A DNA stretch of 64,000 bases from IMG/VR virus record IMGVR_UViG_3300024272_000044. One strand, 5' to 3'. Under the pieces are notes generated by a model that worked only from the letters and a program-made list of their open reading frames with translations, ran no database searches and was not told where the DNA came from. Position numbers and translations under genes: made by a program. Shown here piece by piece: positions 1 through 64,000 of this stretch (within the stretch, counting starts at the first letter, position 1; the number at the start of each line of letters is the position of its first letter). The stretch comes from an uncultured virus (IMG/VR IMGVR_UViG_3300024272_000044). Taxonomy: Duplodnaviria > Heunggongvirae > Uroviricota > Caudoviricetes.

Positions 1-26
1 ACAATAATATCTTTTGTTTTACTCAA
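1..26 (-). CDS. 5' end of the gene following terminase large subunit, probably portal (partial)
   Basis: AAGGAGGTGA RBS then TTG AGT AAA ACA AAA GAT ATT ATT running off the window; position after terL matches SPbeta yonF-yonE order (inference). Confidence 0.5.
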
Positions 27-50
27 AGTGATATCTCACCTCCTTTAGAA

Positions 51-1837
51 TTAGTATGTTATCGGTCTATGATTTAATTTTCTTAATTTTGACGCATAAT
101 CATAAGCATCAAAACCAATCTTTTGATTTTTTAACATTTCTCGTTCAAGTTGACACTGAACCCAATAATTATATGCGAGAGAAGAGTATCTATCCTTTCG
201 CATACCAGCTTTTTCTGTTATCTTAACATTTGTGCCTCTAATCTCATATTCAAGATTTATAAGCTCATATATAAGCAAAGTTGTCTGTATATATGGTAAC
301 TTATATTGCAATTGTTCATAAGCTGGCATTTTGCTATAACCTTTAATCTTATCTTTTAAAAATTCTTCCGCTTCAAATTCTGAAATAAGTAAATTAATTT
401 TACCATTCTGGAATCCACTACGAAGAAGCGTACATATTTCGGTATTAAATGAAGCACTTGCCTTGATTGACCATATTACCTTTGGAGCATTATACACCTT
501 GCATCTTTCAGCCATAGCCTTATCATTACAGCAGGAAAGAGCTGGATATAACTCGCCAGTAGTGGGGTCAACTATGTCTTGAATCAACATGTCAAAAACA
601 GAAAGTCCAACACCATTTGTATCGACAACTAAATCAGTACATTTATACATATCATATAATCTACGCACTACCAAAGCTAATTCATCAGTAGTTAATCCTT
701 CATGATTTTCCATATATATAACATTAGATGTATAATTATTATTATTAGTTGGAATAGCACTATTAATTATAATAGCACTTGCGTCATTGTTCTGTTTTTT
801 AGAAGCCATCAAAGCAATATCCACAGATAAAATTCTACGTTCATTTGTAACAAGTTCTGGTATTTTTAAATTTCTGCTGCTTCCAGCCAAAGAAGTTGGA
901 TAAACAGCATTCTTTAGCATTCTTCTTCCAGACACATCATCAAATGTGAAGAAAGCACCCTCTGTATCTCCAAACCATAAACAATCCATTTCCATAGAGA
1001 ATTTTAATGGGTCAAAGTCAGCTTCAGACATTTCATCCTCAATCTGCTCTCTAAACAAAAGACCCTCTTTAATAGATATCTGATATGGAAGACCACATAT
1101 GAAATATTTCTTTGTATCATCTAATAAGTTTACTACATACGCCTTAGCCTTATCAAAAGACCAGTGTGATTTGTACCATGCAGAACTCATATACAATTCT
1201 TTATTTCGTTCTTTTAAGTGTTTGTATTTTGGATTATGTAAATAGTTTGGTTCTCTAGGAGCTGTTAAGAATCGTCTTAATACTGTATTGATAGTATCCA
1301 AATCAACCATACGGAACTCATCAACCAACAGAATATTACATCTAGCACCACGACCAGAGTCAGATGCTGTAACAACTTTTATCCATGAACCATTAGCAAA
1401 TTCAATAACTGCTTTATTTATACCTACAGAAGCGTATGTAATTTCACGCTTTAAGTTTTCAGACCCCCACTCATGGGTCTTCATGAAGTCTTCTGTTATT
1501 TTTAAAAGAACTTCGTTTGCCTGAGAACGTGTTGCAGATGCTACACATATTTTTGTTTTAGGAAATAAAATACATCTAACAACACAAAATAAAGCTGTAA
1601 GGTAGGTTTTACCCTGCCCACGAGCAGCAATATACATAAAATAATGATTGTGCATCATTGCATACAATAATATCTTTTGAAATAATCTTAGATTTATATT
1701 TAAATAATCTTTTACAAATCTATGCGGATTATAACGATAAAAAGATGCTCAAGCTACCAATATGCAACACCATTCATTATTCTTTCTGATTTTTCATTTG
1801 CAAGTTGTCTTTCAGATTTTTTTTGTTGCATATTCAT
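51..1837 (-). CDS. terL: Terminase large subunit (YonF-like), interrupted by an 8-nt out-of-frame segment at 1749-1756
   Basis: Walker A ARGQGKT, Walker B LLVDE, C-terminal nuclease motifs (SVDIA, KDRYSS). GGGGGTGG RBS and ATG at 1837 give 27 codons ending W-TAG; the main frame is open from GCA at 1748 to 51. Joined product would be 592 aa. Confidence 0.9.
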
Positions 1838-1848
1838 AAAACCACCCC

Positions 1849-2865
1849 CTAATCATCATCTAAATTAGAAGCTGGATTTCCAAATATAGCATCAAATAAA
1901 ACTTCACTATTTTCCTCGTCACTATATTCTGGCTTTTCAACTGTATACTTTTTCATAAATTCTGTATATAAATTTGATAAACCATTTTTTAAGCCCATCA
2001 TTTTTGCTAAATGACCCTTAAAGAATATATCGATGTAATTACCTATTTTATCTACATCTTTCAATTCTTCATCAATTTCTGGAAGAGGACGAGTATTCTC
2101 CCATTTATCAATAAGCGTACCAAAAGTTTGATTATCAGCCATAGCGTCACCTTTGTTCTGCTTTGGTTGCAATTTACCAGAATCCATTAGCTTCTGGAAT
2201 GCAGCTGTAATATCTTTTGTTTCTTCGCCTTTTCGTAATGCTTTTAAGTTTTGTAATCTGTTAAAACATATATCCTTAAATACTTCTTCTTGAGCTTTTG
2301 TTTGACATTCATGTCTGGCAGTCCAATCTTCATATTCTCTTTTCAAGAATATATAATCCTCTGGCGTAAATCCAGCACCAAAAAACATAATTGTTTTTTC
2401 ATCCACTTCAAAATCATCATTATTAGATTCGACTGGAGCACTTATAGTTGGAACATTCAACAACTCTTCTTTTCTTAAAGTATCTTCATATGTTTCATTA
2501 TTACGATTATATTGAGTAAGCTGTATCATTCTCATATATTGAGTCATTGGAGATTTTGTTACATCGCTTTCTTTATAATTCCTAAGAGCGGAATTAAATA
2601 CATCTTCTTTATAATAGATGTCAAAAGCCATACATAATCTTTTAACAGCTTTTTTCTCTGGAAACGAATATCCGTCTTCCATATATTTATTATAATATTG
2701 TTGATATAATCTCTCCATACATTGTTTGCAAAATGGTAGTTTACCAGTTTTGCTATAAAATATACTATTAGAGCTATAATAATTTGTATTTACATATGAC
2801 TTACCACATAAAATACATTCATATTTTTCTTTTATTGTCTTTTCTTTAGCCATTGGCAACACCAC
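1849..2865 (-). CDS. Probable terminase small subunit (YonG-like) with N-terminal Zn finger
   Basis: CxxC...CxxC N-terminus; immediately upstream of terL. Confidence 0.6.
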   Translation of the reverse strand: MVLPMAKEKTIKEKYECILCGKSYVNTNYYSSNSIFYSKTGKLPFCKQCMERLYQQYYNKYMEDGYSFPEKKAVKRLCMAFDIYYKEDVFNSALRNYKESDVTKSPMTQYMRMIQLTQYNRNNETYEDTLRKEELLNVPTISAPVESNNDDFEVDEKTIMFFGAGFTPEDYIFLKREYEDWTARHECQTKAQEEVFKDICFNRLQNLKALRKGEETKDITAAFQKLMDSGKLQPKQNKGDAMADNQTFGTLIDKWENTRPLPEIDEELKDVDKIGNYIDIFFKGHLAKMMGLKNGLSNLYTEFMKKYTVEKPEYSDEENSEVLFDAIFGNPASNLDDD

Positions 2866-2911
2866 CTTTACTAATGGAATGTTGACACTGTTTCATTTTA
2901 TCAATATAACC

Positions 2912-4135
2912 TTAATTGTTTAAAAAAATCTTGTAAGTTTCTGTATGACCGTATTTCTCATCATATCCTAAAATATAACAAGATGGTTTTGCGCCTTTTA
3001 ATAATTTGTCACTATAAGGACAACTTCCAACAAAACTAGGACATACAATAACCTCACAATCTGTATCAGACATTTCTCCTACAACACCAGTTTTAGCAGC
3101 ATGATAATGTGCTAAAAACATAGTAGTATAAAATTTCTTTCTATGATAAGTTAAATCTTTTAAAGAAGTATCAATGTTTTTAATAGTATGACCATGCATA
3201 GCTATTGTATTAAAATTAAAAATTGGAATTTCAATATATTCATATCCAAAATTAGTATGCACATGAATTCTATCATTATCAACAAGCACATCTTTAATAT
3301 AATTACAAATTATGTATTCTACATCCTCAGAAGCAATTTCACTTGCTTTTGTTCCAAGTGGTCTAATCTGAGAATGATTTGATGTAGGACAATGGTAATA
3401 ATCAATATAACAATATTGAGACAATGAATTTAAGAAAGATGCAATTGCTTTAGATACGAATACAGTTGCTTTAACAACTGATGATTCATTAATCTGTAAA
3501 TCACTTAATCTTAAAATACCTTGAATATCATCACCAAGACACAACACCTTTAAATAACTTAACTTATTTTTATCAATAAATGCAACAACATCATTATATA
3601 ATTTATTAAATCTTTTATTAATTTCTTCAAAAGAATATTCATTTGTTTCTGTTATAAAATTAGCACCAGCATGTATATCTGCAATCGTTAAAATATATTG
3701 ATTATCGCCATATGAATAATCAAATCCAATAAATTCTGGAACTTCAATTTTTTCTAATTCGTTTGCAATATTTTCATAAAATAATTCAAATCTACTTTGC
3801 TGTCTAACTTGTCTAGTATATTCTGTTTTTGTAGCATACAATTTTTGACGTTGTTTTTCTAATTCTCTACATTGTTTTTCTAATTTATCAGAATATTCTT
3901 TTGATTCCATTTTCGAAAAACAATTTTCATAAAATTTTTTAGCAGCTTGATAACGCTTTCTAAACGAACTTTCATCTCGCCATTTTTCTTCATCAATCCC
4001 AAGCTGCTTATTTACAATATCATTAACAGAAGCCCAGCTTTCTACCCTTTTAGAATCAATAAGCTGACCAACTTTCCAAAGATATTGCTCTTCACTTTCA
4101 TGTTCTAACTTTTTTAATTCATTCATACTTTTCAC
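2912..4135 (-). CDS. Calcineurin-like metallophosphoesterase (YonJ-like)
   Basis: DIH, GD, NH, HGH and AHYH metal-binding motifs. Confidence 0.8.
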   Translation of the reverse strand: MKSMNELKKLEHESEEQYLWKVGQLIDSKRVESWASVNDIVNKQLGIDEEKWRDESSFRKRYQAAKKFYENCFSKMESKEYSDKLEKQCRELEKQRQKLYATKTEYTRQVRQQSRFELFYENIANELEKIEVPEFIGFDYSYGDNQYILTIADIHAGANFITETNEYSFEEINKRFNKLYNDVVAFIDKNKLSYLKVLCLGDDIQGILRLSDLQINESSVVKATVFVSKAIASFLNSLSQYCYIDYYHCPTSNHSQIRPLGTKASEIASEDVEYIICNYIKDVLVDNDRIHVHTNFGYEYIEIPIFNFNTIAMHGHTIKNIDTSLKDLTYHRKKFYTTMFLAHYHAAKTGVVGEMSDTDCEVIVCPSFVGSCPYSDKLLKGAKPSCYILGYDEKYGHTETYKIFLNN

Positions 4136-4163
4136 CTTTTATTTCATTCATTTTTTATTATCA

Positions 4164-4238
4164 TTGCGGAGAGGTGGATTTGAACCACCGACCTCTAGCT
4201 TATGAGGCTAGCGAGCTACCAGACTGCTCTATCCCGCA
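4164..4238 (-). tRNA. tRNA-Met(CAT), initiator-like body with atypical anticodon stem
   Basis: Cloverleaf; anticodon arm CTAGC-CTCATAA-GCTAG; T arm GGTGG-TTCAAAT-CCACC; no encoded CCA. Confidence 0.85.
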
Positions 4239-4243
4239 TAAAA

Positions 4244-4316
4244 TGGAGCATAAGGGGGTCGAACCCTTGACCTCCTGCGTGCAAGGCAGGCGCTCTCCCA
4301 ACTGAGCTAACACCCC
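4244..4316 (-). tRNA. tRNA-Ala(TGC)
   Basis: GGGGTGTTAGCTCAG...CCTGC-CTTGCAC-GCAGG...GTTCGA; G3:U70 pair. Confidence 0.95.
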
Positions 4317-4321
4317 ATGAA

Positions 4322-4394
4322 CTCTTCTTGTTGGACTTGAACCAACGACACTTCGGTTAACAGCCGAATGCTCTACCTACTGAGCTAAAGAAGA
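4322..4394 (-). tRNA. tRNA-Asn(GTT)
   Basis: TTCGG-CTGTTAA-CCGAA anticodon arm, canonical cloverleaf. Confidence 0.95.
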
Positions 4395-4407
4395 ATATTA
4401 TAAATCA

Positions 4408-4488
4408 AGCTGATGGTGAGATTCGAACTCACGTACCTTTCGGAGTAGATTACAAATCTACCGCAATTAACCACTATGCGACACCAGC
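4408..4488 (-). tRNA. tRNA-Thr(TGT) with an extended variable arm
   Basis: GTAGA-TTTGTAA-TCTAC arm puts TGT at 34-36; G1-C72 and C2-G71; 12-nt variable region TCCGAAAGGTAC. Confidence 0.75.
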
Positions 4489-4497
4489 ATAAAAAAA

Positions 4498-4581
4498 CGC
4501 TGTGCCTGAGACTTGAACTCAGATATCCTTTCGGAATGGCGGTTTTCAAGACCGCTGCTGTACCAATTGAGCCAACACAGC
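4498..4581 (-). tRNA. tRNA-Ser(TGA)
   Basis: GCGGT-CTTGAAA-ACCGC, long variable arm, G73. Confidence 0.9.
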
Positions 4582-4775
4582 AAATTTGCAAGATATTCAT
4601 GTCTTGCTCATGGCTTCTCACTATTTCTAATGCGTAGTGTACCGCAATACCTCTTTCACCTTGACGTGTCAAATGCATGACTACTGAGTACGCCCCAGCT
4701 TTTCCGTTATTCTGCTCATATTTTCATTCTCCGCAGCAGAGAACGCTACCATAGGTTTTACGTCTCTATGGCGAC
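4582..4775 (-). ncRNA. Candidate structured RNA inside the tRNA cluster
   Basis: GC-richer ~190-nt spacer with several hairpins (GCCATAG/CTATGGT, TTCTC/GAGAA, GCAAGA/TCTTGC); no credible ORF. Confidence 0.5.
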
Positions 4776-4780
4776 AAAAA

Positions 4781-4871
4781 CGATAAGGGTGGGCTACGAC
4801 CCCACGGTACTTTTAAACAAAGTACGCCAGATTAGCAATCTGGTGCATTAAACCAGCTCTGCCACCTTATC
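4781..4871 (-). tRNA. tRNA-Ser(GCT)
   Basis: CCAGA-TTGCTAA-TCTGG, long variable arm; atypical T loop GTCGTAG. Confidence 0.85.
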
Positions 4872-4879
4872 AAAACAAA

Positions 4880-4952
4880 TCACCCTGAGGGGAATCGAAC
4901 CCCTGACGCATCCGTGAAAGGGATGTAACTTAAACCACTTGTCCACAGGGCG
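4880..4952 (-). tRNA. tRNA-Glu(TTC)
   Basis: CATCC-CTTTCAC-GGATG anticodon arm, GTTCGATTC T loop. Confidence 0.9.
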
Positions 4953-4956
4953 ATAA

Positions 4957-5028
4957 CGACTCTAGCGAGAATCGAACTCGCCTTTCTAGCGTGACAGGCT
5001 AGTGTACTAACCGATATACTATAGAGCC
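4957..5028 (-). tRNA. tRNA-Asp(GTC)
   Basis: CTAGC-CTGTCAC-GCTAG anticodon arm, G73. Confidence 0.92.
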
Positions 5029-5184
5029 AAAAAAGCAGAGCACCCACAATTAAGTAAATACTCCGCCAAAGAAAGGTTATAAAAAATGAATGAAAAGAAG
5101 TACCACATATTACCAAAGATAATAAGTGGCTATATATAAACAGTGTTTCCACTGATATATAGCAGTTAAGCTATTAATATAACG

Positions 5185-5616
5185 TTATTTGTTATTTAAT
5201 TTTTCACAATAAGTACGAGTAATATTAAATTTAGGTTTAATCTTACCTTTAACAAGTGCCATTTCACCAGTTAAATTATTTTTTTTAATTTTTTCAGAAG
5301 TATAATTTCCACTTAAACTAATACCCTCAAACAATTTAATATTAACATTTTGTTTTTCATTAACTAAAGAAAGAGATTCAAATAAAGAAGTCTCTACTAT
5401 ATCGTAGATATCCTTAACAACTTTTTTTGTATGCGAATCTTTAATTGCTTTCATTATCTTTTTCTTTGAAATAACGCCATACTCATCAGAAATGCTATCT
5501 ATTATTTTAATTAAATCACTTGTCGAAATAAAATCATCTTCACATTTATTTGATATGATATTAATTAAATTTTCTTTTGTTATCGTTAATTTATCACTCA
5601 ATATATCTACCTCCAA
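5185..5616 (-). CDS. HU/IHF-like DNA-binding protein (YonN-like), divergent
   Basis: C-terminal half resembles the HU beta-arm (IKLFEG...NNLTGE...KPKF); lies downstream of the RNAP as yonN does in SPbeta. Confidence 0.7.
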   Translation of the reverse strand: MEVDILSDKLTITKENLINIISNKCEDDFISTSDLIKIIDSISDEYGVISKKKIMKAIKDSHTKKVVKDIYDIVETSLFESLSLVNEKQNVNIKLFEGISLSGNYTSEKIKKNNLTGEMALVKGKIKPKFNITRTYCEKLNNK

Positions 5617-5829
5617 TTTAATTTGTGTTTAAAATAAGGAGGACGACAAAATATCTTAAAGGTTGACTGTAGTTTCTAATTAGTACTTTCTGTCCAGCAA
5701 CCTTTAAGAATAATTGCTTGTTATAGGGTGTTTCCCCTTTTGCTACTATTTTACACTCCTTATTTTAAGGCTATTTATAAATTTTATATATTATATATAA
5801 CCTTATTTTTTGGTTGTTTACAAATAATT

Positions 5830-8748
5830 TTAATCGCTACTGATTTTTTTATTTTTTAAATATGCACGTTTATTCTGCTTTGCTTTAAGCATTTTCTTAT
5901 ATTCGTAATCACAAGTTTCACATCTACAAGTTTTTAAATGCTTCTTATCGTTTTCAACTTCTATCCATTCTCCACAATCAACACATTTAATTGCTTTTGT
6001 TTTTGGTTTGCAATTATTATTTATTAAATTATCAACTATATATTTACCATAGCAAAACCAAAGCACACTCTTATGGCTACTAGGTTTAATATGATATAAT
6101 AATTTAACTAAAATATCTGTTACTTCCAAATCAGAATATCCAAACTGAGAAAGCTCATATCTAATTTCATTTGCAATCTTCTTAAAGAACAAATCTTGTT
6201 TTAATTGTGTATTATTTAATAATTCACCCCTTATCATATCTGCACATTCCATATTAACTTTAAAATGATATTTATTATTTAATTCAAAATATTTAACAAT
6301 CATTGGGTCAGACAACTCATCATTAACTGTTCCATTTTTATTAAATGCAATTTTACATTCCACATCTGGATTACTTACTAATTTTTTATAATCAATATTA
6401 CCAAGTTTATTACCATCATATCCTTTTAAGTTTCTACAATTAATTCTTGGATTTTTGATTTTAGTTTCAAGTTTATTTACAAAGCTTTCATTTGCATCTT
6501 CAACCTGAGAATCACCCTTATCCTTTGCATATACGAAAAAGTGTGGCACATTATCTTTTGTAAAATTAATAATCTCTTCATGAACAGAATCTGGTCTTTC
6601 TGGTTTATATAATGTTTTTGCATAGTCAATAACAAAGTTGTTCTCCATGCACAATAACTTAACTAAATTTATTGCTCTTTGTTTCTCTTCTTCTGTTCCA
6701 CTAATAAAAACATCACTATTCCAAATTTTAGAAATATTATTACTATAAATCCCAATATTGCCACCAACAAAAGCTGCATTTAATCCATTATAAATGGTCT
6801 GATTATTTAATTGAATAGGAGAAGCTTTTTTCATATTGTAATATAGTGGCACAATGCCTTTCATATTTCTTTCTGCTACATCAACTATACTTTTATCAGC
6901 TACTACTAAACTCTTATCTCCATCAACGTCAAACTGAAGAATCTTACTAATTAAATCATGACAGCTTGTATAAATAGCATCTGTTCCAAACCATTCACGA
7001 ATTTGCTGTTGACGTTCTTTATATTTATTACAAGCAATATTTGTTCTAATTGCATGTTCTTTATATAAATGAGGACTTCTTAAACAATCCAGCTTATCGT
7101 CTTTTTTAAACAGCCAGCAAAAAACTTCTCCATCGTCTAATAATCCTTTTGGATTTTCAATTCCCATAAACCAATGTTCACAAGCCGCATACAAGTCTGG
7201 GAGTATAAATGTATATTTTCCTTTTATTGCTAAACTACCAGACCTATATCTTTTTACCAAGCTATCTTTTATTTCTCTTAAAGTGATTTTCATATATTCA
7301 TCATTTAATAATGACGGATACAAATTAATAGCTTGTTGCAAATATGTCATATTATCATTATATGGAGTAATGCCAAATGCTCTTTTAATACCATTAAGAG
7401 TTTTTAAATCGTCTAAGTTATTTTTAGACTTCTCAATAATATTGTCTATTTCTTCATCTGTAATATCAGTAAGTGTTTGAAGCATTTGATAATTAATTGT
7501 TGCATCCTTAATCTTATCTTCTTCCATATTGGTATATCCAGCAGAGCAACCATACTTCTTATAATATCCCTTGTACTGTTCCCAAGAATCATAATACTTA
7601 CACATCTTAAACTGAGACTTTGTAAATATAATCTGAATATCTTCTGCTATTACATCATGTTCAACACCATATATGTCTTTAATTATTGGAGAACAATTAT
7701 TTTCTTTAATAAATTTCAAATAATCAAAAGAACCAAGCAATCCTTTTACCCAAGGAAGACGAACCATTCTGTTCTTGCCCATACATGGCAACATCATACC
7801 AGCACCATCTGTATGTTCAATTGGTACATAATCAGATATACGTTTAATAGAATAATCAACATCATCTACCAAATCATAAGTTCCAAATACGTCAGTTGCA
7901 AAATCATTTACCACAATCGTCTTATCAATATCAAACTCTTTCCAAACATCTGTAGCTGAGTTTGTTAAAGCCATATACGCTAAATGCTTATTTGGATTAT
8001 TACCACCTTTTTCATTAATAGAATCAATTGTAAGTCCACACATAATTGTCTTCTCATATTTTTTCCAAACAGATTCTTTTACGAATACTGTTTTCTTTGT
8101 TCTAATCTGACCAGCAGAAGATGTAAAGTAAATATATTTTTCTCCCTTATATGTAAATCCATGATAAATTAAGTCCTTAATAATATCAAAGTAATATACC
8201 TGCACAACCATAAAATCTTCTGTTAATTCATCCTGCTTTGCTCCAATCATTCTTGTAAAAGCAGAATCAAATACAGATATAATTTTATTATTATTAAATG
8301 GTTCATTTGCAAATTTAAGAATATCTCCTTTTGAACCAGATGGATTTAAATTTCTTAATTCTCTAATATGATGTTTTCCATTTGTAGATATGTTTGCTTC
8401 AATTTTATTTGATAATAAATCTAATAATCTATCTTTTGATTCTTTTATTTTCTTATTCTTTAGTTTCACTAATTCTCTCACTCTACAATAATCCATTCCA
8501 AGAGTAAGCAAAGTATGTTTATCTTCTCCCCAAGAACTATAATCATAATCTTTATTTGCAATTAGTTCTAAATCATTTTTATCAATTCCATATTTAGAAA
8601 ACTCATTTATAATTTCATTTTCTTTTTTCTTTAATTCATTTCTTTCAATTCTAAGCTTATGATTAAACCAATGAAGGTAAGCTTCTTTATTACTATAGAA
8701 GTTTCCAGTATCAACACTTAGAATCTGAACCTGAACATCCAAGCTCAT
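5830..8748 (-). CDS. YonO-like single-subunit double-psi-barrel RNA polymerase
   Basis: 972 aa; catalytic FDVDGD, TDGAG, RLPWVKG and RSPH motifs; C-terminal Zn finger; SPbeta-like synteny. Confidence 0.9.
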   Translation of the reverse strand: MSLDVQVQILSVDTGNFYSNKEAYLHWFNHKLRIERNELKKKENEIINEFSKYGIDKNDLELIANKDYDYSSWGEDKHTLLTLGMDYCRVRELVKLKNKKIKESKDRLLDLLSNKIEANISTNGKHHIRELRNLNPSGSKGDILKFANEPFNNNKIISVFDSAFTRMIGAKQDELTEDFMVVQVYYFDIIKDLIYHGFTYKGEKYIYFTSSAGQIRTKKTVFVKESVWKKYEKTIMCGLTIDSINEKGGNNPNKHLAYMALTNSATDVWKEFDIDKTIVVNDFATDVFGTYDLVDDVDYSIKRISDYVPIEHTDGAGMMLPCMGKNRMVRLPWVKGLLGSFDYLKFIKENNCSPIIKDIYGVEHDVIAEDIQIIFTKSQFKMCKYYDSWEQYKGYYKKYGCSAGYTNMEEDKIKDATINYQMLQTLTDITDEEIDNIIEKSKNNLDDLKTLNGIKRAFGITPYNDNMTYLQQAINLYPSLLNDEYMKITLREIKDSLVKRYRSGSLAIKGKYTFILPDLYAACEHWFMGIENPKGLLDDGEVFCWLFKKDDKLDCLRSPHLYKEHAIRTNIACNKYKERQQQIREWFGTDAIYTSCHDLISKILQFDVDGDKSLVVADKSIVDVAERNMKGIVPLYYNMKKASPIQLNNQTIYNGLNAAFVGGNIGIYSNNISKIWNSDVFISGTEEEKQRAINLVKLLCMENNFVIDYAKTLYKPERPDSVHEEIINFTKDNVPHFFVYAKDKGDSQVEDANESFVNKLETKIKNPRINCRNLKGYDGNKLGNIDYKKLVSNPDVECKIAFNKNGTVNDELSDPMIVKYFELNNKYHFKVNMECADMIRGELLNNTQLKQDLFFKKIANEIRYELSQFGYSDLEVTDILVKLLYHIKPSSHKSVLWFCYGKYIVDNLINNNCKPKTKAIKCVDCGEWIEVENDKKHLKTCRCETCDYEYKKMLKAKQNKRAYLKNKKISSD

Positions 8749-8761
8749 TACAACACCATCC

Positions 8762-8947
8762 TTAATCCCAATATTCTTCTTCTTCTAATAATTCAAATAA
8801 ATCTTCGCAATAATCTGCAAAATTATCTCCATCATATATGTCTCTTACATATGACCCCCAAGTTCTATTATCAGTAGATTGATACATATCCTTCTCTATT
8901 TTATCGTCTAAAAAACGAATATCACTTATTGTTAATTTATTGTTCAT
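8762..8947 (-). CDS. Small acidic hypothetical protein
   Basis: AAAGGA RBS; packed between flanking genes. Confidence 0.7.
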   Translation of the reverse strand: MNNKLTISDIRFLDDKIEKDMYQSTDNRTWGSYVRDIYDGDNFADYCEDLFELLEEEEYWD

Positions 8948-8962
8948 TATAATTTATCCTTT

Positions 8963-9859
8963 CTATTTTCTTATTGTTTTATTAATTTCGAAATCCCTAA
9001 TGAATTTCTTGATTTTTTTAGCTTTTAATTCAATTTCATTTCTACTATATTCATCGCCAGTCATAAGTAAATATTTATCTTCTCTTTTATAAGCGTTTGC
9101 AAATATAGTAGGAGGAGTTCTATACTCATCGTCTTCTGTTCTAATTCTATATGCTCTATCTGTAACAATTAAATGTAGGTCACATTCAAGTATATTAATT
9201 ATCTTCGATAGAGTTTTAGAAGATATTCCTATCTCATCAGCCATATCTATAAGATTGCCATTATAAGCATCTGGCAATTTCATTCGTCTTTTCTCTATCA
9301 TTTCTGAGCTTCTTTCTTCTGGCTTTAACATATTTGGTCTACGTATAATCTTATATCTTAAATATGCAAATACCAAAAGAATAATAAAATTATTTACAGT
9401 GCTATCTTTTAGATTTTCTTTTTGATAATTCATAATAGATTCAATTTCATCTAAATAAACCACTGCATAACCATTTCCACATTGCTTGCCATAATATTGT
9501 TTGTCAAATTTGCATTTCATATAAGAACTTTTACTTCTTTCTGAAATATATGTTAAATATCCATATTCAGCAAAGCTATCTAATACAGATAAGAATTTGT
9601 CATTTGTACCATTTGTTCTTCTATCTGGCTTACCGCCACACCACTCAACAACATCTGGAATAGTTAGATTCACAACATTGTTTAATCCACGATGTATTCT
9701 CAAATATGAAAATATCCCAACTCTTCTTGTATCCAGATTTGTATTTGCGATAACAGACCAAGGTATATATATGTGCTCTGACTGATGTTCTTCTAATGGA
9801 ACTCTTTTATATTCATACTTTCCATCAATAAGTTCATAAGTCGTGTTATCTGTTGGCAT
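8963..9859 (-). CDS. Winged-helix/HTH protein, possibly replication-initiator-like
   Basis: GGAGGTGA RBS; N-terminal wHTH-like segment and C-terminal MADEIGISSKTLSKIINIL HTH. Confidence 0.55.
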   Translation of the reverse strand: MPTDNTTYELIDGKYEYKRVPLEEHQSEHIYIPWSVIANTNLDTRRVGIFSYLRIHRGLNNVVNLTIPDVVEWCGGKPDRRTNGTNDKFLSVLDSFAEYGYLTYISERSKSSYMKCKFDKQYYGKQCGNGYAVVYLDEIESIMNYQKENLKDSTVNNFIILLVFAYLRYKIIRRPNMLKPEERSSEMIEKRRMKLPDAYNGNLIDMADEIGISSKTLSKIINILECDLHLIVTDRAYRIRTEDDEYRTPPTIFANAYKREDKYLLMTGDEYSRNEIELKAKKIKKFIRDFEINKTIRK

Positions 9860-9892
9860 TAATAATTATCACCTCCTGCATTTGTATTTTAC

Positions 9893-10033
9893 GACCACCG
9901 TACAAAATGTACGGTGCTCAAACCATAATCACCATTTAGCACCGTACAAAATGTATGTAACTTTTCCGTTCATACATATAAGAATAACATTACATATAAG
10001 TATACTACTGAGCTATCGCTCAGGATGTTAACT
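9893..10033. repeat. Left copy of ~140-bp inverted repeat containing palindrome CACCGTACA-N3-TGTACGGTG
   Basis: Aligns by eye with reverse complement of 25049-25185. Confidence 0.9.
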
Positions 10034-10121
10034 TTCGTTTTATGTATTTTGTTTTTGTGCTAATATTTTTATAACCTTATTAGTTGTATTTTAAAACAAT
10101 TTGTTTTTATTTGTTGATGTC

Positions 10122-10150
10122 ATTATACACCATTTTCTGTAAATTGTCAA
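10122..10150 (-). promoter_or_regulatory. sigmaA-type promoter for the HTH/RNAP operon
   Basis: TTGACA-17-TATAAT on the minus strand. Confidence 0.85.
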
Positions 10151-10169
10151 GTAGTTTTTAGAGAAATTT

Positions 10170-10505
10170 TCAATATGGGGAGGGAGGTATATATAATAGC
10201 ACATATTATTGGTTTCCTGAATTATTGTGAAATAGGGGGGTATAGGGTATAGGTAGAGTTTTGTGGTAGTAGTAGATATTGTTGGTCTTGGATGGGGATT
10301 TGATGTGTTTGGTTGGGAGATATGGTTGTTGTTGGATTGTTGAGTTGTTGGAAGAGAGGGGCGGATATTTGCTTTGGGTATTTGGGGTGTTTTGTTTAGT
10401 TGGGATAGGGGGACGTGTTGGAAATGTGAAATGGGGGGGTGGAGAGTGGATTGTGTGTTGGGTTGTATCGGACGGTGGGTTGGGTGTATAGGATTAGGTG
10501 TACTA
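10170..10505 (+). other. G/T-rich strand-asymmetric non-coding tract
   Basis: Many G runs and very few C on the plus strand; switches to C-rich at about 10510. Confidence 0.8.
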
Positions 10506-10692
10506 CATTCTCCCCCACGCGGCTCGCCCCTCCGACTTTTAATTGTAAACCACCCCCACCCCACGCAAAAACTTGCAAGTTTCCAGAAAAATAAAGAATT
10601 TAAAAACTTTCTATTGACGTAGAGAAATTTTTATGATGTATTAGCCTCAGAAAACAACAAAACACTTTTTCAAATCAAGGAGGAACAAAACT

Positions 10693-11712
10693 ATGACAAC
10701 TATCAACACAATGAACACAGACGCAAACGCAACACGTAGACACGGACGCATCGAGGCAACTTGCTCTTGCTGTAGACACGACTTTCCAATTGAAATTATG
10801 ACACGTACAATTTCCCGCAAGCGCGGAGGACGTGCAAGCCTCATGTGCCCAACATGCGCGGCTAGAAACTTATGGTATCATACTGCAAATGAAAAAATCA
10901 TGGGTACTGCCAAAAAGAATGGCGTGCTCTGTGGTATCGAATTCGAAACCAGCTTTTCAGATGACAAGCTCAGAAATGCCATGTTTGAATATGGGTTTAT
11001 CCCAACACACGACAGCTCCCTCAGAAGCGATGGCTATGGTGCAAGATACGGCCGCGATAGAAACACTTGTGAATATGTGTCCGCGATTATGCAAGGCTTG
11101 AACAGACCAAGCAAGTTTGCACAGACATGCGAAGACCTCATGAATGAGGGTATTTTAAAAGTGAATAGCTCATGTGGTACACACTTCCATGTATCTATCA
11201 ATAGCATGAAAGATGCTAATGGCAAAAACACAGGCAAAGGTTCATACATGGACATGGTAAGACGTTTCTACAATAGCCTTTTCATTCCATTATGCGAGGA
11301 AATGAAAGCCGATAGAGAAACAACTGAAAGAGTTTTCGGTAGATACTTCAACGGATATGCCGACACAATCGACTGGAATAGCAAGCAGGAAGAACACGAT
11401 GATAGATACTACTTTGTAAATTGCCTTGCAAATAACAATATCGAATTCCGAATCAACAAATTCGTGAGTGCAAAGCAGTATCAGAACCTCATGAAAATGG
11501 AGGTAGAAATGGTGCAGTGTATCGTAAGAAACTTCTGTGAACACTTCAATGACACGGAAATTGATACAAGAAGATACTACAGAAAAAGCTCTGACGGAAG
11601 CCCAAAATTGGACGTAAATGGAAACCGAATTCCATCCAAAACAGAGTATCGCAAGCACAAAGCAGATGTGGCTGCGAAAAAGCTGGTAGGTATCTACAAA
11701 AAATACCAGTAA
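10693..11712 (+). CDS. Putative amidoligase (COOH-NH2 ligase) with N-terminal Zn finger
   Basis: GIEFE, DSSL, CGTHFHVS and IEFR motifs; AAGGAGG RBS. Confidence 0.8.
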   Translation: MTTINTMNTDANATRRHGRIEATCSCCRHDFPIEIMTRTISRKRGGRASLMCPTCAARNLWYHTANEKIMGTAKKNGVLCGIEFETSFSDDKLRNAMFEYGFIPTHDSSLRSDGYGARYGRDRNTCEYVSAIMQGLNRPSKFAQTCEDLMNEGILKVNSSCGTHFHVSINSMKDANGKNTGKGSYMDMVRRFYNSLFIPLCEEMKADRETTERVFGRYFNGYADTIDWNSKQEEHDDRYYFVNCLANNNIEFRINKFVSAKQYQNLMKMEVEMVQCIVRNFCEHFNDTEIDTRRYYRKSSDGSPKLDVNGNRIPSKTEYRKHKADVAAKKLVGIYKKYQ

Positions 11713-11802
11713 GGTTATAAGGAAAGGGCGAAAGCCCTTTCCCCAAAAACCACAAAGTAAAGTTTTTAAAAATTGCAAAAAATTGAAAGTGAGGATATTA
11801 AA

Positions 11803-12096
11803 ATGGCAAGAATTAGATTTCAGAGTATTGACGCATATTTCGAATTTATCGAGGAAATGAATTTTCCAGAAGAGGTAGCAAAAAGAAGAAGAGAAGAGAG
11901 GGAGAGAGAAGAGAAGAGTAGAATTCAGGACTTTTACGTAAAGTCCTGTGACAAGGAAGCGAGAACATACAAAAAACGCTATGAAAAGAAAGAGTTTAAC
12001 TACAGACACGATTCATGGGGAAGTGCAGAGGTTGCACAGTGTAGTATGACAAGCATTTACGAAGCATACGAAGAGTATAGAAGATACGAATGGTAA
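11803..12096 (+). CDS. Hypothetical early protein
   Basis: GAGGA RBS before ATG 11803. Confidence 0.75.
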   Translation: MARIRFQSIDAYFEFIEEMNFPEEVAKRRREEREREEKSRIQDFYVKSCDKEARTYKKRYEKKEFNYRHDSWGSAEVAQCSMTSIYEAYEEYRRYEW

Positions 12097-12176
12097 AGAA
12101 TGGGGCTAACAAATTAGCCCCAGCAAATAAGAAAAGTAAAGTTTTTAAAAATTGCAAAAAGTTGGAGGTCAAGATT

Positions 12177-12539
12177 ATGTTAAAATTAAAATACGATTTA
12201 TTATCAAGAGGTTTTGTAGCAAGCGAAAAGAATGATATGATTATGGAGTACGCATTCGGTAGCATCTCAAACTACACAAAATGCAGAATCTGTTTGAATA
12301 TCCCACATACAAGTGAAATGAGCAAAGAGTTGTTTTATTTGGTGCACTTAGAGAGCTTTGTAGAGACTGGTGACCCAGCGATTGACTATCATGATATCAC
12401 AGATAGATATATTGCAGAATCTGAAATCCCAGCATACCTTAAGAAGCATGGTATCTTATCAAAAGAAGAGAGAGAAGCAAGAAGACAAGAGTTTCAGAAG
12501 CGACTTGAAGAAGCGAAAAGAAGAAGAGCTATGAGATAG
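12177..12539 (+). CDS. Hypothetical early protein
   Basis: GGAGGT RBS; followed by intrinsic terminator at ~12520-12550. Confidence 0.75.
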   Translation: MLKLKYDLLSRGFVASEKNDMIMEYAFGSISNYTKCRICLNIPHTSEMSKELFYLVHLESFVETGDPAIDYHDITDRYIAESEIPAYLKKHGILSKEEREARRQEFQKRLEEAKRRRAMR

Positions 12540-12599
12540 CTCTTCTTTTTATTTGCTAACAAACCAAAAAAATCTAATTTTTAAAAACTTTACATTTAT

Positions 12600-13350
12600 A
12601 TACTTTACGTTTAACGGAAAGTTTTTAAACTAATCTTTGCGTTTAACGGAAAATTTTTAAAACGTCAGGATGCAATTATTTTTTCTATCGTATACGTATA
12701 TATACAACGTACTATATAACGTGCTACAACGTACTATATAACGTGCGATAAACGGAAGATTTGACGTTATATCGTAGGCTTGCATGGAAAATCTTTGGGC
12801 TTGCGTAAACACGCTTTAAACACGCTTTAAAAACGCTTTAAACACGCTTTAAATATATCATTATATATTTATATCTATATAATACATATCATAGCTTAAA
12901 ACGGAAAATAAACACATTATAAGCAATAATATAATAAGCAGAATAAACCAATGGAATCTAACGGAATAAATCAATGGAATCTAACGGAATAAATTAACTT
13001 AATCTTTGCACCTAACGGAAAATTTAAACAAACACTTTTGGCGAATAGGAAAATTAGTCGCCTGCTGCCACTTGCCAAAAAAATGCAATTTTTAAAAACT
13101 TTACATTTTTATTATTGACTGCTGCCAATATGGATAAAACCTGTCGTCAGTCTGGATAAAATTTATTCAAGCCAAAAAAATCGAATTTTTAAAAACTTTA
13201 AAATAATATTTATATTATACATAATTACAACTGGAAAATATGTAAAACAAAAAAATATATTTTTTAAAAACTTATTTGTCAATCACACGGAAGATATATG
13301 AATAAATGTTTTTAAACATTAGGAATAATTGTGATAAAGTTTTTAAACAT
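12600..13350. repeat. Non-coding region of short tandem repeats
   Basis: 2x TACAACGTACTATATAACGTGC (~12703), 4x AAACACGCTTT-like (~12807), 2x GAATAAAYCAATGGAATCTAACG (~12941), many ACGGAA. Confidence 0.85.
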
Positions 13351-13564
13351 TTGGAATAACTATTTTTCTATCGCTCGGAATATTCCAAAAAAATTCAATT
13401 TTTAAAAACTTTACATTTTAAACTTTCCAATTTCTAAACTTTCGGTGGCTCGGAAAATTTGAATAAATTTAAACAAATTTAAATAAAATACTTGACATAA
13501 TACTTTTTATCATGTATAATAAAGACAGTTAAAACAATACAACACACATACGGAGGATTTTATT

Positions 13565-13726
13565 ATGAAGAAATGGCACATTTATTTTAAAAAAGAAAAC
13601 GGAGAATCATTTGATGAATATATTGAAGCAATGTTCTTTGAAGATGCTGTAAACATTGCAGATGCAAGAGAAGATGCAGAAATAGACGTGGAAAAAACAG
13701 TAACTGCATTTTTCAAGGAAAATTAA
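13565..13726 (+). CDS. Small acidic hypothetical protein (53 aa; absent from ORF track)
   Basis: Own promoter, GGAGG RBS and terminator. Confidence 0.8.
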   Translation: MKKWHIYFKKENGESFDEYIEAMFFEDAVNIADAREDAEIDVEKTVTAFFKEN

Positions 13727-13982
13727 GAAGGTCACAAGACCTTCTTTTTTTATTTAATTTGTCACGCCAAAAAAATGGAATTTTTAAAAACTTTAAAATA
13801 CTGAAACGGTCACGCCAAAAAAATGGAATTTTTGAAAACTTTACTTTAATGTAAAAACCACCTGTGAAAATAAAATTGAAAAGATTTAATGAAACTACTT
13901 GACAACGTATGTATCATTTGATATACTATAAATAGCTCAAGAGGGCAATACAACAACATATTACTTAAGGAGGGTCAATATT

Positions 13983-14240
13983 ATGACTAGAATATCACTT
14001 CACATTTTACACAGTAAACCTAATACACAGTACTCAAATAAAGATGAGTATATCTCAACAGTATACTTTAGCGATGAGAAGAGACCATTTTACGAAACAA
14101 TGGCACTTTACTCAGACGGAACTGAAATTGAATACATGAGAGCAACAACATTGTATGATGCTCGTATGAATCATTACAGTATGATTCGCAAAAGACAAGA
14201 AGCTAACAGCTTTAGTGGTCTATTAGAATCCGTATTTTAA
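13983..14240 (+). CDS. Hypothetical early protein
   Basis: Promoter, AAGGAGG RBS, terminator. Confidence 0.8.
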   Translation: MTRISLHILHSKPNTQYSNKDEYISTVYFSDEKRPFYETMALYSDGTEIEYMRATTLYDARMNHYSMIRKRQEANSFSGLLESVF

Positions 14241-14676
14241 AACATATGGAACACGTTGGAAACAACGTGTTCTTTTTTTATTGCTATTTTTTATATTTCT
14301 TTTCATGCCAAAAAAATCGAATTTTTAAAAACTTTACATTTTTAAAATCTAAAAAAATCAAATCCAAAAAAGTTGAATATTTAAAAACTTTAAATGTGTA
14401 AAAACGGTCAATCCAAAAAAAATCAAATATTTAAAAACTTTAACATGTATACGCGTTTTTCCAAAATTTCTCATTTTTTAAAAACTAATAGTGTCCTGCT
14501 GCCTGCTGCCAAAAAAATTAAATATTTAAAAACTTTACTATTTAATCGCTGTACACTCCAGTTAATTCCAGTCAGAAAAAATAAAAAATATTTAAAAAAC
14601 TACTTGACATTATATTAAACATGTGGTAACATAATATTAACAACAAACGAAGCATATATTTAAAGGAGAAAACATT

Positions 14677-14862
14677 ATGAAAACATTATTAAGCAAAGAA
14701 GATAAAAGAAAGATTAAACTTATTAAAAAATATGCAAAGATTCGTTTCAGAAGATTTTGGAATGAATGGGGTATTTCAAAAGAAGAAGCACTCGACTTCG
14801 TTGGAGCACTTTCAATCTTTGTAATGTTATTTGCATTATACATTATAGGATGCATGTTTTAA
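14677..14862 (+). CDS. Small membrane protein
   Basis: Promoter, RBS, terminator; C-terminal hydrophobic helix. Confidence 0.75.
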   Translation: MKTLLSKEDKRKIKLIKKYAKIRFRRFWNEWGISKEEALDFVGALSIFVMLFALYIIGCMF

Positions 14863-15153
14863 GGAGCTGAAAAGCTCCTTTTTTATTTCTCTTAAAATCT
14901 TTCTTTTATTTTTTTATATGCCAAAAAAATCGAATTTTTAAAAACTTTAACTTTATGCCACATCCTGTTTTCATAATCCAAAAAAATTAAATATTTAAAA
15001 ACTTTACGTTTATGCGTCTGGCGTGTCAAAAAAATGAATTTTTAAAAACTTTAACAGCAGAAAAAAATAACAAATTTATCCAAAACTACTTGACAATATA
15101 TCTTTTATGTGATAATATATAATCAACAAGAAACAACGCACGGAGGTACAAAC

Positions 15154-15534
15154 ATGAACGTATTAGTTAAAATGAAGGGAATTGAAAAAGATTATTTATT
15201 CTTAACATTAGAGGAAAATGGTAAAAAAGAATATTATTTAAATAATTGCGAGGTAGACAAAGATAGTGGAAACAAAACGTATTTAGAAACTATCAAAAAA
15301 ACAGACAGAGTCAGAGAAGTAGTTAAAATTACAGAAGACAACAAAAAGGATGTAATGGAATACTTCTTAAGGGGTTATGATAAATATGTACAGTATATTG
15401 ACGATTATAGCCAGTACAGACAACAGCAAAGACATAATGATATGGTTTATACATATATTAAACTCATTGATAAATGTGTAAAGACAAAAAACGAAGATGA
15501 AATCAAAGAGCTTTATGATAAATATGTGTGGTAG
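15154..15534 (+). CDS. Hypothetical early protein
   Basis: GGAGGT RBS before ATG 15154; own promoter and terminator. Confidence 0.8.
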   Translation: MNVLVKMKGIEKDYLFLTLEENGKKEYYLNNCEVDKDSGNKTYLETIKKTDRVREVVKITEDNKKDVMEYFLRGYDKYVQYIDDYSQYRQQQRHNDMVYTYIKLIDKCVKTKNEDEIKELYDKYVW

Positions 15535-15841
15535 TCGCCACACATATTTTTTTGCCTGTCTAATCCAAAAAAATCCAATTTTTAAAAACTTTAAACCGTT
15601 GTTTTATCTGGCATCCTGCTGCCAACTTTTTTAAATATTTAAAAACTTTATTTAACTAAAACGGTTGAGTCAAAAAAATCGATTTTTAAAAACTTTAAAA
15701 TAATAACAACGACAACAACCGTGTGTCACCAGCTAAAAAATAATTTAAACAAATTTCATTTTACTACTTGACAAATAGTTATATATGCATTATAATAAAG
15801 ACAGATAAAACAAATAACACATTTCAAAAGGAGAGAACATC

Positions 15842-16099
15842 ATGAGAACTTACGAACTTAAACCAAACAACAGACAGAAATCATTCTACGGAAAAGCAAC
15901 AGTAATTGAAAAAGACAATGGCGACATTGAATTAAAGAGTTACAACACAATCGTTGCTAGAGTGCATGAGGGACGATTTGAACGACTTTGGGATGATTAC
16001 AGTGCAACTACAATGAAACACATTAACGCTTTTATTGATATGTTAGGAATTAACGGAGGAGGTAAGGCTTGGTGGTGTAGCTTAGAAGTAGCACACTAA
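15842..16099 (+). CDS. Hypothetical early protein
   Basis: Promoter, RBS, terminator. Confidence 0.8.
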   Translation: MRTYELKPNNRQKSFYGKATVIEKDNGDIELKSYNTIVARVHEGRFERLWDDYSATTMKHINAFIDMLGINGGGKAWWCSLEVAH

Positions 16100-16494
16100 C
16101 AAACAAGGTTATATAGGAAGAGTTGAGAAATCAACTCTTCTTTTTTTGTTTAGTTTAAAACCAGATTTGCATAATCCAAAAAAATCCAATTTTTAAAAAC
16201 TTTAACTTATTATTTTATCTGGTATCCTGCTGCCAAAAATTTTCAATTTTTAAAAACTTTAGAGTGCCATTCCTGTCTGGCAACCTGCTGCCAAAAAAAT
16301 TGATTTTTTAAAAACTTTAAATGTATACGCGTTTTTCCAAAATTTCTCAATATTTAAAAACTATAACACCAGAGTCACAGGTGGACGACTGGAGAAATAT
16401 TTTAAACAAATTTAATAAAACTACTTGACAATATAAATAATTAGCGTTATAATGTATATATAATAACAAAGCAAAAAGAAAAGGAGAGCTTAAC

Positions 16495-16869
16495 ATGAGA
16501 GCAATAGTATTAGAAAACGGAATCTTAAAAGAAAAAGAAATTGAAAACAGTTTAGAAACTATGCAAGAAATAGTTGGTGGATGGATTGAAAGAGCATATA
16601 TGTGCGAAAGATTCATACAAGAAAGAATTGACCCAATTATAAATGAAGAGGGTAAGTTAATTGGACTTGAACCTCAAGTTGCAGTACTAGACAGAGATGG
16701 AAACAGAGTATTAGATTTAATCATGGGTAATTGCGTATTTGTAAGTCATGATGATGAGGGAAACACAATTGGATTGACCGACAGACAAATAAACATAGTC
16801 CGTGAGGAACTCGGAAGGGAAGTATTTATACCAAACATGATGTTATTAGTAAAGGCGGTGCTAGTATAA
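16495..16869 (+). CDS. DUF3846-like protein
   Basis: LETMQEIVGGWIE...NEEGKL...IMGNCVF pattern. Confidence 0.7.
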   Translation: MRAIVLENGILKEKEIENSLETMQEIVGGWIERAYMCERFIQERIDPIINEEGKLIGLEPQVAVLDRDGNRVLDLIMGNCVFVSHDDEGNTIGLTDRQINIVREELGREVFIPNMMLLVKAVLV

Positions 16870-17164
16870 AACAAGAGCGGTGGAGAAATCTACCGCTCTT
16901 TTTCATTGTCCGACATCCTGCTGCCATAATCCAAAAAAATGTAATTTTTAAAAACTTTAGAATCCTGCTGCCAGCTGGACAGTTTTTATCAATTTTTAAA
17001 AACTTGTCCAGCCTGCTGCCACCTCGCCAAAAAAATGCAATTTTTAAAAACTTTACATTTTTTTAGCTCAGGAAAAGTTTGTTAAAAAATATAAAATACT
17101 ACTTGACAAATAGAAGAATATGCGTTATAATTAACTTAAATAAAACAAGTAAGGAGCGATTACT

Positions 17165-17428
17165 ATGAAAGACAAAGAAAGATTTATGATATACGTTAAA
17201 ATAGCTGAAAGAGCAGAGGAGCTTGGAATCTATCACGGAGAACGGTTAACACTTATAATGGATATTGAAAGTGCAGATAAGTATTTTAACATGCGATTAG
17301 AAGATTGGTTGAACGCAGATAACTTTAACTTTGCACACGACCTTGTAGGAATTGTTAACCACGTTGACAGAAGCAGTTATCCAGCTGTGGAGTTTAATAG
17401 ATTTTTACCACGATTTGCTGGAAAGTAA
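17165..17428 (+). CDS. Hypothetical protein (DUF6874-like)
   Basis: MDIE...L.AD.FNFAHD..GI..H.DR...FLPRF pattern. Confidence 0.6.
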   Translation: MKDKERFMIYVKIAERAEELGIYHGERLTLIMDIESADKYFNMRLEDWLNADNFNFAHDLVGIVNHVDRSSYPAVEFNRFLPRFAGK

Positions 17429-17482
17429 AAATAATTAAAAAATATACTTGACAAATTAACTAATTTATAGTATAATTATATT

Positions 17483-17601
17483 AGATAAAAAACAACGGAA
17501 TACGTTCTCTTTTCTTTTAGTAGTGTTGTTGTTGTTGTTGATGTGTTGAAAATATATATCCGTTGTTTTTTGAGGGCTGAAAAATCAGCCCTCTTTTTTT
17601 T
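17483..17601 (+). ncRNA. Promoter-driven small RNA with anti-SD and (GUU)n loop
   Basis: TTGACA(17448)-17-TATAAT(17471); no ORF; 13-bp stem 17487-17499/17559-17571; terminator 17572-17601. Confidence 0.75.
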
Positions 17602-17999
17602 ATGTTTAGTCATAATCTTTTCAAATCCAAAAAAATCGAATTTTTAAAAACTTTACTATTTTATCAAACCCAGAATCCTGCTGCCAATTTTTTTCAATTT
17701 TTAAAAACTTTATCCTGCTGCCGTCTGGTGACAAAAAAATCGAATTTTTAAAAACTTTACCTTTTTAATTTTTCTGGCAACCTGCTGCCAATTTTTTTCA
17801 ATTTTTAAAAACTTTAAAGTTATATATAATTGTCATCCTGCTGCCAGAAAAATTAAATATTTAAAAACTTTATTAAGCTATGATAAAAAATTATTTTAAA
17901 TTATTTTAAATTAGTAGTTGACAAGTAGTTGCTTATGTGGTATACTAAAGACAGTTGGAAAACAAATAATAAAACTTAATAAAGAAAAGGAGATTCATT

Positions 18000-18257
18000 A
18001 TGAACAACAACGCAGTTATTATTAACAACATTAGTGAAGCAAAAGAAGGAATGGAAATTATGTTCTTTGTAGGTTTCCATGATTCATTAGACGGTTTTGG
18101 AATTGCTAGAATCAAGAGTATATCAGATAATGATATAACAATTTCCGTTCGTGGAGATTTCGATGAGTGGAGTGATGATTGGGTAAAAAGCCATGAGGAG
18201 TTCAATGGAGATTTAGATTATTTAAAATTTGCATTAAACAATTTAAAAACTGCATAA
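18000..18257 (+). CDS. Hypothetical early protein
   Basis: Promoter, RBS, terminator. Confidence 0.8.
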   Translation: MNNNAVIINNISEAKEGMEIMFFVGFHDSLDGFGIARIKSISDNDITISVRGDFDEWSDDWVKSHEEFNGDLDYLKFALNNLKTA

Positions 18258-18557
18258 TAAAATGATGGGCGATGACGTAAGTTATCGCCCTTATTTTATT
18301 CTCTTAAAAGTTGTCTTTTATTTTTTAAAATCCAAAAAAATTCAATTTTTAAAAACTTTAAAAGCCTGCTGCCTGCTGCCAATTTTTTTAAATATTTAAA
18401 AACTATATTTTAACAACTACAACAACCGTGTGTCGTCACCGTCACCAGTCAAAAAATAATTTAAAGTATTTTAAATAAACTACTTGACAAATAGCAAGCT
18501 ATGGTGTATCATTATATTAACAAATAAAACAACTCAATAAGTAAAGGAGAACTTAAT

Positions 18558-18803
18558 ATGTACGCAGTAGGATTTATTAACTTAGGAAGTTTAGGAATGC
18601 AGAATCCAATGGGAAACAATGGTTTACAAAAACTCAGAAATAAGACCATGAGAGGCTGGAAGAGTGAGTTAAGCACAATGAGTAAATGTGTAGATGAAAT
18701 CTTAATAGTAAATGATTTTACACAAGAAATGTGTGAAATGAATCAAGCAAAATTATATGACTATTGTTGTAAACACAAAATAGTAAGAATGCCAAAGAGC
18801 TAG
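18558..18803 (+). CDS. Hypothetical early protein
   Basis: Promoter, RBS, terminator. Confidence 0.8.
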   Translation: MYAVGFINLGSLGMQNPMGNNGLQKLRNKTMRGWKSELSTMSKCVDEILIVNDFTQEMCEMNQAKLYDYCCKHKIVRMPKS

Positions 18804-19134
18804 AGAAATCTAGCTCATTTTTTTATTCTCTTAAAATGTTTATTTTATTTTTTCAATCCAAAAAAATTAAATTTTTAAAAACTTTAATTGACTGCTGCCA
18901 CTTGCCAGCGATAAACAGCTGGCAAGCCAAAAAAGTTGAATTTTTAAAAACTTTAATCGCCTGCTGCCTGCTGCCAAAAATTTTCAATTTTTAAAAACTT
19001 TAAACCGTTGTTCTACTCAGGCTGGCGACAGGTACGGCAAAAAAGTTTAAATAATTTTATAAAACTACTTGACAAGTTATTAAATGTGGTGTATACTTAG
19101 TATATAAACAACAGAATATATGGAGGGCTTAGTT

Positions 19135-19443
19135 ATGATGAACTACAACACAATGACTAACGATGAAATCAGAAGCGAGATGAGAAGACTTGGCGACATG
19201 TTAGAACTAATGAATCCTTGCGATAATGATTGGGATGCTACATATAAGAAGTACTTCTTTTTAAGCTCAATCATGGATGAGAGATACCGAGAAGAGAATC
19301 AAGAACAGTTTGATGCGTTCTATGAAAAGAACATTAAGGGCAAGAGCTGGAATGAGATTGATGATGAAACTTGGGGATTCTACTCAGACTGGCACAAGGA
19401 CATGTTCGGTTATAGACCACGTTCAAAAGAGAGAGACTGGTAA
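19135..19443 (+). CDS. Hypothetical early protein
   Basis: GGAGG RBS; C-terminal YSDWHKDMFGYRPR; promoter and terminator. Confidence 0.8.
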   Translation: MMNYNTMTNDEIRSEMRRLGDMLELMNPCDNDWDATYKKYFFLSSIMDERYREENQEQFDAFYEKNIKGKSWNEIDDETWGFYSDWHKDMFGYRPRSKERDW

Positions 19444-19690
19444 ACAGTCTCTTTTTTTTGTGCTTTTATATTTTATTTTTATCTAGCCAAAAAAATTGAA
19501 TTTTTAAAAACTTTACAATTTTATTTAATACAGCTAAATCCAAAAAAGTTGAATTTTTAAAAACTTTGGTTTTAATTTTTATAAAAAATATTTAAAAAAA
19601 TAAATCAAACTACTTGACAAATAGCAACTAACATGATACAATATATTTAACAAGTGAACAGAGTATATTTTTAAATAGGAGATTTGAGCT

Positions 19691-19828
19691 ATGACATGGA
19701 GTGAATATTTTGATTTAGAAGTATCTAGAGGGGCAAAACCAGAGTTGGCACAGAACTCTATTGGTCGTATGATGGACTTATACGAATCATGGGACTGGGA
19801 TGCAGAAGTCCCTTTTGAGGTTAAATAA
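19691..19828 (+). CDS. Small hypothetical protein (45 aa; absent from ORF track)
   Basis: Promoter, AGGAG RBS, terminator. Confidence 0.7.
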   Translation: MTWSEYFDLEVSRGAKPELAQNSIGRMMDLYESWDWDAEVPFEVK

Positions 19829-20168
19829 AATTAGGAGGAGCAGTCCTCCTTTTTTTATTGGATTTTTTATCCAAAAAAATTAAATTTTTAAAAACTTTAA
19901 ACCGTTATTCCAGCATAGCCAAAAAAATGCAATTTTTAAAAACTTTACTTTGTTAATGCCAGACTGCTGCCTGCTGCCAATTTTTTTAAATATTTAAAAA
20001 CTTTACTAATTAAAAAATCTAATTTTTAAAAACTTTATATATACTTATAGAAAAAATCAATCAATTTAATTTAAAAAAATATAAAATTCTACTTGACAAA
20101 TAGCTTGTTATCCTTTACAATAGTATTAACCTAATAAAACAACTTAATAAAGAAAAGAGGTAAAAACT

Positions 20169-20486
20169 ATGAAAAAAATTACTTGGAATGAAATGATTGA
20201 AGCAATGTGGAAATTCAACGAAGAACACGGCTACAAAACAAAAGGCAATGAAAAGCGATTAACTGGAGTTGTAGTATTTACAGAGAATAGTTTTACAGCA
20301 CCATATACAGAGCTAGAACGCAGTTATGAATTTACCAGTGACCAAAAAGCATTCTTACCAAACCAGTCAAGCAATTCTATTTTTGCAGATTGTTTAGATG
20401 GAACAGATTTAGGGGTGAGACTTGATTGGTATATGCATGGAGTAGACGGTTGGAAAGTTGATTATTGTTATCTATTGAATGAATAA
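20169..20486 (+). CDS. Hypothetical early protein
   Basis: Promoter, GAGGT RBS, terminator. Confidence 0.8.
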   Translation: MKKITWNEMIEAMWKFNEEHGYKTKGNEKRLTGVVVFTENSFTAPYTELERSYEFTSDQKAFLPNQSSNSIFADCLDGTDLGVRLDWYMHGVDGWKVDYCYLLNE

Positions 20487-21336
20487 AAATGAGGGCTGAG
20501 AAATCAGCCCTTATTTTTTATTTTCTGGAGCGTGCCAAAAAAGTTAAATTTTTAAAAACTTTAAACCGTTGTATCTGGTACAGCTCCAGCGTCCAAAAAA
20601 GTTGAATTTTTAAAAACTTTAAACCATTCTCCCAGACGGCAACCAGCAATCCAAAAAAATCCAATTTTTAAAAACTTTACTTTAATATACGGTTGCGACC
20701 TGCTGGGACAAAAAAGTCCAATTTTTAAAAACTTTAGTTTGTTGTATCTGGCAGGCGACCAGCATCCAATTTTTTCGAATTTTTAAAAACTTTAGCTTTA
20801 TGTTTCCAGAATATAGACTGTGCCAAATTTTTCTAATTTTTAAAAACTTTACTTATATGTTTGCTGGTTCTGGTAGTCCAAAAAAATCCAATTTTTAAAA
20901 ACTTTACTTATATGTACGTTAAAAAATTTTCTATAAAACTACTTGACAAATTATTAAAAATATGTTATAATAGACAAAAAAACCTATTTTTAAAAAACTT
21001 TAACCAACTAAATTGTTTGAATTGTTTAAATTGTTTAAACTATTTTAATTATTTTGAATTGTTTTAATTATATAAAATAATTGCACAATACCTACAATAA
21101 TAATGATTACTATTATAACATGATAATAATTACTATTATAATAATTATTAAATTATAACAGATTAAATTATGACCGATTAAATTATGACCTATTAAATTA
21201 TGACCTATAATTATATGATAATTATTATTAAATAATTATAATTAAATTTAAAATAGTAGTTGACAAGTGGTTTTTTATAGTGTATAATTAGCTTAACAAA
21301 TAAAACAAAGCATCTTAGAAAAGAGAGGTATTTATT

Positions 21337-21933
21337 ATGATGACAATTAGTGTATCAAAAGGAAATGTAAAAATGGGCGAAATTAAAAGTGTATCTTTAC
21401 CACCAATCGTAACATGTGCGAGCGGTTGCACTTGTGCTAAAAAGTGCTACGCAAAAAGAATGTGTAGATACAAAAACGTGCGAGATTCTTATAATAGAAA
21501 TCTTGAACTCTACATGAATAACCCAGTTGAATATTGGAATCAGGTATCTGACGCAATGTGTACAAGCCGATTCTTCAGAATGCACGTAGCTGGCGACATT
21601 CCTTGTTATGAATATCTTGTAGATATGGTAGACGTAGCAAAAATGAATCCACATTGTGACATCTTAGTATTTACAAAAAGATACCATTTTGTTAATACAT
21701 ATATCAATAATGGTGGAAGCATTCCAACTAACTTACATCTTATCTTTTCAGAATGGGAAGGTATGACAATGGAAAACCCACATAATATTCCAGTTGCACA
21801 CGTTATCTTTAAAGGTTGCGAACCTAAAGAAAACTGGAACATCTGTACTGGAAACTGTTTAGAATGTGCAAAGAAGAATGTGAACTGTTGGAGCTTAAAG
21901 AATGGCGAACACGTAGCATTCCACGAACACTAA
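21337..21933 (+). CDS. GP88-like Cys-rich (Fe-S/radical-SAM-like) phage protein
   Basis: GNVKMG...SLP...TC...CAKKCYA, FRMHVAGD and CTGNCLEC patterns. Confidence 0.65.
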   Translation: MMTISVSKGNVKMGEIKSVSLPPIVTCASGCTCAKKCYAKRMCRYKNVRDSYNRNLELYMNNPVEYWNQVSDAMCTSRFFRMHVAGDIPCYEYLVDMVDVAKMNPHCDILVFTKRYHFVNTYINNGGSIPTNLHLIFSEWEGMTMENPHNIPVAHVIFKGCEPKENWNICTGNCLECAKKNVNCWSLKNGEHVAFHEH

Positions 21934-22477
21934 ACAAATAAGGTTATAAGACTAGGCGAAAAGCCTAGTCTTTTTTTGTGCTGTAACATCCACAGGTACA
22001 AACCAAAAAAGTTGAATTTTTAAAAACTTTACTTTGTCATATCTGGCAATCCAAAAAAGTTGAATTTTTAAAAACTTTATCTTGTTGATTTATCTTGATT
22101 TATCAATCCAAAAATATTGAATTTTTAAAAACTTTATTTATATAGGACTGTCATCCAAAAAATCCTAATTTTTAAAAACTTTACTTGTATGCTCCAGAAC
22201 GCACAGAAAAATGGAATATTTAAAAACTTTACATCTATGCCAGTTGGAAGATTTTATGCAATGTGAATGTGATATAACATAAAAATATCAAATTCACAAA
22301 CTAGAACATACGTTCATAAACTACACGGAAGATACACGGAAGATACACGGAAGATACACGGAAAAAATAATTTAAAAAGTTTTAAATAAATACTTGACAA
22401 GTAGATATATAGGTGGTATAATAAAGACAGTTAAAAGAACAGTATAAACAAAGCACCAATGCTAGGAGGAAAATTTT

Positions 22478-22753
22478 ATGATGACTACTATTGAACTAAT
22501 GAAAAAGATTGAAGAACTCAAAGAACTTGAAGCAATCGTAAAAGAAGCCGAGGAAGAAATCGAAGCTATCAAAGATGAAATCAAAGCAGAAATGCAGAGC
22601 AAAGAAGAAATGAAATGTGGAAGATACTGTATTAAATACAAAAATGTATCTAGTAACAGATTTGACACTACAACATTTAAAACGGCTTGTCCTGACATTT
22701 ACAAATTGTATGTTAAACAGACAGTAAGCAGAAGATTTACTATTACTGGATAA
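22478..22753 (+). CDS. Hypothetical coiled-coil protein
   Basis: Promoter, AGGAG RBS, terminator. Confidence 0.75.
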   Translation: MMTTIELMKKIEELKELEAIVKEAEEEIEAIKDEIKAEMQSKEEMKCGRYCIKYKNVSSNRFDTTTFKTACPDIYKLYVKQTVSRRFTITG

Positions 22754-23088
22754 CATATAAGGTTATAGGATTATAACCCCATACAACTGAATACTGGAAC
22801 TCAAAAGGGAGTGGAGAAAATCCACTCTCTTTTTTGTGCCTTGACTGGAGGCGACTGGAAAATCAGAAAAATGGAATTTTTAAAAACTTTACTGGAGTGA
22901 TTTGACTGGACAGAAAAATGGAATTTTTAAAAACTTTAGTTTGGTGTGGCGACTGGAGAAGCGACTGGAAAAGCGACTGGAAACAGAAAAATCTATTTTT
23001 TAAAAACTTTAACTTTGTGCTTTGACTGAACTTTGGGCGACTGGAAGATTTGGGAATTGAACTGGAGAAACTGGAGGAACTGGCAGAT

Positions 23089-23146
23089 TGTGGATAACTT
23101 TGCAGATTGTGGATAATGTGGAAAACTATGTGGAAAATGTGGATAA
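23089..23146 (-). promoter_or_regulatory. Cluster of five co-oriented DnaA boxes
   Basis: TGTGGATAA (reverse complement of TTATCCACA) at 23089, 23108, 23138; TGTGGAAAA at 23117, 23129. Confidence 0.8.
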
Positions 23147-23209
23147 CTTTTACTTGCGACACGAGTTGAGAAACTTTTTTGTATCTAGTGGAGCGATATA
23201 AAAGAAAAA

Positions 23210-23495
23210 CATCCCCCACTCTACACCCAAAAACACCCCAAAATCGACCCTCTTCTCCCACTACACCCTCACTACACCCCCACTACACCCCCACCACTCT
23301 CCCACTTACCACTAAAAATCCCTACTTTTAAAGCATTCTATCCCCACTCCACAACCCACATTCAACCACATTCATCCCCCACTTTGACCCCAAAAATCCC
23401 TAATTTTTAAAAACTTTCTCCCACTTTAAACACCAAAATCAGAAAAAATCAGTATTTAAAAACCACCTTAAAACCACCTTAAAACCACCAAAAAT
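23210..23495 (+). other. C/A-rich strand-asymmetric tract with short tandem repeats
   Basis: 3x CACTACACCC, 2x ACCACATTCA-like, ~3x AAAACCACCTT; almost no G on the plus strand. Confidence 0.8.
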
Positions 23496-23686
23496 CAAAC
23501 AACGAATAAACAAAATAAAATGCAACGGAAAATATCGAAAACCACCACGGAAAAAATAAAAATAATACAAAAAATCGACAACGGAAAATCAATAAAAAAA
23601 TAAAAAAACTTTCACTTTACTACTTGACAAGCTACTAAACATGATGTATAATGTAATCAGAAAACAACAAAGAAAGGAGAAAAAAT

Positions 23687-24682
23687 ATGGATATTGAAAA
23701 CAAAATCAAACGTATGGAAGATAGAATCAACTATCTAATCAGAAGTGCAGAAAGATATTTTAACAAATGTGGATGGGATAAAACATATGATGTTAGAATT
23801 GCACGGATTGAATCGAGTATAGATATGCTCGCAATCTTGACGGAAAAAGAATACTCATATAATGAAAACGGATTATACGAAGTATAGGAGGACGAAAAAT
23901 GGTATATATCGTACATTATACTTGTCCACATTGCAAGAACGCAAAATGTGGTGATAACCCAATGAAAAGAGCAAACGAACTCATTGTTGCAGACAGTAGG
24001 ACAGAAGCAAAAAATATTTTTAATCGCTACAAACAATGCAGATACATGAAGATTTGCGAAATTAAAGAAACAACATTATAGACGGAGGATTTTAATTATG
24101 ACAGTAAGAGATATTTTAAATATGTTTATTGATGGAGATGACCAGTATTTTGAATTATGGGATGTAGACAAAGAAGAAGTTGTATATAGTGGATATTTAT
24201 TTGATTTAAGTGATGAACTGGAATATGCAACAGTAACAAGTATTGATAACGTATATGGAGATATGAAAGGAATTACACTTAACATTGATATGGAAATCTA
24301 AGGAGGACGGAAAAATGAGTAATCCAACTACAAAATATACAAAAAGAGTACACTTTATTGGAAGTGGATATGAAAGTATTAAATATCTTATAGTGGATGG
24401 AGAAATGCCAAACTGTGAAGCATTTGAATTTGCAGAAGAATGGTATAAATCAACTGGACAAACATTTGAGTATATGGATATGGAAATAAGCCTATAAGGA
24501 GGACGGAAAAAATGAAGAAAGTAATTATTATAGCCATATGTATCTTATCGCTAATGTTCGCAGAATATCGTTTTATAATGGCTCATATCAAACCATACAT
24601 AGTAGAACGTGGAACAGTATATCTTGAAATCTTTGGACATATAGATGAATACTACGCAGAATCTTGGGACTTAGGAAACTAA
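23687..24682 (+). CDS. Operon of five small hypothetical proteins (23687-23887, 23899-24081, 24098-24301, 24315-24497, 24512-24682)
   Basis: Promoter 23624, GGAG(G) RBS before each, terminator ~24669. Confidence 0.75.
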
Positions 24683-24849
24683 GTCCTATATTTTTTGCAA
24701 TCAAAAATCTTTAATTTTTAAAAACTTTAAATGCTAACGCAGACGGAAAAAATTTAAAAAATATATCATTAACTACTTGACAAACTATCATTATGATGAT
24801 ACAATATACTCAAAGATACAACAATATAAGCCAAAGGAGAATGTGTGCT

Positions 24850-25038
24850 ATGAAACTAAAACTAACAGAAAAGCAAATACACAATAGACTAGACAAATAC
24901 TATAAGAAGTACTATGGGGAAGAATATACAGATGAATGGTATATAAATCCTAACCAGTATACATGGAAATTTGAACGTGATGGAAAAACTATCACTCTTA
25001 TTTATGATGAAAAAACTGGAAAGGTATACGAACCATAA
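24850..25038 (+). CDS. Hypothetical protein
   Basis: Promoter 24777, AAGGAG RBS; start 24841 or 24850. Confidence 0.7.
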   Translation: MKLKLTEKQIHNRLDKYYKKYYGEEYTDEWYINPNQYTWKFERDGKTITLIYDEKTGKVYEP

Positions 25039-25048
25039 AAGCACAGAG

Positions 25049-25185
25049 AGTTAAATGTGTGACGTAGTCACTAGTATTCTTATATGTATGGTATTCTTAT
25101 ATGTTTGAACGGAAAAATTACATACATTTTGTACGGTGGTCAACGCAGTTTTTGACACTAGCACCGTACATTTTGTACGGTGGTC
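25049..25185. repeat. Right copy of ~140-bp inverted repeat
   Basis: Palindrome CACCGTACATTTTGTACGGTG at 25162-25182; reverse complement matches 9893-10033. Confidence 0.9.
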
Positions 25186-25304
25186 ATGCTGATTAAGTGG
25201 AAAATTTTTTAAGTAAATATATAAAAAATGCTTGACAAGTAGCAAATCACATGATATACTATAATCAACAACAAGAACAATATATACATGAAAGGAGAAC
25301 TAAT

Positions 25305-28300
25305 ATGGCTACAAAACACTACACATACGAAAGAAACAAACGAGAACAGCTCATTAATGATTTAGGAGAAAGCCACATCATTGATGGTTTTGTAGTGGAT
25401 AATAAACACAAGAATGGTCTTGAAGTACATAGTATTACAGACAATGGAGTTATTATCATTCACAACTTAAATTCTGGAGAATTGGTTACAAAGTTAATTG
25501 CTAGACCACATCAGATAGAACGATATTATGAAGCTACTGGAAGAGAAAAGCCAGTTGAATATGATAATGTTATAAGGTCAGCAAAATGGCATCATATTTT
25601 AGGTTTTAACAATTATTAAAAGGAGAATATAACAATGACAAGAAAAGAATTAGAGAGAGCAAAAAAGAGTTTACCAAAATGGGAGAATGGAAAACCTCCA
25701 GTATATACATATGAACAGAAAGTACTAAGAGATAAAGTATATTGTATTGATATGATTAATTCAATCTTGATTTACAATGGAACAAAAGATGTGCTTGACA
25801 ACTATTATTTAAAAGACCACATCAGAGAACTTGGATTAAAAACTGTTGCAGAACTTGTAATCGAACAAGTGGAAGATTTTAGCAAGGCTACAATTTATAG
25901 AAACGTGCATACAGATAATGAGGGATTATCTTATCACTCTATTGTATGGGCAGATGAAAGGAATGAAATGTAATGAGAGTTTGGGTATGTGTATATCGTG
26001 ATACAATAAAGCAACATGATGATGATTGGAATTTAACAGATGTATTAGTTGAAAGGGATTTCTTTGAACAGTATTTTAACGAACTTAAAACGGATGATTG
26101 GGATGATTTTGAAGAGTTTTTAAAAGAATACTGTGCTGATGATACACAAGATTTTTATAACTATGCAATGAAACATAACGCGATACTGGATAAAGTAAAC
26201 TGGTAATTCATGGGTTGAGAATTTTTTCTCAACCTTTTTTATTTTGTGCTAATCAAACAATAGAAGTTTTTAAAAATTAACTTTTTTTGTTCATGATGGA
26301 CAATTTTATTCAATTTTTAAAAACTTTAATTCGCTGCTGAAAGAAAAATAATTATAGGAAAATAATAAATAGTAGTTGACAAGTAGTTGTGGTGGTGGTA
26401 TAATAAAGACAAATAAAGAAAGGGAGTGCTTATCATGGCAAAAGAAATTAATAGAGTATCATTTGAAATTGAACATTGTAATGGAGATACATACTTTGGT
26501 TTTATGTTATCTATTAAAGATGACGGAAGTGTAGAAGTTATTAAAACAACAGATTGTAGCTTGGCAGACGTAGATGGAGATTATATCTTTGGAACTGACA
26601 ATTCATTATATAGAGTGCAAGCTGATGAACCAATATCAGAATACACATATGATGAAATTAAAAATTGTTTGGAATAATTTTACAAAAACTATTGACAAGT
26701 AGTTATTATAGTAGTATAATGAAATCAAGATAAAGGAAACAACACATGGAGGTAACAATTATGACACGAGAAAAATTTTTAAAGGGAATGATGACAACTG
26801 TAACAGTATTCACAATCTTCTGTTGGATGTTGCTGATTGCATTTTTAATCATGGCAATCTGTGGAAACCCAATTCCAGTAGTTGATACAATTGTATTATT
26901 TGTATTAGAAGTATTTATTAGCATATCAATCTACAAATATTACACAGAATACAGATACGATTTATAAGGAGGATATTTCAATGACTGCAAAAGAATTAGA
27001 TACAATGGTAAATGCAATGCGAAGCAAATATCATAAAGTAAATACTAGAGTAGATGTTACAAATGAAATAGCACATCTGTATAAAGGTCTGGAAGCAATT
27101 GGAAGATATGAAATTGCAAACAAAATACTAGATTTATGTATGGAAATAGATAGTATTGATACAGATGAAATTGTAAGAATTGGAACTTTTAATAAGAGAT
27201 AAATATATAGGAGGACTAATTATGAGATTATATTGGGATTATGTATGGTTTGGAAAAAATGAATATTATAAAGTGCTTTGCTTAGAAACAAAGAATAATG
27301 ATTGGGCATTGTTTAAATTAAGAGTGGGAGAAAATGAATTTGTTGAATATATTAAAAATTGGATTGAACCAAAAGATTTTTTAGAATATGTAAACAATTA
27401 AAAAGTTTCATTGAAATATGAAAAACTACTTGACAAACGATTAAACCTAATGTATAATATAATTAAAGATAAGGAACAAATAAAGTTATAAAAAAGGAGA
27501 ACTAGATATGAGTAGAGTTGATAACATTAAAAATTTTGCAAACAAAAGAGAAGCTGAATTAACACGAGAAAAAGAACGGTCTTTAAATAAGATTGAGGAA
27601 TATAAGGCTCACATCAAAACATTAAAGCCTAGAATTGATGAATTACTTGAAGTAGGAAATGCGTGTTTAGAACATGGTATTCCTTTAACTGGTAGCAGAT
27701 GGGGTGGTCATGAGGGATATGATACACATCAGTTTATTTCAAACAGTTGGTCACACTTAGTTGGATTTATAAGCGAGGGAAAGAATAAACCATTTTCTAG
27801 AGTTGGGAAAATTGGTGGTGGTGCTTGTGATTGGAATTTAATAACGGATGGTGTAAACATTGATGTTACTGGAAGTGTTGAGAGTGTGCTGAGATATTTT
27901 ATAGAAGATTTTGATGAATTTGAAACTGAATTTTATAAATATGTAGATAGTATTACAAATAAATAATAGTTTGGAGGTATTAAACATGACATTACATACA
28001 AATTTAGAAAAAGTAAAAGTTGGAGATAGAGAAAATTTACTTTGTGTATTAAGAAATATCGCAGACTTTGATATGGATTTTAATGGAGATAATGGAGAAG
28101 ATTATACTTGGGAAGAAGCATTGGAAAATGGTTTTGAAAGCAACTTAGAATATGTTCTTAATATCATAGAAGATATTGAAAATGATGAAGAGTGTGTAAA
28201 AGCATTTTTTGAAGAGTGGATGGAAAACGATGGATATTATACAGAATACGAAGTGAATTGTCTAACAGATACGAAAGGCAGAGTAACTGCAATTGGTTTC

Positions 28301-30650
28301 GCAGCGATATGTGGATGTTAAAAATGTAATTTTAAGTGGAGGATTTGATATGAGATATGAAAAATTATATATTGATTTTGTTGATAGAGATTTTTTAGAT
28401 TTTACAAATGATGAATATGAGGGAAATATTGTTTTATGTGCAACAGATGAATTAATTAGATTAACTAATAACATTAGAAAAGAACAAGGGAATGAAGATT
28501 TAGTTGGTGTTGATTATGATAACAATGTTTACTATAATTTTTATCTTATGTTCAATACAAAGGAAAAGGAAGTTAGTATTCAAGCCGTATGTAATTACGG
28601 AGAAAAAGATGATGAAGTTTGGTATGAGTTGCCTATGACAACAGAGGAAGAAAGAAATGTAATGTTCATGCTAATTGAATGTTTGGCAAAAGAATTATAC
28701 AACAATTAAAAGGATAATTTTATATGGAGGTAATGATATGAAACTTAATGAAAAAGGCAAAGAATTGTATAAAGTTTGGGAACAGAATTATCATAAAGAA
28801 AATGATAATCTTGGAGGAGATTCTGCAAACGGAGATTTTATTGAGGGATGGTCTATCGTTGACAACTTTGATTATATCAAAAATATTACAGATGAATGTG
28901 GTTTGTTAATCTTTGGATATGATGATAATGCAATTAATATGGTTGATGAATGGCTTGAAGATGGGGATTGCAAAATTGGGAATCTTGGCTTCACATATAC
29001 CGATGTTAGAAATGAATTATCAAAATATTTTGAGTAAATAAAATGACGATTTTAGGTGGTGGAGATATGAAAAAAACTACATATACAACAACAAGATTTG
29101 ATGTAAATGATGATTTTTATGTAGAAGTTAGTCCAAACGGAGAATTAATTGAATTTGTATTATGTATGAATAATTATGGTATGAAGTCATATATGTTTGG
29201 AATGTATGAAAAGAATTGTCCAAAAGAAACTTGGGAAGAATTGATTGAAAATAATATTGAAGATTATATTGATAGTTTTTATAGTTATATATACGATGTA
29301 TATGAAAGTGGATTTTTAGAAGAACATGGATTTTTTAACAAAGAATAAGCACATAAAAGAGTGATTTTAAAAGGGGAAGATTAGTATGAAGAGATTAAAT
29401 ACAGAAGAAGTAAAACAGTTTGCTGATGCTTTAGCATTTACAGAAAGCGAAGCAAAAGATATTACAAATTTATTTTATAATCTTAAAATGGAAAATCCAA
29501 TCAATCATTGGAGAGTATTAATGCCTTTGAATGATGTGGATGAATATATCAGAGAATGGGAAAATCATTGGCATAGAGAAAATAACTTTACAGAATGTTT
29601 TGAATATGAAAAAGAAAATGAATACTTTGAATACGATACAGAAGTTGCAGAACAGATTTTTGTAAGTGAAGAAATTTTTAAAGAGTATGTTATGGGAGAT
29701 AAAGAAACACAGTTTGTTTATCAGTTACCTAATAATAATATGGTTGTGGTAGTTTGTTAGGCAAATAAAATAATGATTTTAAATAGAGGTGTACATATAT
29801 GGCATTATTATATGATGATTATATTGCGTTAAGAGACGGCAAAATGACAGAAGAAAAAGCAAGAGAACTTGGATTTGATAACTATAGGGAGGGTATGCAA
29901 CTTACTTTAGTAGGTAGCTTACATAATTTTAAATGTGGTGGAGCATTGCCAGAGGAGTGTACTTGGGGAGACAATGAAACATCAGATAATAGATAAGGAG
30001 TTGTAGATATGGCAATGGAAGATATTTTATTAAACAATATAGCAACATATAAAGACAGATATGAATACTATAATTGTAAAGGCAATGAAGAAAGAAGTGA
30101 TGAATATCTATCATTGCTACTATTAGAAGTAAAAAATCTATTGATTTTTAAAAAAGTATTTGACAAGTAGTATATAATGTAGTATAATATAAATAGATAA
30201 AAGATAAGGAGATAATTATATGAAGAAGATTACATTTATATATGCAGACAAGTTGTCAAATTGGGAATGGAGAATGCAACATTGTATCGTGAGTAGTGTA
30301 GAAGAATGCATTAAGTTTTATGGTCTTGATAATAAAGATTGTATGTATGAAATACTGGAAGTAGAAGATGTATAAGGAGGTTTATTATGAACGGATTTTA
30401 TAATGCAAGTACAGAAGATAAATTCAATAAAGTAGTTGAATTACTATTCAATCATGGATATGAATGGGTTGGAATGAATAAGAAGCCTACTTTTGCAGAA
30501 TGTAAGAAACTTGTTCATGGCAACAGTAAATTAATTATTGATGCATTCTATAATAGTATTACAAATAAAAAAGAAATTCAGTTTGGAACAAAAGCTATTT
30601 ATAATACATATCCACAGTACAAAGGCAAAATAAAGCTAATTGAAGTATAA
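25305..30650 (+). CDS. Run of about 17 small hypothetical proteins (e.g. 25305-25619, 25635-25973, 25973-26206, 26435-26677, 26761-26967, 26981-27202, 27222-27401, 27508-27966, 27986-28321, 28350-28709, 28738-29037, 29067-29348, 29386-29760, 29799-29996, 30387-30650)
   Basis: Co-directional, RBS-preceded, many strongly acidic; no recognisable domains. Confidence 0.75.
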
Positions 30651-30726
30651 ATAATACTTGACAAGTAGTATATATAGTAGTATAATATAAGTAGATAAAA
30701 GATAAGGTTATAAAGGAGGTGACTAT

Positions 30727-30912
30727 ATGTGTGAATATAGCAAGAGAGATGTAAAACGGATTCTTAAAAAGAATGGTTGGAAGTTACATCATTGCAAAGG
30801 AAGTCATGAGATTTATAGAAATGACAAGAATGAACATTTATCTATTGTTCCTAGCAGATGTAATAGACTAATCATGGAGAGATTAATGAAACAGTATAAT
30901 ATGGTTGTTTAG
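30727..30912 (+). CDS. HicA-family mRNA interferase-like protein
   Basis: LKKNGW...KGSH.IY...VP pattern, 61 aa. Confidence 0.8.
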   Translation: MCEYSKRDVKRILKKNGWKLHHCKGSHEIYRNDKNEHLSIVPSRCNRLIMERLMKQYNMVV

Positions 30913-30920
30913 GAGGCATT

Positions 30921-31145
30921 ATGTTTGAGTTTAACAAAGAGTACTATTTTAAAGAAAAGATGATTAAAGATGAATATTGTGTAGGGGATAAAGTTTATTA
31001 TCTGAATCACAAAAACGAATACGAAGTTGGAAGAATTAAATCAATTGAAAAAGATGATTTAAATAATGAAAACTTGTATATGATAACTGGATGTTTATAT
31101 TTAAGAAGTAAAGAACATATTTATGGTCTTTATTATACCACATAG
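30921..31145 (+). CDS. Hypothetical protein
   Basis: AGGAGG RBS. Confidence 0.7.
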   Translation: MFEFNKEYYFKEKMIKDEYCVGDKVYYLNHKNEYEVGRIKSIEKDDLNNENLYMITGCLYLRSKEHIYGLYYTT

Positions 31146-31207
31146 CGAATTACTACTTGACAAATAAATAAATATAGTATATAATATAATAAAGGAGGTT
31201 GATATTT

Positions 31208-31672
31208 ATGTTATATGTAGCTTATGGAAGTAATATGAATTTAAAACAAATGGCTTTTAGATGTCCAAAATCTAAGGTTATAGGAACTGGTAAGTTGTTA
31301 GGATGGAAATTAGTATTTAATTGTCATGCTGATATTATTAGTGGTGATGACTATGACGAAGTACCAGTTGTTGTATGGGATATTGATGATGACGATTGGG
31401 CTAGACTTGATATGTACGAAGGGTATCCAAACTATTACGTAAAAGAGTTTGTGAATGTTTTAATGGATGATGGAGCAAAAGAAAAAGCAATTGTATATGT
31501 AATGGCAGACAATAGAAAAGGAATCTGTCCACCAGAAGATAGTTATTTTGATGGAATTATCAAAGGTTGTATTAGCAATAGGATTGATGCAGGATATTTA
31601 TATGATGCGTTAGAGTATTCATATGCAAATAAAACAATGTATAATCAGTATACAACTAGGGAGATGGTTTAG
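31208..31672 (+). CDS. Gamma-glutamylcyclotransferase family protein
   Basis: YVAYGSNMN..QM..RCP and LDMYEGYP motifs. Confidence 0.9.
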   Translation: MLYVAYGSNMNLKQMAFRCPKSKVIGTGKLLGWKLVFNCHADIISGDDYDEVPVVVWDIDDDDWARLDMYEGYPNYYVKEFVNVLMDDGAKEKAIVYVMADNRKGICPPEDSYFDGIIKGCISNRIDAGYLYDALEYSYANKTMYNQYTTREMV

Positions 31673-32070
31673 TGAATAGAAATAAAGAGTATTATATTAA
31701 TTACGTTTGTCCATATTGTATGCACACATTAGACAATTGTATTTGCAAACTGTTTCCACCACATAATCTAATCCATATTGATAAAAATATTCAAGAGCAT
31801 GTAAGAATCTTAAATGATAAAGGTTATAGAACAATGTATTGTTGTGAATGTCATGAATCTGGCTCTAACACATATATTGCATTTATAATGGATTATTTTA
31901 AAGATATTAAACCACCAAAACACTTTGTATATAAAAAGAATAGAACAATTGTAAACCATTCTTATTCAAGCAAACTAACAAGAGAAGAGTTTGAAGAATT
32001 AAAGAAAAAGAATCTTGAATCATTATTAGAATGGTGTAATCAATTACCAAATCTACGCACGGAGAATTAA
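31672..32070 (+). CDS. Hypothetical Cys-rich protein
   Basis: GGAG RBS, GTG start overlapping upstream stop; terminator after. Confidence 0.7.
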   Translation: MNRNKEYYINYVCPYCMHTLDNCICKLFPPHNLIHIDKNIQEHVRILNDKGYRTMYCCECHESGSNTYIAFIMDYFKDIKPPKHFVYKKNRTIVNHSYSSKLTREEFEELKKKNLESLLEWCNQLPNLRTEN

Positions 32071-32293
32071 TCTCCGTGCTTTTTCTTTGTGTATATATAT
32101 AAAGTTTTTAAAAATTAGATTTTTTTGGATTTGTTGTACAATTTTTTTGAATTTTTAAAAACTTTACATATATGATTCGAAAAAATAATTTAAAAAATAT
32201 TATAAAAATAGCTTGACAAGTAGTCATTATAGTAGTATAATGAATATAGATAAAAGATAACGATAACATATTTAAAGGAAAGGATTGAATGTT

Positions 32294-33151
32294 ATGGCAA
32301 AAGAAAAATTTAATATCTATGAAGAAATCACAAACCGAATTATTGAACAGTTAGAAGATGGCAACATCCCTTGGCATAAGCCTTGGAGTGGCATCACAAA
32401 TGGTGCATATAATAGAGTAAGCAAAAAGCCTTATTCATTACTTAATCAGATGTTGTTAAAACATGATGGAGAATATGCTACATATAAACAATGGAGTGAA
32501 TTAGGTGGAACTGTTAGAAAAGGTGAAAAGTCTGAGATTGTAGTATTTTGGAAGATTTTAGAAGTAGAAGAAAAGGATAATAATACTAATAGAGTAGAAA
32601 AGAAATGTATCCCATTACTTAAATATATCAATGTATTTCATGTATCTCAGGTCGATGGAGTAGAGCCAAAGGAAATTAAAGCAATGGAACATGAGCCTAT
32701 TAAAGAAGCAGAAGATATTAAAAACAACTATATGAATAGAGAAAACATTTGTATTAATGAAACTGTATCTGATAGAGCATTTTATAGTCCAGTAAGAGAT
32801 TATATTCAAGTACCATGTAAAGAACAGTATAAGGATGTATTAGAGTTTTATAGCACGTTATTCCATGAAATGATTCACAGTACTGGTCACAAAGATAGAC
32901 TTAAAAGATTAGATTGTGCTTCTCAGTTTGCTAGTTTTGGTTCAGAAGATTATTCAAAAGAAGAGTTAATTGCAGAGATTGGTTCAGCATTCTTAATGAA
33001 TCATATTGGAATTGAAAGCAATAAAACATTCAAGAACTCTACTGCATACATTCAGAGTTGGTTAAAGGTATTAAGAAACGATAATAAGTTTATTGTAAGT
33101 GCAAGTGGAAAAGCAGAAAAGGCTATGAAGTATATCTTAGGAGAAGTATAA
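32294..33151 (+). CDS. ardC: ArdC-like ssDNA-binding antirestriction protein with zincin domain
   Basis: IPWHKPW, ATYKQW...VRKGEK, VFHVSQ, HEMIHSTGH and YSKEELIAEIGS motifs. Confidence 0.9.
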   Translation: MAKEKFNIYEEITNRIIEQLEDGNIPWHKPWSGITNGAYNRVSKKPYSLLNQMLLKHDGEYATYKQWSELGGTVRKGEKSEIVVFWKILEVEEKDNNTNRVEKKCIPLLKYINVFHVSQVDGVEPKEIKAMEHEPIKEAEDIKNNYMNRENICINETVSDRAFYSPVRDYIQVPCKEQYKDVLEFYSTLFHEMIHSTGHKDRLKRLDCASQFASFGSEDYSKEELIAEIGSAFLMNHIGIESNKTFKNSTAYIQSWLKVLRNDNKFIVSASGKAEKAMKYILGEV

Positions 33152-33177
33152 TATATAAGGTTATAAGGAGAATAAAT

Positions 33178-33531
33178 ATGAAAGCATATAAATTATTAAG
33201 AACAAAGAAAGATGGCAAATTATATCCGTTATTTATTAATAAAACAGTTGAAACACCTATTGGAGAATGGATGGTTGCAGAGTGCCATCCAACGAAAGGA
33301 TTTGCCATTAGACAAGGTTGGCATTGTTGCTTTAAACCAATAGCACCACACTTAAAATTAGAGCTTAAAACTGGAGAAAAACGCGTATGGGTTGAATGTG
33401 AAGTAGAAGATTTTGAAAGCTACGATAGACCAGAATCACAAGGTGGAGCATGGGTTCTTGCACAGAGAATGAAGATTAATAAAGTATTAACATTAGAGGA
33501 AGTAAATAATATTAATAAAGTTGAGGCTTAG
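33178..33531 (+). CDS. Hypothetical protein
   Basis: AAGGAG RBS; terminator after. Confidence 0.75.
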   Translation: MKAYKLLRTKKDGKLYPLFINKTVETPIGEWMVAECHPTKGFAIRQGWHCCFKPIAPHLKLELKTGEKRVWVECEVEDFESYDRPESQGGAWVLAQRMKINKVLTLEEVNNINKVEA

Positions 33532-33770
33532 GCTTCAACTTTTTTATTTACAAAGAAACAAAAGTTATTTCTAAAGAAACAAAAAAGTTTATTTTTTAAA
33601 AACTTTAAATAGATATATTTCGCAGCAGAAAAATTTAATTTTTAAAAACTTTAAATAGATGTTAATAAAAAAGTTTCGTTAAATATATAAAATTATCTTG
33701 ACAAGTAGATTTATACATGATATAATAAGTTATAGATAAAAATAAGACAACAAGAAAAGAGGTAATAATT

Positions 33771-34193
33771 ATGGCAAGAAGAAGCAGAGAAGAGATTTAT
33801 AAGAACACAAGTACATTCACTTATTACAATGCAAATCCAAAGAATAGAATTACTGGTGATTGTACATTCAGAGCAATTAGTACTGCACTTGGACAAACTT
33901 GGGAGCAGACAGTAATGGAGATGGCACAGTTAAGTTGTGAAACTGGATATGCAATCAATGATACAAAAGGCATTGAAAGATATATGAAGTTAAAGGGTTG
34001 GACAAAAATGAAACAACCTAGAAAATCAGACAATACAAAGTATACTGGCAAAGAGTTTTGCAAGATGTTTAAAGGTGTATGTGTAGCAAATATTGGTGGA
34101 CACCATGTAGTATGTATTAAGAATGGTAAAGTGCATGATATTTGGGATAGTACAGATGGATGTATTGGAAACTACTGGATAAAAGAAAGTTAA
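33771..34193 (+). CDS. Hypothetical protein, possible papain-like Cys peptidase fold
   Basis: GDC..RAI, H.V and D.WD pattern suggests a Cys-His-Asp triad. Confidence 0.5.
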   Translation: MARRSREEIYKNTSTFTYYNANPKNRITGDCTFRAISTALGQTWEQTVMEMAQLSCETGYAINDTKGIERYMKLKGWTKMKQPRKSDNTKYTGKEFCKMFKGVCVANIGGHHVVCIKNGKVHDIWDSTDGCIGNYWIKES

Positions 34194-34281
34194 TAAAAAA
34201 ATAAAAAATATGTTGACAAATAGTTTATTAGCTGATATAATATAATCAAAGGAAAGGATAATATAAAAGGAGGTATAAACA

Positions 34282-34617
34282 ATGACAATTAAAGAAATGA
34301 AAGCAAATCATGATTATAGTTTTGAATGCAATATGTCAGATTGGTATAAAAACTATGAAAATATTGATGAATGGGGTTGTGCATTTGCATGGTATGGTGA
34401 CATTGGTGTAGAATATAACTTCGCTGTTGAAACCTATAACAATGAAAAATACACAGCTTGTGCAATCTACAAAATGGAATTTAATAATGAAACAGAGAAT
34501 ATGGAAACAGATTATGATACATTTGTTGAATATGATATTGATTTCAATGATGTAGATTGGATTGACAAACTGGAAAATGCAATGTGCGAAGCATTAATCA
34601 AATTCTTCGATTTATAA
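34282..34617 (+). CDS. Acidic hypothetical protein
   Basis: Promoter 34213, AGGAGGT RBS. Confidence 0.75.
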   Translation: MTIKEMKANHDYSFECNMSDWYKNYENIDEWGCAFAWYGDIGVEYNFAVETYNNEKYTACAIYKMEFNNETENMETDYDTFVEYDIDFNDVDWIDKLENAMCEALIKFFDL

Positions 34618-34653
34618 AATTAAATAAAACTAATCAGAATGGAAGTGTTAACA

Positions 34654-35043
34654 ATGGCTGGATATATCAAGCTAGAAGTAGAGAAGTTGGAAACACAACA
34701 AATTAATTTAAAGATTAACGCAGAAATTTTTGAGGGTTTTCAAAGAAAATGTAAAATTAGAAACCTACAAATGTGTACTGTTATCGAGGCTTTTGTAAGA
34801 CAATATGCAAATGATGGATATCATTTGAATGAAGAAGATATTATCAAATGGAAGAATGATAACGGAGATGTATCCACACTAAACACTCCAGTTAATAAAG
34901 AGGTTTATAATCAATTTAAAAACAAGGTAAAAGAAAATAAGCTATTCGTTAAACATGTTATATCTGCTTTTATTGAGGATTATGCAAGTAATGACTATGT
35001 TTTAGAGCTTAAAAAAGTAGAAGAATATGGAGGTGGTAATTAA
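34654..35043 (+). CDS. Tandem ribbon-helix-helix-like DNA-binding protein
   Basis: Two internal repeats (INLKINAEIFEGF...VIEAFVRQYA / LNTPVNKEVYNQF...VISAFIEDYA). Confidence 0.55.
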   Translation: MAGYIKLEVEKLETQQINLKINAEIFEGFQRKCKIRNLQMCTVIEAFVRQYANDGYHLNEEDIIKWKNDNGDVSTLNTPVNKEVYNQFKNKVKENKLFVKHVISAFIEDYASNDYVLELKKVEEYGGGN

Positions 35044-35044
35044 C

Positions 35045-35296
35045 ATGTTTGACCCACTATTTATTATTTCTTTAATTGGCACTTGTGTACATGCATTTAA
35101 AGAAACATATGAGGAAGAAATTCCTGCTGAAAATTGGGCTAATAAACAATTATATCATGAGGATATTATGAAAGGTGTTTCAGAAGAACAACGTATAAGA
35201 AATGCTAAAGATGGAAAATATAAACTTAAAAAAGGACAATCGGGTAAAATTAAAAACAATGGTATTCCTTTAGTGAAAGGTAGATATAGCTTATAA
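35045..35296 (+). CDS. Hypothetical protein
   Basis: GGAGGTGG RBS. Confidence 0.65.
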   Translation: MFDPLFIISLIGTCVHAFKETYEEEIPAENWANKQLYHEDIMKGVSEEQRIRNAKDGKYKLKKGQSGKIKNNGIPLVKGRYSL

Positions 35297-35314
35297 CACA
35301 ATTGGGATGGGAGA

Positions 35315-36097
35315 GTGGCAACAATGAATAAGTATCAACAAAATGATAATGTTATAACTCTTTCTATTGTAAATGGGAAATTAGCTAAAAAACCAAAGGT
35401 TAGATATAATAAGGATGGTACAATTGATAAGCGTCATTGTAACAGAGTTAGTGGTATAAGCTCAACAGTTTATCCATTTGATGTAGACGAAGTAAGAAGT
35501 ATAATCGATGTACTAAATTATCGTATCAAAAACGCAACAAGTAAAAACAAAAAACAAATTGCACATAGGAATAAAATGTTGTTCTTGATTGGAATAAATG
35601 TTGGACTAAGAGCAAGTGATTTAATACAATTACGTTGGTCATATTTTTACAAGAATGATATGACATTTAAAGAATCTTATGTGCTACAACCTAAAAAGAC
35701 TAGAAGAACTGGTAAATTTGTAAAGATATTTTTTAATCAGACTGTTAAAAAGGCTATTGAAAATTATACAAGCAAATACCCAATTGAAGATTTAAACGAT
35801 TATATGTTTAAGTCAAGAAAAGGAAGCAAGCCAATTACAGAAGCTGGATTGTGGAAAATTATTGTTGATGTATCAGAAGAAGCTGGTATTGATAAGAATG
35901 TAGGCTCACATTCACTTCGTAAAACATGGGCAAGAAATATCTATGATAACGCAGAAGATAAAAGCGATGCATTAGTAATGTTACAAGAATGTTTAAGACA
36001 TTCTGATTCGCTTACAACACTTCGATATATAGCTATTATGGATGAAAAGAAAAAAGATATGTATAAAAGCATTGAATTAGGATTGGATTATATTTAA
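35315..36097 (+). CDS. Tyrosine recombinase, catalytic residues intact
   Basis: GLRASD (R), KKT (K), HSLRKT (HxxR), LRHS (H), TLRY (Y); short N-terminus. Confidence 0.95.
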   Translation: MATMNKYQQNDNVITLSIVNGKLAKKPKVRYNKDGTIDKRHCNRVSGISSTVYPFDVDEVRSIIDVLNYRIKNATSKNKKQIAHRNKMLFLIGINVGLRASDLIQLRWSYFYKNDMTFKESYVLQPKKTRRTGKFVKIFFNQTVKKAIENYTSKYPIEDLNDYMFKSRKGSKPITEAGLWKIIVDVSEEAGIDKNVGSHSLRKTWARNIYDNAEDKSDALVMLQECLRHSDSLTTLRYIAIMDEKKKDMYKSIELGLDYI

Positions 36098-36117
36098 ACG
36101 AAAGAGAGGATTATATT

Positions 36118-37200
36118 ATGGCAATTGACAAAATTTTAAAGATTGAAGGTTCTAGCATTACATGGACATGCAAACAGATTGTAAAAATGATGGATAAGAA
36201 AACAATTAGTTTTAAGAACGTAGTACAGAGAAGTTTTGTTTGGGAAAAACATAGAATGAGTGAATTAATTTGGAGCATTATCATGGGATATCCTATTCCA
36301 CCAGTATATGCAGAACGTGGTGAAAGTGATAGTGATAAGGTTAAAATTTATGATGTAATGGATGGTCAGCAGAGAAATACTTCTATTTATAAGTATATGA
36401 AAGATGAATTTGAATTAACAAAATTAAAACCTATTCCATACTTAGACGAAGACGGAAATGAATGTACTATTGATATTTCTGGCAAGAAGTTTTCTGAATT
36501 GGAAGAAGAATTACAGGATGCAATTAAAGATGCAACTATTACAGTTAAGTATTATGACAATCTTGACCAGACTCAGAAAGCAGAAATGTTCAGAAGATTA
36601 AATAATGGAAAACCATTATCAACTAAATCAAGAACACTTGCATCTGCTAAGAACATTGGTGAATTACTTGATATTGGCTCACATAAGTTATTTGAAGATA
36701 TGCTGACGGAAAAATCAAGAGCAAATAAGAATCATGCAGTAATTGTAACAAAAGTATTAACAATGTTAAACAATGATGTAGATAATGTTTCATTTGCAAG
36801 TAAAGACTTTAATCCACAGATTGAAGCAATGGAAGTAACAGAAGATGATAAAGTTGAATTAAACAAAGTATTTAACTATATTGTAAATGTACATGAAGAA
36901 TTAGCAAGCAACCATGAAAAGGACGTTGCTAGAAAATTATATACAGAAACACATTTAGTTTCACTTGTACCATTCGTAAAGCAGTCTATTGATAATGATA
37001 TTACAGAAGCTATGTTTGGAGAATTTTTAACATCATTCTTCAAAACAGAAAACGATTCAGATGTGTATGCTAGATATATGGAAGCTACATCTAATGGAGT
37101 GGCTAGAAATGGCTCTATCGTTGCTAGACACAATGCTTTAAATGAAAGCTATGAAGAATTTTTTAAAGAAAATTCAGAAAACGTATTGACAAACGAATAA
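36118..37200 (+). CDS. DUF262 (ParB/GmrS-like) domain protein
   Basis: QRSFVW, YPIP, DGQQR and FRRLNNG motifs. Confidence 0.85.
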   Translation: MAIDKILKIEGSSITWTCKQIVKMMDKKTISFKNVVQRSFVWEKHRMSELIWSIIMGYPIPPVYAERGESDSDKVKIYDVMDGQQRNTSIYKYMKDEFELTKLKPIPYLDEDGNECTIDISGKKFSELEEELQDAIKDATITVKYYDNLDQTQKAEMFRRLNNGKPLSTKSRTLASAKNIGELLDIGSHKLFEDMLTEKSRANKNHAVIVTKVLTMLNNDVDNVSFASKDFNPQIEAMEVTEDDKVELNKVFNYIVNVHEELASNHEKDVARKLYTETHLVSLVPFVKQSIDNDITEAMFGEFLTSFFKTENDSDVYARYMEATSNGVARNGSIVARHNALNESYEEFFKENSENVLTNE

Positions 37201-37298
37201 GGATGTAGTATAATACAATCAGAAACGGAGGATGGAAGATAATTCCATTCCTCCAATACATAAGAAATAAGGTTATAAGTAGAATAGGAGTAATTATT

Positions 37299-40200
37299 AT
37301 GGCAAAGACAAGAGAAACACCATGTTTATATTATATTTGTGCAGGACAATGTGAAAAGGGTAGAGATGCAGAACACACCAAATATTGTCAGAGATGCGAC
37401 AAATATAGACCTAGAGCAAAAGTAAGACACTTAAACAAGAAGAAGCAGAAGTTGGATAAGATTCGTAAAAGTGAAAGATACGAGTAACGGAGGTGCTTAT
37501 GAGAAGTTTAAAGAAAACAGAAGAGGTTGTTGAAAAGATTCTCGATATGAGAAAAGATACAAGAGAGAACGATGATATCCTTTATCTGTGTGTATGTGAA
37601 TATTTTCATAGAGGAGCATCATCAATGACGTTAAAAGCGTTTCTTAAATCTAGAAATAAAATGAACTGTCCTAACTTTGCATCTGTAACTAGAGCAAGAA
37701 GAAAAGTTTTTGAAAGAAGACCAGAGCTTAAGCCACCAAAAGTAACAGAACTTAGAGAGGATATGGAAGAAGTTTATATTGATTATGCGATAAACGGATA
37801 ATAAAATGTGAATTTTAAGTGGTTGAGAGGTGGAAAATATGAAATTTGGATTTAAAAAAATAATAAACAACATCGAACTAACAGACGAAGAAGCATTAAC
37901 ATTGTATAATGCAAGAAAAATTTTGTTTGAAGCAGAAAGAAATATTGTAGAATCTTTATGTGAATATGATGAAGATTTATTAGAAGTGATTAGAAGTGGA
38001 TTGTCTGGATTGGATATTTGCAATGCTAGATTAGATGTAAATATCATTGTTGAAACATCTGAATGGGAATAAAAGGAAGATTTTAAGTTGTTACGAGGTA
38101 AAAATATGACGATTAAAGAGCTATATGAATGGGCTATTAAAAACAATGTCGAAGATTATGATATTCGTATTCAATATCGTGATGAAGGTGGATGTTATTG
38201 TGGAAGCGATACATTATGTGAAGTAGATATTGAGATTGATAGATTGAGATTAGAAGTAACATTATAAAAGACAGATTTTAAGGGGGTAAGAATATGAGTT
38301 GTGATTTTTGTAAAACAATATGGAGTAGCGAAGAAGAATATAAAAAACATTTTTCACACCCTTGGAGCGAAGAAGATGCTATTATTATGTTTAAAGATGA
38401 ACCTTGGCTGTATGCAACATGTGGTGACCATTATTATAATGGAATCTTGATGCCAATTGGTTATTGTCCAGTATGCGGAAGAAAATTAACATAAAAGAAA
38501 CATTTTAAGTGATTAAGGGGTGAAAATATGTTAGAAGAATTATTAAAAGAAATTAATGAGTTAAAAGAATATAAAAGGATGTATGAATGTGCATCAAAAG
38601 ACAAACAAAGAATGTCTGAACTTTTATATGATTATATGATGCAAGAATACGAAAATACTAGCAAAGAAAAAAGGGTAGAGTTACATAAAATAAACTGTTG
38701 TAGTTGTTGTAGATATAGTGATTGTTGTGATATGGAATTTCCAGAAGATGTTTGGAAACCAATTCCAAGTGATAAAGCATGGATTCCAGCAAAAACAACT
38801 TGTGGAAGTTTTAAATGGGCATAAAAGAAACATCTTAAGAGGTGAAAAATATGACAAAATATTTTTGTGACCGATGTGGTAAAGAAGTGAAAAGAACAAT
38901 ACAAATAAAAATCCCAAAAGAAAAGTTAAGTGGTGGAAATTTTAGCACAATGTCTATAGAAGTGTGTGATGATTGTAGAAAAGAATTTGATATAATAATT
39001 GACAAACTTACAGACATTAGATTTATTTTATTCAATGATTTTATAGAATAAAAATTACAATAAAAGTAAAGTTTTAAGTGGAGATTATTATGAAAGATTA
39101 TTTAGTTACAAGTGATTATGGACAGTACGATAATATGTGGATTGTTCTTGCGAAAGACGCAAAAGATGCAATTCAGCAAGTTTGGGAAAAATATATTGTT
39201 CCAATGAATGAAGATATTAAAGAAGAGAATAAGAGAGATGGTTGGGACTATTATAGAACTTGTAAGAAGAGTGAACTATGTGCGAAAAGCATTGGAAGTT
39301 TGCATAACTCAAACGGAAAAATTATTAGATTATAGCACACAAAAGCAGAGTTTTAAGTGGTAGAAAATTATGAAGAAGTTAATTAGTAGATGGGAAGACT
39401 TAGTTGGATTAGAATCAAAAGATTATTATTTGGATATTGAACTAGATAATGGTTGTGGACACATTGTTCCAAAGGTGCAAACGGAAGATAACTGGTTTCA
39501 TCCATATTTAAGTACGCATACATTTTATGGATTGAATTATAAAGATTCTACAATATTATTACAAGAACACGGATTTGACGTTCAACTTGAGAATTGGGAT
39601 GGAGAAACTGAATTAGTAGATTATAAAGAACAATGGCTACATAATGGCAAATGTGAGTTTTGTAGAAAGAAAGATTATTGTAATAAGAAATGTAAAGCGT
39701 CATTAAAATATGACGAATGGAAGAAACAATGGCAATAAAGCAGAGTTTTAAGTGGGAGGTAAAAATGATTTGGATTATTATTGGATTAATTGTATGTATT
39801 GCAGTAATAGTAGGAATTGTTAAAGACTGGAGTAATAGTTGGTTAGAGAAGATTTTATATTCAATATTGTCGATGATAGCAACTATCTTTGTTGTTTTTG
39901 TAGTTTTGCTTGTTCCAAGTATTATCACAAGTGAATGTTCAGAAGTTGAATATAAAATGATTTCAGATGAAAAAATTGTAGCATTAAAAGATAATCAGAA
40001 TGTAAATGGAGATTTTTATATTATGGGTGGTTATGTAGACGAAGACTTGTATTATTATTATGCTACAGAAACAGAATTTGGTTATGGTATAGAAAAGATA
40101 AAAGCTAGTAATTCTTATATTAAACATACAGATAAGGAAACCCATATTGAAAGGTATGTCGGAGATTTTAAAAATAAAAAATCATACATTTGGGGATTTC

Positions 40201-41940
40201 CAATGTACAATGATAGATATATTGTTTATTGCCCAGAGGGAACTGTAACAAATGAATTTAATGTAGATTTAGAATAGTTTTATTAGGAGGATTTTATGAG
40301 AAAATTAATTTTAAGATGGTTATTTGGTACTGATGATATAGAACATTATTTTAAATTATTAAATAGAGATAATAAGCATCTTCAAGAATCGATTGATTTG
40401 ATTGATGGACATTTAAAAACTTTGGCTGAAGAAAAAGAAAATTTAGATATTATTAGAAAATTAGTTAAAGTATGTGAAAATCACGGAATCAATGCAGATG
40501 AAGAAATAAAAGAGGTTGAGTTATAAAATCAAAGTTTTAAGAGGTATAGAATATGAACATTTTTAACAATGAAACAAGAAAAATTATATGTATTGATAAC
40601 GATGATGCTGGTGCTTGGGGTTTTAGTGGAACTGGGCATTTGTTAACTGTTGGAACAGAATACACTTTGGTTGATGTGGATGTTCATGGATGGCATACAA
40701 TAGTTGAATTAGAAGAGTTTCCAAATGTGCAGTTTAATAGTATCTTATTTGAGGAGATTGATAACTAGCACATAAAAGAATGTTTTTAAGGAGTGTAAAA
40801 TGAATAGAGATAGAGATATTTATTATATTGTAAATATTAAAGAGATTTATAGAAATCAATTGGCACATACAACAATTAAAAAGGATTTTTGTGGAAAATA
40901 TCATCATGAAGCATGGGGTGTTGTATGGTTTGAATTATATCATAGTGGTGCTTTTGTTGTAATTCCAGAAGCATGGATTGAATGGATTGCTCCAGCAGAA
41001 AAATTATGGGTCAGATAAAACAGTATTTTTAAGTGGATAAGTGGAGGTGAAATTATGGGTGAAGTATTAGATTATGATGATTACTTAAATAAAAAAGTAG
41101 AAATTATTCACACGTCAAAACAAAAATATCATAAATTATTACATATGATTGGTACGGTAGAAAGAATATCATCTGAAGATATTGGTGTTGTTTTAGACGG
41201 TTTGAGAAATGAAGCAAGTAGTTATGGTGTATTTTGGTTTAAAAAAGATGAATTAAGAATTATGGAGGATGATAATATGAAAGGTTATAAGAATGTAGCA
41301 ATTGTAAATTTTTTAGAAGATTATAATAAAAAGGACTATGCATTTGCATTGTTTGATGAAGAAGAAAAGTTGATTACAAGAGAAAATCAATTAGTAGTTG
41401 TAAATGCAAGAAGTAAAGATAATCGTGTTCTTGCTGTTGTAAAGGAAATTATGCCAGTAGAAATGTATAATGAAAAAATTGCTATTACAGCACAAGTTGT
41501 TGGAGTGGTAAATATGGACGGATACATTGCTCGTGTTGAAGAAGAACAAAGAATTAAAGAACTTGAAAAGAAAAAATTGGCTATTGAAAAAGAATTAGAA
41601 AAAGAAATCAACAAGAGAAAGTCCGTAGAATATTATGAAGCAATGGCAGAAAAATATTCAGATAATCCTAAGTTGGCAGAACTTGTAGCAGAATTAAAGG
41701 GATTGGGGTTATAAAATTTAAGAGGTGTATATGAATAACGAATTATTTGAAAAGAGAATATTATTTGAATCATTATCTCAGATTATGGAAAATCAGAAAA
41801 ACATCATGAGGCATATTGGTATTACAAGATATGATTCTGATTGGGGATATAATGATGACAATACAAGAAATTTAATTGAACAATGTAATGCAATTGTTAA
41901 TGGAATTAATTGCGAAGACAAAAACGATTGGGATTGGTAA
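37299..41940 (+). CDS. Array of about 14 small hypothetical ORFs, mostly delimited by TAAAA-N6-TTTTA sites
   Basis: e.g. 37299-37487, 37499-37801, 37830-38072, 38106-38267, 38294-38494, 38528-38824, 38851-39051, 39090-39335, 39370-39738, 39765-40277, 40296-40526, 40553-40768, 40800-41018, 41055-41714. Confidence 0.75.
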
Positions 41941-41960
41941 TAAAATAAGACTTTTATTTG

Positions 41961-42014
41961 TTTACAATTTGTTTACAATTTGTACATACGGAGTTCATAA
42001 ATATATTTTATAAT
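41961..42014 (+). promoter_or_regulatory. Candidate PhoP/OmpR-type activated promoter
   Basis: TTTACA, TTTACA, TACATA, TTCATA at 11-bp period (41961, 41972, 41983, 41994), then TATAAT at 42009 with no TTGACA. Confidence 0.5.
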
Positions 42015-42042
42015 ATATGTAAATAAAAAGAGGAGGTAATAT

Positions 42043-42375
42043 ATGGTGGTTAGAGTATACACAGATATATGGAATAACTTTCAGTTTAGAGCACCATGCT
42101 ATTTAGACGGACACTTTGAACCATATAAATATGACTTAGTTAGATGGGTTAATCGTGATATTCCTACCGAGGTGACAGATTTAACAACTGGAAAAAAGGT
42201 TATGTCTGACAAATATTGCTATAGTATTGCACAGCTAACGTGGGATAAAAAAGAGGGATGGTTCGATTTCGAAAGTGTGGGGACTAGATATTTAGAAGAT
42301 AGAATTGACGGTCTTGAAGAATGGATTTTAGAATTCTGTGAAATGATGGGAAAGGAACTGTCAGAAGATTATTAA
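42043..42375 (+). CDS. Hypothetical protein
   Basis: GGAGGT RBS. Confidence 0.75.
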   Translation: MVVRVYTDIWNNFQFRAPCYLDGHFEPYKYDLVRWVNRDIPTEVTDLTTGKKVMSDKYCYSIAQLTWDKKEGWFDFESVGTRYLEDRIDGLEEWILEFCEMMGKELSEDY

Positions 42376-42419
42376 TTTTTAAATTAAATTATCAGAATAT
42401 TCAAAGAAAGGAAATAAAT

Positions 42420-42989
42420 ATGAAAAGACAGATTAGAAGAGGAACATTTGAAACAAACAGTAGTAGCACACATGCAATTTGTATCACAAAATCAGATGTG
42501 GACAAAGCAAATCTTCCAAACTATGTAGAGTTTGAACATGGAGAATTTGGTTGGGAAGTAGCAGAATATCACGGATTGCATTCTAAGGCATCTTATTTAT
42601 ATCAGGCGATTTGTGATTGCTGTTATGACAGAGATGATGCGAAAAAAGAAATGTTATACAAAATTGAAGAAACATTGGGTAAATATGGAATCACTTGTAG
42701 CTTTGAACCAGATAAAAGTGAATGGGGAGATGGTTATATTGACCACGGTGGTGACACTATTGATTTTGTAAGTGCTGTTCTTGAAGACGAAGATAAACTT
42801 CTTAGATATTTATTTGGAGATAGTCTTGTAGTAACTGGAAATGATAATGGTGACGGCTATAGAGACAGAATGTATGTTAATGAGGGTGAAAAAACAGAGA
42901 AATGGGGTAATAGCACCTATACATATACTGAATATGGTGGACTAAAACCAGAATTTGATAACTATGAAATTTATGAAAAATGGAATTAA
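42420..42989 (+). CDS. ETNSSS-motif protein (paralog 1)
   Basis: N-terminus MKRQIRRGTFETNSSSTHA. Confidence 0.8.
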   Translation: MKRQIRRGTFETNSSSTHAICITKSDVDKANLPNYVEFEHGEFGWEVAEYHGLHSKASYLYQAICDCCYDRDDAKKEMLYKIEETLGKYGITCSFEPDKSEWGDGYIDHGGDTIDFVSAVLEDEDKLLRYLFGDSLVVTGNDNGDGYRDRMYVNEGEKTEKWGNSTYTYTEYGGLKPEFDNYEIYEKWN

Positions 42990-43002
42990 GGAGATTAACA
43001 GT

Positions 43003-43311
43003 ATGAAAAGACAGGTTAGATGTGGAGTGTTTGAAACTAATAGTAGTAGTACACATGCGTTGACAATGTGTACAAAGTCAGATTTTGAAAAGTGGGTGGA
43101 TGGAGAACTTGTTTGGAGCAGATGGAGTGAAGAACTTGTTCCTATTACAAACAAAGTAAAAGAATCTATGGAAGATGAAATTGGTTGTGAATATTTAACA
43201 TATGAACAGTTTAATGACTGGGAATATATGGATTATGAAACATTTGAACAGACATTCGAAACACCAAATAATGAAAAGATTGTTGCATTTGGATATTATG
43301 GATATTGTTAA
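43003..43311 (+). CDS. ETNSSS-motif protein (paralog 2)
   Basis: N-terminus MKRQVRCGVFETNSSSTHA after AAGGAG RBS. Confidence 0.8.
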   Translation: MKRQVRCGVFETNSSSTHALTMCTKSDFEKWVDGELVWSRWSEELVPITNKVKESMEDEIGCEYLTYEQFNDWEYMDYETFEQTFETPNNEKIVAFGYYGYC

Positions 43312-43328
43312 TAAAAGGAGATAATTAA

Positions 43329-44213
43329 ATGAAAACATTAGGAGTATACAAAAACGGAAATTATAGAGTAATCATTATGGATGACGGAACAAAAATCAGA
43401 GAGACAAATGAAGATGAATTTATTCCATCTTTTGCTGAAAACTGTGATTGCAAAATTACAGATAAATGTGATGGTGGTTGTCCATTTTGCTATGAGGGGT
43501 GTACTCCTAATGGCAAACATGGAGACATTTTAAACTATAAATTCTTGGATACATTACATCCATATACCGAACTTGCTATTAATGGAAACGATATGAGCCA
43601 TCCAGACTTAATTCCATTTCTTGAAAAACTAAAAGAAAAGAAAGTTATTGCAAACATGACAGTAAATCAGATTCACTTTGAAAGATATCAAGACATGATT
43701 CGTGACCTAGTAGATAAAGGATTGATTCATGGTCTTGGAATTTCATTAAATAATCCAACTGAAAAATTTATTGAACTTGTTAAAACATATCCAAATGCAG
43801 TTATTCATGTTATCAATGGAATTTTAAGTCCGTCAGATGTTGGAATGCTTGCAGATAACGATTTGAAGATTCTTATTCTTGGGTATAAACTGTTAAGACG
43901 TGGTGTTACCCATTATACAACAGAGCATAACAATATTGATTCTTTACAGTATTGGCTCAAAGAAAATCTTGAAGATATGCTTAATCATTTTAAAGTAATT
44001 AGTTTTGACAATCTTGCAATCGAACAGCTTGAAGTTAAAAGACTTATGAGCGAAGAAGAATGGAATGAGTTTTACATGGGAGATGATGGCGGATTTACTT
44101 TCTACTTAGACTTAGTGGATGGAAACTTTGGAAGAAATTCTCTTGCAACAGACAGATATTCAATCATGGATAATATCGATGATATGTTCCAGAAGATTTT
44201 AAATGAAAGATAA
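43329..44213 (+). CDS. Radical SAM protein
   Basis: CDGGCPFC = CxxxCxxC motif. Confidence 0.9.
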   Translation: MKTLGVYKNGNYRVIIMDDGTKIRETNEDEFIPSFAENCDCKITDKCDGGCPFCYEGCTPNGKHGDILNYKFLDTLHPYTELAINGNDMSHPDLIPFLEKLKEKKVIANMTVNQIHFERYQDMIRDLVDKGLIHGLGISLNNPTEKFIELVKTYPNAVIHVINGILSPSDVGMLADNDLKILILGYKLLRRGVTHYTTEHNNIDSLQYWLKENLEDMLNHFKVISFDNLAIEQLEVKRLMSEEEWNEFYMGDDGGFTFYLDLVDGNFGRNSLATDRYSIMDNIDDMFQKILNER

Positions 44214-47200
44214 GGTACGAACAATGACGTTATGGAAAGTTAAGAAATGTTATTTTAATTATGATAATAATGTATCAGAAATTGCATATGTAATTTTACC
44301 ATATGATTTAAAAGGACATTTAGAATGTTGTTTTAAATGGTATGGAATCGAAGGATTAAAGTGGTGTTATTTATTTGAAAAGCAGGCAAAACGTAAAGCA
44401 GATAAGTTAAATAAACAATTAAAAGAAAGGTTTTAAGTGGTGATTGATTATGTTATTTTTAAAAATTTATGCAGCATTTTGTATTTTAACATTTCTAGTT
44501 GTTGTAATGCAGAGTTATGTATTATATAAGGAAATTAAAAGAGAATATCCAGATGCAGTAGAAGAATATCTTAAGAATCATAAAAGAAATATTTTGGAAA
44601 GAATGTTTGCATGGGCAAGAGTGATTATTGCTTGTTTTGTTCCAATTATAAATATTGGCATCTTTTACGTTGCAATGTTTGAGACGGAAAAGGTAAAAGA
44701 CGTGTTTATAAGTAAAGAGCTAAAGTTATAAAAGAAGGATTTTAAGTGATGGTTGAAATTAAATGTATAGATGAATATACAACTAGATTAAAAATGTTGC
44801 CAGTATGTGATTGTGGATATGTATTTAAAGATGGTGTGGTTTGCAGTATGATGTATCATAAAGTAGGCGATATTGAATATCCAATGTATTTTATTGAGCC
44901 AAATATTTGTCCAAATTGTAAAAAGGTAATTGAATGTATTGAACTTGATAGAGATAAAATTGATTTTACAAATGGAGATTTAAGTGATGAAAGACTATGA
45001 AAAAATTTTTATTAATTTAATGAACCAGATTTATGATTGGCGTGCTCGTAATATCGAGCCAACTAGAATTATCCTTGGAACAGAAATCGTAAAAATTCTT
45101 CATAACTCAACTTGTCATATTTATGAAGCAACTGATTATGGTGTTGTTGAATTTATGGGAATACCAGTAACAATTGATTATAAAAACAAATGGATTATAA
45201 TGGCTTGTGATGGCGAGGAATGGGATATGAGAAATTTTTTAAGCACATAAAAGAGAAGTTTTAAGTGGAAAAATTTTGCAAAAAAGCTATTGACAAATAT
45301 AACCTTATTTGTTATAATATGTATAGAAACAAAGAAATAGTAAAGTTATAGGAGATAAGGTTATATGAAAATATATCAGATACATGAACGTGGTGGCGAA
45401 TGGGAAGATTATTATGACTATATAGTATCTAGTTATCTTTCAGAAGAAAAGGCAATTGCAGAAAAAGAGAGACTTGAAAAAGAGCAAGCAGAAAAAATAA
45501 AATGCAATGAGTGTCCGTTATATTATTGTCCACAAGATTGTCAGCTTGATTGTTTGTCTGAACATGATAAATGTCAGAAACGTGCAATCGAGGAGGCAAA
45601 AAGACGTTGTGAATACTATGAGTCAAGTGATGATGAAAAATGTGCTAACTATTATTATGATATTTATGGCGATAGTTCTTATAGTATTGAAGAAGTAGAA
45701 GTGATTGAGTAGGTGATGATATGACAAGTGCAATTTTAGTATTAAAATATATGCCAGACATGTGTAGAAATTGTCCATTGTTTGATTTTAATAATCGTGG
45801 AGAACCAATTTGTAACAAAGAAAACAAACGCATTGATTCTATGTATAGAAAACCAGATTGGTGTCCATTAGTAGAATTACCAAAGTATTCAGTAAGAGAC
45901 TATCCAGAGTATGATAGATATGTTACTGGATATGATGATGGTTGGGATGCTTGTATTAATGAGATTTTGGGAGAATAGATTATGAATAAAGCGATATTGG
46001 TATTAAATGAAATGCCTAGCTGTTGCATAGAGTGTCCATGTAGAACAAAAAATCTTTTGGATAAAGATGTATGCAATTGTTTATATGAAAATAATGAATT
46101 AGGATTACATGATTTAATGCATGATAGACCATATTGGTGTCCATTAAAAGAAGTTCCAATGGGAATAGATGCTTATGTTCCAGAATCAGTAGATTACTTG
46201 TCATATCATAGAGGATGGTATGATTGTAAAAGAGAAATTACAGGAGACTAAATTTATAAAACGGTAATTTTAAGAGGTGATTAACATGGCGATGCCAACA
46301 AGAGAAGAATATGAAGAAGCGTTAGAGAGTAAAAAATATTTGGATGATGCAATTAGAAGAGAATATAAACGCAGAGATGATTTAATAAATCAATTATGTG
46401 GTTCGCAAAAGTTATTAGATGGTTATAAAGAGTCATTGGATTATCAGAAAGATATCATTCAGAAGTATGAGATTTATCGTGAAATATGGATGGATAGTAT
46501 TAGGAATATGTAGTAATAAAAGGACTGTTTTAAGAGGTGTAATATATGGATTTGAGAATGTTAGAAAGAGCAGCGATGATTGTTTTTGAAATGTGCAGAC
46601 AACATCCAGAACTTTGTCCACATGATTATGATTGGGTTTCTACTAATTTAAATACTGGGATAAAACGTTATAGATGTAATATTTGTGGAAAAGAAAAGAT
46701 AGTAGAAGAATAAAATGAACATTTTAAAGAGGATAGCAATATGATAATGGATGGATGGCAAGCTGAAAATTATATGAAAAGATTGGAAAAAGATAACATT
46801 ATAAGAACCGTTCCTATTACAGAAGGAATGACAATTTATTTTAATAATGCAACTTCATATTATGAAGAAAAAAATAAGTTAAAAGAAGCTGGTTTTAAAA
46901 TGGAATGTAGTGATGATGTTTATAGTGTTTATATTCTTTCTTGTCCATATAAATATAATAATGAAACAATATATAGAATAAAATGATTATTTTAATGTAT
47001 TAAATTTTAGGAGGTAAATTATATGAAACTTAGAAATATTAATGATGTAAATGATTTTTTAAATGTTGTAGAAAGCTGTGAAGGAGAAGTATATTTAACT
47101 AGTCAGTATGGGGACAAGTTTTGTTTAAAGAGTTATATGAGCAGATATATTGCTCTTGGCGCATTGCTTGGAGAACGTGGTGATGAGCTTGAAATCTTTT

Positions 47201-50200
47201 GTGAATATAAAAGCGATGAATATAAATTCTTAGACTTTTTTGAAGACCATAAGCATGTATTATTTGGAGGAAAATCAGCAGAATAAAAAACATATTTTAT
47301 GGGGTAGAAAATGGAAGAAAGAAGATACAAAGTTTTAATTGATAATATGGTTGTTGCAGAGAGAATGGATTTAAAGACAGCAACAATATTGGTAAAAGCA
47401 TTATTTGATGAATATTATAATGATTATAAAATGGTTGTAAGCGTTAAAGCAGAAGATAGAGCTGTTTGTTCGGAAGAAGCATTTGACTTTTAACTAGAGA
47501 ATAAAATACGAATTTTAAGTGGTGGTTAACAATGAATAAAAGACAGCGAAAAAAATATAAAAAGAAAATAGAAATGTTCACAGAATCTTATGTGTCTTCT
47601 TATAGAGAATTAAGAGAACTTGATAGAAGTTATCACGATTTTAAACTTTCGTGCGACAGAATGAAAAAACTAGGACACACATGGGATTTAGAGTTTCTAT
47701 TGAGTAGATAAAAATAAAATTTTAAGAGGTGATTATATGGAAAATAAAAAGAAGTGTCCTAAATGTGGAAAAGAAATGTCGTTTTATATTGAAGGTAATA
47801 TTGCTGGTTCATTAGGTGTGTTTGAATGCGAATGCGGTTATAAGAATAAAAATGGTTTAAATATACATTATGCTACGGATGAAGATTGGGAGAGATTTCA
47901 TAATAATACTAGGGGTATTATGTGGTAATAAAAATAGAGTTTTAAGAGGTTGCAGATATGAGTGTTGCTTATGGAATAAATACAAAGGTTGTTGTAAAAG
48001 GTCAATGTAACCATCCAGATAAAAGAGGTATAGTTGAAGAGTATTTAAAAGACGGTCTTCCAATTCCAAAGTTTTCATGGACTCATTGTGTATTTTGTCA
48101 TAATGATGGCTGTGTATTCGGTGGAGAGTGTAGTTATAGAAGCAAATAAAAATATACTTTTAAGGGGTGGATTATGGCAAGCTGGGAAGATAAATTTGTT
48201 AGAATTTTAGAAACAGATGATTGGGTCGTAGATTACGATAAAGAGAAAAGAAAATATAGAGTTAGTAAATTTGAAGGCTATCATTTCAAAGATGAAATTT
48301 GGTTTGATGCTTATGAAGAAAATGAAGTTTCTAAAAAATGGTATCTTTTTAAAGATAGACTTCCTAAACTTAATGAGTTAGTTGAAGTTAAAATTGTTGT
48401 AGATGGCGAAGAAAGATATTATTTAGACCAATTAATGCAGACAAAAGATGGTAAATATAGATGGCTCTATAATTATTATGGTAATGCAGAAATTTCTTGG
48501 AGACGTGTATAATAAAAATTATATTTTATGGGGTAACAACATGTATTTAGAAGAATATGAAAATGAAAATTGTAATCTTGCTGTAGGTAAATATAAGATT
48601 AAAAATGGTAGCAAGTTTATTGCTGGTGGAAAGGTTTCACAATTAAATTTAATGTTAGACCAACATTTTAATTGGTTTCAGAAACTAATGTGGAAATGGT
48701 GTTTTGGAGTAAAAGTAGAAGATTATAGTGATGAGTAATATGAAATTAGATTGTTATTTTGAAGAATGTAAACATTGTATAAATAGACATTTTAATGATA
48801 AGCTTGTGTGTTGTCTTACAAATAGATTAAGTCTAGCATGGCATAATTGTTTGTTAGAAATTCCTATTATTAATAAACTTATAAAAAAAGAAAAATACTG
48901 TCATTGGCATACGAATGAAAATTTGTTTAAAGCGTATTATTCTAATGATAGTCATAAAACCATAGGAGATATACTAAAATAAGGGGAAATATATATGAAT
49001 TGTAGAGAAGAAATTATTCAGAATATTAAAGATTGTGGTCAGTCGTTAATTGATAATGCAGAAAAGATTGCAAATGATTTTAAATATCATACAGATTTAA
49101 CTATCACTTGTTATCCTACAGAAAAAGATAGAGCTCCTCGTATTATTGTAGAAACAGAATTTATACCAGAAAAAATTGTTGAAAGATATATGTAAGAGGT
49201 AAGAATATATGGGATGCGTAAGTACAATTAGTTATTATAATTTTCCTAAACAAGCGGATAGTAGCTATAAATATCCCCATCTTGGAAAAGTTGTAGAAGT
49301 TTGTTATCACTATGATACAAGCAAGAAACATAGGGGAATTATTGTTAGAGACGACAGAGAAGAGCCATTTCAGACGATTATTGCATTAGAGAACGGTAGA
49401 TATGTGCTTGGAACTGAATGTCAGTATTCATTTGTTGACTAATAAAAACTTAATTTTATTGGGAGTGAATTATGAAAAAATCAGAAATAACTCGTAGACA
49501 ATTTTCTGAGAATTGCCAATCTTGGTTCAGTAAGAATTGTGCTTGTTGGGCGAATAATCATAATGGATGGTCTAAAATGAAAAAGAAAAACAGAAGATTG
49601 TTTAAAAAGAAATATAGAAGAGAAACAGAAAAAGAAATAAAGGATACTTTAGATGGAATGTAAAGATTGTAAATATTATAAAGTAGATAGTTTCACTTTT
49701 AATGGTAAAAAGTATACAAATCGTATGTGTGAAATTACTCATTTATGCAACACGAAATCTTGCAACGCAGAAAGTTATGAACATATTGAGAATGCAAATA
49801 TATGTTTTAATTGTAAATATTGGCATGGTGGTGGAGACTGGGGTTTGAGTTGCGAGAAAAATTATTATAATTGTAGTGCTAACGGATTTGATGAAGTGTG
49901 TGAACAATTTGAAAGGAAGCAGTATGAGAGGAATTTTTGATAGAATTATTGCAAGATTAGAAAATATAAGTGAATATGATGACTATGGAGAAATTGTAAA
50001 TTTAGACGAAGCGTTGAGTGTTATATATGAATTAAGAGACGAATATAGTGATTGTATTTATATGTCGTTGGATGATTATATGAAACTTGTTGAGTATAAA
50101 TATATGTACGAAGACTTGCGTAGGTAGGTGAATAGAAATGATTAGTAATCCAAAGTTTGGTTGGTGTGATTTTAAACTAAGAACGTTCTATGGAAGTCCA

Positions 50201-50539
50201 AGCTATTTAACAAATGTTCCAGTAGATTTATTAGATGCATTTATTGATTATTTCGCAAACGGAATGGGCATGGCATGGTTTGACGAAGAAGGAACTGAAT
50301 TTACATTGGTGATTAACCCATATTCATTATATATTATAGAAGAAAAAGGAAAATCAGTTTTACATGATTTTTCAGAAATGAAAGTTGAAAAATTGGCAAA
50401 AGAGTTAATTAATGATATTGAAAAGGATTTAAATGCTTGGTCTATGTTCTTTATATGGGATGACCAAGAAGAAATTGAAATGAATAGAAATGATATTAGA
50501 CAACGAATTGCGAAGTTAAAAGAATATATTAAAAATTAA
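44203..50539 (+). CDS. Array of about 22 small hypothetical ORFs, many Cys-rich
   Basis: Co-directional short ORFs with RBS; many junctions carry TAAAA-N6-TTTTA. Confidence 0.7.
47023..47286 (+). CDS. HPr-fold-like small protein
   Basis: NINDVNDFLNVVESCEGEVYLTS...LKS pattern. Confidence 0.5.
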   Translation: MKLRNINDVNDFLNVVESCEGEVYLTSQYGDKFCLKSYMSRYIALGALLGERGDELEIFCEYKSDEYKFLDFFEDHKHVLFGGKSAE

Positions 50540-50635
50540 AATCATTTATATCCTTAAGTGTTAAAATTTGATAACTCCTTATAAAAATGATATTATTAAA
50601 TAAAATAAATATATATCTTATAAGGAGATGGCATA

Positions 50636-51589
50636 ATGAATAAGCATATGCAGGAGTTTATTGATTCTATGGAATCAAACAATACTCAAAAAGTAATTAA
50701 ATATGTATTCAAAAGAATCAATGAAAACAACATAGAGAATTATAATTCATTACAAATGGAAAATTTGATATTAAATATGCACCCAAATAGTAGTAAAGAA
50801 ATCATTACTATAGTTTATATTTTATCATCTTACTTTAAATATTTACAAGAAAAAGGTGTAGTTAATAATGATAATGCATATCAAATTGTTCAAAGTATTG
50901 ACAAAAATCTTTTATGGAAGAAATGTAAGCCAAGTGCAAAAAAGAAATTTATATCATATGAGCAATATAAAAGAACAATACATGATATAGAAATGTATGA
51001 AGAGTATAATTCTTTATATTATACATCATTATTCAGTTGTTTATATTATGGTGTTTATAATGATGATTTAAGCGTAATCAAAAATATGAGAAAATCAGAT
51101 ATAGAAGATAATGGGACTATAACATTAAGAGAAGATAATGGTCATAGTTATAAAATTAAAATACCAGAGAGATTGGCAGGAGATTTAAAGAAGCTTGCAG
51201 ATATAAATACATGGCAACGTCCAAATCGTTTTTCTGTATGCAATGTAGAAATGCGTGGAGTTTATCCAGATAGTGTGTTCAAAGTAGAAAATAGGTCTAC
51301 AGCATCAGATGAAAGCTATAAATTTACATTCTATTCAAAGCTTCGTAAAATATCAAAAGAATATTTAGAATACTCTTTATTGCCATTACAATTATATGCT
51401 AGTGGTATAATGAACAGAATTAAAATTGAGTTAAATAAAAACAACATCTCTTTGAATGAAGCATTTTCTCAAAATAATAGAAATAAAATGGCGCATTTAA
51501 TTATATCAAAAGAATTAATGAGATGTAACAGTAATATAGAAGTTAGTAACTTTAGAGAGTTAGTAAAAGGACATTTAGACAGCTTTTAA
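50636..51589 (+). CDS. Integrase-fold protein lacking catalytic motifs, MrpR/YopR-like repressor candidate
   Basis: Integrase-like layout (FISYEQY...LYYGV...MRKSDI...ITL...LYASG) without HxxR; size and position upstream of the replication module resemble SPbeta mrpR. Confidence 0.55.
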   Translation: MNKHMQEFIDSMESNNTQKVIKYVFKRINENNIENYNSLQMENLILNMHPNSSKEIITIVYILSSYFKYLQEKGVVNNDNAYQIVQSIDKNLLWKKCKPSAKKKFISYEQYKRTIHDIEMYEEYNSLYYTSLFSCLYYGVYNDDLSVIKNMRKSDIEDNGTITLREDNGHSYKIKIPERLAGDLKKLADINTWQRPNRFSVCNVEMRGVYPDSVFKVENRSTASDESYKFTFYSKLRKISKEYLEYSLLPLQLYASGIMNRIKIELNKNNISLNEAFSQNNRNKMAHLIISKELMRCNSNIEVSNFRELVKGHLDSF

Positions 51590-51735
51590 AATGTAAAAAT
51601 TTTACAAAAAAATCTAAAAAAGGTATTGCAATTTTCTAATAATTATGCTAATATAATATCAGTAAATAAACCACGAGGTGTTAACAATGCACTTCGTGGT
51701 ACACAATGATATTTGTAATATAATTAGAAAGGAAT

Positions 51736-52851
51736 ATGCATATGGGAAACAATATTAATTTTGGTTTTATTAAAGACAATGATAATCTACAACTAAATAA
51801 GATATTAAAAAATAATAACAAATTAAAAGAAATACATATAGATATGTATGCAGATAATCCTATTGAATCCTCGATTCCTTTTGTATTACTACTTAGAGTA
51901 ATTGAAAAAAACATAATTGTTCTAAATGACGGACGTAGGCTTGCGTTTAGAATGAATAATATATTTAATACTTATATTATGAATATATTATTATCGGACA
52001 TAACTGAATGTTTTGTTAAAATTGCAGATGAATATTATTCTGAACTTATATTAAATGTTAAAAATATCTATTACAAAATTACAGTTTTTGGCTGATAAAT
52101 TACATATAAAAATGTTAGATGGGTTGGGTGGGCGTGAGAATTTATTATATATAAATATTAACGTTATATAGAAAGGAGAATGAAATGTCATTTTTAAGAT
52201 TTGTAAGGATGTGTAAAAAATATGATTTTACTTATATGCTTAGTACGTATTTAAAATTAAAATTAACTATTAGACCATATCACACATATAAAAATATTGA
52301 GATAGTAGATGAATGTTATAATTACAGAAAATTATTTAAAAAGGCTGTCAAAGAAATGAAAGATTATAGAAAGGCAAATGGTTAATAATATGAAAAGGAA
52401 AATATTTATATCTGTACTATTTTGTATTTGTATGATGATGACTGGATGCAGTGATAAACAAGAAGAATTAGAAGTTGTAGAAGTTATAGAAAATGAAACT
52501 AAAACAACTACATTGATAATTGAAACAGAAGAAAAAACAAAAATTAATATTAGCTTTCTTGATGAATCATATCTTATGAAGATTGCACAATATAAAGGCG
52601 GAAGCCTTGAAGATAGAGTGTATACAATTCTTGTCACATTAAACAAAGCAAGAGAAAAAGATTCATCAGAAATGTATACAGACTATGCAATGAGTATGGT
52701 TCAAGACACAGTTTTAAATGAATTATATAATATTCACGGTATAACACCTAATGAATTTGAAGAGATTGTTCCAGATGTAATAACAATAGAAGCAATGGAT
52801 ATTGTTAAATGGGAATGCTCTGGTATGAAATATGCACAAAGGGGTGAATAA
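51736..52851 (+). CDS. Three hypothetical proteins (51736-52095, 52185-52385, 52378-52851; the last has a lipoprotein-like signal)
   Basis: RBS-preceded ORFs; MMMTGC lipobox-like. Confidence 0.65.
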
Positions 52852-54003
52852 ATGTATTTAGATGTAGCAGCAACAGCTAAAAATGAAGTTGACGATATAA
52901 TTATCAATGAGATGGTATATGCCATGAAAGAACATTGGATGAACCCATCCAGTCTATATGCTTTTGATGTTAAAAAAGAAATTGATAAATGCAGAGATAA
53001 CATTGCTAATTTTATTAGAGCAAAACCAAATGAAATTTATTTTACAAGTGGAGCTTCTGAAAGTAATAATTGGGCAATTAGAGGATTTTCAGATAAAATG
53101 TGGGATAATTTATATGATAATCCATATGTAATTACTACAAGAATTGAACACAAGTCTATTATAAGTGCAGTTAGAAACGAAAGCCTTGGTGCTGTTGTAA
53201 GATATTGCGATGTGGATGAATATGGATTGGTAGATTTAAATAAATTAGAAAAGTTATTAGCAGAATGTTATAATGAGCCAGTGTTGGTTAGCGTGTGTAT
53301 GGCTAATAATGAGATTGGGACTGTTCAGCATATACCAATAATTTCAGATATTGTACATAAACATGGTGGAGTACTACACGTTGATGCAACTCAAGCATTT
53401 GGACATATTTCTATTGATGTAGAAAAAATGGGTATTGATATGATGAGTTGCAGTGGTCATAAAATTTCTCCAGTATTAAGAGGTGTTGGCTTCTTATATA
53501 AGAAAAATGGTATTAGCATTAATCCGCTTATTTATGGAGCTCAAGAAAGTGGACTTCGTGGTGGCACAGAGAATACATATGGTATTATTGGACTTAGCAA
53601 GGCTATAGATTATTGCAACGTTAATATGGAAGCTATTGAAACATTAATAGATAAAAGATTTTATTTTATCAACATGCTTGAAAAAAGATTTGGATGTAAA
53701 TTGAATGGTCATCCATATTATAGACTTCCTAATAATATTAATGTTACATTCCCACAGAAGATAACTGGAGAAGCTCTTGTATATACATTGGAAACATCTG
53801 AAATATACTGTTCTGTTGGAAGTGCATGTAATTCCAAATCAATAAATCCAAGTCATGTATTAAAAGAAATTGGACTAACAGATAGCGAAGCAATAAGAAC
53901 AGTAAGAATTAGTCTTCCAGATGATATTACATATGATGATATAGATAATGTTATAAATGAAATAGATAAGGCGATTAAATTAATTGAAATGTGTGGTGAT
54001 TAA
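52852..54003 (+). CDS. iscS: Cysteine desulfurase (IscS/NifS family)
   Basis: YLDVAAT, NPSS, FTSGASESNN, HVDATQ, SGHK (PLP lysine), GSAC (catalytic Cys). Confidence 0.95.
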   Translation: MYLDVAATAKNEVDDIIINEMVYAMKEHWMNPSSLYAFDVKKEIDKCRDNIANFIRAKPNEIYFTSGASESNNWAIRGFSDKMWDNLYDNPYVITTRIEHKSIISAVRNESLGAVVRYCDVDEYGLVDLNKLEKLLAECYNEPVLVSVCMANNEIGTVQHIPIISDIVHKHGGVLHVDATQAFGHISIDVEKMGIDMMSCSGHKISPVLRGVGFLYKKNGISINPLIYGAQESGLRGGTENTYGIIGLSKAIDYCNVNMEAIETLIDKRFYFINMLEKRFGCKLNGHPYYRLPNNINVTFPQKITGEALVYTLETSEIYCSVGSACNSKSINPSHVLKEIGLTDSEAIRTVRISLPDDITYDDIDNVINEIDKAIKLIEMCGD

Positions 54004-54369
54004 ATGTATAGAGTATATGATGTAAAAAATAAAAAGTGGATTACAGACAATGTTTATATGTCTTCAAATTGTGATTTATATATTTTAAAAACTTCTATTT
54101 TTAGTGGTGCAAAATTAGAATTATTAGAGGGTGAATATGTATACCATAACAGCATTGATTTATACGATAAAAGCAATACCTTGGTTTATGAGGGAGATTA
54201 TATTGAGGCTAAAGTTTCTGAAGACAAAACAGTAATTGGTCTTGTTGCATATGCACATGAATTATCTAGTTATGTAATTTTATGTGTTGATAGCGATGAA
54301 TTTTATACGCTTGGTTCTGAAGTAAAAGAATATATTAAAGTAGTTGGGAATGTATTTGATGAGCGTTAG
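54004..54369 (+). CDS. YopX family protein
   Basis: YRVYD...LYDK...VYEGD...VVGNVFD pattern. Confidence 0.8.
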   Translation: MYRVYDVKNKKWITDNVYMSSNCDLYILKTSIFSGAKLELLEGEYVYHNSIDLYDKSNTLVYEGDYIEAKVSEDKTVIGLVAYAHELSSYVILCVDSDEFYTLGSEVKEYIKVVGNVFDER

Positions 54370-54380
54370 GTGGTGATAAA

Positions 54381-55175
54381 ATGAATGTTATAGATTGTAG
54401 AGAAATTGCACAAAAGATTAAAGATGATGTAAAAGCTGTTGCCGATGGAAAAGGTTATGAGATTAATGTATTAACTAATCCTTATGATGAACCAAGTAGG
54501 GCATATGTTAGAAATAAAAAAATTGCATCTGAATATTGTGGTATTAAATTTAATGAAATTGTATTAGATGAAAATACGGAAGTAGATAGATTACTTGATA
54601 TTGCTGAATCAAATATACCTACAATCGTTCAATTACCTATTTGTGATAAATTAAGCAGTGTTAAAGAATATATTGCTAATGATATTATGAATAATAAGTG
54701 GTTAGATTGCGATGGTTTTGCAGTAGACTCATTCGTTAAACCAGCAACCGCAAATGGTGTAATGAGAATCTTTGAAGAAATCAAATATGATTTAACTGGG
54801 AAACATGTATGTATTGTAGGCAGAGGAAAAACTTGTGCAAAGCCGTTAGTTGATATGATGCTTGATAAAAATGCAACTGTTACTATTTGTCACAGTAAAA
54901 CACAAAACTTAGCAGACATAACAAATAAGTGTGACGTTATTGTTTCTTGTGTTGGAAAAGAAAATTTAATTACGGTTGACCATGTGAAAGACGGTGCTGT
55001 AGTAATTAATGTAGGGTTGACAAAAAATGATGATGGAAAACTTGTTGGCGATATCGATTTTGATAATGTTAAACGCAAAGCTTCTTATATTACTAAAAAT
55101 GTTGGAGGAGTTGGATTGTTAACAGTGGCTTGCTTAATGGAAAACGTAGTTAAATTATATGAATATTATAATTAA
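54381..55175 (+). CDS. folD: Methylene-THF dehydrogenase/cyclohydrolase
   Basis: YVRNK, VQLP, DCDG, PAT, NATVTICHSKT, GDIDF and GGVG motifs. Confidence 0.93.
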   Translation: MNVIDCREIAQKIKDDVKAVADGKGYEINVLTNPYDEPSRAYVRNKKIASEYCGIKFNEIVLDENTEVDRLLDIAESNIPTIVQLPICDKLSSVKEYIANDIMNNKWLDCDGFAVDSFVKPATANGVMRIFEEIKYDLTGKHVCIVGRGKTCAKPLVDMMLDKNATVTICHSKTQNLADITNKCDVIVSCVGKENLITVDHVKDGAVVINVGLTKNDDGKLVGDIDFDNVKRKASYITKNVGGVGLLTVACLMENVVKLYEYYN

Positions 55176-55188
55176 GGATGGTGATTAA

Positions 55189-55614
55189 GTGGAAACAGTT
55201 AGCATATATCTTAGTGGTGGAATGTCATCTGTAAGCTTTAAAGAGCAGTTAAAATGGAGAAGCAAAGTTATTAATGCAATTAAATATGGTGACTATGATT
55301 ATGATAAAAAACCTATGTTTTTCAATCCAGTAGAATATTATAATTATGAAGAAAAGCATCATAAAACAGAACGTGAAGTAATGGAATTTGAATTAAATAA
55401 ATTGAGAAATTCTGATTTGGTGATTGTGAATTTTAATGACCCAAAAAGTATTGGTACTTGTGCAGAGCTAGCTATTGCTTATGAAAATAGAATTCCAGTA
55501 ATTGGTATTAATAATGAAAAAGAGCTGCATCCTTGGCTTAATGAATTTGTTTGTAGAATGTGCTCGGACATTCGTGAAGCTGTTGAATATGTAGTAGATT
55601 TTTATCTTAATTAA
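55189..55614 (+). CDS. Nucleoside 2-deoxyribosyltransferase-like protein
   Basis: IYLSGGM...WR...NP...SIGT.AEL.IA pattern. Confidence 0.75.
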   Translation: METVSIYLSGGMSSVSFKEQLKWRSKVINAIKYGDYDYDKKPMFFNPVEYYNYEEKHHKTEREVMEFELNKLRNSDLVIVNFNDPKSIGTCAELAIAYENRIPVIGINNEKELHPWLNEFVCRMCSDIREAVEYVVDFYLN

Positions 55615-55737
55615 AAAAGTTATAAAAAAATAATTTTTTCAAAAAAAGTACTTGCATAAAACTGGAAAAAGTTGTATAATGATTTTGTAATCTTAAGAGA
55701 TAAGGTTATAATAAATGAAAAGAAAGGAAACAAGAAA

Positions 55738-56025
55738 ATGAGTACACTAAGAAAACTTGAAAGAGAAGTAATTAGAAATCAGTGTTACAAAAAGAATCAC
55801 AACAAGAAATCTTTTAAACACGAATGGGAGAAATTCCATTATGGAGAAGATGTACTTGATGATGATGGAAATGTAGTTGTTGCTAAAAAAGAAAAAGTCG
55901 AAAAGAAAAAGAAGAGACATTTTGACAATGGTAAAAATTACACAAATTATTTAAAAGCATGGAAATCAATGGTTGAAAACATGAAAACTAACAAATCAAG
56001 CGCAGTAAGAGAAAAAGTATGTTAA
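55738..56025 (+). CDS. Basic hypothetical protein
   Basis: AAAGGA RBS before ATG 55738; promoter ~55652. Confidence 0.7.
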   Translation: MSTLRKLEREVIRNQCYKKNHNKKSFKHEWEKFHYGEDVLDDDGNVVVAKKEKVEKKKKRHFDNGKNYTNYLKAWKSMVENMKTNKSSAVREKVC

Positions 56026-56038
56026 TTAAAACGGAGGA

Positions 56039-57202
56039 ATGAACATGGATAAGAAAGTAATTAAAAGAACAGATTGGGTATCAAATTTTACACTTATTGG
56101 AACGCCAAAAATTAATGAAGAGTACACATTTAAAATCGATGAGCACAGTGAAAAAAGCCAGTGGGTATATAACAGCATGAACCTTGGTATTGATTGTGGA
56201 GAACGTCATGGTGTAATTTACGCAGAAATGATGGGTGGCTATGGAGAAGATAGAGAAAATAAACTTTACAAACATGGCAAGAAAGATGACGGTTCTGACG
56301 ATTTCGAAAAGCAGATTGTTGTAGATTGGGAAGACAGACTTAATGAAAATGTTCTTGAAGAAATTGGAGACCTTTCATTTATCACAGTTGGTCTTGAAAC
56401 TACAGATAAGGGCAAAACTTTCTATAATAAGTTTCTTAGCGAATATGATGCCATCGCATACATCAAAGAACACTTAACAGAAGACATGGTTGTAAATGTC
56501 CGTGGTAATTTAAAATACTCTACATATAACGATGTTACTCAGGTTAGAAAAACAATTACAAGCATTGTACTTAGTAAAGTTGATGACCCATCTAAATATA
56601 CAGCTAAGTTTACTCAGACTGTTTTAATTGATAAAGACTCTGCAAGCCTTAAGAATATCGATAAAGATAAAGGTGTTATGTATGTAGACACAAGAGTTCT
56701 TGATTATGTTAAAGAGGTTAACGGTATTGAAGTAAAAGGTCAGTATCCATTCCCTAAACAGTTTGAATTCGAACTCAACCTTGAAAATGAAAAGCTTTGT
56801 AAAACAATTTTAGATAAATTATTCAAAGTTAAAAAAGATGTTACACAGATTACATTTGACGGTGAATTTGTTGAGGGTGGAGCTGTTGTGACTGCTACAT
56901 GGGACGACATTCCAGATGATATCAAAGGCTTGGTAGAAATGGGATTATATGATAAAGATGAAGCTCTTGCTAGATGTACTGCAAATGGAAGCAAAGAACG
57001 TAGAATGATTCTTAAAAAACCTACTATTAAACTTGTAGGAGAAGATAAAGTACCAGTTGTACAGAAGTTTGAAGAAAAATATACAGAAGAAGATTTAATT
57101 CTTGATTATCTGTATGACTTTAATGAAGCAAAAGATGAAGAAGTTCCATTTAATGAGGATACAGAATCAGACGATAGCATGGATTGGCTTTCAAAATTAT
57201 AA
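56039..57202 (+). CDS. Probable ssDNA-binding protein
   Basis: OB-fold-like segments (VNVRGNLKY), acidic C-terminal tail; near the start of the replication cluster. Confidence 0.55.
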   Translation: MNMDKKVIKRTDWVSNFTLIGTPKINEEYTFKIDEHSEKSQWVYNSMNLGIDCGERHGVIYAEMMGGYGEDRENKLYKHGKKDDGSDDFEKQIVVDWEDRLNENVLEEIGDLSFITVGLETTDKGKTFYNKFLSEYDAIAYIKEHLTEDMVVNVRGNLKYSTYNDVTQVRKTITSIVLSKVDDPSKYTAKFTQTVLIDKDSASLKNIDKDKGVMYVDTRVLDYVKEVNGIEVKGQYPFPKQFEFELNLENEKLCKTILDKLFKVKKDVTQITFDGEFVEGGAVVTATWDDIPDDIKGLVEMGLYDKDEALARCTANGSKERRMILKKPTIKLVGEDKVPVVQKFEEKYTEEDLILDYLYDFNEAKDEEVPFNEDTESDDSMDWLSKL

Positions 57203-57279
57203 TACATAACAAATAAACTTATAAGAGGGATATTAATTTATCCCTCTAACAATTAAAAGAATGAAAAGAGGTATATGAA

Positions 57280-58368
57280 ATGGCAAGAAAATTTGGTAAG
57301 AAAAATCACGTATCACTTAATCCACTTGATGCAAACATCTGTTTATTAGGTCTTCCTAAGATTGGTAAGACAACAATCATGAAAGAAGTTGCAGAAAAAT
57401 TAGTAGGAGATAATTATATCTTTTTAGAAATGTATCGTGAAAATGGTGCAAAATATATCGAAGATATCATTTATGAAGATGTTCCAGATTGGGAAACATT
57501 TGTAGAAATCATTGATGATATTGTTGATAATAGAACAACTGACTATGCTGATTTAAAAGTTGTATTCTTAGATACACTTGATAATGCACTTCAGCTTGCA
57601 GAGCAGGAATCTATTAGATTATGGAACAAAGAAAATCCAGCTAAGAGAACAACTGCAATCAATGCTGCTTGGGGCGGTTATATGAAAGGTCAGGACAAAG
57701 CTATGGAACTTCTTCAGGAACAGCTCTTTAGACTGAGAAATGTTGGAGTTGCATTTAGTGTAATCGGTCATGTCCGTCAGACAACTATTACAGACCCAAT
57801 TACAAATGAATCATATCAGCAGATTACTTCAGATGTATCTCAGAGATACTTCAATCAGCTTAAAAAGAATATTGACTTAGTTGGTATTGCATACATTGAT
57901 AGAGAACTTGTAAAAGGAAAAGTTAATGGTAAGGAAGTTGTTAATGTAAAATCTGAAACAAGAAAAATTAAGTTTAGAGATGACAACTATACAGTAGATA
58001 GCGGAAGCCGTATGAGTCAGATTACTAATGAAATTAACTTTGATGCAGATGAATTTATTGAAGCAATGAAGAATGCTTTAGAAGCCGAAGTGAAAAAAGG
58101 TGGAAAGTCTGTAGAAGACCGCAAAAAAGAAAATGAAAAAGAAGAAGTAGAAAATATGAAACGTCTTGCAGAAGCTGAATCAAAAGCAAAGGCAGAAAAA
58201 GAATTAGAAGAAGTTAAAGCTAAAATTGTTGAATTCTTTGTTGCAAATAAATCAAATATGGATGCCATTAAACCAGCAATGGCGATTTATAAAGAAAAAG
58301 GATTTGGAAATCCAAATGAAATCGATGATTTAAATGTAGCGAAAGAAGTATTAGCTGTTTGTAAATAA
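57280..58368 (+). CDS. AAA ATPase (AAA_24/Sak4-like)
   Basis: GLPKIGKT Walker A, VFLDT Walker B, IGH. Confidence 0.85.
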   Translation: MARKFGKKNHVSLNPLDANICLLGLPKIGKTTIMKEVAEKLVGDNYIFLEMYRENGAKYIEDIIYEDVPDWETFVEIIDDIVDNRTTDYADLKVVFLDTLDNALQLAEQESIRLWNKENPAKRTTAINAAWGGYMKGQDKAMELLQEQLFRLRNVGVAFSVIGHVRQTTITDPITNESYQQITSDVSQRYFNQLKKNIDLVGIAYIDRELVKGKVNGKEVVNVKSETRKIKFRDDNYTVDSGSRMSQITNEINFDADEFIEAMKNALEAEVKKGGKSVEDRKKENEKEEVENMKRLAEAESKAKAEKELEEVKAKIVEFFVANKSNMDAIKPAMAIYKEKGFGNPNEIDDLNVAKEVLAVCK

Positions 58369-58434
58369 TAAACATACACCCTGCGACCATATAGTCGCAG
58401 GGTTATAAAATAAATAATGGATAGGAGTGAGAAC

Positions 58435-59091
58435 ATGGCAAAACCTAATGATTTGACTGGTAAAAAATTTGGTTTGCTCACGGTAACTGGAAGAGCGCCA
58501 AACGATAAAAGGCATGTTGTTTGGTATTGTGACTGCGAATGTGGCACAAAAGACTTCGCTGTTCGTGGTAGCGACCTAAATCAAAAACGTGTTAAGTCTT
58601 GTGGATGCAAAAAAGAAGAAGATGTTAAACCAGAGAAAAAAGTAAAAAAGATGTCTGATAAAGATAATAAAGATTGGGATGAGCTTTATCAATATGTAAA
58701 GGTTAATATTATGGGATATGACCCTAAACAAGCATTATCTCAAAAAATGGCTCTTAGATTAAAAGGATTATTAACCAATAAGTTTATGGAGAATAATAAT
58801 ACTAAATCTACTGCCGATTATTCATATCAGACTATTCTGAACACTTTTAAATTTTGCTCTCCAACTATTCATAATGTTTTTAGAACAAGCAGATTTAATG
58901 ATGAAATGCATAGATTTAATGTTGCCTTAAAAATTGTAGAACAAAATATTAATGATATATACATCAGAATGAAAAATGTTGAAAAGGCAAAAGAAGAAGC
59001 AAAAAATACAACAGTAGAAATTGTGAATCATGTTGGGGTTGAATATAAACCAAAAGAAAAGAAGAAAGATAGATTTTCGAATTTATGGTAG
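58435..59091 (+). CDS. Hypothetical replication-region protein with N-terminal homing-endonuclease-associated Cys domain
   Basis: DLTGKKFGLLTV...WYCDCECG...SCGC N-terminus. Confidence 0.6.
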   Translation: MAKPNDLTGKKFGLLTVTGRAPNDKRHVVWYCDCECGTKDFAVRGSDLNQKRVKSCGCKKEEDVKPEKKVKKMSDKDNKDWDELYQYVKVNIMGYDPKQALSQKMALRLKGLLTNKFMENNNTKSTADYSYQTILNTFKFCSPTIHNVFRTSRFNDEMHRFNVALKIVEQNINDIYIRMKNVEKAKEEAKNTTVEIVNHVGVEYKPKEKKKDRFSNLW

Positions 59092-59100
59092 GAGAGAATA

Positions 59101-60582
59101 ATGGCAGAAAAAAATAATAAACCGACTCCATTTGAAAAACAGCAGGCGGAAGCTGCGAAACAAATTCTTGAATACAAATTAGGTGACGAAGCATCTATTG
59201 TTTCAATGATATATAAAAATCCAGATTTGTTAAGAGAAACAAATTTAACTATAAATGACTTTCACCACAATTGTTGGAAGGTATACTTTGAAATAGCAAG
59301 AGATATGATTATTAACGAGAAAAAGGTAACGTTATCTGAAGTAGATATCGGCTTGTATTTAGATAAGCATTCTCAGTTAGCAGACAAGTATTATAATGAA
59401 TATGGCGGATATCAGACCATTGAAAATGCAACCGCTTATATTCAAGAAGAAAACTTTGAAAGTTATGTAACAGATTTAAGAAAGTGGAATACAGTTGCTA
59501 AATTAATTAAATATGGATTTCCTTGTGATAAAAAGAGACTTAGTGAAATTTGTGATATGTCAACAGAAGAACTGTATGACGAATATACAGTTTATTTAAA
59601 TGATATTTTTGCCAATGTAGACAACAACATCAAATCATATAATGGTTTTGATGGCATGAAAAATTTAATCGAAGAGTTAGACGCTGGTAAGAATGTTGGA
59701 ATCCCATTTAAAAATTGCAAAATATTAAATGCTGAAACTGGTGGTATGTTAGGTGGTAACATTATAGGATTTGGAGCATCGAGCGGTGTTGGTAAATCTA
59801 CTTTAAGCATTAACTATATATTCCCAACAATAATGGATAAAGACCTAAGAGCTTTATTTATTATCAATGAAGAAGACCAAAATAAGTTTAAAAAAGAAGC
59901 GATTGTTTGGTATTGTTCAAATATTTTAAAACATCCAATACCTAAAAGAATCCTTAGAGATGGCGGATTTGATAAGGAGACTAAAGAGGTTTTATATAAA
60001 GCAGCTGAATGGTTTGAAAGCTTAAAAGAAAGAAAAAATATAACAATTATCCCATTAGAACAGTATACCGCAAAAACTGTTGTAAAGTTAATTAAAAAAT
60101 ATTCTAAAATGGGAGTTGATGTTATAGTATTGGATACATTAAAAGAAAGTTACGATTCTCGTGATAAAGAGTCTTGGAAATCTCTTATGACAGATTGCGT
60201 AGATTTTTATGATTGTATCAAACATACAGATACTTGTATGGTTATTACATATCAGCTTGTAAAAAATAAAAGTAAATACCTTACAAATTCAGATATTGGT
60301 GTTTCTAAAGGTATATTAGACGTATTTAGTGTTAATGTATTTTTTAGAAGACCGCTCCAAACAGAGTATGAGGGTGGCAAAGATGAGCTGTATTGCTATA
60401 ACCCAATCAAAAACAGTAGTAGTAACGTTGAGTTTAGACTGAAAAAAGATAAACATTATATGATTGGCTTTATAAGCAAAAACAGACATGGTATGAGTGA
60501 TGTTCAGATTATTAGCGAGGCAGATTTTTCAATAAATAAATACGAAGACTTAGGTTATTGTAACGTAATTCAAGATTATTAA
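59101..60582 (+). CDS. DnaB-like replicative helicase
   Basis: ASSGVGKS Walker A, VLDT, TYQL and KNRHG motifs. Confidence 0.9.
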   Translation: MAEKNNKPTPFEKQQAEAAKQILEYKLGDEASIVSMIYKNPDLLRETNLTINDFHHNCWKVYFEIARDMIINEKKVTLSEVDIGLYLDKHSQLADKYYNEYGGYQTIENATAYIQEENFESYVTDLRKWNTVAKLIKYGFPCDKKRLSEICDMSTEELYDEYTVYLNDIFANVDNNIKSYNGFDGMKNLIEELDAGKNVGIPFKNCKILNAETGGMLGGNIIGFGASSGVGKSTLSINYIFPTIMDKDLRALFIINEEDQNKFKKEAIVWYCSNILKHPIPKRILRDGGFDKETKEVLYKAAEWFESLKERKNITIIPLEQYTAKTVVKLIKKYSKMGVDVIVLDTLKESYDSRDKESWKSLMTDCVDFYDCIKHTDTCMVITYQLVKNKSKYLTNSDIGVSKGILDVFSVNVFFRRPLQTEYEGGKDELYCYNPIKNSSSNVEFRLKKDKHYMIGFISKNRHGMSDVQIISEADFSINKYEDLGYCNVIQDY

Positions 60583-60606
60583 AATAAGGATGTAGGGTAG
60601 AAGATT

Positions 60607-61680
60607 ATGACAATTGGTGAATTAAAAGAGTATATTTGGAAAAATAAAAAAATAGAATATATCTTAGAGGAAATTGGTTGTCACAGTATAGTTTATCATC
60701 CTAAAAAAGAATTTTATTCATGTGGTAATTTTAATGGCGATAACAAAGGCGCTATTAATGTAAGAAATAACGAGTATTTGAGCGTAACAAATTGGACTAG
60801 AGAAAAAGAGTTTGGCGAAGGTTCTGACATTGTAACTCTAGTCCAATATAATAAAAATATGTCTATTATTGAGGCAATTAAATATATACATAATATTCTT
60901 GGGATTAAATATGAATATAAAAGAGCGGAAAAGCCCAAGAAAAAATTCGACCCTCTTGAAGTATTTAAGCGTGCTTGTGGTAAAAAAAGAACAATAGATG
61001 TTGATGATATTCATATTTTAGATGATAAACTAATGAATGATTATATTCCAATGTTGCATATTGACTGGTTAAGAGAGGGTATAACAGAAAAGACCAGAAA
61101 GAAATTTGCTCTGGCTTATAGTTATAAATATAAACGTGTAATTATTCCTATGAAATATTGGCTTACTGGTGAGCTGCTTGGTTTTAATCAGAGAACTACG
61201 GTAGAAAACTATAATGAATTTGGGATTAAAAAATATTTTATTACACCAACATATCCAAAGCTATTAAATTTATACGGATTATATGAAAACAGCGAATCAA
61301 TTAAAAAGGCTGGTTATGTGGTTGTATATGAAGCAGAAAAAAGCGTTTTAAAAAGAGATAGTTTGTTTGATGAAACTGGCGTGGCATTATCTGGTCACAC
61401 GTTGAGTGACGAACAGATAAATATTCTTTGGGGCTTAAATGTAGAAATAGTGATAGCTATGGATAAAGACATTAGAGACGAAGAAGTATGGCATATGTGC
61501 GAAAAATTTTGGAGAGGCAGAAAAGTAAGCTACATTAAAGATAAATGGGATATCTTATCTGCTAAAGATAGTCCAGCAGATGCGCGTGATAAAGATTTCC
61601 AATATCTGTTTGATAACAGAATTGTTTATGATACAACGCAACATGAAAAATATGAGAAGAGTTTAAAAAAGAGGTTTTAA
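60607..61680 (+). CDS. DNA primase (TOPRIM)
   Basis: RVIIP, NLYGL, YEAEKS and AMDKD motifs; follows helicase. Confidence 0.88.
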   Translation: MTIGELKEYIWKNKKIEYILEEIGCHSIVYHPKKEFYSCGNFNGDNKGAINVRNNEYLSVTNWTREKEFGEGSDIVTLVQYNKNMSIIEAIKYIHNILGIKYEYKRAEKPKKKFDPLEVFKRACGKKRTIDVDDIHILDDKLMNDYIPMLHIDWLREGITEKTRKKFALAYSYKYKRVIIPMKYWLTGELLGFNQRTTVENYNEFGIKKYFITPTYPKLLNLYGLYENSESIKKAGYVVVYEAEKSVLKRDSLFDETGVALSGHTLSDEQINILWGLNVEIVIAMDKDIRDEEVWHMCEKFWRGRKVSYIKDKWDILSAKDSPADARDKDFQYLFDNRIVYDTTQHEKYEKSLKKRF

Positions 61681-61683
61681 AAA

Positions 61684-61881
61684 ATGAATGAAAAGAAATT
61701 AATTAGAAATGCAATTAAGTGTAATCATTGTGTAGAAGTAATTGAGTCCAAACATAGACACGATTTTGTAGAATGCAAATGTGGAACTGTATATGTAGAT
61801 GGTGGTTTGGATTATTCAAGAGTTGGATTTAAAAATTCACCAGATGATTTTACAGATATGTGTGAATATAAAGATATTTAA
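61684..61881 (+). CDS. Small Zn-ribbon protein
   Basis: CNHC...HRHDFVECKCG.V.VDGG. Confidence 0.75.
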   Translation: MNEKKLIRNAIKCNHCVEVIESKHRHDFVECKCGTVYVDGGLDYSRVGFKNSPDDFTDMCEYKDI

Positions 61882-61967
61882 TACTATATATAGTGTATTA
61901 TTAAAAATAACGACACAATATATTGTGTTTAAAAGGCAATAAAATGGTGATTTTAAGGGGTGATATT

Positions 61968-62237
61968 ATGGATAATAGAATGAATGTACAAGCAAAAGTA
62001 AACAATATGAAAGACCATGTTGTTGGTTATAAATACAGACATTTTAAAGGAAATATTTATTTTGTTATGAATATTGCTGTGCATAGTGAAACAGCAGAAC
62101 CAATGATTATTTATAAAAGTGTTGACAATCCAGATTGTGTATGGTGTAGACCATTGGATATGTTCATGTCAGAAGTAGACCATGAAAAATATCCAGATGT
62201 AAAACAGAAAATGAGATTTGAAAAAATTATGGAGTAA
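61968..62237 (+). CDS. DUF1653 family protein
   Basis: YRHFKG..Y...A.HSET.E...Y...W.RP..MF.S.VD. Confidence 0.85.
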   Translation: MDNRMNVQAKVNNMKDHVVGYKYRHFKGNIYFVMNIAVHSETAEPMIIYKSVDNPDCVWCRPLDMFMSEVDHEKYPDVKQKMRFEKIME

Positions 62238-62242
62238 GTATT

Positions 62243-62617
62243 ATGTACGAATACCAAGCTACAATAACAAATATTGTTGATGGCGATACATTTGATATGG
62301 ATATTGATTTAGGTTTTAATATTCATGTCCATGAAAGAGTTAGATTATTAGATGTTGATACACCAGAAAAATTTGGTGAAGAAAAAATTCTTGGTTTAAT
62401 AGTAAAAAAATATGCAGAAGAAAATTTCTTATATAAAGATGTTATTATTAAATCAGAGAAAAATGACGAGGCAGCCGATACAGATAGTTTTGGCAGATGG
62501 CTCGTAAAAGTTATTATGCGTGACGGCAGAGAAATCAGTGAGATTTACAATAATCTTGGCGTTAATAAAATATATAGTGACTATGATAAAGATAACGTAT
62601 TAGCGTTGGAAATGTAA
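62243..62617 (+). CDS. Thermonuclease (SNase-like)
   Basis: VDGDT, VRLLDVDTPE and DSFGRWL motifs. Confidence 0.9.
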   Translation: MYEYQATITNIVDGDTFDMDIDLGFNIHVHERVRLLDVDTPEKFGEEKILGLIVKKYAEENFLYKDVIIKSEKNDEAADTDSFGRWLVKVIMRDGREISEIYNNLGVNKIYSDYDKDNVLALEM

Positions 62618-62692
62618 TTTTTTCCAAAAAACATATTGACAAATATAACTAATAATGTTATAATAAAACAAATAAATAAAAGAGGTAAATGA

Positions 62693-63874
62693 ATGGCTAG
62701 ATTAACGAGTGAGCAGTTACAGGCTCTTATGAAAAAAGAAGGCGTTGACCGTATTTGGTCATGGTCTAAAATTAATTGTTTTCATACAAGTCCGTATGAA
62801 TATTATTTAAAATATATTAAAAAAGCAAAAGAAGATAGAGCAAACTCTATTTATACGACAACTGGTGGTTTGGCACATGATATCTTAGAAAAGTTTTATA
62901 CAAATCAAATTGAATATAGCGACATGATTGGTCAGTTTGAAGATGGTTGGACAGTTGCTGTTAATATCGCTGACTTAAAATTTGATAGAACAGATGAAGA
63001 AAAAAATACGAAAATTAAAGATAAGTATTATGAAAATTTAGTTCACTTCTTTAATAATCATACGGTATTAAAGCAGAAACCAATTATTGAACAGTTTGTA
63101 AAAATCATGATTGATGGCAACTTATTTCAAGGATATATCGACTGTGCTTTTAGAGACGAAGATGATTGTATTAATATCGTGGACTTTAAAACATCTAGTA
63201 TTTATAAGGGTGCAAAAGCAGAGAATGAATGTGGTCAGTTGGTATTATATGCAATTGGATTGCATCAGCAGGGTATACCAATGGATAAGATTAAAATCTG
63301 TTGGAACTTCTTAAAATATGTAACTATTCAGTATGAGCAGAAAAATGGTGCTATTAAAACAAGAGAATCAGAACGTTGTAAAATTGGAGAAAGTCTACAG
63401 AGTAATGCAAAAACTTGGTTGAAACATTTTGGATATGAACCAGATAAATATCTAAAAGAACTACTTGATACAAATGATATTACTTGTCTTCCAGAAGAAG
63501 TAAGAGCAAAATACGTGATTTCAGATTGTTATGTTTATGTTGATTTAGTAGAGAAGCTGATTGAGAAATGGACTACTCATGTATCAACAACTATTAAAGA
63601 TATTGAACTTAGAGAAGCCGATTATAGAGAGGCTCATAGTGATAGATGTTTCTGGGATACTGATGAATCTGTAAAAGAACAGAGTTATTACTTCGCAAAC
63701 TTATGTGGTTATAGTAGAAGTCTTCATAAACCATATGATGAATATTGTAATAGACTTGAAGCATCTCAAAACAACAATGATATGTTTGGTGGGCTTTTAG
63801 GCAATAGTGTTCCTACAAGTAGCAACGTTATAGATAATAAAGATGTTGATTTAAGCTGGCTTGATAATATTTAA
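62693..63874 (+). CDS. PD-(D/E)XK nuclease (AddB/Cas4-like superfamily)
   Basis: SWSKI, GYID, IVDFKT and QLVLYA motifs. Confidence 0.85.
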   Translation: MARLTSEQLQALMKKEGVDRIWSWSKINCFHTSPYEYYLKYIKKAKEDRANSIYTTTGGLAHDILEKFYTNQIEYSDMIGQFEDGWTVAVNIADLKFDRTDEEKNTKIKDKYYENLVHFFNNHTVLKQKPIIEQFVKIMIDGNLFQGYIDCAFRDEDDCINIVDFKTSSIYKGAKAENECGQLVLYAIGLHQQGIPMDKIKICWNFLKYVTIQYEQKNGAIKTRESERCKIGESLQSNAKTWLKHFGYEPDKYLKELLDTNDITCLPEEVRAKYVISDCYVYVDLVEKLIEKWTTHVSTTIKDIELREADYREAHSDRCFWDTDESVKEQSYYFANLCGYSRSLHKPYDEYCNRLEASQNNNDMFGGLLGNSVPTSSNVIDNKDVDLSWLDNI

Positions 63875-63887
63875 TGAGGTAATTAAT

Positions 63888-64000
63888 ATGGAATGGAATG
63901 TATATCACCATAATATTAATAAGAAAAAAATTGAAGCTTATAATATTTTTGACCATTATAGTTTTTGCAAAAATGTAAAAAAGGCTGCAAGAGAATGTTT
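63888..64000 (+). CDS. Partial hypothetical protein
   Basis: GAGGT RBS, ATG, open to window end. Confidence 0.6.
   Translation, partial: MEWNVYHHNINKKKIEAYNIFDHYSFCKNVKKAAREC

Follow-up and report, generated by a model that had tools for sequence, protein, structure and literature searches.

Natural translational bypassing has been documented in phage T4 gene 60 and its homologues, in one group of Streptomyces phage terminases and in yeast mitochondria. The terminase gap of Hau3, with its UUA changed to UAA, was bypassed in E. coli, as seen by mass spectrometry (PMC10732093, sections 3.5-3.6). Terminase gaps of this phiHau3 type measure 10 and 7 nt, and the StrepC.1 and S. catenulae prophages also belong to the group. 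For MobA a hit-and-run pattern is described in which the gap blocks self-nicking (bioRxiv 2022.08.31.505936). Hopping over an in-frame stop was not known in nature at the time of a 2016 review (PMC5009743).

The locus treated here lies in the window, by which we mean the whole stretch of 64,000 nt that was analysed, from an uncultured virus (IMG/VR record IMGVR_UViG_3300024272_000044). As in Streptomyces phage phiHau3, a short gap occurs in a large terminase gene, a slow A-site codon directly follows the take-off codon, Trp is at or beside the take-off, and gapped homologues are a minority (3/100 in the phiHau3 family).

The gap in the window's terL

The virus record comprises 153,181 bases, is rated 100% complete and holds a single terL gene. 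The protein is 48% identical to YonF of SPbeta, with the same order of small terminase-like gene, terL and portal; Pfam returns Terminase_6N, PHROGs agree on a large terminase and the top fold match is T4 gp17. A PDB sequence search with terL gave no match. The gene is an SPbeta YonF-like large terminase. Since related terL genes were found, among the matches listed, in Bacillota assemblies (many Lachnospiraceae, other Clostridia), a clostridial host is likely. The 338-aa gene upstream of terL (1849..2865, minus strand) occupies the position of SPbeta yonG and matches PHROG 3314, of unknown function; by position it is a probable small terminase.

On the minus strand the critical segment reads TAT TGG TAG CT TGA GCA TCT TTT TAT CGT. 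The 5′ segment of terL (1754..1837), conserved in gapped and intact relatives, has 27 codons from ATG 1837, or 25 from a second in-frame ATG at 1831 that is the start used by the closest relatives. It ends at the take-off codon TGG (Trp; 1757..1759), which lies within the N-terminal helix at a position that is Trp in 80/98 intact proteins. The 8-nt coding gap TAGCTTGA (1749..1756) consists of the stop TAG (1756-1754), the spacer CT and the landing triplet TGA (1751-1749), and is followed by the resume codon GCA (Ala; 1746..1748), Ala being the most frequent residue here (52/98 intact relatives). The main frame of 565 codons (51..1748) encodes the ATPase and nuclease domains and is the sole terL copy of the genome; its Walker A motif (AARGQGKT, 1605..1628) is the site of a group I intron-like insertion in many relatives and is unoccupied here.

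The first-pass annotation had placed an 8-nt gap between the 27-codon ORF (1837-1754) and the 565-codon frame (1748-51). This is borne out by tblastn against an intact relative, in which the window's terL has exactly 8 extra bases at 1756-1749, and by an independent contig described below; P0002, an intact terL relative that is 86% identical, has one continuous frame across the gap position. Its further statement that both usable frames are stopped also holds, as a -1 or +2 slip at TGG runs into TGA and readthrough of TAG remains out of frame. One conserved protein corresponds to two ORFs with a non-coding gap between them, one of the features by which bypassing is recognised.

The start of the 5′ segment is strong. 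A Shine-Dalgarno-like run at 1841..1849 (minus strand) pairs at -14.0 kcal/mol for ATG 1837, or at -15.0 in the survey of starts, a value equalled by <0.5% of 217 intact starts (pairing energies use the anti-Shine-Dalgarno motif). Between gap and Walker A we found no in-frame start with a Shine-Dalgarno, the best pairing of any in-frame start candidate before Walker A being -2.4 vs -14.0 kcal/mol for ATG 1837. The internal TTG of the ORF track (1665..1667, minus strand), already judged unsuitable in the first-pass annotation, indeed has no Shine-Dalgarno, and a start there would lose Y, R, N, P, L and Q, residues between the gap and this first internal TTG that are invariant and kept in gap carriers.

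Logan contigs from four runs contain no indel at the gap. One from another study (X8) bridges it with two other letters and 0 gaps, and X1 covers the whole stretch with no difference, although it may be the source of the record. X6 and X9 extend only 27 and 11 bases beyond the gap and fall below our bridging rule of 31 bases past it. Three IMG/VR contigs are identical at this locus, possibly from one campaign. A relative with an 88% identical protein (L134) carries the same 8 bases with downstream synonymous divergence saturated. In an X8 contig of a relative, 1754-1752 are altered so that stop and spacer would become TAA AA before an unchanged landing TGA; this variant is a hint only, from a single short contig at depth 3.9, and stands outside the gap types counted below. 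A genome comparison with five relatives, which covered 94/203 ORFs, returned the terL gap as the only credible break, its other matches being shadow frames and one N-terminal offset. An assembly slip is very unlikely as the source of the 8 nt; the gap is real, recurrent and selected.

Other features of the genome were noted in passing. Eight tRNA genes (Met, Ala, Asn, Thr, two Ser, Glu, Asp; no tRNA-Trp) lie at 4164-5029 (minus strand), upstream of the packaging genes. A 972-aa protein encoded at 5830-8748 (minus strand) has a weak Pfam RdRP match; we take it to be probably the single-subunit RNA polymerase (YonO type) that SPbeta-like phages encode. Beyond the window, ARAGORN predicts a tRNA whose anticodon is UUA, ochre (G000:C1 45563-45634, minus strand), beside tRNA-Gln and tRNA-Ile; its anticodon arm is irregular, it looks like a decayed tRNA-Lys, and the five relatives have none. 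Stop usage is standard (124 TAA, 26 TAG and 11 TGA among ORFs >=90 aa). An alternative genetic code or suppressor tRNA was considered and rejected on this stop usage and on finding no suppressor in G001-G005. One relative (G005:C1) has two irregularities, at ~3296 and 119927: one gene may contain a -1 frameshift, and two short genes that resemble each other are separated by a stop.

Gapped relatives and the pattern of the gaps

We classified 248 distinct N-termini of relatives, 27 gapped and 221 intact; the ratio should not be read as a frequency, because part of the searches was biased towards gaps and part towards intact genes. IMG/VR contains over 500 relatives. An unbiased protein search gave 78 loci among the matches listed; 77 had an N-terminus and 21 of these were gapped, with 10 gap types. 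DNA patterns requiring TGG plus TAA, TAG, TGA or TGG added six more types; the landing triplet was left unconstrained in every search pattern. The first viral DNA pattern matched terL in 13/13 cases and the metagenome pattern in 13/23, chance matches being dropped, and loci without an N-terminal anchor were left out (40/312 and 43/178). DNA patterns for the second site described below matched terL in 13/38 viral cases and yielded no further gap type. A further 77 distinct N-termini came from searches built around L135 and L080; none had a gap (2 were falsely flagged). A scan of genome contigs (best 80 of 87), with a query that favoured intact genes, found no gapped one.

The resulting set has 16 different gap sequences of 4-12 nt, at two nearby codons. 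At site 1, after the Trp codon, are TAGG, TGAGG, TAGTGA, TAGATGA, TAGCTTGA, TAGAGTGA, TAGAATGA, TAAATTGT, TAAATATGC and TAGCAACGG, together with three 12-mers that all end in TGG. At site 2, six codons downstream of site 1, are CAT|TAGCAT, CAT|TAGCAA and TAT|TGAC. The first triplet is an in-frame stop in 16/16 types, with TAG, TAA and TGA all occurring, a rule that already held in all 10 types of the unbiased search. In 15/16 the last triplet shares two or all three of its bases with the take-off codon, always including the middle one: TGG is paired with TGG, TGA, TGC, TGT, AGG or CGG, and CAT with CAT or CAA. In the window, landing UGA and take-off UGG match at 2/3 positions. When the site shifts six codons downstream, the landing triplet follows the identity of the new take-off codon. 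The exception is L057 (TAT|TGAC), with a literal match of 1/3, where GAC suits take-off TAT only when wobble pairing of Tyr is allowed. By chance the match would have a product probability of 10^-5.2 over the five most conservative units and ~10^-10.8 over the ten rule-meeting units; the latter is the total less the L057 term, and the match criterion was chosen after the data had been seen. In place of the conserved UGG-UAG-NN-UG(A/G) that had been anticipated for relatives, it is the design that is conserved, recurring in 16 gap types, and not the sequence; 221/248 N-termini have no gap at all.

Gap lengths of 4, 5, 6, 7, 8, 9 and 12 nt represent all three frames, and in five gap types, the window's included, the terL frame contains a TGA; one slip or one readthrough event therefore does not account for the whole set. 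For the 4, 5, 9 and 12 nt types and TAAATTGT, slip or readthrough is also possible and would add 1-4 residues. Exact removal of the gap restores the usual residue (Ala, Thr, Gly).

Two groups of relatives deserve separate mention. In the L058 group (six distinct sequences) terL apparently starts from a TTG behind a strong Shine-Dalgarno and contains a perfect CAT|TAG CAT gap, which makes it the cleanest candidate for a natural in-frame stop-hop. In the L425 group (L425, L427-L445) the small-terminase-like ORF ends ~250 nt early (250 aa), which could be a split, a frameshift or another gap.

Substitution patterns indicate that gapped terL genes remain under purifying selection. Downstream of the gap, the 11 gap-gap pairs that allowed computation have dN/dS values of 0.013-0.133 (2 further pairs were saturated), compared with 0.006-0.086 in 3 intact pairs, and the 18 codons before the gap show few replacements and mostly silent changes. 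AlphaFold modelling based on 98 intact proteins (mean pLDDT 88) places residues 4-28, and the junction among them, in one helix, with the second gap site at the helix end; residues 13-47 have no indel in 96/98 intact proteins.

On a tree of the relatives, 11 changes of gap status are needed (shuffled mean 24.6), 8 of them forced by well-supported (starred) branches, and several gapped rows have intact sisters beside them. The quick tree had 169 rows with the first 40 columns excluded, L150 and L226 dropped, and L080 and L135 on long branches. It is blind to gain vs loss vs lateral transfer, and the 11 changes may be spread or losses and not 11 inventions.

Gapped genes tend to have stronger ribosome-binding sites: the median Shine-Dalgarno energy is -13.0 kcal/mol in gapped (n=27) vs -8.8 in intact genes (n=217), the best-pairing in-frame start being taken for both classes and 4/248 without a start dropped. 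In 10/11 gapped lineages the Shine-Dalgarno is stronger than in the three nearest intact genes (Wilcoxon p 0.003); in the L004 group the link runs the other way. On independent pairs the median p is 0.03 at -12, and 0.125 at -11 and -10. The stronger sites suggest that the cost of the gap is being compensated for, more than that the gap serves to limit terminase output, as the first-pass annotation had proposed.

The codon before take-off has a pyrimidine first and last in 18/18 site-1 sequences and encodes Tyr in 15/18 vs 27/128 intact sequences (independent pairs, median p 0.03). At synonymous sites of the eight codons preceding take-off (1760..1783 of the window, minus strand), carriers of the window's clade agree at 155/189 (0.82) vs 86/157 (0.55) for carrier-intact comparisons; over all site-1 pairs the likeness is only 0.55 vs 0.49. 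The pyrimidine-flanked codon and the silent-site likeness could be selected hop helpers (a cis signal) or a 5′ patch co-inherited with the gap. Gaps did not fold better than random gaps under the same constraints (combined p 0.22-0.35), though those of L048, L145 and L011 fold well individually. A test for a 5′ hairpin showed no effect after control for the Ala codon (p 0.50), internal Shine-Dalgarno motifs before take-off were not in excess (p 0.27), and a promoter scan was at chance level (13 vs 9.6 +/- 2.9).

The proposed hop and competing explanations

We consider it probable that terL is made as one protein through a short ribosomal hop of peptidyl-tRNA-Trp from UGG over UAG to UGA. Ribosomes would initiate at the strong site (1837/1831) and stall when UAG enters the A site, peptidyl-tRNA-Trp still being paired with UGG; many would probably terminate there. 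In a fraction the anticodon would release UGG, slide 8 nt and re-pair on UGA in the P site, where pairing is checked less strictly and two of the three positions match; resumption at GCA would then give the same protein as in intact relatives, and the tryptic peptide predicted across the junction does not differ from that of P0002. The first-pass annotation had proposed these take-off, landing and resume codons; the 16 stop-first gaps and the purifying selection lend them strong comparative support, and the hop itself is what we infer from these comparisons. One consideration counts against a hop as regards yield: unaided stop-hops are described as low-level (bioRxiv 2024.12.09.627546). Four other explanations are less probable, and each leaves the match between take-off and landing unexplained.

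The 27-residue helix might be a separate peptide, with the rest made by re-initiation after the stop and the two pieces assembling. Both pieces are conserved, and split genes made by endonucleases are known (bioRxiv 2022.08.31.505936). A candidate restart is at hand in the NTG that overlaps TGA in the TGA-type gaps, but this NTG is out of frame and is missing in several types. From the gap to Walker A no in-frame start has a Shine-Dalgarno, and the first TTG, 28 codons on, would sacrifice the invariant residues that gap carriers keep; nor does a split account for the landing triplet resembling the take-off codon. We regard such a split as improbable, with only a small chance of being right.

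Much the same small chance attaches to excision of the gap from the RNA, as a micro-intron or through excision in trans by one of the group I ribozymes that abound here. Group I intron-like insertions are frequent in terL of these phages, and a cut shifted by one base gives U|...G in 14/17 loci with Trp preserved. The U|G rule fails, however, for L139 and L058, and in L049 the Trp would be destroyed; Ser would follow Trp in 9 types vs 1/144 intact N-termini. Self-splicing is impossible for 4-12 nt, a length that leaves no room for the ribozyme core of some hundred bases that a group I intron has. Splicing, moreover, needs no in-frame stop at the first codon, and on the tree the presence of a gap shows no link to introns (median p 1).

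The insertions themselves were seen in terL of many relatives (L005, L012, L049, L057, L080, L021). They break the frame, measure ~260-1340 nt and lie at Walker A and several other sites; the two tested carry LAGLIDADG ORFs. An association of the gap with these introns had a raw Fisher p of 0.03 for the Walker A intron, and was rejected when it was lost on independent pairs.

Slightly less probable still is compound recoding without a hop, in which a -1 or +2 slip at UGG is followed by readthrough of UGA (or suppression combined with a slip), with 2-3 residues added. Low-level reading of UGA by tRNA-Trp, described in PMC13092985, would help here, as would the ARAGORN call with a UUA anticodon. 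The gene so called resembles a decayed tRNA, the gap carriers G002-G004 lack it, and stop usage in the genome is standard. The scheme also requires two rare events, differing for each gap length, and an insertion in mid-helix where intact proteins tolerate almost none.

The least probable explanation, a dead allele or assembly error in a phage that is defective or borrows a terminase, fits the 221/248 relative N-termini without a gap and a blastn search of 50,697 phage records that found no gapped terL in a cultured phage, but is already largely refuted by the independent contig that bridges the gap, the same gap in a synonymous-saturated relative, dN/dS as low as in intact genes, the recurrence of the design rule, and no other credible broken gene in the genome (94/203 ORFs covered).

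Origin of the gaps and comparison with known systems

The window has no endonuclease near terL. In one gapped relative (L135) a 312-aa endonuclease (PHROG 559, E 7e-69) lies between the small-terminase-like gene and terL, which has a new Shine-Dalgarno and start beside it; an intact relative of this phage (L388) is without nuclease and without gap. Homologues of the L135 nuclease were beside terL in 0/42 cases. Possible remnants elsewhere are a doubled terL start in L143, a second Shine-Dalgarno within the extended N-terminus of the L004 group, and additional intergenic DNA in L057 and L048; intergenic DNA >30 nt occurs in 4/27 gapped vs 5/173 intact loci (p 0.02), and the intergenic coding remnant of L057 had no match in the sequences searched. 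These remnants and the L135 nuclease resemble the MobA hit-and-run pattern. An intact endonuclease at the junction is, however, found at one gapped locus (L135) and at two intact loci (L029, L183), so the link of gap to endonuclease is suggestive only. We give about even odds to the idea that the gaps came with homing-endonuclease cassettes at the terS/terL junction, shielded the gene from cutting and persisted after loss of the nuclease.

Of the nucleases beside intact genes, one (L241:1764-2477, from the same record as L029) is a free-standing GIY-YIG/NUMOD endonuclease at the small-terminase/terL junction; that of L183 resembles the L135 nuclease and ends in a small-terminase C-terminal tail.

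More generally, we lean, with considerable reserve, towards the view that ordinary bacterial ribosomes hop across natural gaps of 4-12 nt that open with a stop, landing even on mismatched or stop triplets and needing no RNA stimulators, efficiently enough to support a gene essential to the phage. Among SPbeta-like gut phages such gaps would have arisen or spread on 8 or more occasions, at two codons close together, would be paid for by a stronger ribosome-binding site and would probably be patches of endonuclease immunity, and the genes would be mis-annotated as broken; apparent pseudogenes in phage genomes could then be functional. The gaps form an allelic series in one essential gene, with 16 sequences, three stops, perfect and mismatched landings, three frames and intact sisters, which opens the requirements for re-pairing in the P site, and the least signal that a hop needs, to direct testing in a Bacillota host. 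Among titles and abstracts (most subscription journals being outside coverage) we found no description of stop-led gaps in SPbeta-like terminases.

Unlike phiHau3, where the trigger is UUA, a rare codon linked to the development of the host, all types here have a true stop (TAG, TAA or TGA). The terminase is of another family, the site is in an N-terminal helix and the host is probably of the Bacillota; there are 16 gap sequences at two codons, and the landing is often mismatched and sometimes itself a stop.

With T4 gene 60 and the MobA cassettes (bioRxiv 2022.08.31.505936; PMC5009743) the gaps share a stop directly after take-off, a landing directly before the resume codon, an indel-intolerant residue position, a take-off that moves between nearby codons and a possible homing-endonuclease origin with the nuclease later lost. 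The T4 gap is 50 nt long in a topoisomerase gene, as against 4-12 nt here and 8 nt in the window's terL, and comes with a take-off stem-loop, a 5′ stem-loop and a mini-Shine-Dalgarno; we detected no conserved stem-loops or mini-Shine-Dalgarno. Compared with both systems, the landing is often mismatched beyond synonymous wobble, and a nuclease, of a different family, adjoins one gapped locus only.

CAT|TAG CAT corresponds exactly to the design known as 'nine nucleotides, one amino acid' among the synthetic E. coli stop-hops described in PMC5009743 and bioRxiv 2024.12.09.627546, which likewise do not need stimulators; here the setting is a natural, essential gene. The byps of Magnusiomyces mitochondria, as outlined in PMC5009743, are also short, context-free inserts with an imperfect match of take-off and landing, but involve an unused sense codon and relaxed mitochondrial ribosomes, in contrast to the bacterial ribosome and stop codons here. 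Judged on its sequence features, the terL gap appears to work like translational bypassing and belongs neither with the MobA cassettes nor with the UUA-type gaps, the closest systems being the phiHau3 terminase and T4 gene 60.

Follow-up and report, generated by a model that had tools for sequence, protein, structure and literature searches.

A conserved small RNA gene of an SPbeta-like phage and its predicted antisense pairing with the leaders of the phage's own early genes

A promoter-to-terminator unit at 17448-17601 of the 64,000-nucleotide stretch of viral DNA analysed here (the window) is, judged by comparison with related phages, very probably a genuine and conserved phage sRNA gene. 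Its predicted product displays a loop that mirrors the leader shared by the phage's early genes, and on balance it is likely to act in trans as a multi-target antisense sRNA, damping the mRNAs of early cassettes in the same phage. This multi-target reading had already been proposed from the letters of the DNA, and it is now supported by compensatory stem changes in homologs and by preferential, SD-covering and collinear pairing with the early leaders. What exceeds chance appears to be this class-wide, in-register pairing, rather than any single match, and two items on which the sequence-only reading had drawn, an exact match at one site and a repeated terminator, are weaker evidence than it had implied.

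The RNA unit and the early-cassette array

The window is part of a 153,181-base virus record of an SPbeta-like phage (it has a YonO-type polymerase) that encodes terminase and eight tRNAs. The polymerase shares 44% identity with SPbeta YonO and 49.5% with a Clostridium phage D-1873 protein, and from the kinship of the polymerase relatives we infer a host in the phylum Bacillota. The late genes of SPbeta itself are transcribed by YonO, according to the available portion of PMC5467207. The genome also encodes a serine recombinase of 542 aa and has two genes of tyrosine-recombinase fold, which suggests that the phage is temperate; SPbeta has SprA and MrpR (available text of PMC10516654). Recombinase-type genes were noted at G000:C1:37106-37384 (plus strand), 92748-93305 (minus strand) and 140909-141460 (plus strand), with tyrosine-recombinase-fold frames of 266 and 345 aa; one recombinase-fold gene might be an MrpR-like repressor.

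The RNA unit stands in an array of ~25 early cassettes of the kind read by the host polymerase, each with its own near-consensus sigma70 promoter and a short A/C-rich leader, where the label 'early' is assigned by promoters and position and the timing is deduced from them. The leaders are unstructured and present ACA/CAAC tracts followed by a AAAGAAAAGGAG-type SD; ACA occurs 1.77 times per 35 nt in the early leaders versus 0.46 and 0.57 in controls, that is, three to four times more often. The array and the parts of the unit are as follows.

5830-8748, minus strand: YonO-type single-chain RNA polymerase gene (972 aa; PF05183), divergent from the early array; context only
13492-34284, plus strand: early cassette array, made up of promoter, A/C-rich leader, small ORF and usually a terminator, together with repeats
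17165-17428, plus strand: cassette gene upstream of the RNA (87 aa, DUF6874), which ends 19 bp 5' of the RNA promoter with no intervening terminator
17448-17476, plus strand: sigma70/sigmaA-type promoter (TTGACA at 17448-17453, 17-bp spacer, TATAAT at 17471-17476), 12 of 12 consensus positions
17483-17601, plus strand: predicted ~117-nt non-coding RNA, placed from promoter and terminator
17487-17499, plus strand: 5' arm of stem P1, whose sequence resembles the A/C-rich 5' beginnings of sibling leaders; assigned with covariation
17504-17518, plus strand: U/C-rich block (anti-RBS) that complements the AAAGAAAAGGAG-type SD region in early leaders
17520-17549, plus strand: G/U-rich block that contains (GUU)5 (17525-17539) and complements ACA/CAAC tracts 5' of the SD
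17559-17571, plus strand: 3' arm of P1, also antisense to AAAACAAC-type leader 5' ends; by inspection and covariation
17572-17601, plus strand: intrinsic terminator, 9-bp hairpin (17572-17593) and T8, the sole terminator seen for the upstream gene 17165-17428

The 5' end of the RNA was set 7 nt past the −10 box (~17483) and the 3' end within the U tract. As the sequence-only reading had claimed, a consensus promoter and a terminator frame a segment that has no plus-strand ORF of 40 aa or more, and a 13-bp stem, P1 (17487-17499 with 17559-17571), presents a loop, here 59 nt long (17500-17558). The unit therefore has the general marks of an sRNA gene, namely its own promoter, an intrinsic terminator and no coding capacity. 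Its promoter is of the same class as those of the early cassettes; among the 34 consensus promoters found genome-wide, it is one of three with no ribosome site inside 90 nt. The computed fold of the unit is more stable than expected (z = −4.15; none of 200 shuffles was equally stable, terminator included), and the anti-RBS block is mostly unpaired in the fold ensemble. Read backwards, the loop resembles an idealised cassette leader, with CAA repeats and then a AAAAGAAAAGAGAAC block, and an origin of the RNA as an inverted leader copy is plausible.

Several other features of the array were recorded. A ~35-bp repeat (CCAAAAAAAT..AATTTTTAAAAACTTT), often accompanied by CCTGCTGCC, lies between early cassettes in at least 46 copies (window 13038-26340) and may provide protein-binding or recombination sites for cassette shuffling. 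Most cassette promoters (13492-34213) carry an imperfect palindrome, CTACTTG-A-CAAGTAG, centred on the −35 box with 9-14 of 15 matches, a candidate operator for a phage repressor. At 20943-21259 (plus strand) a perfect promoter is found with no ribosome site or gene and with AT-rich short tandem repeats after it, possibly an emptied cassette or an origin-like region. On the minus strand, a consensus promoter at 10150 faces a 157-codon ORF region, a 298-aa gene and the polymerase; its leader is long and A/C-rich and lacks a ribosome site over its first 90 nt. Early cassettes at 30727-30912, 31208-31672, 32294-33151 and 21337-21933 give matches to HicA-like, gamma-glutamyl cyclotransferase-like, ArdC anti-restriction plus zincin domain, and GP88 proteins.

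Homologs and conserved structure

Seven distinct members of the RNA family were collected, with pairwise identities of 54-78%, the six homologs being 54-64% identical to the window RNA; two further virus records are identical to the window across the RNA region. L007 and L008 were found by synteny with the upstream DUF6874 gene (2 of 29 non-identical loci), and L091, L173, L175 and L179 by pattern scans, where L173 is nearly a copy of L007 and L091 is the same as G003. A loose pattern scan of viral contigs returned at least 116 stretches, and among the matches listed the window, L007, L008 and L091 types passed the architecture filter. The metagenome scan gave nine stretches, three of them members (L173, L175, L179), the anti-RBS/(GTT)n pattern gave 19, of which only two copies identical to the window passed the filter, and a pattern scan of genome contigs gave four, all of them coding starts.

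A covariance model (R1) built from L007, L008, L175 and L179, with the window RNA excluded, gives the window RNA a score of 73 bits (E 4.5e-11). Applied to 45 records with related polymerases, R1 returned one new member, G012 (95 bits), together with G003 (33 bits), and the remaining matches look like terminators by length and score. Among 19 additional early-region stretches no member besides G012 was found, nor was any found in 13 near-complete, more distant relatives, for which at most the best 76 candidates per record were scored with R1. The polymerases of members match that of the window at 79% (G002), 73% (G012) and 52-75% in pieces (G003); the G003 polymerase gene (G003:C1:46304-50562, minus strand) matches in three pieces, suggesting intron or homing-endonuclease insertions. 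INPHARED contains no record with the RNA and none with more than 1% of the early region. In Rfam searches, only the eight tRNAs reach the gathering score in the window, and no match over the RNA was obtained at E up to 5 in L003, L279 and L292.

The structure itself is conserved. In a MAFFT alignment of four members, both sides have changed in 4 of 13 P1 pairs and 6 of 11 terminator pairs; in a six-member alignment, which omits G003 and L173 and is itself fitted to the model, the corresponding counts are 6 of 13 and 6 of 11, with 97% of cells paired, none of 500 shuffles matching this and slid controls at 32-50%. Conserved structure with covariation, in P1 and in the terminator, thus adds to the marks of the sRNA class given above. 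All seven members keep the promoter at the equivalent place and the loop order, U/C anti-RBS block first and G/U block second. The loop insertions of G002 and L179 fold as small self-contained hairpins and leave the antisense blocks intact. In the minimum-energy folds of G001, G002 and G003, alternative helices take in parts of the loop, and the anti-RBS block of G003 is partly paired.

These patterns bear on the idea that the unit is a non-functional relic, produced by an inverted leader copy and microsatellite slippage in an emptied cassette. Such a history would suit an array that is repeat-rich, reshuffled and host to an orphan gene-less promoter at 20943, and it draws on the same inverted copy that is plausible as the origin of the RNA. 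The compensatory P1 changes, the loop order kept across members 54-78% identical and the insertions that spare the antisense blocks all argue the other way, and a relic is highly unlikely.

The homologs also address a pair of related proposals, in which the U/G-rich loop is a decoy for a host RNA-binding or defence protein, or the element is a stabilising 3' UTR of the upstream cassette. In six of the seven members the promoter lies 8-22 bp 3' of the upstream stop with no terminator between, so that the RNA element doubles as the 3' end of the upstream mRNA, and the (GUU)n tract is of low complexity and variable in copy number (L007 versus L173), as a decoy or 3' element might allow. Against this, the RNA's own promoter is kept in 7 of 7, the upstream gene is of three different kinds among members, and in G003 the RNA stands alone, a terminator-like hairpin preceding its promoter. 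We consider either role improbable.

Two candidates for coding or cis-acting function on the opposite strand were rejected. A conserved antisense peptide would have to come from a 45-codon minus-strand ORF (17476-17613), which lacks a ribosome site and has no equivalent in the other members. For a type I antitoxin or cis-antisense RNA, no conserved opposite-strand gene was found among the seven members: opposite-strand ORFs are absent from G001, G003 and G012 and unrelated elsewhere, and a promoter match is absent in 7 of 7.

Predicted pairing with the early leaders

The loop core pairs with 26 promoter-led early starts at a mean of −22.7 kcal/mol versus −15.3 kcal/mol for 181 other phage genes, the test windows on the 26 start regions taking in untranscribed bases 5' of short leaders. 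On the same 26 starts, dinucleotide-shuffled loops reach −19.5 ± 1.0 (none of 100 equals the real loop), a loop with its blocks swapped −20.3 and a reversed loop −19.0, and shuffled targets offered to the real loop give −18.1 ± 0.7 (none of 100 as good). Uncorrected pairing reaches −20 in 5 of 37 long polymerase-strand genes versus 16 of 26 early genes. When pairing is confined to its own transcribed leaders, the window RNA reaches −20.5 versus −18.5 ± 1.0 for shuffles, 2 of 60 of which equal it. This is the weakest case of the seven, and the window RNA bound the pooled family leaders (−23.1) better than its own. The six homologs, each on its own 8-13 leaders, reach −25.0 to −31.2, with 59 or 60 of 60 shuffles falling short. 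In 74 of 82 leaders the SD is spanned by the best duplex, versus 48-66 in 15 rounds with shuffled loops; this agreement in block order and SD coverage, beyond that of shuffles, further counts against a protein decoy or 3' element.

After correction for accessibility, pairing of −10 kcal/mol or better is predicted for 20 of 25 early leaders (the other five are poor targets), compared with 28 among 181 other genes of the phage and 37 among 263 proxy host genes, in a test whose early and control regions had different sequence contexts and whose proxy genes come from 400 kb of three MAGs, not from the phage's real host. Two of the 28 matches to other phage genes are cassettes overlooked by the promoter pattern. 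Weak matches include the leaders at 26411-26437 and 31192-31210. Many small early genes, most of them without a known function, are predicted targets; their leaders include the following.

25267-25307, plus strand: best predicted target leader, of a 104-aa gene (−27.2 kcal/mol with accessibility)
32248-32296, plus strand: predicted target leader of an ArdC-like anti-restriction gene (−19.2 kcal/mol)
16460-16497, plus strand: predicted target leader of a DUF3846 gene (−18.8 kcal/mol)
20128-20171, plus strand: gene 20169 leader, which contains the exact 11-nt match at 20149-20159 (−15.0 kcal/mol)

The last of these had been singled out in the sequence-only reading. The 11-nt match is real (AAAGAAAAGAG at 20149), and the further match site at 33752 was located (AAGAAAAGAG). 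However, the 153-kb genome contains 71 exact antisense matches of at least 10 nt to the loop (the RNA's own opposite strand counted), and the longest outside the RNA, 14 nt at 43628 and 12 nt at four places, all fall outside the early leaders, so that the 11-nt match is by itself unremarkable. The CAACAA tracts named as complements of (GUU)n are likewise present, at 10655, 13951, 23665 and 25266, but the plus strand of the window has 38 copies. The terminator core GAGGGCTGA/TCAGCCCT does recur at 20491/20504, where it is the ordinary terminator of gene 20169-20486 and lends the unit no particular significance.

Much of the affinity between loop and leaders is compositional, since shuffled loops still favour the early leaders by 3.3 kcal/mol. 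Co-variation of loop and leader from phage to phage was sought across the seven phages and none was found; in just 2 of the 7 phages does the anti-RBS block pair best with that phage's own leaders, and the top target gene varies, no one orthologous target ranking first in all phages. The complementarity thus appears to be to the leader shared by the clade, not to that of each individual phage, and pairing is not phage-specific.

A host-shutoff RNA had been the other function suggested from the sequence. An abundant anti-SD, G/U-rich RNA would lower host translation, the match to the leaders being a by-product of the look-alike quality of strong leaders. That 37 of 263 proxy host starts reach −10 kcal/mol, and that proxy host genes make up 11 of the top 30 targets, is compatible with such an action, for which PreS and VpdS, acting on host mRNAs, offer examples (available portions of 10.1101/2024.10.31.621285 and PMC12197685). 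The contrast with 20 of 25 early leaders nevertheless disfavours it, as do the accessibility-corrected means of −13.2 for early leaders versus −5.1 for the proxies from three MAGs, which are not the real host (p 4e-10). Furthermore, a host-directed RNA should spare the phage's strongest leaders, and those are its best matches. We regard a host-directed function as quite unlikely.

Proposed role, known systems and a second RNA

The preferred reading, that of an antisense RNA directed at the phage's early mRNAs, starts from a loop that is in its sequence a collinear mirror of the shared leader, its anti-SD block 5' and its (GUU)n tract 3', held open by P1. The RNA would be made together with its targets from the same class of promoter and would probably outlive the cassette mRNAs, and so accumulate, a greater stability being suggested by its paired 5' end and strong terminator. 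Pairing over the ACA enhancer and the SD would block 30S loading and probably speed up decay, the outcome being a pulse of early proteins and then shut-off while the YonO-type polymerase assumes late transcription. With duplexes of 20-40 nt, a chaperone is predicted to be unnecessary; the phage genome has no match to the Hfq family. Because the 3' arm of P1 is antisense to leader 5' ends, a target might also unzip P1 and so lengthen the duplex.

The same pairing could instead serve in the lysogen or against co-infecting relatives, silencing leaky prophage cassettes or early genes of relatives with the same leader. It would then provide immunity or exclusion at the RNA level and not a lytic timer. 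The 542-aa serine recombinase and the two tyrosine-recombinase-fold genes, with SprA and MrpR in SPbeta (PMC10516654, available text), are in keeping with this role, as is the pairing of members with the leaders of other family members as well as their own, and the c4 RNA of P1/P7 is a precedent for antisense immunity (PMC12197685, available portion). The RNA promoter, however, resembles its siblings: its agreement with the palindrome (9-13 of 15) does not fall consistently under the leader means of 9.2-12.8, so nothing suggests that it escapes repression, and the idea of an escaping promoter was not supported. A palindrome like that of its siblings fits co-expression and gives no independent timing. 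On this evidence a lysogen or exclusion role is unlikely, though less so than a host-directed one.

The early-mRNA reading can be set beside several known systems, each taken from the available portion of its source. The comparison with GcvB made in the sequence-only reading holds for mechanism and fails for family. In PMC3879156, an unstructured G/U-rich region of GcvB pairs with CA-rich elements at or near the RBS of many mRNAs, and ACA motifs are the translation enhancers that it silences; the RNA described here has, by computation, a similar unpaired G/U-rich region complementary to CA-rich RBS elements of many mRNAs, and the GcvB model of Rfam gives no match over it. GcvB is chromosomal, Hfq-associated and directed at amino-acid genes, whereas the RNA here is phage-encoded, has the phage's own early genes as predicted targets, and carries a dedicated anti-SD block, with both blocks in a stem-closed loop. 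The c4 RNA is closer in setting, being a phage RNA that acts in trans on phage mRNA around the RBS through sequences shown in loops (PMC12197685). It controls one antirepressor message, in immunity, in contrast to the ~20 separately transcribed targets predicted here, and the Rfam C4 model has no match over the RNA, whose pairing is not confined to its own phage.

In its proposed role the RNA resembles RegB and RegA of T4, which shut off many early mRNAs post-transcriptionally at SD or initiation regions; RegB is itself expressed early (available text of PMC3014915), as the RNA here would be a factor made from an early promoter. The RegB endoribonuclease and the RegA repressor are proteins, whereas the agent here would be a base-pairing RNA. 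PreS (lambda) and VpdS (VP882) are likewise phage-encoded multi-target sRNAs of temperate phages (10.1101/2024.10.31.621285, PMC12197685), but they depend on Hfq and their targets are mainly host mRNAs, or mRNAs of both host and phage, and in the available portions of those sources neither is described as matching the shared leader of an early regulon. AimX is a non-coding RNA from the same broad group, the SPbeta-group phages; it is AimR-dependent and promotes lysis, and its target is stated to be unknown in the available text of PMC10516654. By that description the RNA here is set apart, having a plain consensus promoter inside a cassette array, and its locus lacks the setting of AimX (arbitrium) downstream of aimR-aimP, the neighbours being DUF6874 and small unknown genes.

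The RNA would seem to be a trans-acting base-pairing sRNA whose class of targets we did not find described. The literature searched, which took in few subscription papers, yielded no account of this RNA or of any phage sRNA aimed at a leader common to early genes. For the candidate viral structured RNAs of PMC10690425, four of six supplements gave no match, and the remainder may list the RNA as an unnamed candidate.

To our knowledge, the post-transcriptional end of the phage early phase is known mainly from T4 proteins. If the proposal is true, an RNA-only off-switch for an entire early regulon does the job that T4 assigns to RegB and RegA, as a one-part timer for toxic takeover genes. In the available portions of the sources considered here, the phage sRNAs described so far target the host or a single phage message. 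An RNA that reads a shared leader on ~20 separately transcribed phage mRNAs would put a known mechanism to a new use. It is quite possible, and we suggest tentatively, that in phages with separately promoted early genes a common leader serves as both translation enhancer and address, mirrored by one RNA off-switch. The leader/anti-leader pair offers a direct test of ACA enhancers in Gram-positive hosts and a compact tool for multiplex translation control, and the proposal can be tested by reporters with no need for phage culture.

A second promoter-RNA-terminator unit, of ~140 nt, was noticed in the early region of a more distant SPbeta-like clade (polymerase 62-68% identical), in 9 of the 30 records searched.

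L302:9330-9510, plus strand: second RNA unit; also at L301:9053, L303:10850, L308:12003 and L316:10394, and in L337-L345

Its sequence is unrelated to that of the first RNA and has GGU-type tracts and an anti-SD segment; the leaders of its clade are richer in ACCA/AACC, complementary to GGU tracts. Rfam gave no match over the second RNA (searched in L337). First-family loops pair with first-family leaders at −22.4 to −24.5 versus −15.3 to −20.3 with leaders of the second clade, and second-family segments pair with the leaders of their own clade at −22.2 to −23.9 versus −19.6 to −20.5 with first-family leaders. The second family exceeds its own shuffles weakly (z −0.4 to −1.7), the five members tested being close kin, and the apparent mirroring by the second RNA of its clade's leader is a lead, not a result. 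As a second, unrelated RNA seems to mirror the different leader of its clade, the leader-mirroring strategy may have arisen more than once or may have tracked leader change.

In the relative G013 (L298:3400-8700, plus strand), early genes have long structured leaders and no sigma70 cassettes, a different design of the early region within the same group. L023, a distant phage carrying a DUF6874 gene, has on its minus strand at L023:3964 a promoter that leads into two hairpins and a U tract and lacks a ribosome site, possibly another small RNA.

Follow-up and report, generated by a model that had tools for sequence, protein, structure and literature searches.

Barcoded TAAAA-N6-TTTTA sites in fixed order along an SPbeta-like phage genome, a possible system for address-matched gene exchange

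The window analysed here is a stretch of 64,000 nt from a phage (G000) whose whole genome measures 153,181 bp, and it carries arrays of a short inverted-repeat site placed between small genes. The phage is placed among the SPbeta-like phages by its YonO-type RNA polymerase, and it also has a YomM-type recombinase before the tape measure gene and an early pair of recombinase and ParB-like protein, the latter agreeing with SPbeta by position and domain only. Related contigs were binned in MAGs of Clostridia (n = 3) and Paludibacteraceae (n = 1, possibly misbinned). The features are as follows.

5830..8748, minus strand: YonO-type single-subunit RNA polymerase
14893..18847, minus strand: four more exact copies of the site
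28319..29781, plus strand: left site cluster, five sites with spacers ATGTAA, GGATAA, TGACGA, GAGTGA and TAATGA
35315..36097, plus strand: tyrosine recombinase YR1, 260 aa, between the site clusters
36118..37200, plus strand: GmrSD-N/ParB-like protein, directly behind YR1
37802..49458, plus strand: main cluster of sites (23 exact, 3 variant), mostly with single small ORFs between them
38492..38837, plus strand: 98-aa ORF flanked by GAAACA sites, of which the downstream one has a mutated right arm (TCTTA)
39340..39750, plus strand: 122-aa ORF between two GCAGAG sites, left arm mutated in both
41941..44435, plus strand: multi-gene cassette of four ORFs bounded by sites TAAGAC and GAAAGG, one ORF encoding a radical-SAM-like Fe-S protein
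61664..61955, plus strand: two more sites, AAGAGG and TGGTGA, in the replication region
G000:C1:140489-141523, outside the window, about 12 kb before position 1: two-domain tyrosine recombinase YR2

Neighbouring sites in the main cluster lie 194 to 1,009 bp apart, with one distance of 2,479 bp, and almost none of the cassette ORFs is named by Pfam or PHROGs. A third cluster of 12 sites follows right after the window end (64,700-68,703 in the window frame). Three of the four copies at 14893..18847 have an AGAG-type extension on the left, which gives them the opposite orientation, and lie downstream of terminators. The site at 61664, the four at 14893-18832, the 12 beyond the window and one beside the second recombinase gene are absent from the earlier note on this DNA.

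Exact copies of TAAAA-N6-TTTTA number 28 between 28,319 and 49,458 and 34 across the window, against a chance level with a mean of 0.46 and a maximum of 3 in 100 dinucleotide shuffles. Counting the other spacings in the same range, a check proposed in the earlier note, gave 0 copies for N5, 0 for N7 and 2 for N8, and the whole genome holds 57 N6, 2 N5, 6 N7 and 11 N8 copies. The array is confirmed as a real feature, and the 31 sites with a fixed 6-bp spacer length claimed earlier are borne out as 28 exact copies and three variants, with the right arm TCTTA at 38822 and the left arms CAAAA at 39340 and ATAAA at 39735. The 5-bp arms are invariant and the outer 6 bp are partly complementary (0-4 of 6), the fullest arm form being about 11 bp long, ACCAC(A/T)TAAAA / TTTTA(A/T)GTGGT; the AGCACA extension of the left arm is present at all four positions for which it had been described (29354, 39340, 40773 and 45248). 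With roughly 11-bp inverted arms and a centre of strictly 6 bp, the sites have the geometry of Xer/dif-type sites, and the centre is asymmetric, hence directional, as in those sites: none of 418 distinct spacers is palindromic, where 8.8 are expected by column shuffle and about 4.7 at the decoy rate of 20/1,781.

The sites are fitted closely to the gene junctions. At 29 of the 31, the stop of the upstream ORF falls at -9 to +4 relative to the left arm, and 14 use the arm's own TAA, in keeping with the earlier observation that this TAA is often the upstream stop. The companion statement that the right arm runs into the next ribosome-binding site holds in a looser form, since an SD-like word lies within 24 nt downstream at 29/31 sites and the exact AG(T/A)GG at only 15/31. 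In the left cluster, each site sits between a stop codon and the following SD and start. The overlap with stop codons and SD sequences, together with one of the 34 SPbeta copies being annotated as a stem-loop, could suggest regulatory sites, either repressor operators or RNA hairpins coupling translation, with breakpoints that are merely intergenic. The master repressor of SPbeta, MrpR (YopR), is a tyrosine-recombinase-fold protein binding a repeated element, SPBRE, and so offers a precedent; as far as the available part of PMC10516654 describes it, however, SPBRE is a 15-bp motif that occurs in some ten promoter regions and whose binding protein has lost catalytic activity, whereas the sites here lie within operons, away from sigma70-like consensus promoters, and both recombinases keep their catalytic residues. 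RNA hairpins were rejected, as the sites fold weakly (median -2.1 kcal/mol, with paired arms in 12/31) and an Rfam scan returned no family besides tRNAs. An operator or hairpin would, moreover, not hold a position-specific spacer while both neighbouring genes change, and we regard a regulatory role as very improbable. In the stretches of SPbeta annotation viewed, the sites are not marked as such, and in a literature search with most subscription papers and the original SPbeta genome paper outside its scope, we found neither the motif nor a role of YomM described.

With respect to the spacers, we observe that 23 of the 31 are found again in relatives and that their order is fixed, with 8,651 concordant versus 119 discordant ordered pairs across 10 relatives. 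G000 has 18, 17, 18 and 14 spacers in common with G001, G002, G003 and G012 (random expectation 1.2-2.1, maximum 7 in 1,000), and 17, 16, 18 and 14 of these form collinear runs (shuffled maximum 10-12). The genes beside them do not follow: among 135 site-relative pairs at shared spacers, the downstream ORF is homologous in 2 and the upstream ORF in 1, and every left-cluster spacer is found in 3-9 of 17 relatives, where the adjoining genes are not homologous. Some gene families occupy different nearby slots in different phages. Among 28 spacers, all four flank combinations are seen for one and three for 13, which limits the evidence for exchange. The comparison indicates that the spacers act as slot addresses, with genes swapped out slot by slot and the order kept. 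Spacers are also rarely repeated within a genome in nine lineages bearing YR2 (1 repeat versus 6.7 expected, P = 0.008), while six records without detected YR2 show 3 versus 0.6 expected (P = 0.026); arm damage is usual where spacers repeat, G034, with YR2 and a perfect repeated spacer, being an exception.

Near-identical modules bounded by sites are found in different contexts, as for dif modules. The four-ORF cassette at 41941..44435 is common to G000 and a phage contig that elsewhere is much more diverged, with about 97% identity (73 differences) in the cassette, and the ends of this block of about 2.5 kb (41940-44442) coincide with the sites at 41941 and 44420. G001 and G042 share a 562-bp block at 96.6% that runs from ATAGAG -3 to ATGAAG +23, and one of the identical tracts between SPbeta and phi3Ts is the mtbP gene, from site to site. 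Of the ends of SPbeta/phi3Ts identical tracts of at least 1 kb, 6/18 lie at sites, with a chance of 0.9% each. Comparison of seven SPbeta-like phages of Bacillus gave 627 block ends, of which 134 lie at a site in either genome and 77 at a site in both, 62 of these with the same spacer; the 77 are pairwise, non-independent counts that correspond to 38 distinct spacer/type events. Within them, 31 of 47 block starts fall at -1 to +1, with none inside or right of the spacer, and 21 of 30 block stops fall at +16 to +19. Junctions with a site carry a block end far more often (48/54) than site-free junctions (85/278), which again speaks against merely intergenic breakpoints, and in seven 40-kb phages 55 of 266 block ends are at sites, where about 4% are expected. 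Blocks thus start at the left arm and stop at the right arm, which supports the sites as crossover points, and the conserved order together with block ends at same-spacer sites likewise supports the earlier suggestion that spacers serve as compatibility codes. Matching does not appear to be strict, since joins with mismatched spacers are common (15/77).

Against this, about four fifths of the Bacillus block ends are away from sites, and a reading without any dedicated recombinase has to be weighed, in which arms, spacer and SD form linkers of 16-30 bp identity for phage annealing proteins or host repair, and order is conserved since only matched copies offer enough homology. Same-spacer identity often extends through the SD and once to the start codon, and for the in-register mismatched joins 5 bp of microhomology suffices. 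Four laboratory hybrids of phi3Ts and SPbeta also fit ordinary homologous recombination, as presented in the accessible part of bioRxiv 10.1101/2020.05.06.055103. Of 19 parent switches in these hybrids, 10 paired up as five switches forth and back, probably reference differences, and were set aside; no crossover among the nine kept has to have taken place at a site, eight falling within long identical tracts containing sites and one within a 41-bp site-free tract. The eight of nine say little, since site-bearing tracts make up 50% of the identical DNA and are also the longest, and the segment swap from phi3T to phi3Ts has ends that are not at sites; the laboratory hybrids are uninformative on site use. 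The linker reading leaves unexplained, however, why the palindrome with its free centre of strictly six bases stays the same in phages of Bacillus, Staphylococcus, Lactococcus and Clostridia, why palindromic spacers are missing and why one recombinase family goes with the sites, and block ends halt at the arm edge, not at variable SD positions. We consider it rather unlikely.

The earlier note had described the array as integron-like, with an adjoining recombinase that captures, excises and reorders genes. Its units are indeed promoterless and single-gene, and adjacent identical spacers are seen in G000 (2), G012, L009, L387 and L401. Both pairs pointed out earlier in G000 exist, but each includes a broken-arm site that had gone unmentioned. 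The 98-aa ORF between the GAAACA sites is probably the footprint of an insertion at a matched site, with the arm mutation locking it in. An automated search found one clean cassette indel among perfect Bacillus sites, and no single-cassette circle occurs among the site joints listed for four runs, which covered assembled contigs only; capture and excision as circles are therefore supported indirectly, by the adjacent identical spacers, and not by circles. Reordering is contradicted by the conserved spacer order, which also differs from integron reshuffling, even though certain gene families do sit in different nearby slots. Integron membership fails as well: there is no attI-like entry point, the integron integrase model TIGR02249 scores 21 bits for YR1 against a cut-off of 265 and does not match YR2, and the two attC boxes, R'' (RYYYAAC) and R' (GTTRRRY), are both nearby at 0/31 sites. 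The likeness to integrons (IntI, attI and attC; PMC8138268 for the IntI insertion) lies in promoterless one-gene arrays near a tyrosine recombinase, and the phage sites differ in lacking IntI, attC and reshuffling toward a single entry site. An integron-like platform of excised and reinserted single-gene circles is, in our view, extremely unlikely.

As to the enzyme, YR1 is intact, as had been claimed, with R99, K127/K128, H199, R202, H229 and Y238 invariant in 31/31 aligned sequences. The nearest sites are 5.5 kb and 1.7 kb away, and the protein appears to consist of a catalytic domain plus about 55 N-terminal residues, with no room for the usual core-binding domain; its AlphaFold model (pLDDT 51) was too poor for use. 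The arrangement of YR1 and the GmrSD-N/ParB-like protein matches yopP-yopQ of SPbeta, and sequence comparison gave no significant similarity of the latter protein to YopQ or of YR1 to YopP. The YR1 family is missing from SPbeta, phi3Ts, E3, phi6255, G033 and G008, each with 15-60 sites, so YR1 is unlikely to be the enzyme mainly acting on the sites, contrary to the earlier proposal for the adjoining recombinase.

The most likely enzyme, judging from its distribution, is YR2. Its gene lies just before a tape-measure-sized ORF, with a site 26 nt past its stop, and its predicted CB+CAT fold (pLDDT 94) matches the structures of XerA, lambda Int, Cre and XerH, with the catalytic set R175, K208, H283, R286, W309 and Y321. 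YR2 is an orthologue of SPbeta YomM (26%, E = 5e-15); SPbeta integrates by the serine recombinase SprA. In genomes picked by a YR2 match, N6 exceeds N7 in 23/23, with a clear excess (at least 9 sites, 4-fold) in 13, including Staphylococcus, Lactococcus and Geobacillus phages, and the 10 below it including several fragments; the co-occurrence of YR2 and sites partly reflects shared ancestry. A site stands beside the YR2 gene in G000, G002, L501, L504 and the 40-kb phages, and in the complete 40-kb phages G008 and G014, which contributed to the YR2 profile, YR2 is the sole PF00589 match and is flanked by sites. Against YR2 stand G005 (87% complete), G006 (97%) and G009 (complete), with 10-12 sites, some G000 spacers and no detected YR2, and the complete G031, which has YR2 and no site excess (8 versus 7).

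The same address-matched exchange could also be run by another enzyme: YR1, which is intact, conserved and located between the clusters, a lineage's own recombinase at that position (YopP for SPbeta), or an Xer-type protein of the host. G004, G005, G006, G009 and G012 have sites and, without detected YR2, an XerC-like recombinase of 324-349 aa in the corresponding position. Set against this are the arms, which are identical in all the phages missing YR1, the lack of significant similarity of YR1 to YopP and its apparent want of a core-binding domain, YR2 as the only recombinase of the 40-kb phages, arms that beyond geometry are unlike the dif sites given in the available part of PMC5357621, and the spread of hosts over several families. 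We judge another enzyme distinctly unlikely.

Comparison with known systems places the sites close to, but not within, several of them. With Xer/dif, especially XerH/difH and XerS/difSL as covered by the same excerpts of PMC5357621, they have in common inverted arms of about 11 bp, a 6-bp exchange region, a single recombinase and a site next to its gene (here YR2), but Xer systems use one site per replicon for dimer resolution, whereas the phages have 30-60 co-oriented sites that mark gene junctions and have individual spacers. YR1 and YR2 fall far under all cut-offs of the XerC, XerD, XerS and XerA models, YR2 having the general CB+CAT fold. The pdif modules of Acinetobacter plasmids, in the portion of PMC9455709 available, are likewise many sites on a mobile replicon bounding accessory genes, exchanged through cointegrates that resolve into hybrids; they use host XerC/XerD, two different arms and plasmids, and that portion mentions no family-wide ordered address list, which the phage sites have along with symmetric arms fused with stop and SD and, probably, a phage enzyme. 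PeSL cassettes of T4-type phages, according to the accessible text of PMC2839356, are repeated intergenic elements of hyperplastic regions through which genes are inserted, deleted and replaced, with mini-circles, but they are promoter-terminator units recombining as repeats, whereas the phage sites span 16-28 bp, have no promoter or strong stem-loop, and differ in their centres. Both arms of the phage sites are the same sequence inverted, unlike XerC/XerD arms, and the replicon is a phage.

In heterospecific lox/FRT cassette exchange, sites with the same arms and incompatible asymmetric spacers allow a double crossover to swap a segment; that system is engineered with two or three spacers, and the phage array would be a natural version with dozens. 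Our best reading is a natural recombinase-mediated cassette exchange between co-resident phages, and we lean, on balance, towards the sites being tyrosine-recombinase core sites for address-matched exchange between related phages, with YR2 the likely enzyme. We infer recombinase action, the identity of the enzyme and the steps of the reaction from sequence comparison. A tyrosine recombinase would recognise two inverted arms and exchange strands in the asymmetric 6 bp between them; the left arm also serves as stop codon and the right arm as ribosome-binding site. Since nearly every site has its own spacer, sites of the same genome could not recombine efficiently with each other, and a site would instead pair with its counterpart of the same address in a related phage sharing the cell, through co-infection or a prophage. 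One crossover would give a hybrid genome joined between unrelated genes, and two would replace everything between two addresses, so that the order of addresses would stay fixed while genes turn over. More rarely, a gene would be added at a matched site, giving identical flanking spacers and being retained only after arm mutation, or an in-register deletion would join mismatched neighbours.

Why the boundaries in phage mosaics lie so cleanly between genes has long been asked, and the usual answer is that illegitimate joins arise at random and are filtered by selection; in this case the boundaries carry a strict site of recombination type with an individual barcode. It is a serious possibility, if somewhat short of probable, that SPbeta-like phages and several unrelated Firmicutes phages carry a 'sexual' exchange system made of a YomM-family recombinase and an ordered set of 30-60 barcoded sites. 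If so, this would be a natural multiplex cassette exchange whose mechanism directly produces mosaic boundaries between genes, and would provide dozens of orthogonal sites for one recombinase. The model phage SPbeta, with its 34 sites and YomM, makes the idea directly testable in B. subtilis 168 with existing phages. Accessory genes would be traded slot by slot without gene homology, and the spacer list would define the gene-exchange group, that is, which phages can swap genes.

The motif TAAAA-N6-TTTTA occurs 28 times in exact form at 28,319-49,458, with no N5 or N7 version and two N8 versions in the same range (100 dinucleotide shuffles of the range: mean of 0.46 exact N6 sites, maximum of 3). 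Together with three one-arm variants (38822, 39340 and 39735), these make up the 31 sites of the earlier note, and its expected enrichment of N6 over N5 and N7 is likewise borne out. Across the whole genome (G000; 153,181 bp) there are 57 N6, 2 N5 and 6 N7 copies, 12 of the N6 copies lying just past the window end; in SPbeta, the same arms occur at 34 places (N5, 1; N7, 3). The upstream stop ends at -9 to +4 of the left arm in 29 of the 31 sites (the arm's own TAA is the stop in 14), and an SD-like word follows the site in 29. That the sites are a regulatory element is, in our judgment, very unlikely. In 305 oriented sites, drawn from ten members of the family, (A/T)G(A/T)GGT follows the 5-bp arms and the left flank mirrors it weakly, so that the proposed 11-6-11 geometry stands as an ideal form, met by few copies.

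By gene content (YonO-type RNA polymerase, terminase, tRNAs, and replication genes), G000 is an SPbeta-like phage, and the runs in which it occurs come from faecal and bovine gut metagenomes. Few of its cassette ORFs have an assigned family. Small ORFs are arrayed singly in window 13,400-27,500 (more sparsely to 37,200); every one has a consensus sigma70-like promoter and a terminator to itself, and 23 of the window's 32 such promoters fall in 13,400-27,500; copies of the site at 14893, 18305, and 18832 lie within this array in opposite orientation, after terminators. The small ORFs are separated by a repeat with core TTTAAAAACT, present in about 60 copies that almost all lie on the same strand. 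Eight related genomes show this repeat at no more than background level, so it is lineage-specific; it may be operator-like or PeSL-like. Further features of the window are the following.

4,165-5,028, strand -: eight clustered tRNA genes, flanked by the RNA polymerase and the terminase region
30,727-33,151 and 52,852-55,175: HicA-like toxin, gamma-glutamyl cyclotransferase, ArdC antirestriction protein, class V aminotransferase (IscS-like), and FolD, the last two among auxiliary metabolic genes

With respect to the spacers, we observe that G000 has 18, 17, 18, and 14 in common with its relatives G001, G002, G003, and G012 (random expectation, 1.2 to 2.1; maximum, 7), of which 17, 16, 18, and 14 are collinear, and that 25, 24, and 17 G000 spacers also occur in G041, G042, and G043. 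In the window, 23 of 31 spacers recur among 17 relatives, while the ORFs at recurring spacers are homologous in only 2 (downstream) and 1 (upstream) of 135 site-relative pairs. Ordered spacer pairs across ten core relatives agree in 8,651 cases and disagree in 119. This conserved order with nonhomologous neighbors upholds the "compatibility code" of the earlier note and not its claim that genes are reordered; by these comparisons, the spacers are addresses. Integron-like reordering is the least probable reading, given that conserved order and the failure of the array to qualify as an integron (PMC8138268). Searches with cassette genes gave 15 homologous hits, six of them after a site (two the same site, four another, mostly nearby). 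The SPbeta address list differs, sharing 1 spacer with G000 (chance level) and 21 with phi3Ts.

Stretches of near-identity between phages frequently end at sites. A contig from an independent sequencing run (X11, record 9) matches window 41,940-44,442 with 73 differences in 2.5 kb, beginning one base before site 41941 and ending seven after site 44420, beyond which it has 519 extra bases and then the next gene; at 36,114-36,826, the same contig shows 130 differences in 713. Between G001 and G042, a shared block of 562 bp (96.6%) runs from -3 at the ATAGAG site to +23 at the ATGAAG site; among the 30 blocks listed in that comparison, many do not end at sites. In a set of seven Bacillus SPbeta-like phages, of which five are present only in part and in which sites cover ~1 to 1.5% of each sequence, 134 of the 627 block ends are located at -10 to +26 of a site in either genome. 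In 77 cases the end is at a site in both genomes, with equal spacers in 62; starts fall at -1 to +1 in 31/47, with no start within the spacer or to its right, and ends at +16 to +19 in 21/30. The shared DNA takes in the whole site and stops there. Block ends mark 48 of 54 site-bearing gene junctions and 85 of 278 others, in pairwise counts with heuristic gene calls and with site junctions enriched among accessory genes. Ends at sites also account for 6/18 in SPbeta/phi3Ts identical tracts of at least 1 kb and for 55/266 in seven 40-kb phages, and one of the SPbeta/phi3Ts tracts is the mtbP methyltransferase gene (SPbeta NC_001884.1, 113,664-115,059), exactly one site-to-site cassette, identical in phi3Ts.

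Most block ends overall lie away from sites, and ordinary homologous recombination clearly operates alongside. The segment exchanged between phi3T and phi3Ts has its ends in conserved genes rather than at sites. In four laboratory phi3Ts/SPbeta hybrids (10.1101/2020.05.06.055103), none of nine crossovers usable after ten flicker switches were dropped is at a site with unrelated flanks; eight lie within long identical tracts containing sites and one in a 41-bp tract without a site. All four flank combinations are present at 1 of 28 Bacillus spacers, and three at 13. Sites with different spacers are joined as well; these joins are in register and leave the spacer on either side, which fits single-strand-pair exchange at the spacer edge and equally 5-bp microhomology. 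That the sites are microhomology boundary sequences, from which such joins are equally expected, we regard as unlikely. Summed over the readings, the sites are very probably preferred crossover joints. No circles were seen among the contigs examined.

The adjacent recombinase (YR1, 35315-36097) is intact, as claimed earlier, with all catalytic residues kept and only ~55 residues ahead of the catalytic domain; it is missing from SPbeta, phi3Ts, E3, phi6255, G033, and G008. A GmrSD-N/ParB-like gene follows it, an arrangement like that of SPbeta, where yopP precedes yopQ (PMC8612738), with no detectable homology between the pairs. SPbeta integration proceeds via the serine recombinase SprA (PMC8270828, PMC8612738). 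G000 has a second candidate.

G000:C1:140489-141523: YR2, 344 aa, second tyrosine recombinase of G000

YR2 is the orthologue of SPbeta YomM (26%, E = 5e-15); its confident, two-domain predicted model matches XerA, lambda Int, Cre, and XerH, and the catalytic positions are conserved. A site lies 3' of the YR2 stop at 26 nt in G000, 28 in G002, and 2 to 3 at loci L501/L502 and L504/L505, and on either side of the gene in the 40-kb phages, with none adjacent in most other of the 34 YR2 loci examined. Among genomes selected for a YR2 hit, all 23 have more N6 than N7 sites, and in 13 there are nine or more sites and a four-fold excess; these 13 include phages of Staphylococcus (N6/N7, 18/4), Mammaliicoccus (36/1), Lactococcus (9/1), Geobacillus (30/1), Psychrobacillus (17/1), and Bacillus (23/2 and 22/1). 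Of two YonO-bearing phages that lack YR2, one gives 0/1 and the other 4/0. Against the link, G031 has YR2 and no N6 excess (8/7), and YR2 was not detected in G005, G006, and G009, though each has 10 to 12 sites. G011 (47% complete) has 34 sites; the recombinase of G013 (20 sites) matches only weakly, yet sits at the YomM position.

Several features of the spacers are what an active site-specific system would leave. Palindromic spacers are absent among 418 distinct spacers (expected, 8.8 by column shuffle and ~4.7 at the rate of AAA-N6-TTT decoy words, 20/1,781). Perfect sites that share a spacer within a single genome, whatever their orientation, are rare in nine YR2-bearing lineages (1 against an expected 6.7, P = 0.008), whereas six records in which YR2 was not detected, three of them fragments, have 3 against an expected 0.6 (P = 0.026). 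A broken arm is present in both identical-spacer pairs of the window and in the L009 and L387 pairs; matched repeats may arise via insertion and be lost again unless an arm mutates. In the first 4 kb of G012 (oriented), the address run GAGTGA, GTGTGG, TAATGA is present in two copies, and broken arms are found in two of the repeats, which looks like the insertion of a block of several cassettes.

The site statistics, the order of the addresses, and the breakpoints are direct observations. As for the enzyme and the chemistry, we infer that, most likely and by slightly better than an even chance, a YomM-type recombinase would act on core sites that match in address between two related, co-resident genomes, with hybrid genomes and slot replacement as the outcome. 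The same address-matched mechanism with another enzyme is less probable still than microhomology. In the way they work, the sites resemble the engineered exchange of cassettes between heterospecific lox sites. Xer/dif cores (PMC5357621), pdif modules (PMC9455709), and PeSL shuffling (PMC2839356) are alike in this respect. SPBRE/MrpR (PMC10516654) differs; neither YR1 nor YR2 is a Xer by NCBIfam cut-offs. The motif was not found in the literature searched, an incomplete coverage that includes parts of the SPbeta overviews PMC8270828 and 10.1101/2021.11.22.469490. The complete 40-kb phages G008, G014, and G040 (L517-L523; 15 to 16 sites each), in which YR2 is the only PF00589 hit and has sites on both sides, offer the simplest natural system to test, their sole tyrosine recombinase being YomM-type and itself site-flanked. 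Confirmation of both the enzyme and the slot-by-slot exchange would make the system categorically new.
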